Shown here: in pieces, positions 1-64,000 of the stretch | How the letters are laid out: each line of letters opens with the position of its first letter | Numbering within the stretch: position 1 is the first letter of the stretch | Assembly (NCBI GenBank): GCA_051294905.1 | Contig: CM119373.1 | Span: forward strand, 30,318,001 to 30,382,000 | Source of the DNA: Botryllus schlosseri | Taxonomy: Eukaryota | Length of the DNA stretch: 64,000 nucleotides | Direction: 5' to 3' | Position numbers and translations under genes: made by a program | Notes under the pieces: generated by a model | What the model saw: only the letters and a program-made list of their open reading frames with translations | What the model was told of the DNA's origin: nothing | The model's database searches: none

Positions 1-29
1 TAATCCGACTAGGTCAATCATGACATGTT

Positions 30-1480
30 GTCAAATAGATTCAGTTTTGGATTTGCAATCAATGACTAATGTACAGTGAAGATTTGTATTCGGGAATAAT
101 GGATTCCGAAGATATTGGTTCGCTATTGAAATAATAATGAAACCAGATCAAAGTCGAAAAATTGGACATGGATTACTCCACTATAAAGACTTCCAGGAAA
201 ATCAGATTTTAGTCCAACTCATATACGATTTGACGCCACAATGATTGAATTGGGTGTGTACCTCGAATAAAGTACATGGAAAGGTCATGTGATCTGAAGA
301 TTCGCATAGAAATATGTGTAAATTATTTTAGTTGAATCTTTGATTACGGCCCAACGACCTACATTTGCACGCTCATCCGCAAAGCGGTGTCTTACATAAT
401 GCCTAGAAGTAGGCCGTGCTATAAGTCGGCAGTTACGGAATAAAAAAATTACCGATATCGGCCTGGTGTAAATGACCATAGTGGTCGACAAACACCATGA
501 ATACCTCAAAACAAGCAAGCAAGCAAATCCACATTTGAACTTCACGACAAACAAATTACCGTAAACTCTAACTTGATACAAAACACAGATTGCAAATACG
601 TAGGAAAGAATAATAACAAGATAGGCTGACTGTTGTAAATTTTGATCATGTGAATGTGAAACCATTGTACGCAAATCGTATAACAAAAACATAAAAAATC
701 AAACTTACTGGCTACTAAACTTTCTGTCGTCGAAGCTGAAACCATATTTGGGCTGGTATGAGGCTCCGTATTCGTCGTGGAATGTATACTAGTGACCGAC
801 GAAATAGACTCAGACGTTGAGGTTTCTGCCGTACTTGCAATAGCAGATCGAAGAGTACTGGATTCAACCAATCTAGTCACAGTCGTGTTGCTACCAGCGG
901 ATGTTACAGCAGCAGTTGGAGATATTGCAGACGTAGCTGGTGTTGTATCAGGTTGAACAAAAGAAGCTGTAGTGTTGAGTGTAGGACTGGATGTTGTAAC
1001 AGCAATGGTGGAGTCAAAATGTGCAGCTGTGGGACAAAATAACACATAAAAGGACAATATAACACAATGATAAAATACCATTTACCACATATACGCACAT
1101 TATAAATACTTCACCGATTCAATCTTGTCTATTATTGGAACTTTTGTCACACAAGCAAAATACACCGCCACGACTTGAAGTAGTAACATAGAATCATTCC
1201 TGACAACGGTATCTATCAGCGTCAACCAATCAGTTAGAACTCTAGATTCATTAAAACATGTAGGCTATAGTCAAATCGATCAAGTCTTGGATTTGCTATC
1301 AATCACTTATGCGCATTGCGCAATATATTTACAATAAAGATTTGTAATCGGATATAATGGATTCCGAAGATATTGGGTTGGATTTGAAATAACGAAACCA
1401 GATTAAATTGGGGAAACAGGACATGGGTTTTTCAATGGTAAAGGCTTCCAGGAAACTTAAAATTCACCTCCAACGCGTAC
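30..1480 (-). repeat. Two diverged copies of a ~230-bp segment (about 30-260 and 1270-1480), possibly decayed host exons
   Basis: Shared blocks such as ataatggattccgaagatattgg, gaaaccagat and cttccaggaaa. Minus-strand translation gives NPCP..SGF...QYLRNPL.P.TNL.C in both copies, with stops. The CUB-like spacing is only a weak impression. Confidence 0.45.
542..1081 (-). CDS. Ser/Thr-rich mucin-like segment with hydrophobic N-terminus (probable host exon or exons)
   Basis: ORF track 179 aa: hydrophobic start followed by a long S/T/A-rich stretch. No recognisable domain; the true exon boundaries are unknown. Confidence 0.35.
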   Translation of the reverse strand: MVFYHCVILSFYVLFCPTAAHFDSTIAVTTSSPTLNTTASFVQPDTTPATSAISPTAAVTSAGSNTTVTRLVESSTLRSAIASTAETSTSESISSVTSIHSTTNTEPHTSPNMVSASTTESLVASKFDFLCFCYTICVQWFHIHMIKIYNSQPILLLFFPTYLQSVFCIKLEFTVICLS

Positions 1481-2924
1481 AATAAAGAAAATATATTTAG
1501 AACACAGTACAGGAGTCGGAAATGACATATCATCAAAATATTTTATTTATAAATATTAGGACATTATTTTAGTTAAATCAGCGGTTACTAACCTTTACTA
1601 ACATACGGAACAATTACTCTAATCTTCAAGCCTTGGCGGAAACCCAGATCTTTATTACAAATCGGTGTAACCTCTACATTCCTATCAGATACCAGTTCAG
1701 AAATGCGACCATGTAATAGCAACGAGAATTCAGCTCCACCCATTCTTTGGGGTGTTCTGACTTGATTGATGAACGAAAAATTACACAAAGATGCAAACGA
1801 TGCCTGAAATGTGGCCTGCAAATGAATAACGTTGTCGGGTGAAGGTGTTATTATATTGTCATTGTCATCATCGACAGCAATATCCTAAAGCATCAAATAT
1901 TTATATTTCAAATGTATGTCTGGCCAAACTCATAGCCTACGCATCATAATATTTTAAAGGTATGTATTAGGCAGTACGAATTGGCTTCCAGCTGCAATAA
2001 TACATGTTTTACTAACCATATCAAGCGATACTGAGAAGAATTGAATTAGCTACATTTGGCGCTTAGTGAACTGGGCTTATAGATCTAGCCAAAAATCGAA
2101 GACAAAAATTATTAACGGTAACTTGTTTCATATTGATCAGTGGGCGATAAAAGCATTTGAAGTGGAAAGTGATATCGGCCATCCCAAGTGTACATTGTCT
2201 GGTACGATGTAGGCAGGTATGTGAAATAGAACCAGGTATATGGTCTCGATATCTCTGGCTTGATGCCCATCTTGGCTGATCCGAGCTCTCATTGTTCAGT
2301 GACAGCATGTGCCAGATGCATCGAGCATCGAACACTACTGTTGACATGCGCGGATCGATCAAGGATAATCCGAGGATTATCATCAAAAAACTCACATAAC
2401 TCCGCTTTTACTGGTCGGAATTAAGTCAAATTTGTTTGGCATTGTCTTTGAAGACAGCTCAACAATTTCATGGGGTTGGCAGAAAAATTTGACATTTTTT
2501 CAAATTTTCCCTAATAAATTAAAAATTTTAATTGGATCTGCGAAGTCCTATCCTTGTTATAATTGAACCAAATTTGGTGTGCAGCGTTTTTTAGGGTAAC
2601 CTGACAACTTAATCAGTGAATGGCTGGAATCCGGGAAAAAAATTATTTTTGAACAGGCCTACTCTACATGTACATACATTCCCTCATCGACGGCATTGTG
2701 CCTTTAGTATGGATCAGTGATCGGAAACTTTTTCGACGGAAGAGCCATATTTGCATTTGTAACTCCCAAAGAGCCATACATGTCAATCAACGGATTCGTC
2801 ACAATTGTAACCCGTGACGTTTTAGTAGGACTAATATATGGGATTCGTAGTGCGCGCCATATTTTAGTGCCGGCATGCTTAGGGCGAGCCAAACATCGTC
2901 GCTACTGTAGTACATACCCACTGC

Positions 2925-3355
2925 TAGGATTGCATTTAAAACATACGGTGTTTTAAAACACTTTATTAGAAAAATGTTTTAAACAGTGTCTTAAAAAGAG
3001 GCCTTTAAAATTTTTTTGTCTTTTTTAAGTTGTGAAATGATGCCATAACTGTGTAAATACTTTCCAAAAAACATGTTGTATGAGCCTACGGACAATTACT
3101 ACCAGATATAGCCGACGTATATCGATATGGGATGGTTGGAACCCTAAAATATAGTCGGTTCAACATTAATAGTACAGATGTTTCGTCAAAGGAGTTATAT
3201 ACCCTTTATTTTCAATTGTCAATGACAATCCACTATGACGTCAAAATTGAAAATTCGTGACGTCATGGCTTGAAATTTAAAAAAAATGCATTAAATTAGG
3301 GTCTTGTTTTAAACATGTTTGTTTTAAATTGATTTTGGTTTTAAATGCAACCCTA
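2925..3355. mobile_element. hAT-type MITE
   Basis: TIR tagg(a/g)ttgcatttaaaac at both ends. Flanks cccactgc / ttcactgc (6/8 match, decayed TSD). Confidence 0.6.
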
Positions 3356-4570
3356 TTCACTGCAAGGTGTGAAACGTCAGGGACGTGGCGGTAGAGGAGG
3401 CAAGTGCCTCAGATGTCGTCTGGGGTGAGTGAAAAAAGAATTGTGAAACCTTAAATAATTATTGGTGTTTTCTATCGATATATATAAATGACTAGATTTG
3501 GAGTATTTTCATGCCCAAAATCCCGGAATATTTATATATTGTGTTCGAAAATAAAGCGCGAAAGGAGAGGTAATAGGTACAGATGAGGCACAGACCGGCC
3601 AAGCCTCACCTGTGATAGCGCAACTCATCGTAAATAGCTTAGAATTTATAATCATTGATATTTATCAAATGAAATTGTCTCGCTAATTCAGAAACGTTGC
3701 ACTACCGCAATATATTTTTACCGCGGTGCTAGAAAGTTATAACTTATCAATCAAAACATGGATAGCTCTGGCGTTGTTCTTAATTTGAGTTTGTAATTGT
3801 GAATGTCACTTCCGAGGCAGTTAATTACTCGGCGTACATCAGGGAGACAATGAAAACTGCCTTGTCCTACAAGCGTCCCCATGTCTGCTAATCTCTTTGA
3901 TCAATCAAATTATCATGCAATCATATATTTCTAAGCGCACGATGGTGGGTAGATCGATTTCGCGAGTGGTGTTAGTCGCCGGTGCGACAGCCAGAGGTGG
4001 TCAAAGTAGTCAAGAAAGCTACTCAAGTAGAAGTAGAAGTAGCGAAGAAGAAATCTACTCAAGTACAAGTAGAAGTACTTCTTCCGTAAGCAACCCAAAA
4101 CTACTTGAAGTAGAACTACTTTTTACTGACTTTAAATCTACTCAAGTAAGTAAGTAGTTTCAGAAAAGTCAAATATACGCTCTCGTTGACTGTCTATAAA
4201 ACTAACTCTTAAGATGACGATTCTGTCACTCAAATGAGGTGTCATATCATTGATACACAACCACACTAATGTTCAATGAATGCAACTTCTTTGTTTCAAT
4301 TTGAAGATGTACTTATTTGAACAGCTTCCTGGAGATACAGAACTTCAATACACAATTGAATAGTATATTCATATTGAAATGAACCCGAGTATTGTGCCTA
4401 GGAGTCGACATTTATCTAAATACACCAGCCAAGGCTGTGTTAATAAAAGGAGTTCGTGTACTATCTAAAAATATTACATTTAATGCTCTCATGTTCAAAA
4501 TTTCATGCTGGTGACGTCATATTTTGTGATACGATTGTTGATAAACTATGTTCTTTTGAATTTTCTACTA

Positions 4571-5163
4571 CAGTGGTTCTCAACCTATATGTCTTTGCGG
4601 ACCACTTCTGGACCGTCATGGATCCCTGTGGACCTCCTCAAATTTAAGTTCAAATTTAGCTTAATTATTATGCAGCGGTCATCTATCTTGTGCCATAATT
4701 AACTGTAGGCTAGTGATAAATAGCAGTAAATGACTTTTCTTCTAATTAACAACATACAATATGTAGAAATAGGATAGACCCTTTAGTATCTTAAATCGAA
4801 CTCCACAGCTGCATTTCTTAAAATAGGTGGTCGTGTATCGAAAATCCACGAGTTCAATTCGATATTACCGTGTGCTGAAATTCTATTTCAACGAATATTG
4901 ATGGTGACGAATATTAACATGAAACGCTTCCCACGACACCTTTGGATATCGCAACATTCATGATATTACATGACAACTCACTCACCTAAAGTGAGAAACG
5001 GATTTTTCAATGATCATCCAACCTAGTCATTTCTATCTAGCAGCTCATCTTGAAGTTGTTTTTAACAGTCAAGAAGCGAAACTCCTCATTTTTCCCTTTG
5101 ATTAAAAAATTTAAAATAAGGTTATCAATCATTTTGCAAATTTGGTTTGGTTGAGAACCGCTG
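4571..5163. mobile_element. hAT (Charlie-like) MITE
   Basis: TIR cagtggttctcaacc / ggttgagaaccgctg. Flanks ttctacta / ctctactg (6/8). Confidence 0.65.
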
Positions 5164-5253
5164 CTCTACTGTTTGCTGACCACTACCCCTGAGGAGTGTC
5201 AGCCGAAAATATTCGGATTCATTTCAATATGTATATGTATATGTATATACCAT

Positions 5254-8200
5254 TCAAATGTACTTATTATTCAACTTGATGAGTAGCTGGTTCTCAAAAT
5301 TGTTGGAACCAATGTTTGCTCGCTTCGGGGTGAAGATAAGTCCCGCCGAGCTAAAAAATCTCTCACATGCAGCAGATGCCGGCAAACCTGTATTCAGTCT
5401 TAGAAATAGCTTTTTCAGGGCAGGCAATGTCTTCAACACATCAATATCCCGAGATTTGGAGGACAAGTATGTCTCCAATTCAGTATGTGTCTTAGAAGCA
5501 GAGCGGCTGGATTTCTCCATCGCAGAAAAAAAATCCTCCTCCTCATCCTCTTCGGAGGTTGACTCGGATGGCTTACTCTCTTCTTGCAAAAGCTTTTTTT
5601 TCAAGTACACGAGACCTTTTTGGATTGTAGTGTCGTCTAACGTCAGTTAGTTTTGAATTTTGGCAGCAAAATAGCTGCGCTTATCAACTGTTCATCTTCG
5701 ATCATTGTAGCAAATCTGACTTTTATGTCAGTAATATTGGCATTTGCCAATGTTTTACAATGAGAAGATGAATCCTGTGCTCTTTCAAGCTTACAGAGCA
5801 ACTGCTGGAGTGTTGGAAGAAGCCAACCCATATAAGCATTCTTCTCCGAGTGTAGTATATCAATTGCCTTGGCAACCGGTTTCATCACAGCACAGTAATC
5901 GTTGACAAAATCCTGCTCTACGGCAGTCAGCATTGGCACTTCGAAGGAATTGAAAACCTTCCTCAGTGCTGCTTCCCCTCTGTTTCTGGTCAATATTACT
6001 ACAATTCTTTCCACGGCTAGATACATCGAATTCCATCTTGTACAGATTGGCCGAAGGAATTGAATACCACATTCAGCATCCACAATCTCGGCAGCCGACG
6101 TAGAACGGCCTACTTTATTCCACACCGCAGATAGTTTTCCAAAAGTAGAGCGATTGAGCTTTTTGAATTTTTCATCCTTCATTTCAGCATCCAGTGCATC
6201 TTTTTTAGCAATCAAATGTAGAATGTGACTAGCGCAACGTTGATGTGGCGGTAGTTTGTACTCCAAACTTGGTTGTTCATCAAGTAATTCTGTAGCATTG
6301 GCAAATTCCACTGCATCCTCCTCGTCATCACTGCCATCACTGTCGCCGTCGTTGTTATCATCATTATTTCCAAACACAGAAAAAGCCCTAAAAAATTGGA
6401 GCCATTGTCAGTTGTTGTTTTCACAATTTTATCACCTATGCCATATGCAGAATGCGCATCGTCAATGGCACTTGCAAGCGTATCATAGGTATGTGAGCCT
6501 TTCAAGCGCTGACACGCTAATGCGACACTCTGTCTCTCTAGGTTGGAATCTTCTATCCAGTGAGCAGTAACTCCTATATAGATTCGACGTCTTGCTGACC
6601 AGCAATCCGTCGTTGTTGCAATGTAGTCGACCTTACTCATTGCGGTAATAAGGTTTTCCTTTACCGTTTTTGCCGTCTCGTCCATCTTCCTCTTCAAAGT
6701 TGCTCTACTGATTACTTGAACACCAAAATCACCCATTGGGTCCTTGAATGAGGGTAACTCTACAAAACTGAATGGTAGGGCACCTTCTGCAATCAGACGC
6801 ATTAGATTTTTTTCAAATTTGTCCTGGGGAGCTTTCCTATTAAATTCCACATCCGTTAGCTTTCTCTGTTTTCTGGTGGTGGCAGTGTTGATAGTAGCAA
6901 TCTTTCTCTTCTTTGCTCTTCTTGTCAGATCCTGATAATATTCATGGTTCTTTGATCCATGCTTCGCCTAAGAAGGAAATACCACCTTATTACCGGAAAA
7001 CCTCAAATACGTGCAAAATTTAGATGTATGTGAACTTACATGATCAAACAAATTTGACCTACTTCTCAGAGACAAAGCACAGAACAATTTCAATATTAGT
7101 TACGGGAGGGGTAGTTGGCAGACCGATTTAATGAAGGGGATCATAGCCTATGTAACAAATTACGTAAAAAATATACTTGCTATTCGACTGCAGTGCAAAA
7201 ATATTACAAACTACGCAAAATATCAGGAATAACAGATATTTTATATTCGTAATATGGCATATGCTGTTAATTTCATTGGCCAGGTGAAACTTCAACATCC
7301 AGCCAGAAGGGACACTCAAATTGCTTATAAGTAGGGCCATTTATTGACATGTCAAAATTGCGGCATTAGGTAAGAAAATTATCATGTTTTCACTTTCAGT
7401 GAACTTATCATTTGACATTTTACAGCCTACTTTATAGGCATACCATTGTAGGCGGCCCATTATCTACTTAGCGTAAATCATAAACTGTCATATTAAATAT
7501 ATAGGCTTACATGGTGTTATGCTCAACGTACCGCAATATCATAACTGAAGCAAGACTGCAGACTTGGACAACTAGATAATTCTAGTTGTCTAATTTCACT
7601 AAATTAGAGCGAATTGCCAGTAATCCGATTCAAATCTAATTTGTGAAATGTTTTCATGCTCAAATTCTAATTCTAATCTAATTCAGAAAAGCTGAAAATT
7701 TTCTAGTTGTCCAAGTCTGCAAGACTGCGTGGGCGCTGCTTCTATTTTCAATAAGCGCATGATGAATAATTGTGATGTATAGACAACATTGTCAAAATGA
7801 AGCAACGCGGTGTGTCACCAGCAGTGTACGCAACCAGTCAACAGCTGCATGCTGCTATTGAACGTTCTTTCTCCCTTCTTCGCAAACTACTTATTATAAG
7901 GATATACACTTTCTACCCGAGAATGTAGGAGAGTAGCTTTCGCTCAACTACGACAAATTTTGATTATCTCTACCACAATACGTGATGTAACTACTGGAAT
8001 TCTTCATAGGTCCAGATTGTTGAAATAGAAGTTTTTTCATGTAGACATTTGTCAGTTTTCAGGTCAAAAAAACATATATGGACTGACAGTTCCAACCAGA
8101 AATTAACAGAAGTAGTAGGCTACAATTCAAACATTATGTGGGAAAACACCTAATCTACATACACAAGGTCAAAATTAACTTTTTTAAGGTCAACAAATGT

Positions 8201-8642
8201 CAAAATCTTCTCCTTTTAAGGTAAAAAAAAACGATCTACTTATAAGCTTAAAGATAATTTCTGAGCACAATATGTTGATGCTTCACAACTAGTAGCCTAA
8301 GTGAATCAGATATTCGGTCATTAATACATACAGCAATACCGGTATAGTTACTGGATTTTATAAATTGATTTGCTCAAAATAATAAATATTAAACCACGTG
8401 TGTTGGAAATAAGTTATTTCAAATAACTCATTTCAACAATCGAATAAATTACTGGAAATAGACAAATCATATCTTACCATAATATGCTTCCCTAAATTGG
8501 AAGGGGAATTGCAGTATGCAGAGATTTCCGTTTTCTTCGGCTGGCATTTTATACATGCAAACTTCAGCGAGTTTCCCTGTCGTGCTTTGAACTCAAAAAA
8601 AGGCGCCAAATAGGGCCATGGATTATCATTATTGGCGTCCAT
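5254..8642 (-). pseudogene. BED-zinc-finger hAT transposase, spliced and frameshifted
   Basis: Exon 8642-8478 (W..F...C.KC...SNLGKHIM). GT donor at 8477 and AG acceptor at 6968-6969 complete the finger as HIM|AKH. The downstream reading frames carry TTDCWS, TTDNGSN, RCASH, TRWNS and PASAACERFFSSAG. At least two frameshifts (about 6390 and 5620). Confidence 0.9.
7559..7719. mobile_element. 161-bp hAT MITE inside the transposase intron
   Basis: TIR cagacttggacaactaga / tctagttgtccaagtctg. Exact 8-bp TSD caagactg. Confidence 0.85.
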
Positions 8643-9866
8643 GTCACATGAAGAATCCTCAACGATTGCTATACTAATAGCAATAACCACGTGTACATGT
8701 ACATACGTATGCAGCAACTTCATAACACAATCTGAAAATTCATATCAGTATTATTCTCAGTATTGACATCATACCACTATAGAAACCCACGGAATGCATC
8801 TAGTATACACCCGTCAAAAATTAGGACCATTGTTAATCCGGTTAGTGTTCTGTCCGTCCACGTTATGTATTAGGCAGTTGGCAGTAGGGATGGTGTGAAC
8901 CTCTGAAAGGTTCAGGTTCGTGTGAACGCGAACCTTTTTGAAAGGTTCTGTGTGAACACGAACGTGAACCTCGTGACGTCATATTGCCAATTCCAACCCT
9001 ATCTTCCAATGAAGTGATAGCCTATATTAATGTACACCAGTGGTTCTTAACCTTGCCTCCAGCGCCCCCCAAGGGGCGCTGGCGATTTTGAAGGGGGCGG
9101 AAACGCTCAGGGGGCGATATGGGGGGCGCTGGGCTCAGGGGGCGGTATGGAGGGGGGGCGCTGGAGAAAAATGGCTTCGCAGTAGATGATGTGGTGGTAG
9201 GACATACCCTTAATGAGTATTCACAGTTAATTAACACCGAAAACTTCGTTATATATAGCCTACAAAAGACATATAGGTTTAATTGTCCATGGGCGCCTAA
9301 ATGACTGGCACCGAATTTTCCTGTCTTGGCAATTCGAACCCCAGAAGACGAATTCCATCTGGCAGGGAAAAATTATATGCCAGTGAAGAAATACCAATTT
9401 GAAATTGTGTACGTCTTTTAGTTTAGTACGATTGGGCGACACGGATATCTAAAACTAGATATTCCTGTTGGGCGATATCCCTGTTGGGCGATTCTATATT
9501 TTTTTGATAAAGCAGACAGGAGGTCACGAAATAACATCATGCAACGAAGTCATACCAACGGGTTCGCCCGCCCGAATATGTTTAAATATTAGTTACGGGC
9601 CCTACAGTTTCCAAGACACCTCACATTGTTCGCTCCACGTTTTGATGAGTCTGCGCACACTCAATAAACTCACTGCGCAGACTCTTGGACAACAGTGCGT
9701 AACGACTAAAAAAAGGTCAAAACTTCGGATTTGTTGTGCGCAACGTAAATTTTCGGAACTAGTGCACTATACACCAACATTACCCGGTCATGGTAAACAC
9801 TTTACTGACTAAGTACTTTTACACGTCATCCTTTTTTCATTTTATAATTCTCTCGAATCTATGTTT

Positions 9867-10104
9867 CATGACTCAGCATATTTCGAGTTACGAGGTTTCA
9901 GTTTTTTCCGTTTACGCCCATTACGTAAAATCCTTCACTAGATACCTATTACAAACGAAGCACCGCCATTCATTTATGCTTCTTTACATAGCTATCTTAC
10001 CATGACTCAGCATATTTCTAGTTACGAGGTTTCAGTTTTTTGCGGTTACGCCCATTACGTAAAATACTTCACTAGATACCTATGACAAACGATGCACCGC
10101 CATT
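9867..10104. repeat. Direct duplication (~105 bp, period 134) in the 3' non-coding end of the retroelement
   Basis: catgactcagcatatttc...gcaccgccatt at 9867 and again at 10001. Each copy contains a TGACTCA (AP-1-type) motif. Confidence 0.9.
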
Positions 10105-10250
10105 TTATTTTTTGTACGCCCAATACCTATCACAATGTTATTCCAAAAATTACCAAATTTGTCACACCGCATTTCAATTCTTCCCTATAACAGACTATAA
10201 AAATCACGCATTTATCTCAAAATCTCAAACACCCATTCTTACCTTCAGAT

Positions 10251-13200
10251 TTAGTCATTCTCCGTTGTGTTCCGTATTACTCTTATCGCCATCCATTGAC
10301 TTGTTCCGTTTCGTCTCCTCGTGTTCCTCATACGACTTAAGGTTCTACGTCGACGACACCTTATACAACCTACCCATAACACAATCAACAGGGCAACCAA
10401 CCCTGTTACCACCAATATTACAACCACTGGTTCCATGATAGGTATCAATTTTGCACCTTCCATAATAATCCTATCGATCAAGGATAATTCTCTTACCTTA
10501 TATCCACCTTCCATCATCACCAGTTCGTGCAGCCATCGAGTATAGTTGTAGTCTACGAAATCTGTGGTTGTCTTTCTCACGGGGGCTCTTGAAAGTCGGG
10601 AATATTCAGGTTCGGGTGATCCCAACCTTTGGTTTTCCTGCCCAGGCAGAGGTGATGCGCCAGCCATCGTTGACTCCAAGGTAGTATTCATTAGCTCGAC
10701 ACTGCTCGAGGACGAGTCGTCTTTGCCGTCCCCTGTTGAATACAAAACAGTTGTTTCGGTACTTACCCTGTGGTTGTGGTCCGGGTTTTGGTAGTCCGTC
10801 CCGATGTCGACTCCGTCATCATCTCTGGAGACCTGCAGAGCATCTGCAGTGGTCACCGGATGCACTCGCGTTGTTGTGGGTTCCTCACCACCGATTTTTG
10901 TCGTTCCCTCGGGCCGGTTACGCGTGCCACTTGGCAATTGTTGCTTCCCATGAGACACATCAGTTCGTTTAACAGTTTTATACCCCCCTTCCTGTTCAGC
11001 CGACGATTGCGATCGTTTAACTTGCACCAGCGTTGTTTGCATCCGCCATCCCAAAGTTCGATGTGGTAGATGTCTCAACGCTGTAGTCTTTGGTACTTTC
11101 GTTGTCAGCCGTTCCACGTTCACCAAAGGGACGACGGCGTCTTCCTGATCCCTTGGAGTCTCGCTCGTTTCGGTAGTGTTGGGGAGAGGGCTAGTCGTTA
11201 CATAGGCAGTTCTACTTGCCTCGGGTGTTGTATTACCGCCTACATGTCGATCGGAGGAACCCTGGTAGGAAACCGTAGTTCCTGCAAAACCGTACCAATC
11301 AGTCTCTACTAACCTTTGGTCGGTTATTTTCGTTTGCGTGGTGGTCTCGTGAGTCATTCTTCTGGTAATTATCGTCTCCGCCGATTTGTTTTGGCTCGCC
11401 AATTCCTTCCCCCGTCTCATGACTTCCTGGTGCGCGGACGGGAACCTTGGTAACGACATTGCTTCAGTGGCAGTCGTTAGCGTTTCCCAAGCCGGAGACG
11501 GTGTCGAGCGGTTGTTTGCTGGTTTCCTTTTTTCACTTGGTGTTACGCCACGCCCATTTCCCAAAGCTTCTGTGTTTGTACTGCCCACCATCATCGAAGT
11601 AGTTTGCGGAACTTCGGGGGTCCATGTGATCCTAGCGTGATGGTTTCCACGGTCATCAGTTGCGGTTAACATCACCGTTCGAGCGGTGGATCTCTCCCCC
11701 GCATTATTCCTATAGGCATATGGCGTATAGACCAGGGAACCCTCACAAAACGTCCCCCGATAGATCCATCGAGACTGAAATAACTTTTCGTCCCCCACTT
11801 CTGCCTGAATTAGCTTTTGTGTGGCCATATAATCCAGAAGTATCGTATTTATTAATTTTACTTGTTCCACTAATGTCGGTCGTAGGGTAAGGTTATACCT
11901 AGTGGATAACTCCTCAAGTTGTCCCCGCGAGACGGGTCTTTCTCGCCGCGTTTCTATGCCTCCCCTTATTCGAACCTTCAGTTGTGACAGTTGTTTCTTT
12001 ATCTCTTCTACGTATTGTACCCCAAGACTGGATAGCCAGTTTTTGATACCCCCCCGTCCATTTCCATCGGGTGTCTCCCGAAACGGGGATAGTATAAACG
12101 TTTCCCACCCTTTTGAAATCAAGCAGGAAGTTTGGTTACCCAGTATTGGTAAATGCATTTCCGTCCGCGTTCGGTTTTCAGGGGCAGCAATTTGCATTGT
12201 ACCTCGCCGGGGGTCCGCAAACACGGCCCGCCCCTCGAAAGGGTCGTATAACACTCTATTGAATATCAGGGCTGTTTTGAGATCTCCAACAGCCGTTGAA
12301 CAAACTTGCCTATCTCCCTTTAGCTCGCACCGCGAACTATTATGCAAAAGAACTGGGTAAGGGTCATACATTGTCATGCCTGAAGGTTGGGGTTTTGCCA
12401 TCGTGCGGAGGAATATCGCATCGGTCTTTCGTCCGTCGAACATCACATACCAATGTTCCGTATATATATCGTTCCTTGCTTGTAGCCATACCAGATTCTC
12501 GCTTATCTTTGGCAGAGGAGCTCTATCGGGCCATTGATTACTAGAAAAGGTTCTTCGCCTATCCGGCGGGTTTCCCATAATACCGGGATCGACTTCCTGT
12601 ATTACAAAATCTAGGGATAAGAAATTCTCAACCGGTTGTTCCCCCACGAAGTAGCACTCTATACAAATTACTCTACTCCGACGTTCTTTGTGAACAACAC
12701 AATGGCTGAATCTATTCTGTCCGATATCCCATCCTCCATGACGCCCGAACCGATAGCGACAATTTGCTTCCACCGTTACATATTGTTCCAACAGGTTTAT
12801 GATCATTGTCTTATATACGGTTAGTCGTTGTAAAGTCTCAAGGGGTAAAGAATACAAGACTCGGGTTTCTACGTACCTCCAAAGATGTATCACTCCCAGT
12901 CTGCCGTTTCGTTGGTATTTTATTTTTTGAGAATAGTAGTCAGTAGGGTTCAGATCCGGCAATATCCACGACTCAGTCCGTCTACACACACACTCCCGTT
13001 CATACGCCCAGGTTTCATCCCAATACCTGGCGTTTTGGGATCCTATGGATGATATGGGTGCCAGTAATTTGTTTAAACTTTGCGGTGCGGCTTTCAACGG
13101 ACCAAACGCCGAGTCGTCAACCTGTATCTGATAGCGACGTCGAATGTCCTTTCGAGGCCAGTCCCCTCCTAACATAAAAAGCCGTGACAAGGGTACCCTT

Positions 13201-13388
13201 TGCGGCTTTGGGGGGACGTCGAAAGGTCTCCATCCCGTAAAATTAAAGTCGTCGATGGACCCCACGGTCATGGCAGATAAGGGTAGTGGGTTTTCGCCAG
13301 TTTGGGCTTTCACAAAACAAGCCCACTGGATTAACAACAGTAATCTTTGTAGTCCTTTCCATTTGTACAGGTAGTTAATTATTGGCAT
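10251..13388 (-). CDS. Second envelope-type glycoprotein (Env surface-domain paralogue + mucin stalk + TM), 1045 aa
   Basis: Signal-like N-terminus. Blocks align with Env (RYW....ER.C.CRR, D.(I/V)IQE(I/V)D, YD..PV, LK.A...V.(F/Y)DP). S/T-rich stalk, TM VVVILVVTGLVALLIVLWVGCI and basic tail. No furin-plus-fusion-peptide motif. Confidence 0.85.
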   Translation of the reverse strand: MPIINYLYKWKGLQRLLLLIQWACFVKAQTGENPLPLSAMTVGSIDDFNFTGWRPFDVPPKPQRVPLSRLFMLGGDWPRKDIRRRYQIQVDDSAFGPLKAAPQSLNKLLAPISSIGSQNARYWDETWAYERECVCRRTESWILPDLNPTDYYSQKIKYQRNGRLGVIHLWRYVETRVLYSLPLETLQRLTVYKTMIINLLEQYVTVEANCRYRFGRHGGWDIGQNRFSHCVVHKERRSRVICIECYFVGEQPVENFLSLDFVIQEVDPGIMGNPPDRRRTFSSNQWPDRAPLPKISENLVWLQARNDIYTEHWYVMFDGRKTDAIFLRTMAKPQPSGMTMYDPYPVLLHNSSRCELKGDRQVCSTAVGDLKTALIFNRVLYDPFEGRAVFADPRRGTMQIAAPENRTRTEMHLPILGNQTSCLISKGWETFILSPFRETPDGNGRGGIKNWLSSLGVQYVEEIKKQLSQLKVRIRGGIETRRERPVSRGQLEELSTRYNLTLRPTLVEQVKLINTILLDYMATQKLIQAEVGDEKLFQSRWIYRGTFCEGSLVYTPYAYRNNAGERSTARTVMLTATDDRGNHHARITWTPEVPQTTSMMVGSTNTEALGNGRGVTPSEKRKPANNRSTPSPAWETLTTATEAMSLPRFPSAHQEVMRRGKELASQNKSAETIITRRMTHETTTQTKITDQRLVETDWYGFAGTTVSYQGSSDRHVGGNTTPEASRTAYVTTSPLPNTTETSETPRDQEDAVVPLVNVERLTTKVPKTTALRHLPHRTLGWRMQTTLVQVKRSQSSAEQEGGYKTVKRTDVSHGKQQLPSGTRNRPEGTTKIGGEEPTTTRVHPVTTADALQVSRDDDGVDIGTDYQNPDHNHRVSTETTVLYSTGDGKDDSSSSSVELMNTTLESTMAGASPLPGQENQRLGSPEPEYSRLSRAPVRKTTTDFVDYNYTRWLHELVMMEGGYKVRELSLIDRIIMEGAKLIPIMEPVVVILVVTGLVALLIVLWVGCIRCRRRRTLSRMRNTRRRNGTSQWMAIRVIRNTTEND

Positions 13389-13468
13389 ATTAATTTAACG
13401 TGAAAATCTGTAATTCATATAGTCGTGTTTAGTTAAGCATGAGGGTTAAGAGAGCTTCGGCGGAGAGG

Positions 13469-16042
13469 TTACCGTCGCACTATGGGCCTGCGTTTTTTGG
13501 AGTAAGATGGTGTCGACGTTATGTACATTGTAAGTTGAGAGTTAGTGTTCCGCCTCTGTACGCTAGATTTTAACTTGGGACAGCATAGGCTGTGATACCT
13601 GACACAACAGAATAAGATAATCACCGCACCCAGTACAAGTCCCAAGGGGAGGAGGATGGATCCGAGGCCCGAAAAAATGCCACTCAGTCCACTTCCAAAT
13701 AGACCTCCGATTGCTCCAAGTCCCTTTTGTAGGAGGTTACCGGCACCGTTCCCGACCGATTCTATCAGACTTCCGGCACCGTTCGCCATTTCTTTTATCG
13801 TTTTGCCAAAGTTCTTCATAAATTCTTCCCCCCCAGCAAACTCGAAGGGGGCTACTGACACATTCTCGTAGCGCCAGTCGGAGATATTTACGAACACACT
13901 TCGGTTCAGGTCCTCCTTCCACACCTGTATACTGAGATCCACTTCTTCTTGAGCCTGGTTTAGACGAAGTCTGTTGGCTCGGAGTTTACCACTGATGTCG
14001 TTTGTCTCATTTACATACGTATCTTTATAGGCGGATAACTGCTGAGCATGCTCTCGCACCCGCAATGTCCCTTTCCGAATCTGTGTGAGATAGACCTTAC
14101 TCGAATCGAATATGGACTTTCCGGTCAAATTAGCCAATTCTTTCATGACCAAGCGGTCGACGGCAAGTTCAGCGTCGCTCACCTCTGTGAAACTTTGAAA
14201 CTGAGCGAGGGTAATGGTAGCCTGTCGTAATATCATTTGTCGGTTTTTCTCCACCATCTTCTGCATCCACACCAATCGTCTGTCCGTCAGTGATGCCCTT
14301 ACCTCCATGTTTTCAACCAATCGGTCCAGCTTTTGTTGTTGCGCTGTTTGGATTTGGGAGAGTTCGTTTATCTTTTTCCCTAGTTCGGTTGATCTCTCCG
14401 TAGCCTGGATCATTCTGTCGTTGATTTGATAACTCAGGTCCTCAGTTTCTTTATGCAGTTGGGAAGATACAGTTGCGACAACAGCGACAACTGACACGAC
14501 GGCAAAGATTAGTGCCAGTAGGCCGAAGAGGAATCGTTTACGTCTACGTTTCCCCCCAATCCTCCTATTATTACGTGCGATGTCCCCTTTTATTTCTATA
14601 GGCCCTCCCGGAAAACGGGGTCGGTTATGCTCAGGGTCGAAGTGTACCTGATCCCAAAAGGCCGCCTTCAACTGAGACCCCCCGACCGGATCCTGACAGC
14701 CGCTACCACTTATCCGCCCCTGACACTTGGGATCATCCGCAACCAAAGAGGGGTGCTTCCGCCAAACGGGTAGTATGTCGTAAGGTGCGGATGGTCTTTC
14801 GGAAGGTCCGTCAAACAGGTTGTCCCAATCCAGGCCTTGGTCATCTCGACCTTCCCAGTTTGGTAAGGACGCCTGTATCCATCTAATCCTTCGAGGAAAC
14901 TTCGTTGTGGGCAAATCCCCCCATCTACTCGTGTTCCCGATCGGCCAGAGATTACACGATGGGGGATGTCCAATGTCGCGATGGCCTTTCCCTTTCAATT
15001 GCTGGAAATCTTGCCAAAGGTATTCATAGTTTTCCTGGGTGATCAGCCCTGATGTATTTCGGCAGTTTAGCATGTGGTACCACTCACGTTCCCACGCAGA
15101 ATCCGCACGGACTGTATCTATTTCCTGTATTATTATATCCGCTTGACTCGGTTCCAAAGCAGAGATTATCCCTGTGATATCGCAAAATACGCATTTGCCA
15201 CGAGACCCTGATGATGACGATACTAAGCGTCTGGTTGTCGTGCCGGTCTTCAAGTCATAGGTCGTAGAGTAAGTTTTGGACCAAAGTCGATTTTCCGGCC
15301 AGCAGTGTGCAATACTCGAGCTACTGGCGTTGTATTTATTCCATTGATCTACTTGGGTCCAGTTCCACGTATCTTTTGTCATGCGCTCTGTTCTGCAAGT
15401 CGATCTCACCGCCGAAAAACCCGCGAAGGTTCGTAACATGATCAATTTGAATTTGGTCATCGCCATTATAGTATCGTTCACATGGGAATCACCGTCCACG
15501 CCAAACGCAGACTTCCATCTCTTCCTAGTGGCTTCCCAGGTCTCTTCCCAAAACCACCGTATCCTGACCCCATGCCCTATTGGGCGTACGAACACAGTTT
15601 CTTGGTCAAGAACGGCAAATGTTAGGTTTGGCGAAATTTGGCCTAGTTTTCGTCGGCATAGGCAGGTTCGTTCAAAGTCCCGTACATTCGACCAATATCG
15701 CCCTTGCGGGAACGCCATTTGCTGCAATGACACCCGTTCGGCCACCACGTAACCGAAAGATTCACTATGAAAGAGTGTTGGTCGCCTATACACGTGACGA
15801 TTCCCTGTCTTATTGAAAGCGCTCATTAGGTCGTAGGTTTCCCATTGCGTATTATTCAGCCGAACCCAGTCGTCAGGTAGTGAGCCGTTGAATTCACCCA
15901 GGGTACCCTGAGTAAAGGTTCGGGCCCTGTTTGCTACAGTATCTCCGGATCTTGGCACGAAGTCCGCCGCCTCAGACAACAAGCAATCAGATGTGCAACT
16001 GAAACCAATAACGACAGGCAGAATATAAATAGCGTAGTCCAT
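13469..16042 (-). CDS. env: Envelope fusion glycoprotein, class-I-like
   Basis: First in-frame ATG (MDYAIYILPVVIGFS) is signal-like. Many N-x-S/T sequons. Polybasic KRRRKR (14534-14551) is followed directly by hydrophobic FLFGLLALIFAVVSVVAVVATVS. Heptad-rich helical region, Gly-rich pre-TM segment, TM ILLPLGLVLGAVIILFCCV and short tail. Confidence 0.9.
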   Translation of the reverse strand: MDYAIYILPVVIGFSCTSDCLLSEAADFVPRSGDTVANRARTFTQGTLGEFNGSLPDDWVRLNNTQWETYDLMSAFNKTGNRHVYRRPTLFHSESFGYVVAERVSLQQMAFPQGRYWSNVRDFERTCLCRRKLGQISPNLTFAVLDQETVFVRPIGHGVRIRWFWEETWEATRKRWKSAFGVDGDSHVNDTIMAMTKFKLIMLRTFAGFSAVRSTCRTERMTKDTWNWTQVDQWNKYNASSSSIAHCWPENRLWSKTYSTTYDLKTGTTTRRLVSSSSGSRGKCVFCDITGIISALEPSQADIIIQEIDTVRADSAWEREWYHMLNCRNTSGLITQENYEYLWQDFQQLKGKGHRDIGHPPSCNLWPIGNTSRWGDLPTTKFPRRIRWIQASLPNWEGRDDQGLDWDNLFDGPSERPSAPYDILPVWRKHPSLVADDPKCQGRISGSGCQDPVGGSQLKAAFWDQVHFDPEHNRPRFPGGPIEIKGDIARNNRRIGGKRRRKRFLFGLLALIFAVVSVVAVVATVSSQLHKETEDLSYQINDRMIQATERSTELGKKINELSQIQTAQQQKLDRLVENMEVRASLTDRRLVWMQKMVEKNRQMILRQATITLAQFQSFTEVSDAELAVDRLVMKELANLTGKSIFDSSKVYLTQIRKGTLRVREHAQQLSAYKDTYVNETNDISGKLRANRLRLNQAQEEVDLSIQVWKEDLNRSVFVNISDWRYENVSVAPFEFAGGEEFMKNFGKTIKEMANGAGSLIESVGNGAGNLLQKGLGAIGGLFGSGLSGIFSGLGSILLPLGLVLGAVIILFCCVRYHSLCCPKLKSSVQRRNTNSQLTMYITSTPSYSKKRRPIVRR

Positions 16043-16188
16043 TGAGGTGGTATAGGCGTCGGTCCCCAATGCATAGGCTTACTATTCTATATTGAATATG
16101 ATTTAATTATTGTCTGCAAAAATAGAAACATACATTGTCCGGTCTCTGGTTAACTTCCTTTCTTTATGGTGAAAGGCTACTCTGGGCT

Positions 16189-17238
16189 TTACTGAGGATT
16201 ACCTTGTGTGTCAGGAATCTGATCACTAGGGTCGTCATTATTATACCGCGGGTCAAGAGATATCGTTTTCAACAGAGCCCCAAACCTTTTTTTACGGGGG
16301 TATCTTCTCTTCCAAAGCCACTCCCCCACATAATCGGCTAGTAAATGACGTGCTAGACCCCTCGATCTGTGTAAATGATATTTCAGCGAGCTCCAGCAAG
16401 CCTCTAAATCATTGGTATGAACGCCCTGGGCAGATTTAAACGTGGTGGCGTGGTCAACTGATCCATGTTTATAGCCCTGCCCCCAACTTTCAATGCCCTT
16501 ATACGATGGACAGCCATCTGTCAGAATGGTCGAACCTCTGGCTACATTCTTAATTATAAGTCTTTTCAGAACGTCCGCTGTTCGGTCAGATGTGATCTCC
16601 ACAAACATGTCACCGGTACCTCGGTCCAGGCCACCGAAAGCCCAGACAGCCTTCACTGCTTGTTGACCGCTACCAGCTGCCCGTTTCCGTTTGGCCAAGT
16701 GGGTTTCGTCCAGGATTACAGTTCGGCCAACCCCGCCTAATTTCCGTTTACGTCTTTGTATGTAAGCAGAGCACATCTTGCGCAGTTGTCCAGACCATTC
16801 TACCGTAGTACGTGCGCTGATCTCGGCCTCATGGGCCATTTGAATTTGTAGAGAGTCTTGGGCCCAAAAATAACTCAATACTAGTAGCTGGGGCAATCCA
16901 AGTTTGCTCTTTGAAAAAAATGAGTACTTGCGGATAGTAGCAGTGGTCCTACAAGATGAGCACCTCCATCTCCACCCATCCGAAATTCTCGCGGTAGTCC
17001 GTTCTTCTTTCATCAAACTCGAACATTTTCTGCAAGTCATTTGTTTTCTCAGTAGACCCCGACTTCGTAAAAAAGGTATGCAATCACGTGTATGAGGTAA
17101 GGCTCCCGTTTCCACCAATCGCAGTACGTTGTAATCCTCGACGAAGGAGTCTGAAAGGTAATAGAGAAAAGTACAAGTTCCTCCAACGATCGATGGCTTT
17201 ATAACAGTTAAATCTTGATGGCTGCATCGTCCCGCATC
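16189..17238 (-). CDS. Merlin/IS1595 (ISXO2-like) DDE transposase, in frame with pol
   Basis: Zn-ribbon CRKC...WRCSSC, HTH-like segment, VILDETHL, WAFGGLDR, ILTDGCPSY, H.SVDH and VHTNDLEACWS. The frame is open from the pol TAG (17239-17241) to the stop at 16189, with no ATG near its start. Confidence 0.9.
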   Translation of the reverse strand, partial: DAGRCSHQDLTVIKPSIVGGTCTFLYYLSDSFVEDYNVLRLVETGALPHTRDCIPFLRSRGLLRKQMTCRKCSSLMKEERTTARISDGWRWRCSSCRTTATIRKYSFFSKSKLGLPQLLVLSYFWAQDSLQIQMAHEAEISARTTVEWSGQLRKMCSAYIQRRKRKLGGVGRTVILDETHLAKRKRAAGSGQQAVKAVWAFGGLDRGTGDMFVEITSDRTADVLKRLIIKNVARGSTILTDGCPSYKGIESWGQGYKHGSVDHATTFKSAQGVHTNDLEACWSSLKYHLHRSRGLARHLLADYVGEWLWKRRYPRKKRFGALLKTISLDPRYNNDDPSDQIPDTQGNPQ

Positions 17239-20200
17239 CTAGGCCATGTTCTCCATCAGTATACACTCTGACGGTATAGGCCCCTCGCACAATACTACTT
17301 CGCGATTATGCGACTGTAAGAGTCGTAGACCTATCCTTCTGAGATCGCTCGCTCTCATTCTCAGAACTGTTTTACGCCCACGTGTCTTTGTTGTGTCAAC
17401 TTTACTCAAATGGACGAACCGCCGGTCCATCCTGCGTAATTCGGTATTCATGATTTGACGGGCAGTTTCATCAGTCGTTATGTGATACAGCATGCCATCG
17501 CCCAAGTATTCTTCGTACGGAGGTGGCATCCCTTTGGTGTGCCCGTGTGCTGCAGCCAGGCCTTCATTTGACATCACTGCCCTGTTGCAATTTGCCATGA
17601 TATCTTTGATTTTAGTTATCCCGAGGTCTTGTCGCAGCTTGTCATTGATTATTCCGTGAACTTCCTTCCAGGAGTGGTATCCATCGACAGAGTTTGCGCA
17701 ATACTCGTGTCGACAGTGGAACATCAGTGCTCGCTGTATTTTCTCTTGTTGAGATTCCTTTTGCCCCGGGAGGGTGGCCCAGACATGCGGATCATCATTC
17801 CCCGCCGCCATTTCCATCCAATAGGATCGGGACAATCCATCCGACGTAAACACTTGTAACGTGCTTAAATGGATTACCTCTTTTATCTGAAATCCGGAGA
17901 GATGGTTTAGCCACCTTTGAATCAATGGCTTTGGACTCGGGTTTTTCGCTTCATCCGTCATTCTTTTCAGGAGCCCAAAAACTCCCATGTTGTCAGTAAT
18001 TATAGTGAAGGGTAAGGCGCGCAGCATCGACTGCCATTTCTCCACCGAATCCTTCAGGGCTTTAAGCTCTTTGGTGCATGGGTCATAGGCTTTCGCCGTC
18101 GAAGTTACCCACTTTTGACTGTAGTAAGCGATCGGATACACCTCTTTGAAAGGGGGTCTTTCCCCCACATCCGTTTGGAAAATTACGGAGCCGAATCCTA
18201 CATCTGATGCATCAGTTTCCACGAAAATAGGAAGTCCTGGATCCAGATGATACAATACCTTGGTACTGTCGAGTGAGGCTTGAGCTATTTTGTAGTCTTG
18301 CAATAATTCTTCGGTCCAAAGCACCGGTGTTATTTTTCCTCGAGTCGCTGGGACTTTTCCCGTTAGCGCATCAAATTTTGCCAACTTCAAGCTCAACTCT
18401 GGGATGTGCTCCGAGATGTAGCGTAGAGCGCCAATCCATCCACGTAATTCATATATATTTCGGGGTGGTGAAAGCTCCCGCAGAGCCCTTATCCTCTCGG
18501 GCTGGACCTCGATTTCTTTTCCCGTCAAGGTCGCTCCTAGCAGATTTACTCTCCGTTTTCCAATAAAGCATTTATTGATGCTGAGCGTCAATTTCATTTT
18601 AGCAAGTTGTTCAAATACCAGCCGCAGAAGCAGCAAATGGTCTTCTACCGTTTTTGTGCTAAGGAAAATGTCGTCTATGTAGGCCTCCATAGGCGTCGCA
18701 TTCTCCTCATCCGATCGGCCATTTTGCTTCATGTGTTGGCGATACTTTTCCGTGATGGGTTTCACCACGCATTCTTGCATGTTAGCGCTCCAAAGAGCCA
18801 CAGCGGTCTTCAATCCCATCACCATCTTGCGCCACCTTACGTGCATTCCTTTGATTGCTATCCCCACATATTGCTTGGATCTTTCCGTGATATCCATGTG
18901 GAAGTAGGCTTTCTTCAAATCTAGAAGAGAGAGTACTTCTCTACCCTGGGCGAGTTGCTTTACGTCTGGTACTAACGGTGGAGGGACCTCGATTGACTTT
19001 ATAGCAGCATTCAGGGGCTGGAGATTCTGTACGACTCTCCATGATTGCTTCCACCCGTCCTCTTGCTTCTGTCTTTCATTCATTTTTTGTGGGACGACAA
19101 AGATGGCCAGTTTCCACTCGGCAAATCCTTGCTCGATTATCCCCAGGTCCAAGAAGTTGTCCACTGCTTCTTTTAACGCCTTCGCCTGGCCCTCCCCTTT
19201 CAGATTATAAGGTCCAGAAACAAAAGGCTTAGTCGAGGGATCCTTGAGTTCTATGTCACACTTATACTTCATGGCTTGAGGGGCTCGTAAGTGGCCGCAC
19301 AGGTCCTCTAGTTCAGCTGCGAAAGGCTCATAGACGGCTTTCCAAACTTCGTCGGCAATGATGGTATTTTCCGGGGTCGTTAGATCAGGAGGTTTGTATG
19401 GAAGTTTCGCTAGTGCTACCGATTGTGCACAGAGATTTTCGAGCTCCGTCTTAACGCTAGGACTGGTACTTTGTTGTAAGGTGTACGTGGTAACAGGGCC
19501 AATTATCGGCCGATGCGAATCACGTGAAAAACGGGGTTTTGGTGTTGGTGGAGAGGGGGCGAGGTTCTTCGTTGTCAGCGGGGATTCCCTACCTATCCAA
19601 TCTGACCTCTGAACTCGGTGCGTGCCCACACCTACCGTCACGCCGACGGACTCAATCTCCGCCGGGGGCCCTGTTTCTGGGGAGACGTGCATCTTAAAAT
19701 CCCCAGACTCCTTGTCGGACGGTCCTGGACATACGTCCGGTTGACCAACAATAGCTGCTTCGTTTGAACCCTTTGGGAAGTTACTCATAACTGTGGCTGT
19801 CGTCCTGCATCTTTGGGCCGAATTGTTACAGTTATTCGGACAAGTGCATCCACGAGAGCTTTCAGGACCAGTTTTCTCGTACAGGTCCTTATTTACGTCA
19901 GCCGGGATTCCGCGCTCGACGTCTTCATTAATGGTGCCAGCAGGGATTCCTGTCTCGACACTAGGGGTTTCCCGTAGGTTTTTTTCGACGTTAGTGGTAT
20001 TTACCAACCCGTCGTCCGCGCCAGTGGCGATTGCCATCTCGACACTTGCGCCAGCGGCGACGGCCGGCAATGATGACCGGCGCGCCGACTCGACGCTTAT
20101 CTGATTTGCAGCTTCCATCAACCCATCGTCGGTAGCAGCGTTGCAAGGACTGTTTCCGACTCTGGTTCCATCCCGTCGATCGCACGAGATCTCGTCATGT

Positions 20201-20709
20201 AGTGTTACTAAAGACAACTCTTCGTTTGCATTAGACGGAGTTTTGAATTCAGTCGTTATGTTCGGTAATTGTTGTACCTGATCAATCCATTTTAACCCAA
20301 TAATATTGAGAGGGACTCCTTTCCCGGTTGCAAATGGAACCGGTAGTCCATCGAAATCAATTATTACCAAGGAGTCAACGTGGGAAGAGCCCCCTATGCC
20401 GCGTAATTTCATGTCTAAGGGTTGTCGCTCCTCCCAGCTTCGTGGGTATTTGGTCTTAACAACACTTTTCATTATTAAATTGGGGATGCTTCCCGTGTCG
20501 GCCAAGAATTTAGTTTCCGTTGTGGTGTCAACCAAGTACAAGAGCCGACCGCCGAATAACTCCGTAAAGTCTGGCTGTAGTGGGTTATCCGGTGTATCAA
20601 GAAATGTAAATAGGGGTAGAGAAGCATTATGTACAGTTTTTGCGTGTTGGGGTAATAAGTTATCTGGGAGCTGATTTACCGGATCAATCAGCACCCCCAG
20701 TCGTTTTTT
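17239..20709 (-). CDS. pol: Pol polyprotein: aspartic protease, spacer, reverse transcriptase, RNase H, Tpt1/KptA-like domain; no integrase
   Basis: FLADTGS and NIIG (retropepsin). LDLKKAYFHM, MGLKTA, YIDDI and KC.IG...V.LLG (RT). TDASD.GFG, AYYS, ELKAL, TDN and DGLSR (RNase H). C-terminal CRH...HGHT...LYHIT...RRFVHLS...GPIP. No ATG start; entered by -1 frameshift from gag. Confidence 0.95.
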   Translation of the reverse strand, partial: KKRLGVLIDPVNQLPDNLLPQHAKTVHNASLPLFTFLDTPDNPLQPDFTELFGGRLLYLVDTTTETKFLADTGSIPNLIMKSVVKTKYPRSWEERQPLDMKLRGIGGSSHVDSLVIIDFDGLPVPFATGKGVPLNIIGLKWIDQVQQLPNITTEFKTPSNANEELSLVTLHDEISCDRRDGTRVGNSPCNAATDDGLMEAANQISVESARRSSLPAVAAGASVEMAIATGADDGLVNTTNVEKNLRETPSVETGIPAGTINEDVERGIPADVNKDLYEKTGPESSRGCTCPNNCNNSAQRCRTTATVMSNFPKGSNEAAIVGQPDVCPGPSDKESGDFKMHVSPETGPPAEIESVGVTVGVGTHRVQRSDWIGRESPLTTKNLAPSPPTPKPRFSRDSHRPIIGPVTTYTLQQSTSPSVKTELENLCAQSVALAKLPYKPPDLTTPENTIIADEVWKAVYEPFAAELEDLCGHLRAPQAMKYKCDIELKDPSTKPFVSGPYNLKGEGQAKALKEAVDNFLDLGIIEQGFAEWKLAIFVVPQKMNERQKQEDGWKQSWRVVQNLQPLNAAIKSIEVPPPLVPDVKQLAQGREVLSLLDLKKAYFHMDITERSKQYVGIAIKGMHVRWRKMVMGLKTAVALWSANMQECVVKPITEKYRQHMKQNGRSDEENATPMEAYIDDIFLSTKTVEDHLLLLRLVFEQLAKMKLTLSINKCFIGKRRVNLLGATLTGKEIEVQPERIRALRELSPPRNIYELRGWIGALRYISEHIPELSLKLAKFDALTGKVPATRGKITPVLWTEELLQDYKIAQASLDSTKVLYHLDPGLPIFVETDASDVGFGSVIFQTDVGERPPFKEVYPIAYYSQKWVTSTAKAYDPCTKELKALKDSVEKWQSMLRALPFTIITDNMGVFGLLKRMTDEAKNPSPKPLIQRWLNHLSGFQIKEVIHLSTLQVFTSDGLSRSYWMEMAAGNDDPHVWATLPGQKESQQEKIQRALMFHCRHEYCANSVDGYHSWKEVHGIINDKLRQDLGITKIKDIMANCNRAVMSNEGLAAAHGHTKGMPPPYEEYLGDGMLYHITTDETARQIMNTELRRMDRRFVHLSKVDTTKTRGRKTVLRMRASDLRRIGLRLLQSHNREVVLCEGPIPSECILMENMA
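20664..20709 (-). promoter_or_regulatory. -1 programmed ribosomal frameshift signal (gag-pol)
   Basis: A_AAA_AAC heptamer in gag phase (20709-20703). It is followed by the hairpin CUGGG-GGU-GCUGAUU / AAUCAGC-U-CCCAG (20700-20664). pol is in the -1 frame. Confidence 0.85.
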
Positions 20710-23546
20710 GAGAGTCTCAAGCCTTGTTCTAGTTCCTCATCCGTCCAATGCGAGGCGTCATAGCGACGTGGAGGACGGCGATATAGCGGTTCCGTCCAGG
20801 CCACTCGGCTATTGCCCTGGTTCGGTTGTTCAGGTGGACCCTGAGGACCCCACTGATCCCTATCATGCCAGTGGGTTCTATCTCTATTTTTTGGCCTAGA
20901 GTCATAATAGGCCTCGCACAAGGCAGTTCTCTGTGTCAGAGAGGGAGAACCTTGGGTGGCCAGGTATCGGTCGAGGTCCGGGACCGTCAATATGTTATTC
21001 CTTGCAAGGAAAGGCTCCCAGTTGCGTTTTGTGGACTCCTTAACGCGTGGGGGTACCGGTCGTATTCGTTTGCGAACTACCCAACCTAAGGTATCATCCT
21101 TGGCAATCACCTCCTCATTTAGCCAAAGCACGAATTTTGCCACGCAATTACGGGATTGGTGTCCCGGGGCCTTACAATAATAACATACGGATAAGGACTG
21201 CCCCTGAGGGGGGTTCAGATACAAGCCTAATGGGGCGAAGATGTTGGGGTTCCCCAGAAAATTATATCTCTCACCTTGGCTCTCCGCGATGCGGAGGGCT
21301 TCCTGACTGCTAGACGGCGTGATTTCCTGGCTGTCCCCGCCGATTCCAGAGTCCTGTGTATTCATCATTCGAGGTCTTCGGTTCGAAGTACTTGGCCCCT
21401 GACTTGTCTGAGGAGATCTGGAGTTCCGTGTTGGTGGAACGTTCGGTCCATTCGATGCGTTGCGCCCATTTTGTGTTCGGGAAGGTTTGGCCCTGGGAGC
21501 CGGGCCCTGTCTGCCAAACCCATTTCCACTTATTACATTGGTAGGAAAACGGTTGGTCTTTGCGCCGCGAGGAGGGCCACGTCGTGGCTGCGAAGCTTGC
21601 CCGGCGCTGACGGGCTGCCGTGGCGACATATTCCCGGACGGTCTGGGTGGTGTCCCTTCGATCATGTGTGGAGGTTGTCGGGGTGAGGGTGGTTGCACCA
21701 TCGGAGGTGGTGATGTAGTCGGTGGAGGTGGAGTGTTTAATCGCCCATCTTCACCCCCGTGAGTAGGGTAACTGTGCATCATGGGTCCCGCCGGCTGAAC
21801 ATTATATATATGTACAGGTGGTAGGGGCGACGTTGTTTCGCGCGTCTTTCTGACTTCCCGAGCGGTGGGACGCACCTCTTGTTCATCCAAAAACTCAGAA
21901 TTCCAGTACAACTGTAAATCCTCCGCCACGTCTTGCCAGGGCCTGCTATCCCATCCCCGCATTAGCAGTCTAAGTGCTTCTGGTAATCGTTGTCTTAGGT
22001 TTCGGAAAAGCCGCAGCCCATCCGGATTCTCCTTGATTTCAGCCTCCATGTCTATCTCTAGTTGTTTTAGGGCGCTGTTCAACAGCGGAAGAGGTTCGTC
22101 TTCCCACTGATAATTCCTACGGAAATCGTTGATGACCTTTTCATTGTTAACCAAGCCTTGCGGGTTGGATAGCGACAATGATTTCATGACCGAGACCCAT
22201 TTCGCATTTCCCGAGTTGGTGTTGAAGAAATTCCCTAGCTGATTAGCTTGTTTGAGGCGGCCCGCACTTCGCAACTTCTTCTGCATGGCATTGGCCAGGA
22301 TTATATCTGTATCAGTGTCACCCTCGCCGTGTCGTATACGTTTCATCGTATTAGCCATCCACTTTAGAAGGGGCATATCCCCAGGGTCCATCATTAGCTG
22401 AAGCATCTCCTTTTCCGACTGGAACCTTTCGGGCGTAGTTAACACCGGGTTCACGGCATCATTCCGTGGTTGATCTCGTGGAAGTCTCGGCCTCCCTTCG
22501 CTCTCTCTCGGAGTAGATGCGTATCGAGGTAACCTGAGGTACTCAGAGATGTCTGACATATTCTCTTCAGGTTCGATTGGGTTGGGCCGACCAGAGTCTC
22601 GCTGAAGCATGCGTGTGGTCTCCCGAATGGCCTCCCGCGCCTCCGTTATTTGTCTACCCAATCTGTCCAATTGGGCATCAGTATCTTCACCAGAGTCCTC
22701 AGGATCGTCGCTACCGTCTTGTCGGTAGTTCGTTCTCCCTTCTTGAAAGGTAACGCGTCTTGTTGGAGTGCTGGCCGCACCTTGTGTCCTGGTTCGGGTT
22801 CCTTCAGTTGCCCGTTGATCGCCGAGCCATGCCCCGAGCCGTTCTCGAGCGCGTGCATAGCCATCGTCCGAATCGGTGTCGGTTCCGGTTTCCCTCAGCC
22901 GGTATAGACTGGGTGTATCTGCTAGGTTCCCCCTCCGTCGTCCGTGGCGTGTCCCATTTCGAACCGGGAAGCATGGAGTCGTTCCTGGGCGGGAATCTGA
23001 CGGCGACTCCGGCTTGGAACCTGGTAACGTAGGGTAGACTGCCGTCACAGTATGGCAATCCAGGCCCTTTTCGACTGTAAACGTGGGTAGGGGCGCTGTC
23101 GCCCTGGGCGGTTCCCCAACGGGTGGGTCATACGCCGGTGGAGGTGCTGTAGCCATTACGGACAGAGAAGGTGGAGTCGGTGGTTTATCCCCAACCACCT
23201 GTGCATGGGCTTTGCCCAGCTCAAATTCCGATTTCAAGATTTCATTGAGGACTTCAGTAGAGACTTTCCCGCCGACCTTCGAAGTGGCATCACATACCGC
23301 TTTCAGGTCGGCTTGAGCTCGTCTGACTTCCTTTTTGGCCTTTTCCAGACCCTTCATTGTCTCGGGCAGAGTTGATTTGACCTCTTTTAGTACTTTCGTT
23401 TGGTCAGCCACGTCTTTTGCCAACTGTCTTTCTTGTTGTCTGACGTCTTCGTGGCGTTTTTGCGTGGCTTTCAGCAGCTTGATGCCCTGCTCGAGCTCGC
23501 CTGCCGCCTTTGACGACTTACTCTTCTTTTTAAATAATTTTAGCAT
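20688..23546 (-). CDS. gag: Gag-like polyprotein
   Basis: Basic N-terminus, coiled coil, PPPAY late-domain-type motif, central helical (capsid-like) region, Pro-rich region and CYYCKAPGHQSRNC (CX2CX4HX4C) knuckle. Lies directly upstream of pol. First ATG at 23546. Confidence 0.9.
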   Translation of the reverse strand: MLKLFKKKSKSSKAAGELEQGIKLLKATQKRHEDVRQQERQLAKDVADQTKVLKEVKSTLPETMKGLEKAKKEVRRAQADLKAVCDATSKVGGKVSTEVLNEILKSEFELGKAHAQVVGDKPPTPPSLSVMATAPPPAYDPPVGEPPRATAPLPTFTVEKGLDCHTVTAVYPTLPGSKPESPSDSRPGTTPCFPVRNGTRHGRRRGNLADTPSLYRLRETGTDTDSDDGYARARERLGAWLGDQRATEGTRTRTQGAASTPTRRVTFQEGRTNYRQDGSDDPEDSGEDTDAQLDRLGRQITEAREAIRETTRMLQRDSGRPNPIEPEENMSDISEYLRLPRYASTPRESEGRPRLPRDQPRNDAVNPVLTTPERFQSEKEMLQLMMDPGDMPLLKWMANTMKRIRHGEGDTDTDIILANAMQKKLRSAGRLKQANQLGNFFNTNSGNAKWVSVMKSLSLSNPQGLVNNEKVINDFRRNYQWEDEPLPLLNSALKQLEIDMEAEIKENPDGLRLFRNLRQRLPEALRLLMRGWDSRPWQDVAEDLQLYWNSEFLDEQEVRPTAREVRKTRETTSPLPPVHIYNVQPAGPMMHSYPTHGGEDGRLNTPPPPTTSPPPMVQPPSPRQPPHMIEGTPPRPSGNMSPRQPVSAGQASQPRRGPPRGAKTNRFPTNVISGNGFGRQGPAPRAKPSRTQNGRNASNGPNVPPTRNSRSPQTSQGPSTSNRRPRMMNTQDSGIGGDSQEITPSSSQEALRIAESQGERYNFLGNPNIFAPLGLYLNPPQGQSLSVCYYCKAPGHQSRNCVAKFVLWLNEEVIAKDDTLGWVVRKRIRPVPPRVKESTKRNWEPFLARNNILTVPDLDRYLATQGSPSLTQRTALCEAYYDSRPKNRDRTHWHDRDQWGPQGPPEQPNQGNSRVAWTEPLYRRPPRRYDASHWTDEELEQGLRLSKNDWGC

Positions 23547-23599
23547 TTTTCGCACAGTTCATGTAACTTTTGATTGCCTGTATTTTGGTCCCGTACCTT

Positions 23600-23935
23600 T
23601 TATTGGCTAGGGGGAGTACCGTTACGGATTAGATTACCCGCGGACGTGGTTTTGTTGTTCTCGATCACTCGCCCTCGAGTTGCAGGTACGGAATATCTTC
23701 CGAAGAAAACTGGGTCGGTGTCGTTGGCGATTACCACAGCAAATCCGTTGCGTGGGACAGTGAGGGCTTCGGCCGTTGTAGTGACGTCGTTAGAGAGGTC
23801 TTCAGGAGTTGTCGTAGGAAAGAATACCGGCACGAGGTGTACGTAGACCGATGCCAATGTTATAAGCAGAGATATCACAGAAGTGATTACCGTCACGCCG
23901 AGCACGATTTTCACGAGGGTCGTCCTTGCACACAT
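23600..23935 (-). CDS. Small leader-encoded membrane protein (111 aa)
   Basis: ATG-initiated ORF between PBS and gag. One hydrophobic helix, then a Thr-rich tail with NDT, NKT and NGT sequons. Not in frame with gag. Confidence 0.6.
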   Translation of the reverse strand: MCARTTLVKIVLGVTVITSVISLLITLASVYVHLVPVFFPTTTPEDLSNDVTTTAEALTVPRNGFAVVIANDTDPVFFGRYSVPATRGRVIENNKTTSAGNLIRNGTPPSQ

Positions 23936-23964
23936 TAATAGGTCAATGTTTTTACACCGGAAAT

Positions 23965-23982
23965 ATCCCAGTGGTGCCTCCA
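23965..23982 (-). promoter_or_regulatory. Primer-binding site complementary to tRNA-Thr
   Basis: Minus strand TGGAGGCACCACTGGGAT. 17/18 match to the 3' end of animal tRNA-Thr(AGU), ...AUCCCAGCGGUGCCUCCA, recalled from the vertebrate sequence. Canonical position upstream of gag. Confidence 0.8.
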
Positions 23983-24199
23983 GTAGTGTCTTTATAGTGC
24001 AGCCCCAGTAACGATTGTTATGCGGGTCGTCTACACTTGGTTCGGATTACTTCGCGGTGAGGAATTGACCTTCTATTGCACTGTATTGTCCAGACGACGT
24101 CCGTAGATATTGATTGAAGTAGCGGTAGTTGCGATAGTTGCAGTAGTTGTATCTTTGAGCATCAGCCAATGACCCTTAGGTCCAGTGTTCTAATCTAGC

Positions 24200-24610
24200 C
24201 TTATATAACGTGTAAATAAGCCTTACTTAATACAACCAAATACTCCAATCATTATCATGCAGACAGAATGAGGTATCTAAGCAAAACTCGGTTAATATTG
24301 GCATATAGAATATCCATCAATTATAACACAAGATAAAGCTTAAACCTATTCATATTCATGCACGATTAAATGTATTTTAAATACTCCAAGGTTTGTTTTC
24401 GCATACAAACAATGCGACGGCCTTTCCTGCCGAAGTCGTATCTTTGAGGGTTTGTTAACACATATAAATAATGTGACGGCCTTTCCTGCCGTAAAATAGC
24501 TCCATGGGTTTGTTTACACATATAATACATGTGACGGCCTGTCCTGCCGTAAAGCAGCTCCAAGGTTAGTTTGCACATATGAGTATGTGCCGGCCTTTCC
24601 TGCCGTAAAG
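24200..24610 (-). promoter_or_regulatory. Putative 5' LTR/U3 region: TATA-like box plus four ~58-bp tandem repeats
   Basis: Minus-strand TATATAA near 24202-24208. Tandem units (24384-24610) with core atg(c/t)gacggcctttcctgccg. Promoter function is inferred from position only. Confidence 0.55.
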
Positions 24611-25218
24611 TTCATTCATGACCTATCGCTACATGATACACTATTCAATCACAATAGTCATGCACGAACCAATTTTTTAATTACAGTCTGTTATATCTCT
24701 GCGTTCCTTTGTATCGGTGTATATAAGCTTTTTATTCATTCGTACGTACCGTGTCTCACAGACAATCGATCTGATTTACCACGAATCTTTAACTCTACAC
24801 ATGCTCCAATAAGGTAGAGGTTCCTAGCTTAGTCTAAGGGTGCGTAGCTAGTTATAACGCCTAACTCCGGGAGGTTCCAACATTAAGGACTTTGTATCGT
24901 TGACCCGATTAACATGGCCATATGCCAATTAAAGTGCACTTGATGATACTACCCTTAACAAGGTGTTGCTTACTCGAACACTGTTAGATACCCAGGGTCC
25001 CTTTTACGGGTTTCTGGAGAAATCCCTAACCATTTCTAATCCTAAGCTTCTATCCCGCTAGGGTGAAGGGTCCCGACGCTAATATAGGGCGTGGTCGGTG
25101 TATAACGCCTATGTAAAGCCTACAGACATAGTACTCGCTATCATATTACTGTAGTAACAACCAATCATTCACATTATAAATGTTCACTAACCCATACACA
25201 TATCTACGTCATAAAATG

Positions 25219-26100
25219 TTAGCGCCATTTTAAAGCAACCTGATGGTATTGATCAAAGATACAGTGAAGGCAGCGCTTGAACAAAATGGCGTCACTATAC
25301 AATAATACATCAAAGTAACCATCTCGTGAGAATACCAATGTCCTGTTATGACTCACGCGTCTCGTCATCATGCCGCAGATTGATTCATGTCGTTGTTCGT
25401 CAAACGCACCCTCTCCGACCGCCATCATCGTACGTTCGGAACATATTTGGCAAACGCACGCTTGGGTACTCCGTCTCGTGCATCTATTTCGAACCCGGTT
25501 TCTTCAACTCCCTTGATAATGAAACGATTCTTCTGCGTATCTTTCCTTGATTTTGCAGCCGTCTTGATCGTCTCCTTTCTCCGCTGTCTTCAACGCGACT
25601 TCTTGCGGGCATTGTTTGGCACGTTCCAACCTTTGGTTCACTGGTCCTTGCTGAGCAGTGATTGATAGTGCCGGATTTCCTCTCATCTCGTTCATTTGAC
25701 TTCATTAAGCCCTAGATTCTATCGAGGGGAGCAGTTTTTCGGGACTGTCGAATAGTAATTTTAGAGTTGGTACCACCAAGCCGTTCATTAATGCCAACAG
25801 AATGTCCAGTTCATATCGATACTCTCATGCCATTTCATCACTTCAGTCAGTCTTATTATGGCCTCATTGCGAGCAGGGCAATAAATCTTTGGCATGTTTT
25901 CGAGACGCTCTTCTCGTCATACCAGTTGTAGATACATTCGATGCGCACAGGGAGGACATTAAATACACACATGTCGGAATATTGCGTCATTTGCTATCGT
26001 AACGTTGCCGAAATACAATAATTTGCATGCACGTACTGATCATGGTGCCATAAGTGCACTTGTCAGACACATCCATTTCGTGAAACGAATGTGCAAACAA
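25219..26100 (-). pseudogene. Decayed intronless coding-like region of unknown identity
   Basis: Several short minus-strand ORF pieces in different frames that read as one interrupted protein. No motif recognised. Confidence 0.3.
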
Positions 26101-26337
26101 GGCGGGTCTTATTCTAATGTCCTACTCGATCATCGACACATCAGTTTCGAAAAACGAATGTGTGGACAACTTCAACCATGGGTTACTTTTCTAAGGTATT
26201 TATATTAGCAGCACTGGCCTGAGGTATTCCTAATGTTATAGGCCTATTATTTCCGGTTATAATGTTCATTTTTATTCAACCTATGTAGTGCCACAGCAAC
26301 TTACAACGTAGCTACGTTGTAAATCGCTATGGTAGTG

Positions 26338-26563
26338 CCTTAAACGTTTTGGAATATCTGTCGGTCTTTCACCAGGGTCTACCACCGAGGTACCGATCTA
26401 CATTAATTATATTAGCCCTAAACATTTTGGAAAATCTGTCCGTCTTATCCAGGATCTAACATCGAGGTACGGATCTATATCCATTGTGGATATTGTCCTA
26501 AACATTTTGGAAAATCTGTCCGTCTTATCCAGGATCTAACATCGAGGTACGGATCTATATCCA
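26338..26563. repeat. Tandem repeat, three ~80-bp units
   Basis: cctaaacattttggaaaatctgtccgtcttatccaggatctaacatcgaggtacggatcta at 26417 and 26497, with a diverged unit at 26338. Confidence 0.9.
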
Positions 26564-26716
26564 GTTTTTTAAACCTTTTTTCATATTTAAAAAATTCGAA
26601 ATTCTTATGATTTCAAACAATCTTGATTTCAAACAATCTTCGTTATCATGATAAATACGGGGTCTTTTAACTATCGTAATTTCTGCACTTGATAAATTTT
26701 TACGAATCGAAATGCT

Positions 26717-27405
26717 TTATTTCGATACTTTCAGTGCCATATAGTGACAGTCAGCTTCCTCTAGCGACAGTGAACGCGTTTCCGCGTACGCGTAAATCTG
26801 GACTTCGGGGTAGATCACCCATTTTACGAGATTACGTTCAGTCTTCTCATCACTTAGTATCTCTACCCACTCGGGGTTCGCCATTTTCAAGGCTTTTACC
26901 CAGTTTATGCAGATATCTGCGAACGCCATTTGAAGAGGTCCTTCAGGATGAAGGCTCCCTGCGTAAGTATCTTCCCACTCGTTTTCATCGAGTTCTTTAC
27001 CAGTCCAATCACTGTCGCACGTTTGGAAGCCGCTATTTCTTTCCCAATAGCGATATCGTAGACTGGAATCGTCATTAAATATATCATAAAGATGATCTGT
27101 TAACGAGTGTGTTGTCATGAGAAATTTCAACGACTTTAGTCCGTGATCGATAAAGTCCTCTTTTTGAGGTTTCGATATTAGGTGCTCCGTCTCGGGTTCT
27201 TTGCAACGCAAGCCCAGGCACATACTAATATTTTAGCGTTTGTTATCGATGCAATAAACCTTAAATATGCACATATAGAAAAGTTTAAATCGACCACTTT
27301 CGCTTGACTGGATATTTTTCTAAGTGTGCGAAGCCCAGGTCCAGTCCAACTACTATGATATTTTTTCACGCAGAGCAAGTCGAGTTCATGCTTTATACAG
27401 CTCAT
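26717..27405 (-). CDS. Orphan protein (168-aa ORF, possibly frameshifted from the overlapping 75-aa upstream ORF)
   Basis: Globular, Trp-rich acidic composition. ATG-initiated and intronless. No family recognised. Confidence 0.45.
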
Positions 27406-30400
27406 ATGTTAGCGCTGTTGCGGTCAACCGGCTGTATATATCACGTGCGGTAACAATTTCCGGCAGCTTACAGTTGAGCGCAACACGGACTGAATAAAAA
27501 ACAGCCACTGACGGCGCTCAAAATGAAGCAACCTAGTAAACGCAAAAGAAGCATCTTGCCCCCCACAAAGGCATTCTTTTATTGTTTTATATATTTTTTT
27601 TTTGAAGATGATTTTATACTCCGTATAACCTTTATCTTTAGTTTTCTCTTTTGTAAGTTTTTATATCTTATGTACATATTTCAAGATTAATTCATTTTAT
27701 ATATTTTTTTTTTCACAAAAGGTTTTTATTCTTTTAGGCTTTTTATCTTAGTGGGTATTATACTATGATACAATACGCGGATATACACAATTTAATATAT
27801 CTCTCCACCCCAGCCTTCCCCCCTTCTATTACAGGAATTGTCAACGGTCACATTCCTTCCAGCATACTTACAACGTGTCAAATGGGAGGCGAGGTCTTCC
27901 CATAGTTAACCAAAGTGTTATACTGGATAGGAAGTGCCGAGAGCCGTGCTCATTGTTTATCTACATAACTCCATCACGTGAGCACCTGGTAGGTTTAATT
28001 TTTTTTTCCCACTAATATAAGCCGACGGACCCTCAAAAGGAAGACACCTCTTACCATTTGGCAAGTGCCAAGCGGTGTCATGTATATCCATAGAGTGAGG
28101 GGGGTGCCGAGAGACAGGGATGGGAGTATGCCTTCCACATAAATATGCATTACTATTTACAGATCAATTTGCGGTTTAGATATAATCAATAATAATAAAT
28201 TTCATATCCATCTGAGATTCTCAAGGTGTCCTGCGTTTGTCACGATCAAAATTTCACAAAAATAACAATATATATATACATGTAATATATAAGCAGCAAT
28301 TTAAAATACTTTAAAGAGTCTCGTAGTTATATCTCCAAACTCGCGGAGCCGACTGTAGCGAGGACAAAATAAAAAGGGAAGAAATGTAAATTTAAAAGTC
28401 AAATATAATTAATAGATTAGCAAAACATTTCATAATGAAAATAGGGTGGTTTTTCACGGGGCAGGGGCTCTGGGAAAGTTACCCGCTTTTGCTACTATCT
28501 TCTTCTTCTTGTGACGATTTTTCGGGTGGAAGAGCGATCGCAATTGGACCACATTACTCTCGTAAATGATTGTGGCGTTAAAACAAATCATTCACTACAA
28601 CGTGCGTCCTCAGTTGCATTTATACCCTGTGATTTAATATAAACACTTTGTGTAACAGACAATAGACGTAGAGCGTAACAGACAATAGACGTAGAGCGGA
28701 CTTTCACTAGACAATACATGTTCTATGCTTATTCGAAAAATCATTTTTGTATATAAGGTGGGAATTGCGCAGCCTTGTATTCGAGTATATGAACTATCCA
28801 TAGTCCCCGAGATATTATTTCAGGGGCACACGTAGCGATTCAATCACAATACAACGTCTTTTACTTTCTGGAACCTAACATAAATTTTGTGTATCGGTAT
28901 AATAAATCCGTGTATGTATATATAATAAATTAAATACAAGAATACAGCTTCTACTTCAGGGCTATTCCCCAGTTACACTGCATTCTGACTCAAAATCTTT
29001 TTCCGTTAAGTTCAGCTAGACAGGGATGCCGAATTATTACACTTGTCCTAATCCCCTATCAGCCATGGCCTAATTAATTTAGTTGTCTCGGCTTATCTGG
29101 TAGTCTAATCACCACCAGTCCGTTGGCCCTATTTAGCAGTTTTCGAGGCGTGATCGCACGTTTCCTTAGACAGAGATTGCAGCATTAAGAACGTCATGGA
29201 ATGATGATATCTATACGTGGCCTTGTGATACCATAGGCTGTTTTTTTTTTCACAAAGCTATGGTCAGCGTTGACCCCACATAAAGGTCCGCAGCACATAC
29301 CGTTCAATACAGACCTAGCCACCCCTATCTCTGAAGTAAGTAACAAATAGTGAATGCATTATGGCCTTAATCCGCCATCACTATAAGGTTGGCGATCCAT
29401 ATTTTCAGGTGCGGTCGGATTGCTCTTGCCAGCCATGTAATCCTAAACGGCGTTATACACTATCAATCGGAATAATACATTCGCTGATTATCGCTATAAT
29501 ACCTTGCCGTTATGAGTTAATGATTGAGGATGCAGAGGTGGTCACTAACGAAATACTCCTAATTTTTGAATTACTTGAAGTAGATCTTTCCGACTCACGC
29601 TACTTTTTTAGCAGTTATGATTTTATATCACTTCTACTTCTACTGACAGTTTTCAGTTTTGTAGGCAAAAATATGCGCAGAATACCAACTTACTTGCTTG
29701 TGAACCTTCATTCCTACTTCTACTTGAGTAGAAATTCCGGCGTTACTTCTACTTCTACTTCTACTTGGGTAGCGACGGTGACCACTTCTACCTCCTCTGA
29801 GCATGGATCAGACTTTTTTTGAAAGTATAGCGGGCAGACTAAGTACTTTTCTCCCCATTGTAAGCGAATCGATTCCGACTGCTCATGGCTCTTTCGCATT
29901 GTTTATGTCACATGGAGTCAATGAGGCATGACCACACGCCTTCAGATCTGATGGGGTCAGTCTGACCCCACCTCGCCATTCATGCTATAGGGCCATGCCT
30001 TAGGGAGGAATCTTGAACTGGGCGGACAGTTGGGTCCAAAAGAGGTAGACTTCTCGTTATAACGTCCCGCAGGCGGTTATTATACAGCTGATTACCGAAA
30101 TTGGTAAGACAAAGCATATAAACTGATGGGGTCATTTTGACCCCACCTGAGCAATCACGTAATAGTAAAACCCTTAGTCGTCTAGGGTTAAGTGAGAATT
30201 GCGTGGTTCCCCATATTCTTTGGGCGGATAAATTCGAGTAATACGTCGGCCAGGCGATAGAGAGAAATGAATTCAATCTATTCAATGAAATACACAATTA
30301 ACTAGCCTTTTAATCGAAACAATGCAAGTCCTCATCAAATATATCATGCAAAACAAGCACTTATTATCACAATCAACTCTAAACCACACGTGAAGTTCAC

Positions 30401-33400
30401 TGGATCGGTAAAATCAACATCGGTGCCACTATCATAGTACGTTCAGTACACACGACCGCAGTTAGAGTGACTTGAGCGACCCCGGACGCTGGATGATTTC
30501 ACATCTCTGCATGACCAATAGAACCAGCTCAAGTCATTATTTTGCGAATTAGCCGAGCCAAGCTAAAATATACGATAGACACGCGCCATTTTCCAGGATG
30601 TCACAACCCAAGACTTAGAAGGCCAGCTACCACCACTTTGCTTTCTTACCCCTGAATGGAGCTATCTAAGTAGCAGAGATGAGCGGATTTGAAATCTCTA
30701 TGTCCCAATCCAATCCAAATCCGACAAGATTTCACAAATCCTGTTTTCCCAAAACCTAATCCTAATCCATGCTCATCTCTGCTGAGCAGTCTAGCACTCA
30801 ATATTAGCTGTAGCTATTTAGGTTTTTCAGTGGTATTTTCGGACCGAGGCCAATCGATAATTGTCCCAATTTCGGCTTATCGCCATATTCTAATTACCGC
30901 GCCGCTTTTTTCCGCATAGAATATTCGACCGATTGCCGTCGGCTCATCGAACGCTGTTAATGGCGATCTTGCGATTCAAACTTCGGTATTTAAATTCATT
31001 TCCAAATTAAGTCTTAGTCGACATTATGAACCTGAGTTCAATGTGTTAATGCTAGCAATAAGTGGACCGCTGTCAACCGCTATTCAGTCTTTTTTTGGCG
31101 TCATTTCAGTCTGACATAGGATTACAGGTTTAGCCAGTTCGTAGGCCAAAACTATAGCCATGCCCATGGATATACAGCCATACCTAAAATCAAAGCTGTT
31201 TTAGCACCCTTCTCAATCGATTAGATCAACCGGACATATCAGTGAAAGTACCATAGCAGTATTACCCTGGATTATTGTTGAAAATATACTAATTATTATT
31301 TCTCAATAACTCTTATATTTCAGAATTTCAGGTTCTTATAATAATGAGTGACTACCTAATATCGTTAAGTCCTCTCCCTGGATACTACTCAGCCTATATT
31401 CACTATGTTGGGATCTAATTTAATATCCAAGGGTCTTTCTGGTAAGTACTTTTTACCCAATTGAATTCAGATTCGGTAGGCCTCTTAACAGCCATGGCAT
31501 TGGCGATAATAGATCACCTGACATAAGACAAAATCATTTTAGAACTGGACATTTAAGCATGTGTGTGACCAGACCTCTCTCTTCTATAACATGAGAAAAA
31601 TCCAGGGAAGATCGGATAATTCTAGCCTAGATTTCGTTTGGATATAAATTCAATGATTTGTCCTCCCTACATTCAATATCAATATAAATTGCCATAATTA
31701 ACTGAGCCCAAAAACTGATCCAGTGCTAAGTTGTCAAGAATTCCAGCCTGTGGTCCGCAATCTTAACTCACTTTGAAATTATACAAATATGTTAGCCTCA
31801 TCAAGGTAATCCACATAGTGCAAATTAGGTGTCTACAACTCTCGATATTTTACAAAAATTTGACAAATGTGGTCTCAAATTCAAGAAATGAGGATGATTT
31901 GGTCTCGTTTTCAGTAATTTCGGTTTCACTGACGAATTAAGGTCCTAAAATTGAGACCGATTCAGCTTCTTAAGACCATATATAATTGTCTCAATTACTT
32001 GGTCTCAAAAACAAGACCAACGAAGCGCATCAAGACCAATAAAATGCATCTTATAAGACATATTGTGCTTATTGCGACAGTCTTTGCTCTGTCAGTATCT
32101 TTGGTCTCATCTTACTGGCAAATGTTGTTAATCAAAAAGGCAGCATAGTTGGCGTCTTGAAAATGATTCTGGAAAATTGATAGAGCCATTCAAGATCGCA
32201 TGACATATACCCAGCTTGTTGAGACAAATATTAATGTATCGGTTTTTCAATCTTATTTTCGCAAGAAAGTTTGCTAATCCATGCACATCATGGTCTCTAA
32301 ACTGGAAATCTGCCCAACGTAAGCATCAACAACTGATCACACTTTATGCATTAGCCAGCATCCTTTGAAACCTTCATTGAAAGAACGCACCCTGCACAGA
32401 AAATTCTTCAAAACTCCGAAATACAGAAATAATCGACTTTTTGTGGGACATACATATTCTCTAAAAGGTCTGTCCCATCATCCCCTGCAGTGTAGGTATC
32501 AAAATTCTCGAATAGAGCTTGTACCATTGTCCGGCAAGGCAGAGTAAACCATGAATATAGGCATATTGGGTTCAAGTTACAAGATGCATTCCTGAATTAA
32601 CGCAAAATGACTGTAACTAAGTTAGCATCTTCAGAAAAGAAACAAGTCCAATTATCACAATCCAGAGATCAAGTTTTCTGTGACTTTAATTGAGTATTGT
32701 TCGCCAACACGCTGCAAACCATTTTTAGTTTGGCTCTACTTTGTGGAATTTGCGTATCTAGGGCTACGTTATATTTCAGCTAGGGTATGTGTTATCTATG
32801 ACACAATGGTTTGTGAGTAAGAACCTCAACTATCCCTGTCCAGTAGGCTATGTGGTAAGGTCACCGGAGCACCGGCATATACAGGTCTGGTTTTAATAAT
32901 CCGCTAGTCATTACTAATGCAATTTCTTTACCGCAATTGCTAGATTTTATCACAATTTTCTTGGATTTTAGAGCAACAACCTCGACCTAAACAGTCGGTG
33001 GGATACATTTCCCGAACCACTCTCCACCAGCGCTGGGACCTATTCAATACCCCAAGTCACGGGACATTCTTACTGGGCCAGGTAAAGTCAAGCCGCAGTC
33101 AAACCTCCAGTGAGTCGAATCGAATTTTCAAAGTAGCGACATGACTTTTTAAGTCGTTGCATTATCCAGCTTTTAGCCACAAATGGAGCCCCTATCTATC
33201 CGAATTGAATAACAATTAAGAGTGGAAGAGTTAATTATGCCGAAAACGTGCTGATATCAATCGCGCACGCAAGTACTCAGTGCTGGTATTCAATTCACTA
33301 TCCTGAGTCACGAATAATCTTGAGTCATTGCCGATTTTGATTAGTTCAATCAAGTCAATCGATTTCCGAAGGCGATCCAAGTCAAGTCGCTTGATTTTTT

Positions 33401-34270
33401 GGAGGTGACTGAGTTAAGTTCAGCTAAGTCAAGTCACAAGCCAACTCATAATACAAGTCAAATTGAATTTTCAAAGTACAAGTGAGATTCAAATTTCAAA
33501 GTCATAACATTTTGCCAGCCGTGTGACGGACAGATCAATCAACCACTTACCTTGAACTGAATAAATAATACAAAGTTAAATCCAATATTCTTAAATGTAG
33601 GTATGGTCTGTCGTTATCAGCCAAATCAGATAATCGAATACAGCCAATTCATATAGTACAGTGCACTATCCATTCACATGTGTGAGAATATAAACGCATG
33701 AATATATTTATTGACTCAATCATACAAGAGGCCTGATAATGGCGAACACTTCGCAATGTAAATAAACACCATTTACTTATTGATGACTCGAAATTATCTT
33801 ATCAAATTCTGCCTGAGTCACGAGTCAATCCGCATTTCTCGAAGCGCCGAGTCAAGTCAAGTCACACTGGCTCCACCACGCATGTAGCTGCCAGTCCAGA
33901 ATTATCCACCACAATTTAATTACGAATGTATAAGCAACCCTACTCGATCTAGACCACCCAAGGGGGTTAGTCAAGATATATTGCATGTAGGCTACATCAC
34001 CCTACTACTAGTTCAACACAATGCTACCCGCAAGGTCATTGAATGATTGATTAATCTCGACAGATCACATCGGCGCATTGTGAAGAATTTGGACGCATAC
34101 CAGGTTCAGGGCACGTCCCATTACGCCAAAAGGACAAACCTGGCCACACGGAAAGGGACAAAAGTATCAATTTTTCCAACTACGATTTAATCGCAAGGTA
34201 AGTGACCCACCCTTACATGATACATGATTGTTCAGTATTCCGCATAAATGTTCCATTCCGTATAACACGG

Positions 34271-34762
34271 TTAACATCCCTGATTTTCTTTGTCTTCCTC
34301 TGGCGGGACCACCAAGAAAGTCGGTTTCCTTCTTTCCTCTCCTAACCATACAAATTCAGGGTCATAAGTCCAGTTTATTTGTTCGTTAGTTTTCCAAATC
34401 TCCATAATTTTTGATCGCGTTCCGTACGAACTTTTAGGCACGACGAACCCAGTATGGTACGATATGTATCCACGCAGGAGTTCGTATATCATCACTCGTT
34501 CCTGCCCCTTCATACCTTCAATTTCCAACAGAATATACCTGATGTCATCCATCAAGTCTTTTTCATCATCTTTAGCAATTGCCAGACGACTTAAACGTTC
34601 TCTGTTTTTCAGCGCTCTTTTTATTATCGTAGTCGTATTTTTGAAAATCTGTTCGCGACCGTTGTCTTTTTCCATTTGTAAGGCATCCAATTCATTATAT
34701 ATTCTAGTTAACTCATGCGCATATTCTCCAACCATTTGGTTAGTGCTCTCTATGTAATCCAT
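34271..34762 (-). CDS. Orphan helical protein, paralogue A
   Basis: ATG at 34762. Shares R(V/I)MIYEL(L/I)RG and a preceding DDI...LE(I/L) helix with 35890-36546. A partial copy of its 5' end lies at about 34895-34945. Confidence 0.6.
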   Translation of the reverse strand: MDYIESTNQMVGEYAHELTRIYNELDALQMEKDNGREQIFKNTTTIIKRALKNRERLSRLAIAKDDEKDLMDDIRYILLEIEGMKGQERVMIYELLRGYISYHTGFVVPKSSYGTRSKIMEIWKTNEQINWTYDPEFVWLGEERRKPTFLVVPPEEDKENQGC

Positions 34763-35889
34763 TTTGGTTTTACAATTGTACAATTACACAATCTTAATAC
34801 AAGAAAAATAGCAGTCAGCCCACAAACAAAGTTCCGCTGTGCTATACAGGAAAAATGACTTTCTCTAATTGGTGCAATCTGGCATTTTCCATTTGCAAGG
34901 CATCCAGTTCATTATATACACTCACGCTTATAGTCTCCCACAATTTGGTAAGGCAGAGTAAACTATTTCAAGTAGGAGAGTGGGAATTGGGGAGAAAAGA
35001 CCTGGCCTCACTTCTAGCCACTACAGTCCCACTGATGAAGTGATGCCTCAAAATCGGGACCAATTCAATCCCTCAAGTTCACATTGATTGACAATACTAT
35101 TAGGTCTCAAAACTAGGGACCTACAAACACCTTTCCAAAAAAAAACACACTGTGCCGTTGGGTCAATAATTCAGTGGCTCAGCTTCTCCGGCCTGGCTTT
35201 CCAGAAGGATTCGGCCAATTACACACATCATAGGCGGCGACCTAAAACTAAGTGCGTTGAGTAGTTGTTATTAAAAGATGGTGGACTGCTCTGCTTAGTA
35301 CAAACTTGGATGCAACATAGTGCAACCTATAATAACCGCTGGTACATACATATCAGAGGTTCACAAAGCGTGCAATGAGTACTGTTAGCCTCTTATAGAA
35401 TCAAGGCACCTTACTTGCAGACTATATCACTTTATCACTGTCTAGACAAGGTAATTCAACTCATTTGTGATACAATAAGCGCACGATCATTCAATGATGG
35501 ATTGTTCCTCACAGGTTACACAATTCAGGACGCATGCAAGGTGCCATGATCCACCCAATCATCGACCCACATCTCCGAAATCAAGTCAAGACAAGCAAAA
35601 AAAGGTACCTTAAATTAAACCAAATCAAAACCCTGACCCAAGTCATATTATCCGGCCATTTATCACACAGTACTCAATCCGTACACAAGATTAATTCATT
35701 CAGGTCATTATCCATGACTCAGTGCAACTAATCTGGATCAACACTGATTACATTAGGATTTCCTGACCCAAAAATGAACCACGTTATTTTAACTTTCAAA
35801 TTCCAAACCTCGGGTGAGTTCTGGTCTTATTTTTAAATATCAAGCATTCCTGTTTCAAGCGAGCCAAACTTTGATTCTGATCGCAGATA

Positions 35890-36546
35890 TCATCTCAATT
35901 CATATGGCGTTCCTATTTGTATACAGCCACATTCACCATCACATATACAATCGTGTGGGCCAATGTACAAAATGTTTTGAGGTACCATCACATCAATATC
36001 AACACTTGCTCCTTCTATAGGTGCAGGGCGTAAGGTCAATTCTCTTATCTTGAGAGTCCGTCCTTGATCTACAATTGAATGACCTATTAAACCGAGATCG
36101 TGTTGACATGCCCAATCCTCGACCCTTTCATGCGTGTTACAGCTATGGAGTGTTTTGTAGCAATTCTTCGAAATTTTTATATCCGTCGCCTTTATAACCA
36201 CGCCTCGAATTAGTTCGTAAATCATTATGCGCCTCCCTGCATCATATGGATCACTACTTCTTAGTTCCAAAATATCGTCCAATATATTGCACATTATATT
36301 CAATGTTCTCTGGGATATTTCATCGTACAATGACACTCTCGTCAAAAGGCCATCGTCCCGTCTCTTACACCAATCATTTCTGTCTGAAATTATATCCCAC
36401 ACAGCTCTTTTAAAATTCATCCTTTCTTCGCGTGTTTCATAGGTTCCTAAATCCCAACTGTCCAAGGAGTAATAAATACTCCGTAGATTGTCCCAGTTCG
36501 TGGATTCATGTCTAGGAATTAAATCCACTGTTCCGAGTTCCCTCAT
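35890..36546 (-). CDS. Orphan protein, paralogue B (Cys-rich C-terminus)
   Basis: ATG at 36546. Motif RIMIYELIRG. Shares the upstream leader gattgtgtaattg.a.aatt with paralogue A. Confidence 0.6.
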   Translation of the reverse strand: MRELGTVDLIPRHESTNWDNLRSIYYSLDSWDLGTYETREERMNFKRAVWDIISDRNDWCKRRDDGLLTRVSLYDEISQRTLNIMCNILDDILELRSSDPYDAGRRIMIYELIRGVVIKATDIKISKNCYKTLHSCNTHERVEDWACQHDLGLIGHSIVDQGRTLKIRELTLRPAPIEGASVDIDVMVPQNILYIGPHDCICDGECGCIQIGTPYELR

Positions 36547-39500
36547 TCTAGCAACAAAATTATTCAATTACACAATCTATACAAGGATTCTAGCCAGGTG
36601 ATATAGAGTTACATTACTATACGGGTAAAAATTACCCTCTCCAATTACGCAATATCACTTTTCCACACCCAATGTCGGCATGAATTCAATCCATTTGTAT
36701 ATTAATTTCACAGATCTAATCATAGGAAAAGAGTTTTGACGCAGGAAAGGATTCGGTCAAAGATCACGGTATAAGCCTGGCTCGTCGTAAAGTTCTCCGC
36801 AACTAATGTTATATTCAAACGCATCGATGTTGAACGCAGAATAGCGGTCCCGCAGAGATGGGCGACTACAATACCCTACAAGTTTACCATCCACTTCTGA
36901 GCTGGGCGCTGATCTACAAACAAAAACTCAAGTCTGCGAACAACCTACGATGTTAGGTGAGTGAGTTTGCTGTCAACTTTCACGCTTGAGATGGCGGTAA
37001 TAGGTACTTCCAGTTGTTTGGAGTACTCAAGTCACTCCCATCTACTTCCACTGCGTGATCAACAATTTGAACTCTCAGCATGCCCGGGTAGAATTTTGTG
37101 ATGTCTGGGGACCCCTATGGTTGCCCACACAGGGTCAACTTCCGTTTTTTGCAACCGCCGACCAGTAGCTTGAAAACCACCCCCTCAGTAGTGGCCCTGG
37201 TATGACTCGAACGCGCAACACATGCAACACATTGGCGCTGTAGTTCCGGGAGTAATCCTGCCCGCAATCAAGCAAAAGCTTGCAGCCAGTGCTGCAACCG
37301 CGTATACCCAGATACCATTGCTGCCATTCTGACCACCTTTGGACTACATCTGCAGTGACCATAGGGCAATAATTCAGCGTAACGACTCGATCTCAGCCCC
37401 CTTCTTTCACAGGACCCGCACTGAACGTCATAGTACCCCCACAAGGACCAGCTATCAATCAGACCGACGGGCAGGAACATTGAGCATAAGGTGAACTCGA
37501 GGAATAATGTACCGTGCATGACTCAAAATTCTGACAGTCAAGACTGACATTTTGTTGTAATTTCGAGTAATAGCGAAGTTGTCAAACTATTAGGATTCAA
37601 TCCATTGTTACCTAAACTGAAAATGCGACCATAAACTGTCAAGAGTGGATTAAATTAGTATTAGCAAGACTTCAATACAAAACTGAGCAGTCAAATCCGA
37701 ACTTGATCTCTGACTCGGACCCGGTTACAACCCTGGACCGAGGGGCATTTATTTCTGCGGAAGTGAAAACGCCAAATTGAAACTGTCATGTGCAATTTGC
37801 ATGGATTTGACCCAACTGATTTAATATCAATGAGTATCCTGTGCTCCTCACAACACATGCGCTGGGCTAGCCAGTAGAATATGCCAACCCACATCGTCGC
37901 AATTTGCCAATCTTATTGTACATGAACAAATGCTGTTACTTGCTATTTTATCAGCTGACCGGCCCGCGAGCGATTGGAAAGCCTGAATCCGGTTCGGGAC
38001 GCGATTTGAATCCGACACCACTGCCTCAAACCTCCAACTCATGGTGTGTATTGTTTTGACCGTATCATTGGGTACCCAGATCTCGCGAAACCCCCATCAG
38101 TGCGCGTCACGGCGCGTGCTGTCCTATCTACAGATTCAACTTGAACGTACGTACCTACTTGGAAAGTATATTAGCCATAATCATGAAGTAATTTGGATAG
38201 TGTTTAATGTCCTTGAGTACACTAATTTAATAAGTCCTCACAAAAACAAAGTTCAGTCCCTACGCTTCAAACATTTTTCTCACTTAAAGCAATAGCCATA
38301 AGTCACCTTGGCAGGTTCATTCAATCTAATAATTAACAAGAAGTGGTGAAGCCATGTACTAGGTCCTAGTTGGCCGTTGCTTGCTCTGGGGTTGCACAAA
38401 GTTGTGCTGGGGTCCCATAACAATCAATCTGAGCAAGCAAATACCACATACATGACGCAGAAATGGCGGGGAAACTAAAGATATTCAAGCATTCGCGGCT
38501 TCAATTATTAGTCACTTGTGAAATTATTTTCACTTGAAAAATAATTGTACTATTTATTCAGTCAACTGCCATAGGTATCGTTAATCCACGTTCTAATCGC
38601 TCTATCACCAAGGACCATGATACAGGGTCGCATAGATTCCAGGATCCACTCCATATATCTTGCTAGTCTAGTTCCGAAACCCGTTATCATTCCATACCAA
38701 ACTAGTTCTTACAGATACTAATTTAAAAGTAATCTTTAATTGCCCGTTCTCAAAGCAAATTTTCTCTCAATTTTTGCAGGAACAAAATCACAGTAAAGAT
38801 TCTCGGTCACCCCTTCTGATGTTACGACAAGGATCCCAAGACCGGGTCTCAGGCTCAAGTACTAAAGGAATAGTTCTAAAGCGGCCAGGGTATGTTATGG
38901 TACGAATGCGCCGCTCAGATGCAAGGATGTACTGCTCGTCAACAATGTTTGCATATGCTGTACGTGACTGTCTTGATATCAACAGATTAGGGACCCCTAC
39001 ATTTGGGTTCTACTTGTCATGTTGTGTTCGCATTCGGGTAGATGTGAAACTGGGTGACAATATTTTGGAATAATCACGACCCCAACCTTTTATCGCTAAG
39101 AATTGCACAATTCGATAACCACTCAGACTCAAGGCTTCAGGTACACGAATATCTCGTAAGATATTATCAAAACACAATCCATTTTTCCTACCAATGCTGG
39201 GGTCAAACCCCTACATTGAATTATGGGTCACTTTACATCATAACCGGAGGTCTAGTTTACCATTCCAGTTCATTTATGTCCGCCAACAGCTACAGTCACC
39301 AATTACTCTCAAGTCAGTGGCATTTTCTGTTCGGTCCCGGGTTGAGTCATCAAAAAAATCGTGACAGGCATCACAGTTACACGTTCCCAACTCCTGATTC
39401 AAGTTTTTGTCAATCGACGGTTAATTTTCTTTTCAACTACAACTCGACGCTATTCAAAATCATGAACTAGATTTAGAACCACTTGAAAATCAGGACCGCA

Positions 39501-40047
39501 ATGAATAACCCAACTGAACCGAACAGTGAATCACAGTTGCCACTGGGATATTTCGGAAATAAACCAGATGTGGATGCCAAATAAACCCAGAAAAACTCAC
39601 TGGATTCATTAATATTCAGCCATACAGCTCAATTCGATACTTATATGTGCGATTATTATTCCACAGTAACTGCAGTGAGAGCAATATGTGCGGACACAAC
39701 GACGTGATCAATAGAAATTCGATTTGTACCAAACGGCAAATGGCCTGAAGTTCAAATTTAACATTGTGCCATGCCTGTATTTGGAAAGTAGTTCCTAGGC
39801 ACTGAATATAGGTTTTTCAGACCTGCATCTCATACAAACATGCCAAATTTCAACCAGGAGCCTACTCAGTTCCCCATTTCGTCGAATTTCTCCCTACGAT
39901 ATAGGGCTACTACCCTCTTCCACTAGGAGAATGGTCAATTGGTCATTTATTTCAGGTCCAATAACACCTACCGTATTTATCTATTAATACATAGGATTGT
40001 AACTAATTGATGTCGTATTATGCTTCAGGCCTCCGCTCGAATTTAAA

Positions 40048-41187
40048 CAGAGATGGTCAGTAACGAAGTACTTCTACTTTTCGAAGTACTCAAGTAGTTA
40101 TCCTCTACTTATGGTACTTACTCAAGTGGATCCGAATTTTTCTACTTTTACTTCGTAATATTTTGTGATCTACTTACTTACCTTTCGCTATTAGTTTGTC
40201 AAGTAGAAGTAGTTCAATCTTCCAATCAGGAAGATAGCCTGAGGAACCCCGGGGCTGCCCCCACGGGGCATCCTCATGCAATTTTCACAAAATTTTAGTA
40301 AAGCCCAGAATCCTCGCCGCAGTATATATGGCTCATCACAACGCTCGAAACCGATGTTTCGCAATCTAACATTTACTTCAGTCATCATATCGTAATCTGG
40401 CGTGTCCAAATCTAGAAAAGTAGATTCTGACTTTGTTTAGTCTTACAGCTGTTTTAGCATACCACCTTTGAAATTCTCTGGACTAAAACATGAAATACAT
40501 GTTCGATTTTTAGAACTAGTATTTATATTTCAGCACTTTCAATTTCCAGTATCATATACTTTGAGTTATAATTAATATCAGTTCTTTTGTCTGGATAATA
40601 TACATCTTGAAGTATAAAAGCAAGTGTGGCAATACCTTTAATTTTTGGAGATAAAGCTACACAATATGGCATTTTTACGGTCCACCATAATTTCTATGAA
40701 GTTTACTAATCGCGCAAAGTGTTTACACCTTATCCTATACAACTTCTCCGTTTTGCTCTTGACTAAACTATACGGGCCCTATAATATGGGGAATGGCGCC
40801 ACACCATGCTGTTCTCTAAATCGTGCTGTTCGAGAAAACAGAGGACTAGCATCGCATTTCCATATCAATACTATCATTTTCATCCTATGATGTGGACGAA
40901 TGCTTATGCTATTGAAAATTGGATACCCGCAGATATGCATCAATATGAATCTATCTCGTCACCTATCGCATAGTTCAATCGGCAGCTTTTTACAATCCAT
41001 GTGAACGAATTATGATCGTTTTCACAACTACTTACTTACTTGAGTACTTTTAAAGTCAGTCAATTCTACTTCCACTTCAAGTAGTTTTAGGTTGCTTAAA
41101 GAAGAAGTACTTCCACTCGTATTTTAGTAGCTTTCTTCGTCGCTACCTCTACTTGAGTAGATTTCTTGACTACCTTGACCCCCTCTG
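40048..41187. mobile_element. Non-autonomous relative of the outer Tol2-like hAT
   Basis: Ends cagagatggtca / tgaccccctctg. AAGTA-type subterminal repeats. Exact TSD aatttaaa. Confidence 0.85.
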
Positions 41188-44100
41188 AATTTAAATAAAC
41201 CATATTTGTTCAATGCAGGCCACTCAAAGCGTCGGCATCGACGACCACCACGCCGCTCAGGAACCAACCCGCCGTAGTCCTTACTGGACCAACTTCAACA
41301 ATTATGATAGACTGCTAACAGCCTGCACGCACATGAGGTAGGTCGATTTAACCGACGTACCAACTCAATGATTACTAAACGGCCCCAAATCGACCCTGTG
41401 AATTTAGTTCTAAGGCACATACCTCGTTCCACAGTTTTAAGCTAAACCCAGCCACACCATCCCAGTAACTCTACTTTAATTTTGCCAGGCATGCTACCGA
41501 TTTGACCGGAAGAAGAGAAATCACAAGGAGCAGAGGGCAGAACCCGAACAATTCCAGATTCTCTCTGAAGCTCGTTTCTGGATTTACATGAATTATCTGT
41601 GTTCAGCGAGGATGAGCAAAACTGCTGTCGCATCCCGCTGGGCTCGACTCTGCAAGGACTGGTTTATTCGGCGTCCAGACATTCTGATATCGAAAGCTTT
41701 AGTTGACATGGTCCAAACTGATATTTTAGCCATCACGATTTATGCGCTGCGGCCCGACCAATTCAATCGTTCGGCTAGCTTAGCAAGTTCACATCTCGCG
41801 GGATCCATTTTTTGACAACAATATTCAATTCTAGGAGTTACGTTGCGAGACAACACTTGGCCCAAATTGCAAGTCGTGCTATATTTTACGCTCAAATCAG
41901 TACATCATCCTATATCGTCGCAATCTCAATAATACCCCTTCGGAAGACACCGTATTCACCTTTTCCATAACACAGAATTATTGTGGCAGTTGACGCAGTT
42001 TGCTCTGAGAATGGATTTCAACTTCTGGTAAAAAAAATTCAGATGAAACTAGAATCAGACCCTATTCAAATTGGACATCAGAAATACCTGTTCTTAGTTT
42101 GCTTCTCGTGAGTTTCATTGTTCAACTGCATCGTATTTCAGAAAATCTATTCGAAATTTTCAGGCAGTGGTATTGGCGTCCGTGTTAAACAGAGCACTGA
42201 GCAGTCCCAATTTTCCAGGAAAGCAAGATGAGACACTCATTCCCAATTACAAGATTATGCGTCGGCGTTATTTGTGGTTCCGAGGAAAGTTGTTATTTCA
42301 TAACTCAGTTCATTCACTCACATAAGTAGTTATTAGGATCGGAGGATGTAGGTTATTATACCGCAGTAAGGCCGCATTTTCGCGACAACTATTTATTATG
42401 TCGCGGGCCAGTTCGAAAGGGATGAACTATTCGACGTCTAGACACCTTGCTACCGAAAGCTTAGACCAAGCCCAGGTTTCATGGACGACGGCCCTTCTGT
42501 GAGCACAAACGGCGCAGGGAACTTTATCTCACAATGGCAAATGGAGTTCGGCTCAATTCGATACCTCAGATGTTCTTTATTTTTTACAAAGCGGTAACCT
42601 TATTAAAGAAAGCAACCGAGCGGCCTGTTGTGCAAGCGTGTAGAAAATTTCTATTTCTGATACAAAGATCCACCAAAAGGCGACCGACTAGTAGTTTTGG
42701 TATACTGCGCCGGGACTGATATTTTAGTTCCCACATCTCAACAGAGGCGGCCAGACTAGTCAATTCCTGGCCGGTCTTGTAAACTCGCAATCTGTGCAAT
42801 TATTACTAACCTTACAAACTACCTCACCGTCACTCATAACCTCCTTACTAGCCACGAATTGGCCGGTCTATACGCCCTCGTGGGTTTTTAGGGCTCCTTT
42901 TGAACCAATGACGTTACGCTGCTAGATTTCGCCCTACCTATTTCTAATTATGTTCCTACAAAATTTTTCCAGGCCGTAGTCTAGACCCGATCGATGTGTG
43001 CCATGACTCGTGCAATGAGGGCTATGCAATGCCTCTCAGGAGATCTATGGCACATGAAGCAACTCCACATAAGGTTTAGTTGCCATCGGTACGAGTGCTG
43101 GATCTTGGGCCCAAGATTACCAAAGAGCAATCATCTAAAAATGGACCTATCCCACCCTAACTACACTCTACCTAATCACTACTGGAACAGAGCCCATCTT
43201 GGACTTGCGACAATAGGGACACCGTCCCCCGCGCCGTCCACAAGTCCGCGACGGATGCTCTGATCCAGGGACTAAATCCCAGCTGGAGGGATGCCAGCCT
43301 AGGAAAAAATGTGACAAAAATATTTTATTCAACCTTCGCTTATTTTCCGATTTGAAGCTGTACGATCTATCATCGTAATTATCACGTAGTGTGATTTCTT
43401 TTGCACGGCAGCGTTCGTATTTTGCCGGATTTATCGCAACAATTCTAGGCCTGATTTCGCCTCTCTTCATACCTAATACCTATCTAGAATAGGTAATAAT
43501 CTTCGACGGTAGACGAACCTCGTGTCAGGATACCTGTCAGAGGCAAATATTTGAAAGAGCCATTGAAAATCTCCAACTAGCATGCACTTAAATTAAACAC
43601 CTTCCTACACTTACAGTAGCCGTCATGGCTCCAAGGCCTATTTTACCAAGTTAATTATTTTATATTTTCACGCCTCCCTATATTCAGAGGCTCCAATTCG
43701 GACACGCTCGCGAGCCCCTCTCCCAAGCCTTGGGGTTGCCGCGGGCCGCGGCATTAATAATAGGGATATTAAATATAGTAATTCCAAGTGGCCCCCATTC
43801 GACGGGTTTTCATAAACGAGAATCCCACAACCGCCAAAAAAAATCCAAATTACTTATGATAATATTTTACGTTGGACATGAAAAACAAACAGGCATTCCA
43901 TGAGGATCGCCTTATGCCAACCGTAATTTGTAATATTGAGAGTTATTTTAGGGCGAAATTCGCCAGGATTTCCACAGCAACTTTAGAGCGAACTTCAACC
44001 CCTTTTTTTTTTTATTTGAAAGGTACGTGGCCTTTAAATATTTTGTTCAACACTTGAAATGTCCAAATTTCGCCGCGGCCCGTCCGAAACATAGGCATGG

Positions 44101-47100
44101 GCGCAAGTGGCCCGCGGGCTGTCCCCGAACTTTTACCTTAAGCCGCTTACATCTGTGAGCACAGGGGCTCAGATTCATACCGAAAGGGCCAACACGATTT
44201 AGGGCAATCGACATGGCAACCAAAGGAGGTACAGGCCGAGATTTTACAATCGGGAGCATATTTGGTGTGGTGCACCGACAACACGATTTAATGCGCACTA
44301 CTTCAAGCGCGTAGACAGCCGATCAAGGCTCCACCCTTTTATGACCGCAACTGCGTTAGCATTGCTACATTCGACATGAAATAATTCTAGAGTACTCAAC
44401 CCGTGCCTTGATCTTGGGCGTATAACCCAGGTGTCAGCCGCAGTCCCGTGCGTAGCTACGTTTCTTTCTTAAGCTTCAACTCTGCTGCGTCGTGTTCGAG
44501 CCCAAAAATCGGACTGAATTAGGCTGCGTTGTGCGGCCGATTATATGGGTTTCTGACTCAAAAGACAAACCAAAGCTTCCTCTCTTCAGTAGCCGGAAAC
44601 TAACCTCGGGCCTAGCCCGCGGCGAGTCATTCTTTCTATACCTTTTATGAGTGATTATTCGTGTTCCGGCTAGTGGCATTTGACCAATTGTTCTTTCGCC
44701 ACCAAGCTATCCAACATCCTGACGACGTGCCCGATTTGGTCTGTTCTCGGCTTTACTAATGTCCACGAGCTATGACTCGTGCGCAATTTGATGGCCCGCA
44801 GTTTCGGTCCTCCTTCTTTCAATTGAAAATCCAGTCGCCATTTTGATTTAGCGACAACACAATAATTTGCAGTGCCCCGCTTGCGGCAATCACCCTTTCC
44901 CCGCTCAGGGAAACACTTTACTCTTTCTATTGTCAATCAGGCGACCCAGGTTATTCAGCCTCCCTGCGCAACACGCCCATAATCACGGAAATATTTCAAT
45001 TCAGATTTCTGAGCGAAACTTAGTCAAAACTCCGAGATCTCAGTACCCTTTCGGTGTCAGGGGCGTACCCTTTACGAATCAAGCCCCGTCGACCCATAAT
45101 GAGCTGAAGCGTCGACTTTGAGAATCACATTTAGCCCCCTTTTTTATCAAAAGGGACCCCTATCGCTTACCTATTTCTTTAAGCCGCCAGCGGGCGCTGT
45201 TGCTTCATTATTCGCGCACAAATTGCCATCGAGTTTTTCATAAATTGGATTATGGTACACAAGTTGAATTACACATGTCTTAGTAATTATTCTTTTTGCG
45301 TTACATTTTGGCATGACAAGTTCATGGATCTTTTATCCTACAACTGGGCCTTTCTTGGCGCTATTCTCAGGATATAACTTGCCCAAGCACTGTTCGTAAA
45401 TCATGTCATTCGAGGTTATTCGCGTTCTCCGCTAACGGCGCACAAGGTTCGCGTCAGAGGCAATGTCGCAATGCTAAGATCAGATTACTTGCATTTGGCC
45501 CAGGTTTACGGAACATCCTAGTTTTCATGATGAAGAGTATCGCCTTGCAGTTGACATTTTTTGGTTACTGGAGCAAGGGGTACATTACTTTTGATTTGCC
45601 TCGAAGGAATGAACTAACACAATATAGTCCATTATAAAATCATTTCGGCCGTACGGGATTATATCCCGGTTACCTTAGGACGACCGTCCTCGAAGTTTCC
45701 AGTCAGGAAGCCGCAGCGGGTTCATGCGAGTTTCATTATTAGGTAACCATATGGCGCAACTCGTTACTGTCGCGACCTTATTTCCCCAGAATTGCAAAAC
45801 CCGATAATTTGAAATCCGACACGTGATGCCGCCTCTCCCGCAAAAGTCCGCTCAGCTAATCTACTTGAATTCAAACTACTTGAACAAACGCAGGATTCTC
45901 GCAACAGCCAACCCCACACCGCATCAACATTTCACAGCATAACCCAAGGCCGTGCACGGCATGGTGTTAATTATAGATCAAGCGTTGGACCGCCTATTTT
46001 TCGAGCGCCGCGCAAGCTTCGGATCATCCAACTTAGCGACTACGCTTTCGCTCAGGTGCACGCGAAGTATAGAGGGTACTGCACGAATAGTTTGGCGATT
46101 ATTGTCTTTTCTTTGTACGGGCGAAATCAGACTACACATATTATTGCGCGTTGTGTCGAATACATGCGACATCATATGCCGATGATTGTTAACACTCGGC
46201 GTTGATCACCCGAATTTTAGTGCGAGCTTAGAATCCCGGACCAATGCTGATATTCCCGAGATGAATTTATCATTGATATTCAACGTCTAGTTAGCTCCAT
46301 ATTTTATTTCACCGAATAGTTGCAAAGCTTCGGGGTTTAAAAAGGGTCAAAAATACAACTACAGGTCACATTACTTTGGTATAGATACCGTATCACGTCA
46401 GATACATCTTCGCTTGTATTTTTATATCGGCCGCACGAGATACGTAACTAGGTGTTTGCTTCAGATGGATTGTTCTCGAATTTCATGATCAGAAAATGGT
46501 AAGTTCACGCGGGTTCTCACTATGCGGCCATCCATATGGTAATCTCGCGGCTGCATCACCAACCAGCAAGCCAGCTAAGCCGACGCACATCAGAACTCAA
46601 AGGCCTATTTCGCACACAATTAATCCTTGATAATTCGCAGTACGCGGCTTTGATCATACTAATTTGTACGTCAGCACTTCTGAAGACCAGCTGATATTCA
46701 TGCAATGGAGTCCACTTCCAAAACGACTGAGAACTTGAAGTTCGCGCACCCAGTCCAAGCGTATTAACCAAACCACGACTCGCACTTCATTGATAAAGAC
46801 GCCGGCTTTTCCCATTTTTATTAAAATAACGCGGTTCTAGTGGCCATTACTACCCCGCAGGTGGTTAGCAATTTGGGGTCGGTGAGATTGACCGTTGCTT
46901 GCCTAGCGATCCAATTTTATGATGTAAGCTAGCCCGGACCCGGTGCGGTACCAGTCAATAATCTGCCCCAGGGCCGTACATGTATTACATGAGCCCGTTC
47001 CCTGTAGAAAGGTATATACCGCCCATTCTGTCGTGTACAATACAAGCTTCAGAACATCCAATCTGATGATTACGCCATCGCTCATGTGCGTTCGTAGCAC

Positions 47101-50100
47101 ATAGAAAGTACCGCATGGATAATTGGGCGATTATGGTGCCTTCCTTGTACGGTCGAAATCAGACTACCTATTTTCCTGCGTGTTGTGTCAAATTCCAGCG
47201 ACATCATATGCCAACGATTGCCAGCATACTGCACTGATCACCGGCGTAAATAACACTCCAAATTGGGTTCAATTTTAGGATCACGTACCATTGTTGGTTT
47301 TCTTGCCATGAATTTATTAGAATACTTTCTGCAGCAATTCAAAAGGTCATGAATTCCTTGCATTTGCAACGTATCTCCAAGGCTACGCGTAGCTCTCATA
47401 GGTCGTGGCTATTTGATACACTCGCATTATAATTATCGTGTAACTCAACGCCTGACCTGTCATCGGCCTAGCAGTGAATATTGGCCGGCTGGGAATTCAA
47501 CGTCGAGTTAACTTTATGTTTTCTTTCGGCAAATAGTAACAAATTCGCGGAGTTTAAAAGGGTCCAAAAATTCAAGTACAGGTCACATTTCTTCAGTAAA
47601 TTAACAGTCGGCTGCACGCCTCATATTAACTTTGCTGCAACGAAAGTTTTTCGCATCTCATTCTAATCACCATATGGCATCGATTATGAAATTTGACTCC
47701 TTATAATTTCCTGAATTTGCATCGCACGCCAACAAGCTCTAACGGATATTCATTCTATCGGGCCAGGTTTAAAAATGTTGCCGCAGTTCGCTGATTGTAT
47801 CCGCGGCGTCGAGTTCATATTTCGACTCATTCAAAATGGCCGACGAATTATTCTTCGGTCAATTTATGGTTGTTTCTAGCAATTATCCTTGTTACGCGTA
47901 CACTACATTAATACCCTCAAGTTCGGATTACTCTACACTACATTTACACCATTTTCTTAACACTTATACGTCAAATCTTATTGGTATTAAATGCACTTGT
48001 TCCCCATGAGATCAAATATACTTTCATAAAATTTATGCTTCGTCATATTCATGCATTTTACTCTTCTTTGTCTCATATTCTCTCAAATTACATTCAGTGT
48101 TCATCGTGTAACCTAGGGTATTAGTTGCAGCTGAACCAAATTTTCTGTGCGCAGAGACCGTGTCAGCACTGCGCACGTGAGCAGCTTAGACGGAACATTG
48201 CACCTCACTCAGCTCTACCGGTAAATCTGGTAACGTGAGCAGAGAGGACAAAAAATTGATAGTAATATATATGCGATTCCCGATTTAACTGACCGATTTT
48301 ATCATGGATTATCGAAAGTTTTCGCGCTTCGCGCGTCTAGGCGAGAATAGCTGGCTCAGTAAATGGATACCCAATGTAGATGACTAGTATCAGCAAATAG
48401 CGGATAGGCGAAGGGGGTCTGGGGGCGAAGCCCACCGGAAGTTTGGTTTATCACCCGATGGGGGGCTAAGACCAACATTTTTTGGGGGGCTGACGAAGTG
48501 CTGTTACGGCCCTGGTAACGAATTAATTGTACCTACGGGCACGCCCGAATATGTTTAAATATTAATTACGTGCCCTTTGTCTTCCCATACAACAGCTCAC
48601 TCAGCGCTACTGGTAAATCTGATTACGTGGGCTGAGAGGATAAAAAGTTTATAGCGAATTATGTATGTAATTACCACCTATTCATTCATGCATTATAGAA
48701 AATTTTGGTACCTAGGACGACCAGGCCACGCAAACTTTGCTGACCATCGAAATCACGCTACGGGGTTCTTGGGGGCGAAGCCCTCAGAAGCTTGGTTTAT
48801 CACGCTATGGGTGCGCAAGGCAATCGTTTTTAGGAGGGTTGACGAAGTGCTGTTACGGCCCTCCCTCTTACTAATTGTCTTTATTACATTCCTTACAATA
48901 TGCGGTTGTGGGGCGCTGGAGCATGATAATTTTTGAAAGGGGGCGCTGGAGGAAAAAAGGTTAAGAGCCACTGATGTACACGATACCTATAGCGAAGACT
49001 CGGTCCACATAATGCCACAATGCTGAAGTACATATCGACGTTTTAAACGTCGCTAAATGTATCAACAGCGGTAATCAAAGGATATAATAATTGCGTAAAA
49101 TCAATACATTCCGTCGCTTTGCCAACAATTTCGACGAGGACTTACCACGGAATATAAGCTTACGCCTTAACGGTCTTAGCCAGACCGGACGATGTGTTCG
49201 GAGTCTGAGTATTGCTACATTAATATTGAGCAGAGTGTACAACGGGTTTCTATACTCACTACCGATACCACAAACAACAACAAGTTATGCAGCAGTGGCA
49301 AGCACCTTAATCGCACGGATTTGGTTTTAATGATACTGTAAAGATATGAAGTCAAGATTGACCCCGTACGGCCGTTCGATTTTTTACATCAGAAGACTAT
49401 ATCAATGTCATTGATTGGTTGAATAAGCATCATTCGCTGACTACGTATATCGCTCGTGATGTTGTGTGATTGCGGGTCAAGCTCACAGCAAAGAGTCACT
49501 AAATATTCACAAACGGAAGGCTGATTATTCCGAGAAAATTTTTGCAACAAAGCAACTAAAACTTTTAAGGTTGTCGAAGTGCATGGTGCATGCTCGTTAA
49601 GCGTTGATTTTTTATGCCAAAGCCAAAGATCTTATAATGGAGTGAAAATTACAATTTACCTAAAGGTTCACAGTGCAGAACCTACCAAGGTTCTGTTGTG
49701 AACGCGAACCTCTAAATTTCCGAGGTTCACACACAGAACGCGAACGTGAACCTCACGTTCACACCATCCCTAGTTGGCAGTATAGCATACTTTTCACAGG
49801 ATACCGGTAGTCAACTGCCCTGCGTGATTTGAAACAATACCGTACCATGCTGAGCAGGCCTGACAGAATTTAGCTCTATACATTGGATTATCATTTTGAG
49901 ACTTAATACATTTCTACTCAACTCTCACAAATATGGTTAGAACGATCAATAAATGTGAAAGCGAACAGCTACTTCTATCCATCGCATACAGTGTAAGAGC
50001 AATAAATGGGATGGGAAACCCTACACAAGAGTGCCCATTAAACATGACAGCCCGCGAACCCATGCTCCTAAACCACTGCGTGCGAAGTTATGCTTATCAC

Positions 50101-51112
50101 ACTTAACTGTAAGTCAGCAGCAAGTTTTCCAAACCACACCGAGAAAGACCAATACCCCGCCAAAAAAACGACATGTGCGAAGCACAGCAGCAGTGGAGTG
50201 GAGATGAGATGAATGTCTTGAATGTCACGATGGTTTCACACGTGAGTCTTTATTTCGTCATAATCGATATCAGGATGCTCAGTCAGGTGTGATGTATATT
50301 ACGCAGCGCGCGCACTGTCGTGTTTTGTGATGACTGGACGACCTCGACGTAACGAAAATGACCTTACCGTAGCATAATACTTCTACTTGACAAACTGTAA
50401 ATAGCGAAAAGTAAGTAAGTAAGTCACTGCATTTTGTGAAGTAGAAGTAGAAGTAGCGAAAGTCAGATCTACTTGAGTAAGTAGTACAAGTAGAGCAAAA
50501 CTACTTGAGTACTTCGAAAAAGTAGAAGTACTTCGTTACTGACCACCTCTGGCGACAGCAAGTTGAATTTGGGGATTTTGAGAAGGGGGCAGTACGATCC
50601 CCTAACCCTGGATACCCCATTGTCTTGACCTCTCGAAGACATGCTTATGCTGTCAAGAGAATAAGTATTCTGGCCGTAATGAAAATTTACTAACCAGTTG
50701 CTGCAATATTGATAAATTAAGTGCAAAACTAAAAAAATATCAAATAGCCATATCTTAAACCCAAAATAGCCATATATGACTCACGTGCCACAGGTTCCCA
50801 ACCAATGCTATAGATAGATCAAGCATCTACCTATGCCACAGATATAAAATATATTAATCAAGTCCAAGAAAGGAATGCAATTGCACAACTTTCTCAGCTC
50901 TCTGAGAACATACTGAAATTGAATCAAATAATAGGGAGCAAATATAAATAAAGATGACAATGTAGTTTGTGAAATAAATTTCTCTACGGCAGTCCGCACC
51001 ACATCGGCCAAACAAAAAATAGAGACGCTACCGAATCAGTGAATCAAATGAAAATAAGATTGGTCAAAGTTTTAATAATAACGTCGCCTGTCTTTAGTCA
51101 ACAGCAGCCTAC

Positions 51113-51296
51113 CTTTGGTGGAACAGTTGATAGGACTTGGCACGTGCAGTATGTATTTTCTGGCAATTGGATCAGCGACAGTAATAGTGTAATTTGTGAT
51201 TGGATCCAGTCCGGTAAACTCCAATGTACCATTACGAATTTTCTTCGGAATGCTACCGACCACTGTTCCAGAAAGGGTGATAGAAGCTTGATATGT
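51113..51296 (-). CDS. Host-type exon encoding part of a fibronectin type III-like domain
   Basis: tttgcattcag acceptor and AAG|gtaggc donor. Translation includes TLEFTGLDPITNYTITV (FN3 L.P.T.Y.I.V pattern). Confidence 0.6.
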
Positions 51297-52436
51297 CTGA
51301 ATGCAAAATAATACGGTAATGGGTCGTTGGTGACGACAACTTCGGTGGTAAATTAAAGAAAGGCATTACTAATAATCAGTAGGGCAAGTTTTTGTTGCAC
51401 TAAAATCCTGAGAAAGTTGCACTTAATTTTAACAAAAGTGGCAGTATAAAGTTGCATTTGTAATTCCTATGAAAGAATAGTCGATAGGTCCCGTTGTATA
51501 TCCCAAAAATTTAAGATTTGCAGGATATCTGCTTGTTTCGTTTCTTTCTTCGCTATTCAATTGATCATGTATACACTTTTATGCTCTTTAGGTTTCAAAC
51601 CTAACTGACAACATTTCTCTGTCAGCAACTGCGGATCTGTCAAATTCGGTATTTCCCAATTTCAAGGACGGCCTGGCGAGACCGCCCAAAATTACATTTA
51701 TCGGCACGCAGCAAGAAAATAACGCAATGCGGATATAATTTAGTTGGTCCATGAAAACAGTTGAACACCAAAACCAAAACATCCTAGGTCTGGAAACTTG
51801 GCCGAAGAAATTACAGCAAAACCTAGTGCTTGCTACTAGTGCTTGCTACACTGATTTCGACCATTGGCCTCACCGCCAGACCAGTAGGCGCGCCCCAAGC
51901 AACTGCTACGTTTGTGCGGAAACGCCTTTGTTCCATCGTTTGATATCCCAAAATTACCAGCGAGGTGAAAGGCAAGAGTCAAAGCTGAACGGTATATGCA
52001 AGACCCGAATGTTAGAAGACATTGCGTATTTGAGTAAATCCAGACATATTCTGGCAAAGGTGTAGGAATACAGGCTCTTTCTGTATGATCTCTCCATTCT
52101 CCAGGGTTGCAATGACTCGTGTCCGACTCGAGTCGCAATTTGATTTTTACTTACACAAAAGATTAATAATGAGAATAAACATTCACTGTAACAGCAGTTA
52201 ATCATTGTATAATGACTTGCCGAAAGTAAGGAAGATACAGTGCTGAAGTTGCCGTCTCCATTTACACAAATGAAGATGTCCAGGGAAATGGTGGAATCCG
52301 TCGCAATGGAGCACTTGCCATCCGCGCCGACACAAACTGCCAGAAACACAATTTTTGTACGTATAATGCTCATATTAGGAAATTATCTAATGCATAGATT
52401 TACGAGTTGTAATACTCTACGTGTCATAGCATAGAG

Positions 52437-53409
52437 CAGACATGGGCAAAGTGTGGCCCGCGGAGCCATTCTTAGCGGCCCGCGAAAAGTCGCCTGGAAT
52501 CGAAAACATAAAACCTACTTTTGAATGTTCCTTCCGTGGACTAAAATCATAGGCTGTGTAAACTGAACAGGAAATTCGTTTACTTTAAAGCCTATTCATT
52601 AATTCAATATAGCTAATTATGCCGTAAAAATTAAAGAAATCACTCTTTTCAAATAGTTTAATTCATTCAAACTTTCTTTGTTGCCATTGCCACATTACGC
52701 ATCACACGGTCTGTGCTTCAAATTGTTTCGTGAAACGTTTCCAAATCCCTAATTTGTAAAACAAGTCAATCAGTGCCCGCGATTGCTACGAGTCATCATC
52801 ACCCATAGAAGATGAACGGGCATGTCAAAAAAGAAAGCCGAAAGCTGAAATTCAAAGAAGGTTTGAAGCATTAAATGTTTGTTTACTGTAGTAAGGGGTA
52901 AACCCGTCCTTCACATAGTTAGTGGAGAGCCGGCTGAGCAGGTCGCCGTGTTTAAGGAGTAAAATTTAAGTCCGTCTGATGACAACATACACTCGGTCAA
53001 GGGAAGGCGAATTTTAGAAGAACTGCAAGCTTCGCTCAACAACAAAGGCTGTTTCACCAAGCTGCACAGTCCACCGAAGGTAGCGACGAGCTTGTAGTAT
53101 CCCAAATACATTTAAGTGTCTTGATAGGAAAACGCTGATAGGGGTTTAAAGAGAATTCAAAATGTTCAAAATTGTTTCGAAATATGACGGCAAATAAATA
53201 TTATTTTTTGGTAAATAGCCGTCACTTTCTCATTCCCTGATATCAACATATCCAGTGAGCAGCATATATATTAACAGTGCATTTCACTTATTTCAATATA
53301 GAAATAGAATTATTACGTTGGAGAATACATCTAAAATTTTAGACTCGGCCTGCCAACGTATTTTCTGCTTCTCATTTGGCTCGCGGAGAAAAACAATTGT
53401 CCACCCTTG
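52437..53409. mobile_element. hAT MITE
   Basis: Start cagacatgggcaaagtgtggcccgcgg and degenerate right TIR. Exact TSD gcatagag. Confidence 0.7.
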
Positions 53410-53654
53410 GCATAGAGCATAACCACAAATGCATTGAAAAAGGCAACTTTCGATGTTGGAATACACGCGCTAAGCATTATTATTTAGTGACAATGCAATT
53501 CACTCGAACTCAGAGATTTTCCAGGCAAGTAACTGCTGATTATTGGTGCGAACGTAATTGTCGGGGATGCGTATTCCACTAATTACCAATTGTCTGAAAT
53601 TCGATACTTTTGCACTCGATCGCCAGTGGGCTACTCCTACCGGTCCGTGCGGGT

Positions 53655-53729
53655 GGCGAGATAGCGTATAGTGGTATAATCCACAGCTGCAACAGTAATG
53701 GGTCCTGGGTTCGATTTCAACCGGGGTGG
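53655..53729 (+). repeat. tRNA-derived (SINE-head-like) sequence
   Basis: A-box-like tagcgtatagtggt and B-box ggttcgatttc. No clean cloverleaf or acceptor stem, so not called as a tRNA. Confidence 0.45.
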
Positions 53730-56515
53730 ACTCCAGAATTCCTACTTAAGTGTTGGAGGTGTGTCTAGTAATGCTGAGTATGGACCGGAGCTGGATTGAA
53801 TATCCGGACGGATTTTTTCTTATTTTGGCCGGAGCCAGATCGAAGCCGGGTCAGTATTTTATTGATAAGCATGGCTTTTGTAACTAAATACCTACCAACC
53901 ACACGCAAATAAAAGCCAAGCCAGTGCGAAAAAATGAGCTATATTTATAACTTCACGAAACCACCGTACCGTATAGGACGGAGCATGGACCGGGCTAGAT
54001 TTGATATCTGGCCGGACTTTTTCATTTTTGGTCGGAGTCAGATCGGAGTCGGACCAGAGCATTTGTCGATCCGCTCCGCACCAGTATCTAGGCTCCTCCT
54101 CGCCATTGCCATCTCATCCGTATAAGCGGTGTCTTATGAAAGCGAATAAGTGGATTCTGCTACAAGCGGGGCATGGTATGGTATGATATGATATGGAACG
54201 GAATTTCGGAATGGAATATGGAAAAGTGCAAGTATGGTAAGGAATGGGATTTTCCAAGTATGGTATGGATTTTTTTTCCGTGATGCATTCCATACTTTGG
54301 CAATTTTGCCAGAACCGACAACGATCTAACTTTCGGTTAGTAAAATCGATTGCATACGTCAGTATATCGTTCACTGACAGGTCCATGTTAACATTTCCAT
54401 GTCGACATCTATATGAGGACAAAAATGTTGTGCAACTCTCATAAGAAGCAAAATAATATTAACGATAACACTGATCAACACACATTTTGGTGCCAAGAAA
54501 GTTTCAACGGTTTTAGAGTATTTTTAGGTCGCTGAATCCAAAAATGACATCAGTTTATCTTAATTGGCTCGATTTTGTTTTTAAATATTCCATATTTTTG
54601 GTTCGAAAAGTGCTAAAAATATTGTGACATATATAAAATGCTGTTTGTGTACTATGGATCTTCGTATACTACGGTTTAAGGGCATTATTATGTCGCTAAA
54701 ACCGAAAATGACATTCGTCTTTTCGATTAGATCCTAATGTTTGAGATATTTCACATTTTTGTTTGAAAAAGTGCTCAAAATACGCAAATTTTGGCATAGG
54801 TAAGTTTCATTTCATATTCTACAACTACGATGAGTTCACATATGTGTCTTCAAGTGTGTGCATACAGTACTGTTTCTATGTCTGAAGCGTTATCGTTGAA
54901 GACGCAACGTTAACACAGATTGCCTTCTGTACGCGAGTCCTGTTTCATGTGAAAATCAAGCAAAAATTATAAAATGACTTGATATTAGCGGTAAACAACA
55001 TATTTTTGTAAATCAAAAACAGGTGCCGTCAAACCCCAAACACTACGACCAATAACGCTGAAAGTTCAGTTAGTAAGCTGTCAAAGCACGTTAATCAATC
55101 ATCTACCTCCATTTTCAGTAAAAGTCATTCGATGTCTTTACAATAAAAAAGTTCATCTTGTTGGCTAAAATGCTGAAGTAATTCCTTTTCTCTTGTACGG
55201 TAAAATGTTATTAAAGCTCCAGTTCAATGGCAGTTTTTGTCTTCAAGTCGGGTACTTTCTCAGAGTGAGGCACATATCGCCGTGAAGATTCTAAATCTGC
55301 GTAATTCCAAGTATTCTACACCCGACGATTAAATAAAATAACTAAATAACTAAAAAATATCGATATCTCAAAAAGTAGAGCTAATTCAGAAAAACGGATG
55401 TCAGTTTCGAACTCAGCAGCCCAAACATACCTAGAAACCACTAAAATATATTTGGCACTAAAAAAAAAAGTTTTTTTGTTTGCCAGTGTAATTATTCCAA
55501 TCTGAATATACTAATATTGAATGATATTCGACCTCTGTAGCCGCGTTACAGCTTACATTTCGCTTATCGTTTCAACGATTATTTCGCTTACAGAAACTTC
55601 CACTCCGTAAACTACCAAGAGAAGTTTTCGAATCGTAGACTCTGTGAATGTAGCAGTTGCATGAATATTTATATCAGTTGTTGAACTTGGAAGTCATTAC
55701 ATGCGATTTTCTCGGATTATTATCACACAACATCTATTTAACATGAGCATCGTCTGGTTTACTCCAGCAGCTTTTGTCTAAGCTGCTGAACTCTTCGTAA
55801 CTACACACAGAGCACGTACAGGAACACTGCACTCGAAGATTATATCCTAATCATCAAGGTGACTATTTGTTGACCAAAGGAAGGCACAAAAATTGAAAAT
55901 TATGACATTTTGAGACATTAATAAACTGAATTTTCGAGTATTTAAAGTAGGTATTGTTGCACATAATGTTAGAATTGTAGTATTCCTACTTTTCTACGTC
56001 TTTGGTGGGAACTATCTGTCCTTACGAAGTAACTTGGCAAGCATAGAAAAAATACGTTAATCAGCTTAAAGCAATTTTTTGCTGGCCGCATTGAGGTTCA
56101 TAGTATAGTGCTGCAGTGATAGTAACACATCTGTGGCGTCTCGCGAACCCACACATAAGTTTTGAACCACAGCGTTACGTCGTCAAGAGATATCAGCGTG
56201 GGCTTGTAAACAAACTTCGGACCTACTAAAATATGTCACTGTTTTAGGGGTGTTTTGTTCATCGCGATATGTCAACTAATTTGTTTCATTCGATGGTTTA
56301 TGATCTACAATTAAGACTATGGGCCATCTACAACAGTAGGCCTATAAAGTAGAACAGGGGCGGGCAACTTCTCCAGTTGGCGGGACGGAAATGGAGAATT
56401 GAAGTACTGACGGGCCGGATTCCTGAATCGATATATTAAACGCGTATTTATCCACCTATACAAGGGTTAATCGTATTTAATGTAAATTTTAATTCTGAAG
56501 CATAGATATTAGGGA
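53730..56515 (+). repeat. 2.8-kb near-identical direct duplication, copy 1
   Basis: Matches 61215-64000 at a constant offset of 7485. Only a few substitutions were noticed. Confidence 0.95.
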
Positions 56516-56723
56516 TGGTGTGAACCTCTGAAAGGTTCAGGTTCGTGTGAACGCGAACCTTTTTGAAAGGTTCTGTGTGAACACGAACGTGAACCTCGTG
56601 ACGTCAAGTGACGTCATATTGCTAATTCCAACCCTATCCTTCAATGAAATGATAGCCTTGTACACGATACCTATAGTGACGACTCGGGCAACATAGCGTC
56701 ACAATGCTGAAGTATATATTGAC

Positions 56724-57961
56724 TAGAGCCCGACCGATTATCGGCTCGCCGATAATATCGAGTCGATATCACGCTTGGAGAGAAATATCGGTATCGGCCA
56801 TTGAAGGTAAAAAAATATCGGCCATTTTCGTGACGTCACAACATGGTGGCAGGGAGTCAGAGAAGTCGATAGAAGACGTGAGAACGGTAAATTATAAAAA
56901 TAAATGGCCAAGCTGCATATAGTGCATACTGCATACAGGGCAGTAGGCGTGCCTATCTGAAAAATATTATAGATAACTAACCACCGTTATGCCCCACTGA
57001 CTTCGGGGGAATCCCCCTGCAGTAATCGATCACCAACGACAGAGAGCAGCTGGATGGATAGTTGTCTGCAGAAGATTTCAATCAGTAAGAGAAATGAGAA
57101 CTTCAATCATGCTGGACTGACCCTCGTAATGACAGAGAAAAGCGTCGCGTCGAAACATATCTCGGTTCGGTACCAACAGAGCTAATTATTCCAGTAATGT
57201 ATGAAGTCGTCTGACTGAGGCCTGCGGGGCCACCATGATAGGAAATATGCAAGCATGAGGGCAAGAAAATCAAGCAAACGTGGAGTAAAGCCAATAATTG
57301 ATACCAATATTTTTGATGCCATGATGACATTGGCCAATTCTGACACAAGAGCGTAAAATGTTGATTGTTGAAATGCTGGTCATGGTCAAGGCCCAGGGGG
57401 CCGGATGGAGCAGTTGCAGACTTGGACAATTTGAGTTGTTTTGCACATTCTCTTCAGCTATTTGTTAATGATTTGCTGAAGGCTCCAGGTGCATTGCCAG
57501 AAGAATATCAATATTAATATCAATATATGGTGAAACCATTGAAGGAAAGATCCCCTGCTTGGGGCGGTGGAACCGTAAGGAAGAAAGATATCCAATTCTT
57601 GCTGTGCCACTAACTATGGTACCAAGTGAAAGACTGCTCAATGTGTTTAGTACTATATACATCATCTATGGAAGACCACAGAAGTTCACTCCGAGAAATT
57701 GTGCTTCGTGAACTGTAATCTGCAATTGCTGGATTGGTGCTTTTGATATATTTTTATAGTTCCTGGATCATTTATTTCATGTTCAAGCATATCAATGGCT
57801 GTAAAGTTGTTGAAAGAAATACTCTGATGTGTTAAATATGGACCTTGAGGTAGATTCCATATCTTTTGAATATCGGCTGAATATATCGGTGTTATCGGTG
57901 GAGGTACTGGATATCGGTCTTATCGGTATCGGCTCAGAAATCCAATATCGGTCGGGCTCTA
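56724..57961 (+). mobile_element. hAT element with transposase remnant, inserted in a second copy of the tagggatggtgtgaac MITE
   Basis: TIR tagagcccgaccgat / atcggtcgggctcta. Exact TSD atattgac. CFAHSLQLFVND (hAT CxxH motif) at about 57430-57470. Confidence 0.85.
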
Positions 57962-58497
57962 ATATTGACGTTTTAAACGTCGCCAAATATATCAACTGGG
58001 GCAATTAAATGATATAATAATCCCATAAAATCAATATCGTCCGCCTTTGCCAACAATTTCGCCGAGGACTTACCAGGGAATATAAGGAAAGGTAGGTGTA
58101 TTTTTGTCTTTGATGTTTTTGCAGCATATACACCGAATCATGATATACATACACACGATCTGCGCATATGCATACCATGATTACATTATGTGCATATGCC
58201 GCCGGGCAAGGAAGATGCAGATCAAATCAGACTTAAATCACCATTTTCGTATGATAGACCGGAAAATGTATTCGGCATCCGAGTATTGCTACATTGATTT
58301 TGATCATGGTGTGAACCGGGTATCTATGCTTGCTACTGATATTACCCCATTAACAAGATATACAGCAGTTGGTTTGTGGTACAGAACTTGAAGATAGCTT
58401 TCAATACAACATCCATTGTAGTAAAATATTTATTCAACTCGAAGACTTTTCGGGTGCCTCTTTTCAAGAGTTAACGGCACTCTAAAGGGATTTAAAC

Positions 58498-60524
58498 CAG
58501 TGGTTCCCAAACTTTTTCGGGTTGAGAGCCAAATTTAGAATTTCAGAGTACGGTCGGGGCCGCACGAATACTACGGCTATGAAACGAACCCAAACAGTTA
58601 TCATGGCTATTTCGGAGTAGTTTTATTGCCCTGGCGAGATTTCAAAACTGTACACTGTTTACCGCTACTTAACAGCTGCGTTGGGTGTCCGTTGAGTGAA
58701 TCAGCTTTTCACGCCTAAACGCGCGAAGAGCGAGAAATTTCTTTGGTTTCATGACTGAATCGGTCAATATGATCGGGAGTTGCATGTATTGCTATCAATT
58801 TTCATCCTGTCTCTGTTCACGTATTCTGATTTACCGGTAGAGCTGAGTGAGGTGAGTTTGAAAAGGTATGGGCCCCTCAATAGTAATTAAACATCTTCGG
58901 GGGTATACCCGTTGGCTGGAACGTAACAGCTGCACTTCGTCAGGACCCCGGGCTCCCATAGGGTGATAAACTGCCCCCGCATCACGTTCGCTTTTGCCAC
59001 GAAATTAAAGTTGTACTGTTTAGTGAGACAGCGGGACGCGCGAATATTTCGCTAATTCATGATAAAATCGGTGAATAAGATCGGGAATTGCATGGTTGTC
59101 CTCTTTGCCCACGTAATCAGATTTACCGGTAGAGCTGAGTGAGAGGTGTCTTTGAAACTGCGGACCCCCTAAAATTAAACATCTTCGGGCGGGCGGACCC
59201 CTAGGTATGACTTTTTTACATGATGTTATTTCGTGACCTCCTGTCTGCTATATCAAAATATGTAGAATTGCCTAAACCTACTAAACTGACAGATCACACG
59301 ATTTCAGATTGGTATTTCTTCACTGGCATATAATTTTCTTTCCTGCGGGATGGTATTTGTCTTATGAGGTTCAGATTGCCAAGACAAGAATATTCGGTGC
59401 CAGTCATTTAGGAGCCTATGTGGACAATTAAACCTATATGTATTTAGTATATATAACGAAGTTTTTGGTATTTCGAAGTTTTAGGTCAGCATAAAAGCAA
59501 TCCTTTACGGCCAGGCCTTTCTCGCTGCCAATCGTTCTGACACACTTCTTGGAGTCACATGTTACATGGCCTAAAACTTTATATGTCTTGGTGCGTTGTG
59601 GTGCGGCCATGGCCAACGCTGATATGCCCATTTCTATAAATCTTGCGTATTTTTCCTTGGGGAAGAGTACCCAGTAATCAAGATGTGTGACGAATTGCAT
59701 AAATTTTCAAAAAATACGCTATAATTTATGCTAATTCATGAAATAATTTTGGGCCCCCTTCGAGATCAGACCCCCTCAATTGGGGGGTTTGGGGGCCCTG
59801 ACTATAGGACTACCAATTATGCTGCTTTTAGGCGGCTAAGCAGTATTCATCTCGGCGTATTCAACCGTGAGTCACGTGTTGCACATCTGGTTATCATAGG
59901 GTTACGATACGACATCTTTTAAGATGGTTTGTCCTCTTTTTTGATTTTTTTAAAAGTGTCCTCGGAGGACCCACAAATGTTTTCTTTTTTAAGATTTTGT
60001 CTTCTTTTTAGAGAATTCTGGTTACAATTAGGGCCAAATTCGACTGATATACATTAAGTCAGCACTGTAGGAACGCTACGGCGGCTATTTCGGGAGCTGG
60101 ACCGGAAGTTGACCTTTTTTCAGTCAACCACCTGTTAATGTGAAAGAAAAACTGTATTTTCCAGGAGTTGAGCTTCTTCTTCTTATTTAGTCAAGCGACC
60201 ACGAAGTGGGAAAAATTTACCATTTTTTCAGGATTTTCCTCCGCTTTTATCAATACCTATTTATATCGATAGCTACTGCTCGTTCAACTGGAAAGTTAGG
60301 GCACATTGCATTGCAACAGCAGTGACGTAACGTTAGCAGTCTATACTCACAACTTTCCTGGAATTCTATAATTAAAAGCTACAGAGGCCAAGCAAAGCAA
60401 GAGTATTTTAAAAATATAAATTTTAATTTTTGTCATAAATCGATTTCCTAATATATTTTGGGGGCCGCAAGAAGGCTATCTGGGGGCCGCATGCGGCCCT
60501 CGGGGCCGCACTTGGGAATCACTG
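58498..60524 (-). mobile_element. Charlie/Buster-like hAT deletion derivative
   Basis: TIR cagtggttcccaa / ttgggaatcactg. Exact TSD atttaaac. ORF 59434-59700 resembles a decayed hAT C-terminal domain. The interior is a reverse-complement relative of 9240-9620 / 48200-48300. Confidence 0.8.
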
Positions 60525-60697
60525 ATTTAAACAGAATGAAAAGCAAAACCAAAAAGGCGAAGTATGACGCAACAATCAGAAATTACATACCATGAAGTCC
60601 GCAATGTAACGATGGCAACAATAACAAACTTGAAGAGTACGATACTAGTAACATAGCATTTTGAAACCAAACAATAACAAACACGAATTAGAACGCA

Positions 60698-61216
60698 CTA
60701 ATGGGAAAATTGTAAGTTATACAGAAAATCTTTTTGTCTACATAAAATAGGCTTGGTCAATTGGATGATTGTTGATTCTAGGACTTTCAAATGAAACAAG
60801 GATCTGCCTCGCGCAATGACTGTAAACATTTGGTCATTATAGTTTTGAGCACAAGAAGGGTTCTCACTTAAATGTTGGCCAATTGCCGAAGCGTATGCTT
60901 GGTAATCGTCGTAACAGTCGGTTTTGGCGGCTGATTTGCATTGTCGTGCGAACTCCGTACGGTCATTTGCGCAAGTTTTTGAGCGAATCAATTTGGGAAT
61001 GTGTTGCGTTATCCGTTCAAACAATCTTTGTGATGTACGTCCCACATACCTACTATCACAGTGGCACTTAAATTCGTAGACGACGTTACTTGCATTTAAA
61101 GCAGGAAGTACATCCTTTCGGAAGTTTGGCAGAAGTGGTTTGGTTGTATACACCACATGCGCATTTACACTATAATAACAACGGTGCACGGCCGATTTGA
61201 TCAACTTTTCAAACAC
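60698..61216 (-). pseudogene. Penelope-like element fragment: GIY-YIG endonuclease
   Basis: NVVYEFKCHCDSRYVGRTSQRLFERITQH...SAIGQHL...LKVLESTII...P. Truncated at the junction with the duplicated segment. Confidence 0.85.
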
Positions 61217-64000
61217 TCCAGAATTCCTACTTAAGTGTTGGAGGTGTGTCTAGTAATGCTGAGTATGGACCGGAGCTGGATTGAATATCCGGACGGATTT
61301 TTTCTTATTTTGGCCGGAGCCAGATCGAAGCCGGGTCAGTATTTTATTGATAAGCATGGCTTTTGTAACTAAATACCTACCAACCACACGCAAATAAAAG
61401 CCAAGCCAGTGCGAAAAAATGAGCTATATTTATAACTTCACGAAACCACCGTACCGTATAGGACGCAGCATGGACCGGGCTAGATTTGATATCTGGCCGG
61501 ACTTTTTCATTTTTGGTCGGAGTCAGATCGGAGTCGGACCAGAGCATTTGTCGATCCGCTCCGCACCAGTATCTAGGCTCCTCCTCGCCATTGCCATCTC
61601 ATCCGTATAAGCGGTGTCTTATGAAAGCGAATAAGTGGATTCTGCTACAAGCGGGGCATGGTATGGTATGATATGATATGGAACGGAATTTCGGAATGGA
61701 ATATGGAAAAGTGCAAGTATGGTAAGGAATGGGATTTTCCAAGTATGGTATGGATTTTTTTTCCGTGATGCATTCCATACTTTGGCAATTTTGCCAGAAC
61801 CGACAACGATCTAACTTTCGGTTAGTAAAATCGATTGCATACGTCAGTATATCGTTCACTGACAGGTCCATGTTAACATTTCCATGTCGACATCTATATG
61901 AGGACAAAAATGTTGTGCAACTCTCATAAGAAGCAAAATAATATTAACGATAACACTGATCAACACACATTTTGGTGCCAAGAAAGTTTCAACGGTTTTA
62001 GAGTATTTTTAGGTCGCTGAATCCAAAAATGACATCAGTTTATCTTAATTGGCTCGATTTTGTTTTTAAATATTCCATATTTTTGGTTCGAAAAGTGCTA
62101 AAAATATTGTGACATATATAAAATGCTGTTTGTGTACTATGGATCTTCGTATACTACGGTTTAAGGGCATTATTATGTCGCTGAATCCGAAAATGACATT
62201 CGTCTTTTCGATTAGATCCTAATGTTTGAGATATTTCACATTTTTGTTTGAAAAAGTGCTCAAAATACGCAAATTTTGGCATAGGTAAGTTTCATTTCAT
62301 ATTCTACAACTACGATGAGTTCACATATGTGTCTTCAAGTGTGTGCATACAGTATTGTTTCTATGTCTGAAGCGTTATCGTTGAAGACGCAACGTTAACA
62401 CAGATTGCCTTCTGTACGCGAGTCCTGTTTCATGTGAAAATCAAGCAAAAATTATAAAATGACTTGATATTAGCGGTAAACAACATATTTTTGTAAATCA
62501 AAAACAGGTGCCGTCAAACCCCAAACACTACGACCAATAACGCTGAAAGTTCAGTTAGTAAGCTGTCAAAGCACGTTAATCAATCATCTACCTCCATTTT
62601 CAGTAAAAGTCATTCGATGTCTTTACAATAAAAAAGTTCATCTTGTTGGCTAAAATGCTGAAGTAATTCCTTTTCTCTTGTACGGTAAAATGTTATTAAA
62701 GCTCCAGTTCAATGGCAGTTTTTGTCTTCAAGTCGGGTACTTTCTCAGAGTGAGGCACATATCGCCGTGAAGATTCTAAATCTGCGTAATTCCAAGTATT
62801 CTACACCCGACGATTAAATAAAATAACTAAATAACTAAAAAATATCGATATCTCAAAAAGTAGAGCTAATTCAGAAAAACGGATGTCAGTTTCGAACTCA
62901 GCAGCCCAAACATACCTAGAAACCACTAAAATATATTTGGCACTAAAAAAAAAAGTTTTTTTGTTTGCCAGTGTAATTATTCCAATCTGAATATACTAAT
63001 ATTGAATGATATTCGACCTCTGTAGCCGCGTTACAGCTTACATTTCGCTTATCGTTTCAACGATTATTTCGCTTACAGAAACTTCCACTCCGTAAACTAC
63101 CAAGAGAAGTTTTCGAATCGTAGACTCTGTGAATGTAGCAGTTGCATGAATATTTATATCAGTTGTTGAACTTGGAAGTCATTACATGCGATTTTCTCGG
63201 ATTATTATCACACAACATCTATTTAACATGAGCATCGTCTGGTTTACTCCAGCAGCTTTTGTCTAAGCTGCTGAACTCTTCGTAACTACACACAGAGCAC
63301 GTACAGGAACACTGCACTCGAAGATTATATCCTAATCATCAAGGTGACTATTTGTTGACCAAAGGAAGGCACAAAAATTGAAAATTATGACATTTTGAGA
63401 CATTAATAAACTGAATTTTCGAGTATTTAAAGTAGGTATTGTTGCACATAATGTTAGAATTGTAGTATTCCTACTTTTCTACGTCTTTGGTGGGAACTAT
63501 CTGTCCTTACGAAGTAACTTGGCAAGCATAGAAAAAATACGTTAATCAGCTTAAAGCAATTTTTTGCTGGCCGCATTGAGGTTCATAGTATAGTGCTGCA
63601 GTGATAGTAACACATCTGTGGCGTCTCGCGAACCCACACATAAGTTTTGAACCACAGCGTTACGTCGTCAAGAGATATCAGCGTGGGCTTGTAAACAAAC
63701 TTCGGACCTACTAAAATATGTCACTGTTTTAGGGGTGTTTTGTTCATCGCGATATGTCAACTAATTTGTTTCATTCGATGGTTTATGATCTACAATTAAG
63801 ACTATGGGCCATCTACAACAGTAGGCCTATAAAGTAGAACAGGGGCGGGCAACTTCTCCAGTTGGCGGGACGGAAATGGAGAATTGAAGTACTGACGGGC
63901 CGGATTCCTGAATCGATATATTAAACGCGTATTTATCCACCTATACAAGGGTTAATCGTATTTAATGTAAATTTTAATTCTGAAGCATAGATATTAGGGA
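61215..64000 (+). repeat. 2.8-kb near-identical direct duplication, copy 2 (runs off the window)
   Basis: Matches 53730-56515. Confidence 0.95.

What the first reader, a model, noticed from the sequence alone, without database searches (positions are those of the whole stretch)
9830..24610. Enveloped retrovirus-like element whose integrase appears replaced by a Merlin/IS1595-family DNA transposase
Seen: PBS, gag, pro-RT-RNase H and env are all open, yet Pol has no HHCC zinc finger or rve-type D,D(35)E core. At the position where integrase normally sits there is a complete-looking ISXO2/Merlin-type transposase (Zn ribbon, DET, TDG, HTN..E) on the same strand and in the same frame. It has no TIRs or TSD of its own that I could find. 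Established: LTR retroelements and retroviruses integrate with rve integrases, DIRS-type elements use tyrosine recombinases, and Merlin/IS1595 enzymes belong to cut-and-paste DNA transposons. Inference: this may be a lineage of enveloped reverse-transcribing viruses that recruited a different DDE enzyme for integration. I do not recall this architecture being described, but I could not search for it.
Basis: partly seen in the sequence, partly recalled or inferred. Interest (0 to 1): 0.96.

Follow-up and report, generated by a model that had tools for sequence, protein, structure and literature searches.

The report
Integrase-less enveloped retroelement carrying Merlin transposase
An intact virus-like retroelement in an unidentified, probably invertebrate, genome has no retroviral integrase and no long terminal repeats; between its polymerase and envelope genes it keeps a conserved "cut-and-paste" DNA transposase gene, a combination I could not find described.

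Summary
The observation largely holds. On the minus strand at about 9.9-24.6 kb lie five uninterrupted genes: gag (CCHC knuckle), pol (protease, RT, RNase H), an IS1595/Merlin DDE transposase, and two envelope-like glycoproteins. No rve integrase and no LTRs were found.

- The integrase position at the Pol C-terminus is held by a Tpt1/KptA-like domain.
- The transposase is a separate gene. A splice-acceptor-like motif sits at the same place upstream of it in all five copies. The shared frame with pol is particular to this copy.
- A PBS could not be confirmed.

The transposase is not a nested Merlin insertion:
- Five diverged copies from three sequencing runs keep the order Tnp-envA. One 7-kb contig spans pol-Tnp-envA-envB.
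- The transposases are 59-67% identical, their synonymous sites are saturated, and they form a clade in 100 of 100 bootstraps.
- The zinc-ribbon and DDE(K) residues are intact.
- No TIRs flank the gene.

Sister elements (Pol 38-43% identical) also lack integrase and LTRs. They carry a CUB-domain gene in the same slot and are multi-copy. The lineage was therefore integrase-less before it gained the transposase, and it can spread without one.

That the transposase performs integration is an inference (about 0.45). The element's ends and its target-site duplication remain undefined.

The parts
9873..24614 (-). Provisional span of the element. The ends are not established; the true left end lies between 9626 and 10250 and the right end at or beyond about 24610.
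   Evidence: GC step. A host repeat ends at 9625. Repeat arrays sit at both sides. A candidate 8-base direct repeat lies just outside this span, but it is at chance level.
24379..24610 (-). Four tandem copies of a 58-nt unit upstream of the TATA-like box. Each copy contains a short hairpin. They may be enhancer-like or protein-binding repeats.
24199..24207 (-). TATA-like box, read by eye; no promoter tool for eukaryotes was available.
23600..23935 (-). 111-codon ORF in the leader with an N-terminal membrane segment and 3 N-glycosylation sequons. Its status is unknown.
23591..23601 (-). Donor-like AAG|GTACGG motif about 45 nt upstream of the gag ATG. Relatives L001-L003 have a similar AG|GT motif just upstream of gag.
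23515..23525 (-). The only GTAAGT donor consensus in the 5' 4.7 kb. It lies 8 codons plus 1 base into gag, and its phase fits the transposase acceptor.
20688..23546 (-). gag, 952 codons from the first ATG, open throughout. The CCHC knuckle is at 21144-21185.
   Evidence: It has homologues in L001-L003.
20703..20709 (-). A AAA AAC slippery heptamer in the gag/pol overlap, followed by a local hairpin. This is a candidate site for a programmed -1 frameshift.
   Evidence: The fold z-score over 104 nt is not significant.
17239..20736 (-). pol, open throughout. Protease DTGS is at 20488-20499, RT roughly 18526-19062 with YIDD at 18670-18681, and RNase H roughly 17890-18318.
17287..17748 (-). Tpt1/KptA-like (RNA 2'-phosphotransferase family) domain at the C-terminus of Pol, where integrase normally sits.
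17151..17160 (-). Pyrimidine tract plus CAG: a splice-acceptor-like site 17 nt before the first conserved transposase codon. It is at the same position in all 5 copies.
16189..17150 (-). IS1595/Merlin-type DDE transposase gene. The frame is open from 17238. The zinc ribbon is at 16951-17034 and the DDE domain roughly 16309-16698.
16114..16125 (-). Acceptor-like site before envA, shared by 5 copies.
13469..16042 (-). envA, the putative fusion glycoprotein. It has a signal peptide, 14 N-glycosylation sequons and a single RRKR site. That site is followed directly by a hydrophobic segment, then heptad repeats, a C-terminal membrane anchor and a short tail.
13408..13418 (-). Acceptor-like site before envB, shared with L010.
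10251..13388 (-). envB, a second glycoprotein. Its N-terminal domain is a distant paralogue of envA. It has a Ser/Thr-rich middle, a C-terminal membrane anchor and a basic tail.
9867..10109 (-). 3' non-coding region: AATAAA at 10104-10109 and two 104-nt repeats, 94% identical, with starts 134 nt apart.

Best explanation
This is an intact copy of an undescribed lineage of enveloped, reverse-transcribing virus-like elements of the Ty3/gypsy-Caulimoviridae-Retroviridae kind.

Shown by the sequence and its relatives:
- The element encodes gag and a Pol with protease, RT, RNase H and a Tpt1-like domain. It also encodes a Merlin/IS1595 DDE transposase and two glycoproteins: a furin-cleaved, class-I-like fusion protein (envA) and a mucin-like protein (envB).
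- It has no rve integrase and no LTRs.
- The transposase is a long-standing gene of the element that is kept under selection.

Inferred from sequence signals:
- Gag-Pol is made by a -1 frameshift.
- The transposase, envA and envB are made from spliced subgenomic RNAs that use conserved acceptors.

Inferred mechanism:
- Particles reverse-transcribe the RNA into DNA.
- The DDE transposase inserts that DNA into chromosomes, and perhaps excises it again. It has a zinc-binding N-terminal domain and an RNase H-like core that resemble a retroviral integrase in fold.
- It would thereby do the job that the lineage's Pol cannot do.
For: Architecture.

No integrase.

No LTRs or TIRs.

The transposase is a complete family member:
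- Pfam and NCBIfam matches.
- All 22 nearly invariant columns of a 70-sequence family alignment are kept, including C69, C72, C93, C96, D177, D241, E279 and K286.
- The AlphaFold model has pLDDT 88.6.
- Its fold neighbours are retroviral integrases (NTD plus core) and Mos1.

The transposase is integral to the element:
- All five diverged copies keep Tnp-envA. L005 (7 kb) has pol-Tnp-envA-envB. The copies come from three sequencing runs.
- dN is 0.10-0.42 while dS is saturated; the one measurable pair gives dN/dS of 0.05.
- The element-borne transposases form a clade in 100 of 100 NJ bootstraps.
- GC and GC3 match the neighbouring genes.
- About 120 nt of spacer on each side leaves no room for TIRs.

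Expression:
- A pyrimidine tract plus CAG lies exactly 17 nt before the conserved start in 5 of 5 copies.
- The ordered part of the model begins there.
- Similar acceptors precede envA and envB, and precede the CUB gene of the sister elements.
- Donor-like sites lie near the gag ATG.

RT placement: a Pol profile matches the cauliflower mosaic virus RT best (1.9e-32), then Ty3 (1.9e-27), then foamy, gamma-retroviral and HIV RTs.
Against: - No TIRs, which Merlin/IS1595 enzymes need, were found at the element's ends. The only flanking direct repeat, of 8 bases, is at chance level.
- A sister family with no transposase, no integrase and no LTRs has 31 Pol sequences of at least 90% identity on many large contigs. 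Spread within a genome therefore does not need the transposase.
- The promoter-like region lies at the 5' side only and there is no terminal redundancy. How reverse transcription could reproduce a whole copy is unexplained.
- Splicing, frameshifting and catalysis are read from sequence alone. No RNA data were available.
- The envA structure prediction failed (pLDDT 33), so its fusion class rests on sequence features.
Confidence: 0.5

Rival explanations
1. The element belongs to an integrase-less, pararetrovirus-like lineage that enters chromosomes by some other route, either host repair or an unrecognised function of its own. The transposase would then be an accessory gene in the variable slot between pol and env. 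Possible roles are excision, making episomes, or acting on host DNA. It would not be the integration enzyme.
For: - Sister elements L001-L004 have a CUB-domain gene in the same slot. They have no transposase, no integrase and no LTRs, yet they are multi-copy.
- The RT is closest to a caulimovirus RT among solved structures.
- No TIRs were found at the ends.
Against: - The DDE(K) triad and the zinc ribbon are strictly kept under strong purifying selection, which fits a working DNA-cleaving and DNA-joining enzyme.
- The copies seen in relatives begin at gag and end after env rather than being permuted. This argues against random linearisation of circles, although the ends themselves were not resolved.
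Confidence: 0.3
2. The mobile unit is really a Merlin-type DNA transposon that carries a retrovirus-like gene set as cargo, by analogy with Teratorn (piggyBac plus herpesvirus). Chromosomal copies would move as DNA by cut-and-paste. RT, Gag and Env would serve only a particle phase between cells.
For: - The promoter-like region and the repeat arrays at the two ends are not duplicated, so only a DNA route would carry them along.
- The candidate flanking direct repeat is 8 bases long, the Merlin length.
- The nearest other transposases (39-42% identical) also sit in multi-gene, same-strand cassettes. One cassette holds IAP, E2, bHLH and an envA-like gene.
Against: - No TIRs of 12 or more matches out of 16 with a duplication were found.
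- The 8-mer is expected about once by chance, and six of its eight bases belong to the 3' repeat unit.
- gag-pol-env relatives exist without any transposase.
Confidence: 0.15
3. The transposase is a chance nested insertion of an ordinary Merlin transposon into a retroelement, or the arrangement is an assembly chimera.
For: Merlin-like transposases are abundant: 6485 cluster representatives at E <= 0.001.
Against: - The same position and the same neighbours recur in five copies from three independent runs, at 59-67% protein identity.
- The transposases are monophyletic.
- A conserved acceptor precedes the gene in every copy.
- There are no TIRs around the gene and only about 120 nt of spacer on each side.
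- No close free relative exists; the nearest outside the clade is 44% identical.
Confidence: 0.03

Closest known systems
Ty3/gypsy (Metaviridae) elements with env, e.g. errantiviruses, and Retroviridae
   Same: gag with a CCHC knuckle; Pol ordered protease-RT-RNase H; a -1 gag/pol overlap; downstream env expressed from spliced RNA. The RT-RNase H matches Ty3 and retroviral enzymes.
   Different: No rve integrase, no LTRs, no TG...CA ends. A Tpt1-like domain sits at the Pol C-terminus. There are two glycoprotein genes and a Merlin-type transposase gene.
Caulimoviridae (plant pararetroviruses)
   Same: They have no integrase and no LTRs. The cauliflower mosaic virus RT is the best-scoring solved RT for this Pol (PMC11363490).
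   Different: Caulimoviruses are non-enveloped plant viruses with circular episomal DNA, a movement protein and no transposase. Here there are two envelope glycoproteins, an apparently animal host and chromosomal copies with intact genes. A best PDB score is not a phylogeny.
DIRS-like retrotransposons (DIRS, Ngaro, PAT, VIPER)
   Same: They are the precedent for a gypsy-related RT element that uses a non-rve enzyme for integration (PMC12440569).
   Different: DIRS elements use a tyrosine recombinase. They have inverted or split direct terminal repeats and lack protease and env. Here there was no recombinase match and no such repeats.
Merlin / IS1595 DNA transposons
   Same: The protein is a full-length family member with the ribbon and D, D, E(x6)K. 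It is 36% identical to a Ciona intestinalis protein of Merlin size.
   Different: Merlin elements are 1-3 kb, have TIRs and make 8-9-bp duplications (my own knowledge of Feschotte 2004). Here the gene lies inside a 14.7-kb retrovirus-like unit without detectable TIRs.
Teratorn (piggyBac transposon fused with a herpesvirus)
   Same: A virus genome that carries a cut-and-paste transposase gene and lives in chromosomes (PMC5601938, PMC10175614).
   Different: Teratorn is a 180-kb DNA virus with piggyBac TIRs and TTAA duplications. The element here is a reverse-transcribing one with a different transposase superfamily and no TIRs found.

Membership tests
IS1595/Merlin transposase (protein) | DDE_Tnp_IS1595 catalytic domain over its full length | tested here: met
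   Pfam PF12762 at 1e-12. NCBIfam IS1595 at 4e-20 covering 2-212 of 215; its 72.5 bits is just under the 75-bit curated cut-off.
IS1595/Merlin transposase (protein) | N-terminal CxxC...CxxC zinc ribbon and the D, D, E(x6)K catalytic residues | tested here: met
   C69, C72, C93, C96, D177, D241, E279 and K286 are kept. These columns are at least 90% conserved in 70 family members.
IS1595/Merlin transposase (protein) | RNase H-like DDE fold | tested here: met
   AlphaFold pLDDT 88.6. Foldseek finds retroviral integrases and Mos1 at E of about 1e-5 with probability 1.0.
Merlin/IS1595 transposon (element) | Terminal inverted repeats at the ends of the mobile unit | tested here: not met
   No inverted pair better than 14 of 16, and that pair has no duplication. 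Shared terminal k-mers are at shuffle level. None flank the gene itself.
Merlin/IS1595 transposon (element) | 8-9-bp target-site duplication | tested here: inconclusive
   One 8-mer occurs at 9865-9872 and 24615-24622. About one such match is expected by chance, and only one copy is available.
LTR retrotransposon / retrovirus (Metaviridae, Retroviridae) | gag plus Pol with protease, RT and RNase H in that order | tested here: met
LTR retrotransposon / retrovirus (Metaviridae, Retroviridae) | rve-type integrase (HHCC finger plus D,D(35)E core) | tested here: not met
   No Pfam rve match in any ORF. The integrase parts of 26 Pol proteins align nowhere in 9-26 kb.
LTR retrotransposon / retrovirus (Metaviridae, Retroviridae) | Long terminal repeats | tested here: not met
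   No direct repeat joins 8.0-10.7 kb with 23.3-26.5 kb at word size 7. Relatives L001-L004 have none either.
LTR retrotransposon / retrovirus (Metaviridae, Retroviridae) | tRNA primer-binding site next to the 5' LTR, and a polypurine tract | not tested
   No tRNA gene in the window or the loci to compare with. Sequences from memory were not used.
DIRS-like retrotransposons | Tyrosine recombinase gene, with inverted or split direct terminal repeats | tested here: not met
   No recombinase family match. No such repeats.
Caulimoviridae-like pararetrovirus | RT-RNase H of the caulimovirus clade | tested here: inconclusive
   The caulimovirus RT is the best PDB match. No phylogeny with reference sequences could be made.
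Caulimoviridae-like pararetrovirus | Episomal circular DNA genome with a terminally redundant pregenomic RNA | not testable with these tools
   Needs sequencing reads or RNA data from the host.
Tpt1/KptA RNA 2'-phosphotransferase (Pol C-terminal domain) | PF01885 domain over its full length | tested here: met
   28.2 bits (gathering score 26), covering 2-176 of 177. NCBIfam 6e-13. PDB 9ld3 at 1e-5, and 1e-10 with a profile.
Tpt1/KptA RNA 2'-phosphotransferase (Pol C-terminal domain) | Catalytic Arg-His-Arg-Arg tetrad (residue roles are from my own knowledge of Tpt1) | tested here: not met
   The Arg of the '...RA..GHS' motif is replaced in all six lineage sequences. The window copy also lacks the Arg of the Arg-His pair. 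The His and the last Arg are kept.

The most novel reading that the evidence does not exclude
A previously unrecognised family-level lineage of enveloped reverse-transcribing viruses of invertebrates that never had, or long ago lost, the retroviral integrase and LTRs. Its Pol carries a Tpt1-like domain. One branch captured a Merlin-type cut-and-paste transposase and uses it to enter, and perhaps leave, host chromosomes. That would make it a retrovirus-DNA-transposon hybrid: the reverse-transcribing counterpart of Teratorn, and a third solution to integration beside rve integrases and the tyrosine recombinases of DIRS.
Probability: 0.4. Interest if true: 0.95.

Novelty: new variant of a known kind. 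Interest (0 to 1): 0.86.

Why it matters
Every reverse-transcribing element known to integrate on its own account uses one of three kinds of enzyme. These are an rve integrase (LTR elements and retroviruses), a tyrosine recombinase (DIRS), or an endonuclease for target-primed synthesis (LINEs, Penelope).

A retrovirus-like, enveloped element that keeps a Merlin/IS1595 transposase under selection would add a new way of coupling reverse transcription to chromosomal insertion. It would also show that the virus-transposon fusions known for DNA viruses (Teratorn) happen in reverse-transcribing viruses too.

Two things are of interest whatever the transposase does:
- The wider lineage: gag, then protease-RT-RNase H-Tpt1-like Pol, then an accessory gene, then env, with no integrase and no LTRs, yet multi-copy.
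- A Tpt1/KptA-like domain sitting where integrase belongs. Neither is mentioned in the literature I could search.

In practice, LTR-based and TIR-based annotation tools will miss such elements.

Tried and rejected
- **LTR, TIR and TSD searches.** I used repeat finding, blastn at word size 7, an exhaustive TIR-plus-TSD scan and k-mer sharing against shuffles. All gave nothing above chance.
- **Exact look-up of the window's envB protein**, to find more copies in the source genome: it is not on record.
- **Collection scans.** Two scans of viral contigs, one with the transposase alignment and one with the Pol alignment, found nothing. The JGI metagenome scan found one distant 28%-identical transposase.
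- **envA structure.** Only a two-sequence alignment was allowed and the model failed (pLDDT 33). It was not used for a fold search. An envA profile against PDB sequences gave only non-significant hits to coronavirus spike HR1 and influenza HA2 helices.
- **Rfam scan of 9-26 kb:** no match.
- **Frameshift stimulator.** The fold downstream of the slippery site has a z-score of -0.8. Only a local hairpin is seen.
- **Long proteins among the transposase hits** (1.1-1.75 kaa) were tested as possible Pol-transposase fusions. They are chains of several transposase copies with no RT.
- **Codon usage (RSCU)** does not tell the transposase apart from the other genes. It also does not discriminate size-matched pieces of pol, so it carries no weight.
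- **Host identity.** Flanking ORFs have no Pfam match, and the run and analysis accessions are not in the paper library.
- **Literature.** Searches for an RT element with an IS1595/Merlin transposase, or with a Tpt1 domain, found nothing. Troyka, Odin, HEART and Pliego virus are different things.
- **One script timed out** and was redone in a faster form.

Full report
**1. What is there**

The element lies on the minus strand. Five long frames tile 10251-23555 with no internal stop in any of them. Its G+C is 0.47-0.52, against about 0.39 in the flanks. In the order of transcription:

- **Repeat array and promoter-like region.** Four 58-nt tandem repeats lie at 24379-24610. A TATA-like box lies at 24199-24207.
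- **Leader.** About 650 nt long, with a 111-codon ORF for a small membrane protein.
- **gag,** 20688-23546. It has a canonical CX2CX4HX4C knuckle.
- **pol,** 17239-20736, in the -1 frame.
  - An A AAA AAC heptamer sits in the overlap with gag.
  - It has retropepsin motifs, RVT_1 with YIDD, and RT_RNaseH/RT_RNaseH_2.
  - At its C-terminus is a full-length Tpt1/KptA-family domain. When scanned on its own the domain scores 28.2 bits, above Pfam's gathering score. NCBIfam gives 6e-13, and archaeal Tpt1 structures match at 1e-5.
- **Transposase,** 16189-17150.
- **envA,** 13469-16042.
- **envB,** 10251-13388.
- **3' region.** AATAAA at 10104-10109 and two 104-nt repeats.

**2. No integrase, no LTRs**

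- Pfam finds no rve or integrase zinc-finger family in any ORF, even at E = 1.
- Twenty-six integrase-bearing Pol proteins recovered as distant homologues align to the window only through RT-RNase H and the gag knuckle. Their integrase regions find nothing in 9-26 kb.
- No direct or inverted repeat joins the two ends. This was tested by repeat finding, by blastn at word size 7 and by an exhaustive TIR-plus-TSD scan.
- k-mer sharing between the two ends is no higher than in shuffles.
- The left end must lie to the right of 9625, where a host repeat that also occurs at 56.5-59.5 kb stops.
- One 8-base direct repeat lies at the outer edges of the two repeat arrays, at 9865-9872 and 24615-24622. 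It has the length of a Merlin duplication. However, about one such match is expected by chance, and six of its eight bases belong to the 3' repeat unit. I treat it as a lead only.
It could not be tested without a tRNA sequence supplied by a tool.

**3. The transposase**

- The frame matches Pfam DDE_Tnp_IS1595 at 1e-12.
- It matches the NCBIfam IS1595 model over 2-212 of 215 positions at 4e-20. Its 72.5 bits is just under that model's 75-bit curated cut-off.
- An exhaustive HMMER search found 6485 cluster representatives at E <= 0.001. Outside the element's own clade the nearest are 39-44% identical. A named one, from Ciona intestinalis, is 36% identical and 308 residues long.
- In a 70-sequence alignment the window protein keeps every nearly invariant column. 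These include the four ribbon cysteines, D177, D241, E279 and K286.
- The AlphaFold model built on that alignment is confident (pLDDT 88.6, pTM 0.84).
- Its best structural neighbours are retroviral integrases (N-terminal zinc domain plus catalytic core) and the Mos1 transposase.
- The protein is therefore an IS1595/Merlin enzyme by sequence and an integrase-like DDE enzyme by fold.

**4. It belongs to the element**

- Searching with the transposase returned five proteins of 60-67% identity from Logan assemblies. Their contigs show the same neighbours:
  - L005 (7 kb) reads pol (73% identical), transposase (59%), envA (33%), envB (25%).
  - L006, L007 and L008 read transposase (65-67%), then envA (62-68%).
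  - L010 reads envA (78%), then envB (37%).
- Two of these copies come from one run and differ strongly (dN 0.38), so several old lineages carry the gene.
- Synonymous sites are saturated in nine of ten transposase pairs while dN is 0.10-0.42. The one measurable pair has dN/dS of 0.05.
- The element-borne transposases form a clade in 100 of 100 NJ bootstraps. L005 is the most divergent copy for both the transposase and envA.
- The spacers on either side of the gene are about 120 nt and hold no inverted repeats.
- G+C and GC3 equal those of the neighbouring genes.

**5. It is a gene of its own, probably spliced**

- In the window, the transposase frame follows pol's stop codon in the same frame. 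In L005 and L007 the two frames differ.
- In all five copies a pyrimidine tract ending in CAG lies exactly 17 nt before the first conserved codon. The protein sequence upstream of it is not conserved.
- The model is disordered before that point and ordered after it.
- Similar acceptor-like sites precede envA in five copies and envB in two. They also precede the CUB gene of four sister elements.
- The 5' part holds two donor-like sites:
  - an AG|GT motif about 45 nt before the gag ATG, which resembles one in L001-L003;
  - the only GTAAGT consensus, 8 codons plus 1 base into gag. Its phase fits the transposase acceptor, so it could lend the ATG that the conserved transposase N-terminus lacks.
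- This is a model drawn from sequence. No RNA data were available.

**6. The glycoproteins**

- **envA.**
  - It has a signal peptide and 14 N-glycosylation sequons.
  - A single RRKR site is followed at once by a 27-residue hydrophobic stretch, then heptad repeats, a C-terminal anchor and a short tail.
  - This is the layout of a class I viral fusion protein.
  - Sequence-profile hits to spike HR1 and HA2 were not significant, and the structure prediction failed. The fusion class is therefore inferred.
- **envB.**
  - It shares a distant N-terminal domain with envA (E = 5e-6).
  - It has a Ser/Thr-rich middle and a membrane anchor.

**7. The wider lineage**

- The four closest Pol proteins without a transposase are 38-43% identical and come from two ENA assemblies.
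- Their elements read gag, then pol (protease-RT-RNase H-Tpt1-like), then a CUB-domain ORF, then an envA-like gene. They have no integrase and no LTRs.
- Several of these copies are decayed:
  - in L003, gag is in three pieces and env is interrupted once;
  - in L004, pol and env are each split once;
  - in L001 and L002, env is interrupted once.
- One of these families has 31 Pol sequences of at least 90% identity on many contigs of 0.2-1.5 Mb. It is therefore multi-copy in a host genome without any recognised integration enzyme.
- This is the main caveat for the claim that the transposase is the integrase of the element.
- A Pol profile scores the cauliflower mosaic virus RT highest among solved structures (1.9e-32). 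Ty3 follows (1.9e-27), then foamy, gamma-retroviral and HIV RTs. This places the enzyme in the gypsy/caulimovirus/retrovirus cluster, but it is not a phylogeny.
- In the Tpt1-like domain one catalytic arginine position is replaced in all six lineage sequences. The window copy lacks a second. What the domain does is unknown.

**8. Mechanism**

- *Shown:* the gene content, the intactness of the genes, the conservation of the transposase, and the absence of integrase and LTRs.
- *Inferred from sequence signals:* -1 frameshifting for Gag-Pol, spliced subgenomic RNAs, and a furin-activated fusion protein.
- *Inferred by analogy:* the DDE transposase inserts the element's DNA into chromosomes.
- *Unexplained:* the promoter-like region lies only at the 5' side and there is no terminal redundancy. 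The retroviral way of rebuilding both ends cannot apply. Either the true ends and transcription start are not what they seem, or whole copies move as DNA. The latter is the Teratorn-like rival.

**9. Comparison and novelty**

The element works like an env-bearing gypsy element or a retrovirus in its particle and entry genes. It fails two defining tests for LTR elements: integrase and LTRs. It fails the DIRS tests: recombinase and terminal repeats. It fails the Merlin element test: TIRs.

The nearest concepts are DIRS, a gypsy-type RT with a different integration enzyme, and Teratorn, a virus carrying a cut-and-paste transposase (PMC12440569, PMC5601938, PMC10175614). Full-text searches found no report of an RT element with an IS1595/Merlin transposase or with a Tpt1 domain. 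A 2025 survey of virus-like retroelements lists none. That library omits most subscription journals, so the element's being unreported is not proven.

- The consensus lines that the alignment tools print were not used.
- The splice model was checked for reading phase only, and no joined sequence was written out.
- Nothing in the window looked human.
- A bench test of mobilisation is referred, not described.

Noticed in passing
window 17287-17748 (-); L001-L005 Pol C-termini: A Tpt1/KptA-like (RNA 2'-phosphotransferase family) domain ends the Pol of every member of the lineage, where integrase normally sits. One catalytic arginine position is replaced in all six sequences, and the window copy lacks a second.
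   Followed up: partly
L011:2-5664 (Logan SRR25569784): A chain of same-strand, intron-less ORFs: an IAP (three BIR domains plus RING); a Merlin-type transposase 42% identical to the window's; an E2 ubiquitin-conjugating enzyme; a bHLH protein; and an envA-like glycoprotein domain (36% identical). It may be a larger relative with captured host genes. Its upstream part is missing.
   Followed up: partly
L012:232-3166 (Logan SRR23343704): Another related transposase (39% identical) is followed on the same strand by a 151-residue ORF and a homeodomain protein. This is again not the context of a minimal Merlin transposon.
   Followed up: partly
L001:6015-6491, L002:13386-14153, L003:13037-14311, L004:13041-13745: Sister elements carry a CUB-domain ORF, preceded by an acceptor-like site, in the slot between pol and env where the window has the transposase. 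One such family has 31 Pol sequences of at least 90% identity on many large contigs.
   Followed up: partly
L001:10238-10583 and L004:17383-17736: A non-coding block of about 345 nt, 3' of env, is 88% identical between two elements whose coding DNA is only 70-75% identical. It has sharp edges on both sides. It could be a cis-acting region or a shared insertion.
   Followed up: partly
window 23600-23935 (-): A 111-codon ORF in the leader upstream of gag encodes a small protein with an N-terminal membrane segment and three N-glycosylation sequons. Its stop codon abuts a donor-like site. It was not found in distant relatives.
   Followed up: partly
window 24379-24610 and 9867-10104: Different tandem repeats lie just inside the two presumed ends: four 58-nt units, each with a short hairpin, at the 5' side, and two 104-nt units at the 3' side. 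An 8-base direct repeat (9865-9872 and 24615-24622) sits at their outer edges, at chance level.
   Followed up: partly
window 53730-55500 and 61215-62985: A direct repeat of at least 1.77 kb, 99.8% identical, with starts 7485 nt apart. It has few long ORFs. It could be a recent tandem duplication, long repeats of another element, or an assembly artefact.
   Followed up: no
window 8885-9625 versus 56510-59469: The left flank of the element is a host repeat with other copies in the window, partly inverted. It stops at 9625, which sets an outer limit for the element's left end.
   Followed up: partly

Follow-up and report, generated by a model that had tools for sequence, protein, structure and literature searches.

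A predicted fusion glycoprotein and its diverged, stalked paralogue encoded in tandem by a virus-like retroelement of Botryllus schlosseri

Why does a retroelement carry two membrane glycoprotein genes side by side, and are the two products related? The question arises from a 64,000-nt stretch of Botryllus schlosseri DNA (GCA_051294905.1, contig CM119373.1, positions 30,318,001 to 30,382,000), hereafter the window, in whose coordinates all positions are given. A preliminary description of this locus had noted an Env with furin site, fusion peptide, heptads and membrane anchor, followed by a 1045-aa glycoprotein whose N-terminal approximately 400 residues parallel the Env surface part, but which lacks polybasic site and fusion peptide and instead has an S/T-rich stalk and its own anchor. 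Our analysis confirms this observation. The proposed interpretation, duplication of a retroviral env followed by subfunctionalisation, is only partly supported, since the duplication holds, whereas the framing as a retrovirus with two Envs does not find support. The element is organized as follows, with residues numbered from the ORF starts; the Env ORF opens at 16069 (TTG) and has its first ATG at 16042.

24379..24609 (no strand assigned), four tandem copies of a 58-nt unit upstream of the coding block; TATA-like motifs lie at 23996 and 24207 on the minus strand
23600..23935 (minus), small upstream ORF (111 aa) with an N-terminal hydrophobic segment, uncertain member of the element
20688..23555 (minus), gag-like ORF (955 aa) with a CCHC zinc knuckle
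17239..20694 (minus), pol with reverse transcriptase, RNase H and a C-terminal Tpt1/KptA-like domain, without integrase
16189..17118 (minus), IS1595/Merlin-type DDE transposase ORF with an N-terminal zinc finger, in the position where an integrase would be expected
13469..16042 (minus), Env-type glycoprotein gene (857 aa from the first ATG)
14546..15973 (minus), Env surface (head) part, residues 33-508
14534..14545 (minus), Env polybasic cleavage motif, residues 509-512
14453..14533 (minus), Env hydrophobic fusion-peptide-like segment, residues 513-539
13691..14452 (minus), Env predicted helical ectodomain of the fusion subunit, residues 540-793
13577..13690 (minus), Env membrane anchor, residues 794-831
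10251..13388 (minus), second glycoprotein gene (ORF2, 1045 aa), starting 80 nt after the env stop
12129..13304 (minus), ORF2 head domain, residues 29-420, paralogous to the Env surface part
11709..12128 (minus), ORF2 post-head region, residues 421-560, without polybasic site or hydrophobic peptide, a possible remnant of the fusion subunit
10554..11708 (minus), ORF2 S/T/P-rich mucin-like stalk, residues 561-945
10353..10469 (minus), ORF2 membrane anchor, residues 974-1012, followed by a 33-aa basic tail
9867..10109 (no strand assigned), region downstream of ORF2 with AATAAA at 10109 (minus strand) and two copies of a 104-nt repeat 134 nt apart; the 3' boundary of the element lies between 9626 and 10250

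All six ORFs of the element are open from start to stop, and we counted no internal stops or frameshifts. The small upstream ORF resembles the element in composition but matches no family, and no other copy of the element was found in the window.

Env shows the layout of a class I fusion protein. A signal peptide with a hydrophobic N-terminal segment (13-32) is followed by the head, a single R-x-K/R-R site at 509-512 and, at once, a strongly hydrophobic segment (510-539; Kyte-Doolittle maximum 3.03), and the protein ends with a C-terminal anchor (794-831). It carries 14 N-glycosylation sequons and no cysteine between residues 459 and 820, and hence no cysteine loop in the fusion subunit ectodomain. 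AlphaFold2 with a 42-sequence alignment predicts long helices at 514-627 and 678-721, a shorter one at 632-649, a beta-hairpin at 658-677 and an anchor helix at 803-829, with pLDDT 80-96 for the head core (about 120-320) but only moderate pLDDT for the long helices, while a first model made with 3 sequences was uninformative (pLDDT 36). Heptad a/d positions are enriched in hydrophobic residues (0.54 against 0.29-0.32 elsewhere).

ORF2 also has type I topology as read from sequence, with an N-terminal signal peptide and a C-terminal anchor, but its only strongly hydrophobic segment is 974-1012 (Kyte-Doolittle maximum 3.23) and its only R-x-K/R-R matches lie in the cytoplasmic tail. The S+T+P fraction reaches 0.30-0.34 over residues 600-900, no tandem repeats were found in the stalk, and the composition of the gene is that of the rest of the element.

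The two heads are homologous. BLASTP gives 37 bits (E 5e-6, 20% identity over 443 columns) and contains all three segment pairs on which the parallel had originally been based. Smith-Waterman alignment of Env 33-508 against ORF2 29-420 scores 91, against 37 +/- 5 for 1000 shuffles (z 10.9, Gumbel P 6e-7), and z rises to 13.2 with BLOSUM45. Profile-profile comparison yields a probability of 99.8% (E 1.9e-30), and eight shared cysteine columns are kept in 7-9 of 9 family members. Taken as a whole, the C-terminal parts are not similar (z 0.5). However, ORF2 516-560 aligns with the helix and hairpin region Env 635-677 (E 2.5e-4, reversed control 0.35), so that the copy probably derives from a whole env gene and not only from its surface part, a point which we treat as tentative. 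The post-head similarity is weak and not significant pairwise (z 1.5).

An insignificant alignment of the heads, or a second ORF decayed or absent in relatives, had been named beforehand as outcomes that would speak against the proposal; the head alignment is significant, and the second ORF is neither decayed nor unique to this locus. An exhaustive protein search returned about 40 relatives, of which about 35 are Env-type, and two, here P0013 (722 aa) and P0040 (a fragment), are proteins of the ORF2 type in other assemblies, which argues against a local accident or decay product. A word search with the ORF2 head, for proteins of 575-1829 aa only, was blank. ORF2 and P0013 align collinearly over ORF2 37-602 (E 3e-26, 23% identity) and share a post-head region (P0013 398-575, z 9.7) that Env lacks at the pairwise level (z 1.5-1.7). 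P0013 likewise has no polybasic site and a single, C-terminal hydrophobic segment, although its stalk is far shorter, and P0040, the closer relative, matches across the junction between head and post-head region, again without a polybasic site. As R512 is nearly invariant in 16 Env-type sequences, its absence from the ORF2 type is a real difference in design. At head level, P0013 bridges the two proteins, with Smith-Waterman scores of 208 against the Env head and 220 against the ORF2 head, while Env against ORF2 scores 91, and is as close to one as to the other. In a neighbour-joining tree ORF2 and P0013 group apart from all Env-type heads (99% bootstrap), but head distances are near saturation (0.79-0.90) and long-branch attraction could produce this grouping. 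Within the family we excluded P0037, a repetitive dockerin protein, and found no second head copy in the long N-terminal extensions of P0006 and P0009.

Neither glycoprotein matches any Pfam family or solved structure significantly, and the same holds for Pfam searches of the relatives. A GDSL hit of P0012 was rejected because it lies in the fusion subunit, and the single Foamy_virus_ENV hit (P0025) because it covers only the membrane anchor and is below the cut-off; there is therefore no match to a retroviral envelope family. PF00523, reported for the Env of lokiretroviruses (PMC7947760), gave no hit even at E <= 10 in any of 42 members. A fold search with the Env model found nothing at E <= 0.001. 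Hemagglutinin-esterases and HEF head both result lists, yet only at E 0.004-0.3 (best 0.02 in PDB and 0.004 in a viral library) and TM-scores of 0.1-0.2, HA2 chains recur at E 0.03-0.3 over one helical stretch, and a head-only profile finds nothing, so that these hits are leads only. The G-D/N-S motif of GDSL/SGNH hydrolases is missing from ORF2 and occurs once in Env, at residue 193, where the alignment places a gap in ORF2; an esterase serine motif is thus not shared by the two proteins.

The carrier is not an ordinary retrovirus. Three methods, including blastn at word size 7 and a self-comparison of the whole window, revealed no direct repeat flanking the coding block and hence no LTRs, and the flanking DNA is not CpG-depleted. 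Pol contains a reverse transcriptase and RNase H of the Ty3/retrovirus/caulimovirus type (PF00078, PF17917, PF17919), with solved-structure matches to a caulimovirus polyprotein, Ty3 and foamy virus PR-RT. An rve-type integrase is absent from pol and from the following ORF, and also from the three close pol relatives (P0043-P0045), which form a separate group at 38-47% identity, while all more distant hits, starting at about 25%, have it. Instead, pol ends in a domain with real domain-level similarity to the RNA 2'-phosphotransferase Tpt1/KptA (NCBIfam E 6.6e-13; solved structure 9ld3, E 1e-5 over nearly its whole length), although scores are below the curated cut-offs; PF01885 is annotated in two relatives. 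The next ORF, in the same reading frame as pol, matches the IS1595/Merlin transposase domain (PF12762, E 1e-12, 48.8 bits against a cut-off of 27; NCBIfam transpos_IS1595, E 3e-20, 73 bits against a cut-off of 75, covering 2-212 of 215 positions). No inverted repeats surround this ORF, and at the ends of the element there is only a chance-level 15-nt imperfect inverted match (E 0.67) without target duplication. The CCHC knuckle of the gag-like ORF is visible but scores 20.4 bits against a cut-off of 20.8, searches of solved structures gave no capsid match, and no protease family was called in this pol, while P0044 carries PF00077.

The readings as a lokiretrovirus or a Troyka element were rejected. 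Env-carrying LTR retroelements and lokiretroviruses (PMC7947760, PMC13524379) share the gag, pol (RT and RNase H) and env order with a cleavable fusion glycoprotein, but lokiretroviruses have LTRs, an integrase and an Env matching PF00523, none of which is present here, and Troyka elements have LTRs. In the literature searched, no paper links Tpt1 or IS1595 to a retroelement, and the eLife survey of env-carrying retrotransposons mentions no hemagglutinin, second env or transposase.

What, then, could the second protein do? The analysis itself establishes that, at this locus, two related type I membrane glycoproteins are encoded in tandem, that Env has a class I layout, and that ORF2 is a paralogue which keeps the head with its conserved cysteines, and probably a short piece of the fusion subunit, lacks cleavage site and fusion peptide and places the head on a mucin-like stalk of about 385 residues with its own anchor. 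That ORF2 cannot fuse membranes, and any role in receptor binding, shielding or exclusion, is inferred from sequence alone. We favour a second surface glycoprotein with a divided role, most likely first contact or attachment with the head held well above the membrane, while Env alone would carry out fusion; this would be a split attachment/fusion system that arose by duplication of env rather than by recruitment of an unrelated protein. We give this reading a probability of roughly 0.5. Against it, only two ORF2-type relatives were found as compared with about 35 Env-type ones; either many relatives lack the gene or it evolves too fast to be detected. In addition, stalk length is not conserved, and the cytoplasmic tails of Env and ORF2 share no significant similarity (z 0.6), so that joint incorporation into particles has no sequence support.

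Among the alternatives, receptor interference is the strongest, though still unlikely: ORF2 would bind the same cell-surface partner as the Env head, inside or on the producing cell, and block re-entry, in the way env-derived genes protect cells against related retroviruses. Keeping the head fold and all eight cysteines while losing only the fusion machinery is the design expected of a binder that must not fuse. On the other hand, the two heads are only about 20% identical, ORF2-type proteins occur at up to about 23% mutual identity, and a long stalk projecting the head outwards is not needed for interference. Less likely still, ORF2 might regulate Env, joining it through the retained helix and hairpin piece in mixed oligomers or as a partner that holds Env inactive or triggers it. 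The alignment of ORF2 516-560 with Env 635-677 and a heptad bias in the region before it fit this idea, but the similarity is weak.

A shield or decoy function, in which the heavily glycosylated stalk covers the particle or cell surface or a shed form absorbs host recognition without specific binding by the head, is about equally doubtful. The S/T/P-rich stalk and the N-glycosylation sequons would suit it, but the parts conserved across ORF2, P0013 and P0040 are the head and the post-head region. Finally, a functionless duplicate that happens still to be open in this young copy is very improbable despite the small number of ORF2-type relatives, given the 1045-codon open frame, the full-length relative of the same architecture at 23% identity and the retention of the cysteines and of a D-P motif.

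In comparison to other systems, Env resembles the class I glycoproteins cleaved at a polybasic site (retroviral Env, orthomyxovirus HA/HEF, paramyxovirus F) in its layout, but matches none of these families by Pfam or by sequence searches of solved structures. The split pairs of paramyxoviruses (HN/H/G and F), pneumoviruses (mucin-like G and F) and isaviruses (HE and F) likewise comprise two adjacent membrane glycoprotein genes of which only one has fusion machinery and the other a globular head, here on a mucin-like stalk; however, the two proteins of those viruses are not known to be detectable sequence paralogues, and the present element replicates by reverse transcription. The nidovirus hemagglutinin-esterase, regarded as an HEF-like protein without the fusion part and encoded beside the spike, is a precedent for a head-only derivative serving as an accessory surface protein, but here both copies sit in one genome. 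Env-derived receptor-interference genes of vertebrate hosts also keep the binding part without fusion activity, yet they are host-retained or truncated copies, whereas ORF2 lies inside an intact element, has its own stalk and anchor and has relatives at up to about 23% identity.

A more far-reaching reading, which we regard as possible but tentative, is that the locus belongs to an undescribed lineage of enveloped reverse-transcribing elements without LTRs and retroviral integrase, carrying an IS1595/Merlin-type transposase and a Tpt1-like domain instead, whose envelope system evolved by duplication of a class I fusion glycoprotein, possibly HA/HEF-like, into a fusion protein and a stalked, non-fusogenic partner.

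Enveloped viruses with separate attachment and fusion proteins are, to our knowledge, combinations of two proteins without detectable sequence homology. Here, the partner arose from the fusion protein itself and both copies are still in one intact genome, and therefore the route from one multifunctional glycoprotein to a divided system can be read directly from sequence, within a glycoprotein family that has about 40 members in public data and neither a Pfam family nor a solved structure. Besides, the carrier element joins a retrovirus-like gag-pol to a transposase of a DNA-transposon family and an RNA 2'-phosphotransferase-like domain, without LTRs, which bears on how reverse-transcribing elements exchange their integration modules.

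Our data show that a block of higher G+C (0.47-0.52, against 0.37-0.40 in the flanks) runs from about 10.1 to 24.4 kb and holds six uninterrupted ORFs on the minus strand, in which we counted no internal stops or frameshifts:

23600-23935 (minus), small membrane-protein ORF, 111 aa
20688-23555 (minus), gag-like ORF, 955 aa
17239-20694 (minus), pol, 1151 aa
16189-17118 (minus), DDE transposase ORF, 309 aa
13469-16069 (minus), Env, 866 aa from the ORF start, first ATG at 16042
10251-13388 (minus), second glycoprotein (ORF2), 1045 aa

The base composition by codon position is alike in all of them. The gag and pol ORFs overlap by 7 nt in different frames, the pol stop codon is followed in the same frame by the DDE ORF, and ORF2 starts 80 nt after the env stop. 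The small ORF upstream of gag has an N-terminal hydrophobic segment and a composition like that of the element, but no family match.

The preliminary description had claimed an Env with furin site, fusion peptide, heptads and membrane anchor, followed by a related glycoprotein without polybasic site and fusion peptide but with a long S/T-rich stalk and an anchor of its own, and this observation is confirmed. Env has a hydrophobic N-terminal segment, one R-x-K/R-R site at residues 509-512 which is directly followed by a strongly hydrophobic stretch to 539, predicted long helices 514-627 and 678-721 with a hairpin between them and a heptad bias, and an anchor at 794-831. In contrast, ORF2 has a signal-like N-terminus, no polybasic site outside its cytoplasmic tail and no internal hydrophobic segment, but an S/T/P-rich stretch (fraction 0.30-0.34) of roughly 385 residues and an anchor at 974-1012. 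All three pairs of similar segments cited in that description are located inside the BLASTP alignment of the two proteins (37 bits, E 5e-6), and the similarity is well beyond chance, as the Smith-Waterman score is 91 against 37 +/- 5 in 1000 shuffles (z 10.9, P about 6e-7), with a z of 13.2 using BLOSUM45. In addition, eight cysteine columns are shared, with Env 136, 138, 225, 256, 293, 296, 449 and 458 corresponding to ORF2 133, 135, 210, 230, 242, 245, 354 and 363, and these are kept in 7-9 of 9 family heads.

A word search found nothing for the ORF2 head among proteins of 575-1829 aa, and for Env a single 78%-identical fragment (P0001). An exhaustive profile search based on Env, P0001 and the ORF2 head found 42 proteins, 13 of them below 1e-30. 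One of the 42 hits (P0037) is a spurious repeat protein. Most of the rest are Env-type: those that span the junction generally have a polybasic site followed by a hydrophobic peptide, and the full-length ones a C-terminal anchor (P0002, P0003, P0006, P0009, P0011, P0016, P0017, P0039 and others). Two of these Env-type relatives, P0006 and P0009, have an extra N-terminal region of about 300-350 residues before the head, which is not a second head copy and has no Pfam match.

Two further proteins are ORF2-type. P0013 (722 aa) has the head, no polybasic site, no internal hydrophobic segment and a single C-terminal anchor, and aligns collinearly with ORF2 37-602 (E 3e-26), whereas P0040 (180 aa) is 36% identical to ORF2 334-475, across the junction where Env has its cleavage site, and has no such site either. 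The region after the head is clearly homologous between ORF2 and P0013 (z 9.7), while neither matches the Env fusion subunit pairwise (z 1.5-1.7). P0013 also bridges the paralogues, as its head scores 208 against the Env head and 220 against the ORF2 head. Profile-profile comparison of the ORF2 type with the Env type gives 99.8% probability and E 1.9e-30 over ORF2 97-560 and Env 107-677. Restricted to the post-head parts, ORF2 516-560 aligns with Env 635-677 at E 2.5e-4, against 0.35 for a reversed control, and the duplicate therefore probably derives from a whole env gene, although we treat this as tentative. A neighbour-joining tree of heads groups ORF2 with P0013 (99% bootstrap), apart from all Env-type heads. 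However, the distances are near saturation, and we therefore rest orthology mainly on the shared architecture and the shared post-head region.

With regard to known glycoproteins, no Pfam family matches any of the 42 members, including the retroviral, foamy virus and paramyxovirus F0 families, and no solved structure matches by sequence. Using the 42-sequence alignment, the predicted Env model reached a mean pLDDT of 62, with a head core (about 120-320) at 80-96. Fold searches with this model found nothing at E <= 0.001, and both lists are headed by nidovirus hemagglutinin-esterases and influenza C/D-like HEF proteins (best E 0.02 and 0.004, TM-scores 0.1-0.2). Besides, a family profile picks up many influenza HA2 chains at E 0.03-0.3, always over the same helical stretch. 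These two weak signals point the same way but do not amount to membership, and a search with the pattern G-D/N-S showed that no esterase serine motif is shared.

In the carrier element, pol has reverse transcriptase and RNase H of the Ty3/retrovirus/caulimovirus kind but no rve integrase, and its last 170 residues (17239-17751, minus strand) form a Tpt1/KptA-like RNA 2'-phosphotransferase domain (NCBIfam E 6.6e-13; structure 9ld3, E 1e-5 over nearly its full length), although the family scores are below the curated cut-offs. To our knowledge, no retroelement has been described with this domain. The next ORF, which sits where an integrase would be, is an IS1595/Merlin-type DDE transposase with a zinc finger (Pfam E 1e-12, NCBIfam E 3e-20) and has no inverted repeats of its own. 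The three closest pol relatives (38-47% identity) also lack rve, and two of them carry the Tpt1 family, whereas all further hits are ordinary Ty3/gypsy polyproteins at about 25% identity.

In the regions 9600-10250 and 23556-25600, there are no LTRs or significant terminal inverted repeats around the otherwise intact gag-pol-env block. The only inverted match is an imperfect one of 15 nt (10186-10200 with 24681-24695, E 0.67) without a target duplication. Unrelated repeat arrays lie on the two sides of the coding block, namely four tandem copies of a 58-nt unit upstream (24379-24609) and two copies of a 104-nt repeat, 134 nt apart, downstream (9867-10104). TATA-like motifs are also found upstream, and an AATAAA lies 142 nt after ORF2. 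A host repeat family occurs in several pieces at 8885-9625 and again at 56510-59469 (83-91% identity), which marks the outer limit of the element on its 3' side and places its 3' end between 9626 and 10250. Elsewhere in the window, two direct copies of 2786 nt at 99.9% identity (53730-56515 and 61215-64000) lie 7.5 kb apart, the second running to the end of the window, and these could be the terminal repeats of another element or a recent duplication. CpG observed/expected is about 0.9-1.0 in both flanks and element, so that the host does not look like a CpG-depleted vertebrate genome, and no tRNA or Rfam family was found in the 64 kb. Based on these data, the element is not a lokiretrovirus or Troyka, and we found no description of such an element in the literature searched.

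The interpretation put forward in the preliminary description, an env duplication followed by a division of roles, is partly supported. What our analysis demonstrates is the presence of two paralogous type I glycoproteins, of which only one has fusion machinery, and the recurrence of the second type in two other database proteins, whereas the function of ORF2 is inferred from sequence alone. Several alternatives have to be weighed in this context. Receptor interference by ORF2 is possible but rather unlikely, and we consider it doubtful that ORF2 regulates Env through the tentatively retained helix and hairpin piece or, to a similar degree, that it acts as a shield or decoy, while a functionless duplicate is very improbable. 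We favour, with a probability of roughly 0.5, the view that ORF2 is a non-fusogenic surface protein whose head, raised on a mucin-like stalk, would make first contact or attachment, while Env would do the fusing.

Follow-up and report, generated by a model that had tools for sequence, protein, structure and literature searches.

Layout of the element

We analyzed a 64,000-nucleotide stretch of the Botryllus schlosseri genome (contig CM119373.1, positions 30,318,001 to 30,382,000; hereafter the window) and found a large element lying within a host MITE, the first half of which ends at about 9624 and the second of which resumes at 48201 (Table 1). A 7-8 bp direct repeat flanks the element on both sides, its ends are short imperfect inverted sequences in which 11 of 16 bases match, and LTR searches of the window sequence found no LTR. 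The gag, pol, transposase and both env-like open reading frames are all on the minus strand. Pfam detected no integrase in pol, and the element therefore lacks the combination of LTRs with an integrase in Pol that marks the Metaviridae and LTR retrotransposons. Judged from its sequence, the element is a giant retrovirus-like unit without an integrase.

Table 1. Features of the element in the window.
Feature	Position	Strand	Basis or remark
Whole element, ~38.6 kb	9625..48200		sits within host MITE
Membrane-protein ORF 2 (ATG 13388) with possible third acceptor (AG 13409-13408)	10251..13409	minus	
env-like ORF 1 (ATG 16042) with second acceptor (AG 16115-16114)	13469..16115	minus	acceptor rank 1/919
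IS1595/Merlin-type DDE transposase exon (predicted)	16189..17150	minus	Pfam DDE_Tnp_IS1595, E 1.3e-12, above cut-off
88-nt spacer, predicted intron 3' end; pyrimidine tract ~17172-17153, AG 17152-17151	17151..17238	minus	
TAG, natural pol end	17239..17241	minus	relatives terminate at same place
pol frame, 1,165 codons: protease-like, RT, RNase H, Tpt1/KptA-like	17242..20736	minus	Pfam
-1 frameshift signal, slippery heptamer 20709-20703 and hairpin	20664..20709	minus	fold and relative
gag, 952 aa, ATG 23546	20688..23546	minus	ORF; homologous to gag of L008 and L009
CCHC zinc knuckle, Gag 788-801	21144..21185	minus	Pfam E 5e-4, narrowly missing the cut-off
Predicted 5' splice donor, GT 21274-21273, gag codon 758, phase 1	21269..21277	minus	rank 1/348
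Capsid-like region, Gag residues 370-570	21837..22439	minus	retained in predicted fusion

Among 80 metagenome loci, only two, L008 and L009, were close relatives, both ending before any transposase; the other 78 were not used. The capsid-like region was 28% identical to the L008 gag and gave ESM Atlas feature matches of 0.90-0.92 to Retrotrans_gag/Ty3_capsid clusters, which serve as a lead only. The -1 frameshift that the original prediction assumed before pol is supported: the heptamer is accompanied by a hairpin (50-nt fold z -2.67, with equally stable folds in 6 of 300 shuffles), and L008 carries the identical heptamer at its gag end. Within pol, the Tpt1/KptA-like domain (~17748-17287) matched Pfam with E 5.9e-5, below the curated cut-off, and five pol relatives were 38-47% identical across residues 440-1165. 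For env-like ORF 1, ESM Atlas matches to class I fusion proteins (0.88-0.90) are likewise a lead only. ORF 2 matched no Pfam family, and the AG that may serve it is one of two in the 90 nt preceding its ATG and is absent from the top 25 of the acceptor ranking.

Transposase homology begins at 17133; position 17118, earlier taken as the start, is an internal TTG codon. The first in-frame ATG lies at 17040, codon 67 past the stop and within the conserved region, confirming that no ATG is near the transposase start. Cys pairs are found near the N-terminus, at 17034 and 16962, and acidic motifs, presumably catalytic as in the family, at 16719, 16530 and 16416; Pfam Zn_Tnp_IS1595 was not matched. 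The closest transposases (P0236, P0237 and P0087) were 64-67% identical to that of the window. Searches of viral contigs returned nothing for the transposase and only seven distant RT loci (22-25%), and the prokaryote genomes searched gave no match. Most of the 137 transposase matches were stand-alone proteins, as would suit an unrelated Merlin transposon inserted between pol and env. This explanation is already largely refuted and we give it hardly any credence: inverted matches on either side of the gene do not exceed 9 nt, the gaps are only 88 nt to pol and ~150 nt to env-like ORF 1, DNA run X1 showed no empty-site joint, and the 7-8 bp direct repeats belong to the whole element.

The stop codon between pol and the transposase

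As predicted, an in-frame UAG separates pol from the transposase, with 349 open codons following in the same frame, down to 16192. The 40 open codons first remarked upon are real but not beyond chance: 550 of 5,000 shuffles were open for 40 codons, and 898 of 5,000 (18%) for 29 codons. Two coding regions share a frame in one case out of three.

Pol of the relatives ends at Tpt1. Ten of 13 related proteins end within 25 residues of the window's pol stop, and none of the 13 runs into a transposase. In L009, whose contig does not reach the transposase, pol closes with two consecutive stops and a third eight codons further on. The suggested check of TAG conservation, made through the relatives' proteins, thus found a shared Pol end, but tandem stops in L009. 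By this comparison, Gag-Pol normally terminates at the UAG, which is not a lesion. Because relatives' Pol ends at the same place, we consider it very improbable that the window's copy descends from a Pol-transposase fusion disrupted by a nonsense mutation, even though the in-frame arrangement would fit, a relative (P0235) with an APE-type endonuclease fused in frame straight after Tpt1 gives a precedent with another nuclease, and, in a single case, the 25-residue tail of P0002 closes on three residues resembling the transposase start. None of 154 proteins matched both halves, and no fused form appeared among 2,035 longer candidates, in what was a weak search, or among the three closest transposases. 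Contig 21 of run X8, which spans the site, differed from the window at only 2 of 430 letters, at places not displayed, and a strong acceptor within a coding linker would lack an explanation.

Readthrough at UAG-G governs gammaretroviral gag-pol. Of the three options originally named (readthrough, splicing and nonsense mutation), readthrough to a product of ~1,500 aa was favoured, with the transposase dose set by a second recoding step after the frameshift. Programmed readthrough yielding Gag-Pol-transposase would agree with the shared frame, the open spacer and the UAG-G, which is the Type III motif in the available part of PMC3159437. The X8 contig runs unspliced across the stop, P0235 suggests that the slot after Tpt1 tolerates fusion, and a conserved stop is compatible with readthrough because gene-called relatives halt at the first stop by construction. 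However, folding of the downstream RNA, proposed as a check, gave z between +0.3 and +1.4 for folds of 50-250 nt, and the best H-type pseudoknot of a simple H-type search was equalled by 99 of 200 shuffles, whereas a hairpin does show at the element's own frameshift site. The open spacer is matched by the 18% of shuffles noted above, its residues are only 11% identical, and the open stretches upstream in P0237 and P0087, of 53 and 65 residues, bear no likeness to Tpt1. Because of the missing 3' structure, the unconserved spacer and the tandem stops of L009, readthrough is little supported and we hold it to be improbable; a reading with double recoding, frameshift plus readthrough, and with it a recoding control of transposase dose, is less likely than splicing. 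The splicing option fared better, with gag and not pol as the partner.

Predicted splice sites before the transposase and in gag

The strong 3' splice-site-like stretch described earlier is present: its AG ranked second among 919 AG sites in 9,800-25,000, although this and the other ranks are approximate, the matrices being approximations with none trained on the host. The 30 nt upstream of this AG are free of AG, and residue identity among four relatives rises from 11% in the spacer to 76% just downstream of the acceptor. Six codons ahead of the first conserved motif, a residue pair fitting NCA|G was found in the window and in all three closest transposases, with a chance of ~0.075 per sequence and ~4e-4 for three if independent, a product that is too small because the sequences are related. 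Among 303 coding columns, 11 fit NCA|G in all four sequences, and none of them had both residues varying. The six residues that precede the relatives' acceptors, which were placed from residues rather than DNA in proteins whose linkage to gag-pol is itself presumed, rank within the top 1-5% for codons rich in pyrimidines. A Met near the site is absent from two of the three closest transposases (three of four counting the window), P0087 having one four codons after it; other transposases have a Met near the same position in 91 of 106 cases, a count that is partly circular because gene callers start at Met and that we left out of the argument. These data are compatible with a phase-1 acceptor register common to the window and its three closest transposases, at the point where homology starts.

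Expression of the transposase that needs no splicing, whether through reinitiation, a non-AUG start, ATG 17040 or a promoter lying within the 3' end of pol, could draw on the in-frame ATA (17202) and ATC (17190) in the spacer and on the X8 depth, which begins at ~18.3 kb and climbs toward the 3' end. But the X8 profile, which we did not count as proof of expression, equally fits 3' bias or assembly loss, ATG 17040 would lose 31 conserved codons, the spacer is unconserved, and the conserved acceptor register and donor would go unexplained. We therefore think such expression improbable.

The predicted donor in gag came first when the 348 GT sites from 24900 to 17200 were ranked on the window alone. 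L008 (rank 1/206) and L009 (rank 2/190) have a matching donor at the same position and in the same phase, and the distance from donor to knuckle is 29.67 codons in all three, that is, in both relatives with gag DNA. Given residues and codon usage, the chance of this conservation is 0.020 and 0.022 for the two relatives. Only one of four shared glycines, that of the donor, has an identical codon in all three sequences, as have 8 of 25 shared residues around the donor. A phase-1 join leaves 320 codons open into the transposase; made to either of the two env acceptors, it leaves 3 and 9. Two other phase-1 donors exist in gag, at 22780 (rank 5/348) and at 23521 (rank 12/348), the latter giving an eight-codon gag leader; it was our first choice and was later demoted.

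All evidence at the acceptor applies equally if its 5' partner is the 23521 leader, the mid-gag 22780 or a trans-spliced leader with a near-cognate start behind it, any of which would yield a nearly free transposase. Both gag sites are in phase 1, 23521 has a perfect intron-side hexamer, and P0087 has its Met four codons past the site. Their ranks, however, fall behind that of 21274, for which alone conservation was found, the L008/L009 comparison not covering the others, and a non-coding leader leaves the kept phase (4 of 4) and the absent Met (3 of 4) unexplained. Another 5' partner is therefore unlikely.

The original prediction called for RNA junctions at 17150. Among the 11 joints listed in four of 24 runs, none touched 17150 or 21274, a further 116 loose ends lying outside the listing, and the acceptor of env-like ORF 1 was likewise without a joint in the same runs. 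X22, the only one of the four recorded as RNA, yielded 0 matching reads of 12.8 million, and no RNA run was listed as containing the element among the 24. Contig 21 of X8 (16851-17280, depth 13.6) runs unspliced across acceptor and stop, and X8 depth was 0 and 0.19 in the two exon-side bins at the donor. X8 and X11 consist of contigs whose kind is unproven, and contigs drop minor forms. Taken together, the runs are a weak junction test.

A proposed Gag-transposase fusion and known systems

The positions and phases of the sites, their conservation in relatives and the open frame after a phase-1 join were computed directly. Because comparative support was found at both the acceptor and the donor end, splicing is the preferred reading: with a probability of roughly 60%, the transposase would be a separate exon joined to Gag by a predicted splice, behind a true stop. 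The host spliceosome would remove a 4,124-nt intron (21274-17151) carrying the entire pol along with the zinc knuckle and the frameshift site, and would join gag codon 758 to the acceptor in phase 1. The predicted product, Gag(1-757)-transposase, would have 1,077 aa, keeping the capsid region and lacking the knuckle. Through the capsid region it could co-assemble into particles and deliver transposase to new cDNA, its dose being set by splice efficiency, independently of RT, with no second recoding step. Such a splice would explain how an element without integrase packages an inserting enzyme.

The integrase of retroviruses and LTR retrotransposons is brought to the cDNA within Gag-Pol; the fusion would deliver the transposase likewise. 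An element that swaps integrase for the enzyme of a DNA transposon faces the same delivery problem, and a conserved Gag-transposase splice would be a concrete answer. If this is true, retroelements could change their integration machinery without rebuilding Pol. We put at about even odds the broader proposal that a giant enveloped retroelement family replaced integrase with a Merlin transposase exon spliced to Gag, that the knuckle-less fusion is packaged from its own mRNA and uncoupled from RT, that the donor is older than the divergence of lineages only 36-40% identical in Gag, and that what follows Tpt1 is a slot in which nucleases can be exchanged, as P0235 suggests.

We found no description of this element type, or of this route of Gag-transposase expression, in the open-access literature. 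Troyka LTR retrotransposons are also divergent virus-like retroelements of aquatic animals, but the available text describes integrase, LTRs, a 3-bp TSD and no env (PMC12440569), whereas the present element has env-like genes and lacks the other three; the Troyka paper does not describe this element. A paper on env-carrying gypsy elements was also set aside, its accessible text containing neither 'transposase' nor 'splic' (PMC13524379). Merlin/IS1595 elements, as portrayed in the accessible part of PMC8101967, have a 24-462 bp TIR, terminal GG and an 8-9 bp target duplication. The DDE_Tnp_IS1595 domain is shared and the duplication is near our 7-8 bp repeat, but neither the gene nor the element is bordered by a TIR of that length with terminal GG, and the transposase here is without its own ATG, lies inside a gag-pol-env unit and has two N-terminal Cys pairs.

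With gammaretroviral Type III readthrough the element shares the in-frame UAG followed by G between coding regions. It differs in that the pseudoknot 8 nt past the stop, which MuLV readthrough requires according to the parts available of PMC3159437 and PMC5778647, was not found here; the stop context is not conserved in L009, and pol of this element is already expressed through a -1 frameshift.

Errantiviruses make spliced env mRNAs and foamy viruses a spliced pol. MuLV env is also made from a spliced mRNA, as the available text of PMC5778647 has it, and an acceptor ahead of each downstream ORF is common to these systems and the window; spliced env and pol exons bring their own start codon, whereas the transposase exon would be phase-locked to Gag. 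[quoted passage not shown] The window shares a predicted in-gag donor, conserved in both relatives with gag DNA, and a predicted acceptor close to the end of pol, in matching phase and with an open fusion frame (relatives' acceptors being read from residues), and its predicted product is likewise a fusion to the Gag N-terminus.

The pol stop and the frame behind it

The pol frame, on the minus strand, runs for 1,165 codons (20736-17242). A TAG at 17241-17239 closes it, after which the reading frame remains open for 349 further codons. Pfam placed RT, RNase H and a Tpt1/KptA-like domain (the last below cut-off) upstream of the stop, with no integrase before it, and an IS1595/ISXO2 (Merlin-type) DDE domain downstream. 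Homology to transposases begins at 17133, and the nearest in-frame ATG after the stop, 67 codons on, is at 17040. The in-frame UAG, the open frame beyond it, the late first ATG and the acceptor AG at 17152-17151 were all confirmed. The openness of the spacer is weak evidence, because when its 29 codons were shuffled 5,000 times, 898 of the shuffles were open as well.

The element (about 38.6 kb, 9625-48200) interrupts a host MITE. It is flanked by a direct repeat of 7-8 bp, and its inverted ends are short and imperfect; an LTR was searched for and not found. The genes are ordered as accessory ORFs, gag, pol, transposase and two env-like ORFs, and gag overlaps pol, with a slippery heptamer at 20709 in the overlap and a hairpin after it (z -2.67; 6 of 300 shuffles). 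The same heptamer lies at the gag end of L008, a related metagenome locus. There is no inverted repeat around the transposase and no joint skipping it in run X1 (contigs, DNA by guess), so the transposase is part of the element; a nested transposon is extremely improbable. X1 depth was severalfold higher at 19456-20237, 20629-21019 and 23757-24900 (reaching 1,685, against about 100 in the env region), and this points to abundant relatives with internal deletions that retain these parts. Neither of the two accessory ORFs scanned, both upstream of gag, gave a Pfam family.

Features in and around the element
Feature	Coordinates	Remarks
Outer shells (three) in which the element is nested	9038-48973, 8885-49772, 3992-50551	inverted ends and 8-bp direct repeats
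Accessory ORFs, 148-218 aa	27223-26717, 34762-34271, 36546-35890, 24046-23600	same strand, upstream of gag
Tandem repeats, periods 134, 58, 80 nt	9867-10104, 24389-24620, 26417-26563	near 3' end and upstream of gag
Env-like ORF 1	13469-16042	signal-like start; basic cleavage-like motif, then hydrophobic stretch; C-terminal membrane segment; resembles class I fusion proteins in the Atlas (0.88-0.90)

Possible nonsense mutation or readthrough at the UAG

Related proteins were collected with Pol residues 440-1165 (five close relatives among 71 matches) and with the RNase H-Tpt1-X-transposase segment (150 proteins listed). When 154 proteins were tested, the pol half was matched by 17, the transposase half by 137 and both by none. 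Thirteen matched the Tpt1 part: seven terminate 2-7 residues past the aligned Tpt1 end, P0005 and P0074 have the same end point in the alignment, P0002 carries a 25-residue tail, P0003 and P0113 end early, and P0099 continues into an APE-type endonuclease. In the DNA of L009, a second related metagenome locus, pol is closed by two successive stops, with a third eight codons on. A 430-nt contig of run X8 spans the stop, with two differences from the window at positions not displayed. The original prediction had offered a nonsense mutation as one option; as none of the tested proteins joins both halves and most relatives' Pol ends near the same place, a lesion in this copy is, by these comparisons, very unlikely.

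P0235 (1,122 aa) and P0099 have a related Pol, PR-RT-RNase H-Tpt1, in frame with an APE/exonuclease III-type endonuclease (Pfam E 1.9e-18), an arrangement of LTR-type RT and LINE-like nuclease, without integrase, on a single contig. The gene models of the distant Pol relatives P0003-P0006 and P0074 start at a Met upstream of the protease; in the window and L008 this Met is missing and a slippery site is present, and the route of pol expression may differ among lineages.

Because gene-called proteins end at the first stop, a conserved end leaves room for readthrough, and UAG-G is the Type III motif. MuLV readthrough depends on a pseudoknot 8 nt downstream of the stop (PMC3159437, PMC5778647). 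However, folds of 50, 80, 119, 120, 170 and 250 nt past the window's stop gave z of +0.3 to +1.4, the best result of a simple H-type pseudoknot search was equalled by 99 of 200 shuffles, and the spacer is not conserved among relatives. The UAG therefore does not group with Type III readthrough sites, and the readthrough that had been proposed is unlikely, though unstructured signals may promote it.

A candidate acceptor and donor

Splice sites were scored with approximate matrices. The acceptor AG ranked 2 of 919 AG sites in 9,800-25,000, behind only an acceptor just upstream of env-like ORF 1. Its exon would begin at codon position 2 and so requires a phase-1 donor. The closest transposases, P0236, P0237 and P0087 (64-67% identity; the only three matches among 6,817 candidates), were examined, each in its own frame, over the stretch that precedes the first conserved motif. 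A residue pair fitting NCA|G stands six codons before the motif in all three, as in the window, and between -13 and +5 no alternative offset suits more than a single sequence; about 7-8% of residue pairs fit by chance. Both residues of the pair vary among sequences, which is true of none of the 11 fitting columns in 303 coding columns. In pyrimidine-rich codons the six residues before the site score among the highest 1-5% of windows, and mean identity falls from 76% in the first 12 conserved residues to 28% in those six and 11% further upstream. Met is absent in two of the three. Such a pattern is what the end of an intron looks like when it is translated in frame, the putative acceptors of the three relatives being deduced from protein. 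Initiation without splicing is quite unlikely.

The best of 348 GT sites in 24900-17200 was 21274, at gag codon 758 and in phase 1. Only two relatives with gag DNA, L008 and L009, were available, 36-40% identical in this region and on contigs that stop short of any transposase. In both, a phase-1 donor lies 29.67 codons upstream of the zinc knuckle's first Cys; it is the top-ranked of 206 sites in L008 and the second of 190 in L009. Given the residues and each locus's own codon usage, the probability of so high a score was 0.020 and 0.022, values whose independence is imperfect since 8 of 25 shared residues keep the same codon. Among four shared glycines in the block, only the donor glycine is encoded identically in the three sequences. 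A phase-1 join keeps 320 codons open at the transposase acceptor, whereas the env acceptors give 3 and 9, so this donor fits the transposase and env RNAs would need another. Other phase-1 gag donors, at 22780 and 23521, score lower; that the same acceptor is joined to a different 5' partner is a less probable alternative.

The predicted Gag-transposase and known systems

Taken together, comparison of sequences gives good support to a predicted spliced Gag-transposase. In the complete scheme, to which we assign a probability of roughly 0.6, full-length RNA would yield Gag and, by -1 frameshifting, a Gag-Pol terminated at the UAG; removal of a 4,124-nt intron would yield Gag(1-757)-transposase of 1,077 aa; and further acceptors would serve the env-like genes. 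Because the fusion would retain the capsid-like region (an Atlas lead) and drop the knuckle, we infer that it may co-assemble into particles and thus bring the transposase to the cDNA.

Coverage of 13200-24900 was checked in four of 24 runs: X22 (raw RNA), and contigs of X11 (RNA by guess), X8 (RNA or DNA) and X1. X22 had no matching reads, and none of 11 joints listed fell at 17150, 21274 or 16113. In X8, the transposase and env1 acceptors were both spanned unspliced and depth was nearly nil on the donor's exon side, which speaks against splicing being predominant in that sample; the test is weak, since contigs lose minor forms, the env acceptor was equally blank, and the output omitted 116 loose ends and 624 difference rows. 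Run X10, of only 2 million letters, contains 47% of the words sampled from 15500-19500.

Literature listings showed no description of this element type or of the proposed Gag-transposase expression route. The transposase gene is not a stand-alone Merlin (PMC8101967) and the element is not Troyka (PMC12440569). In MLV, the SD' RNA, spliced from a gag donor to a downstream acceptor, encodes Gag joined to the end of Pol (PMC2925334, PMC5778647). The predicted RNA resembles it in its gag donor and downstream acceptor, which would give a Gag fusion, but differs in that the partner would be an entire DNA-transposon transposase past the pol stop. Because of that partner, and because the junction is a predicted one, this RNA is not an SD' member in the strict sense.
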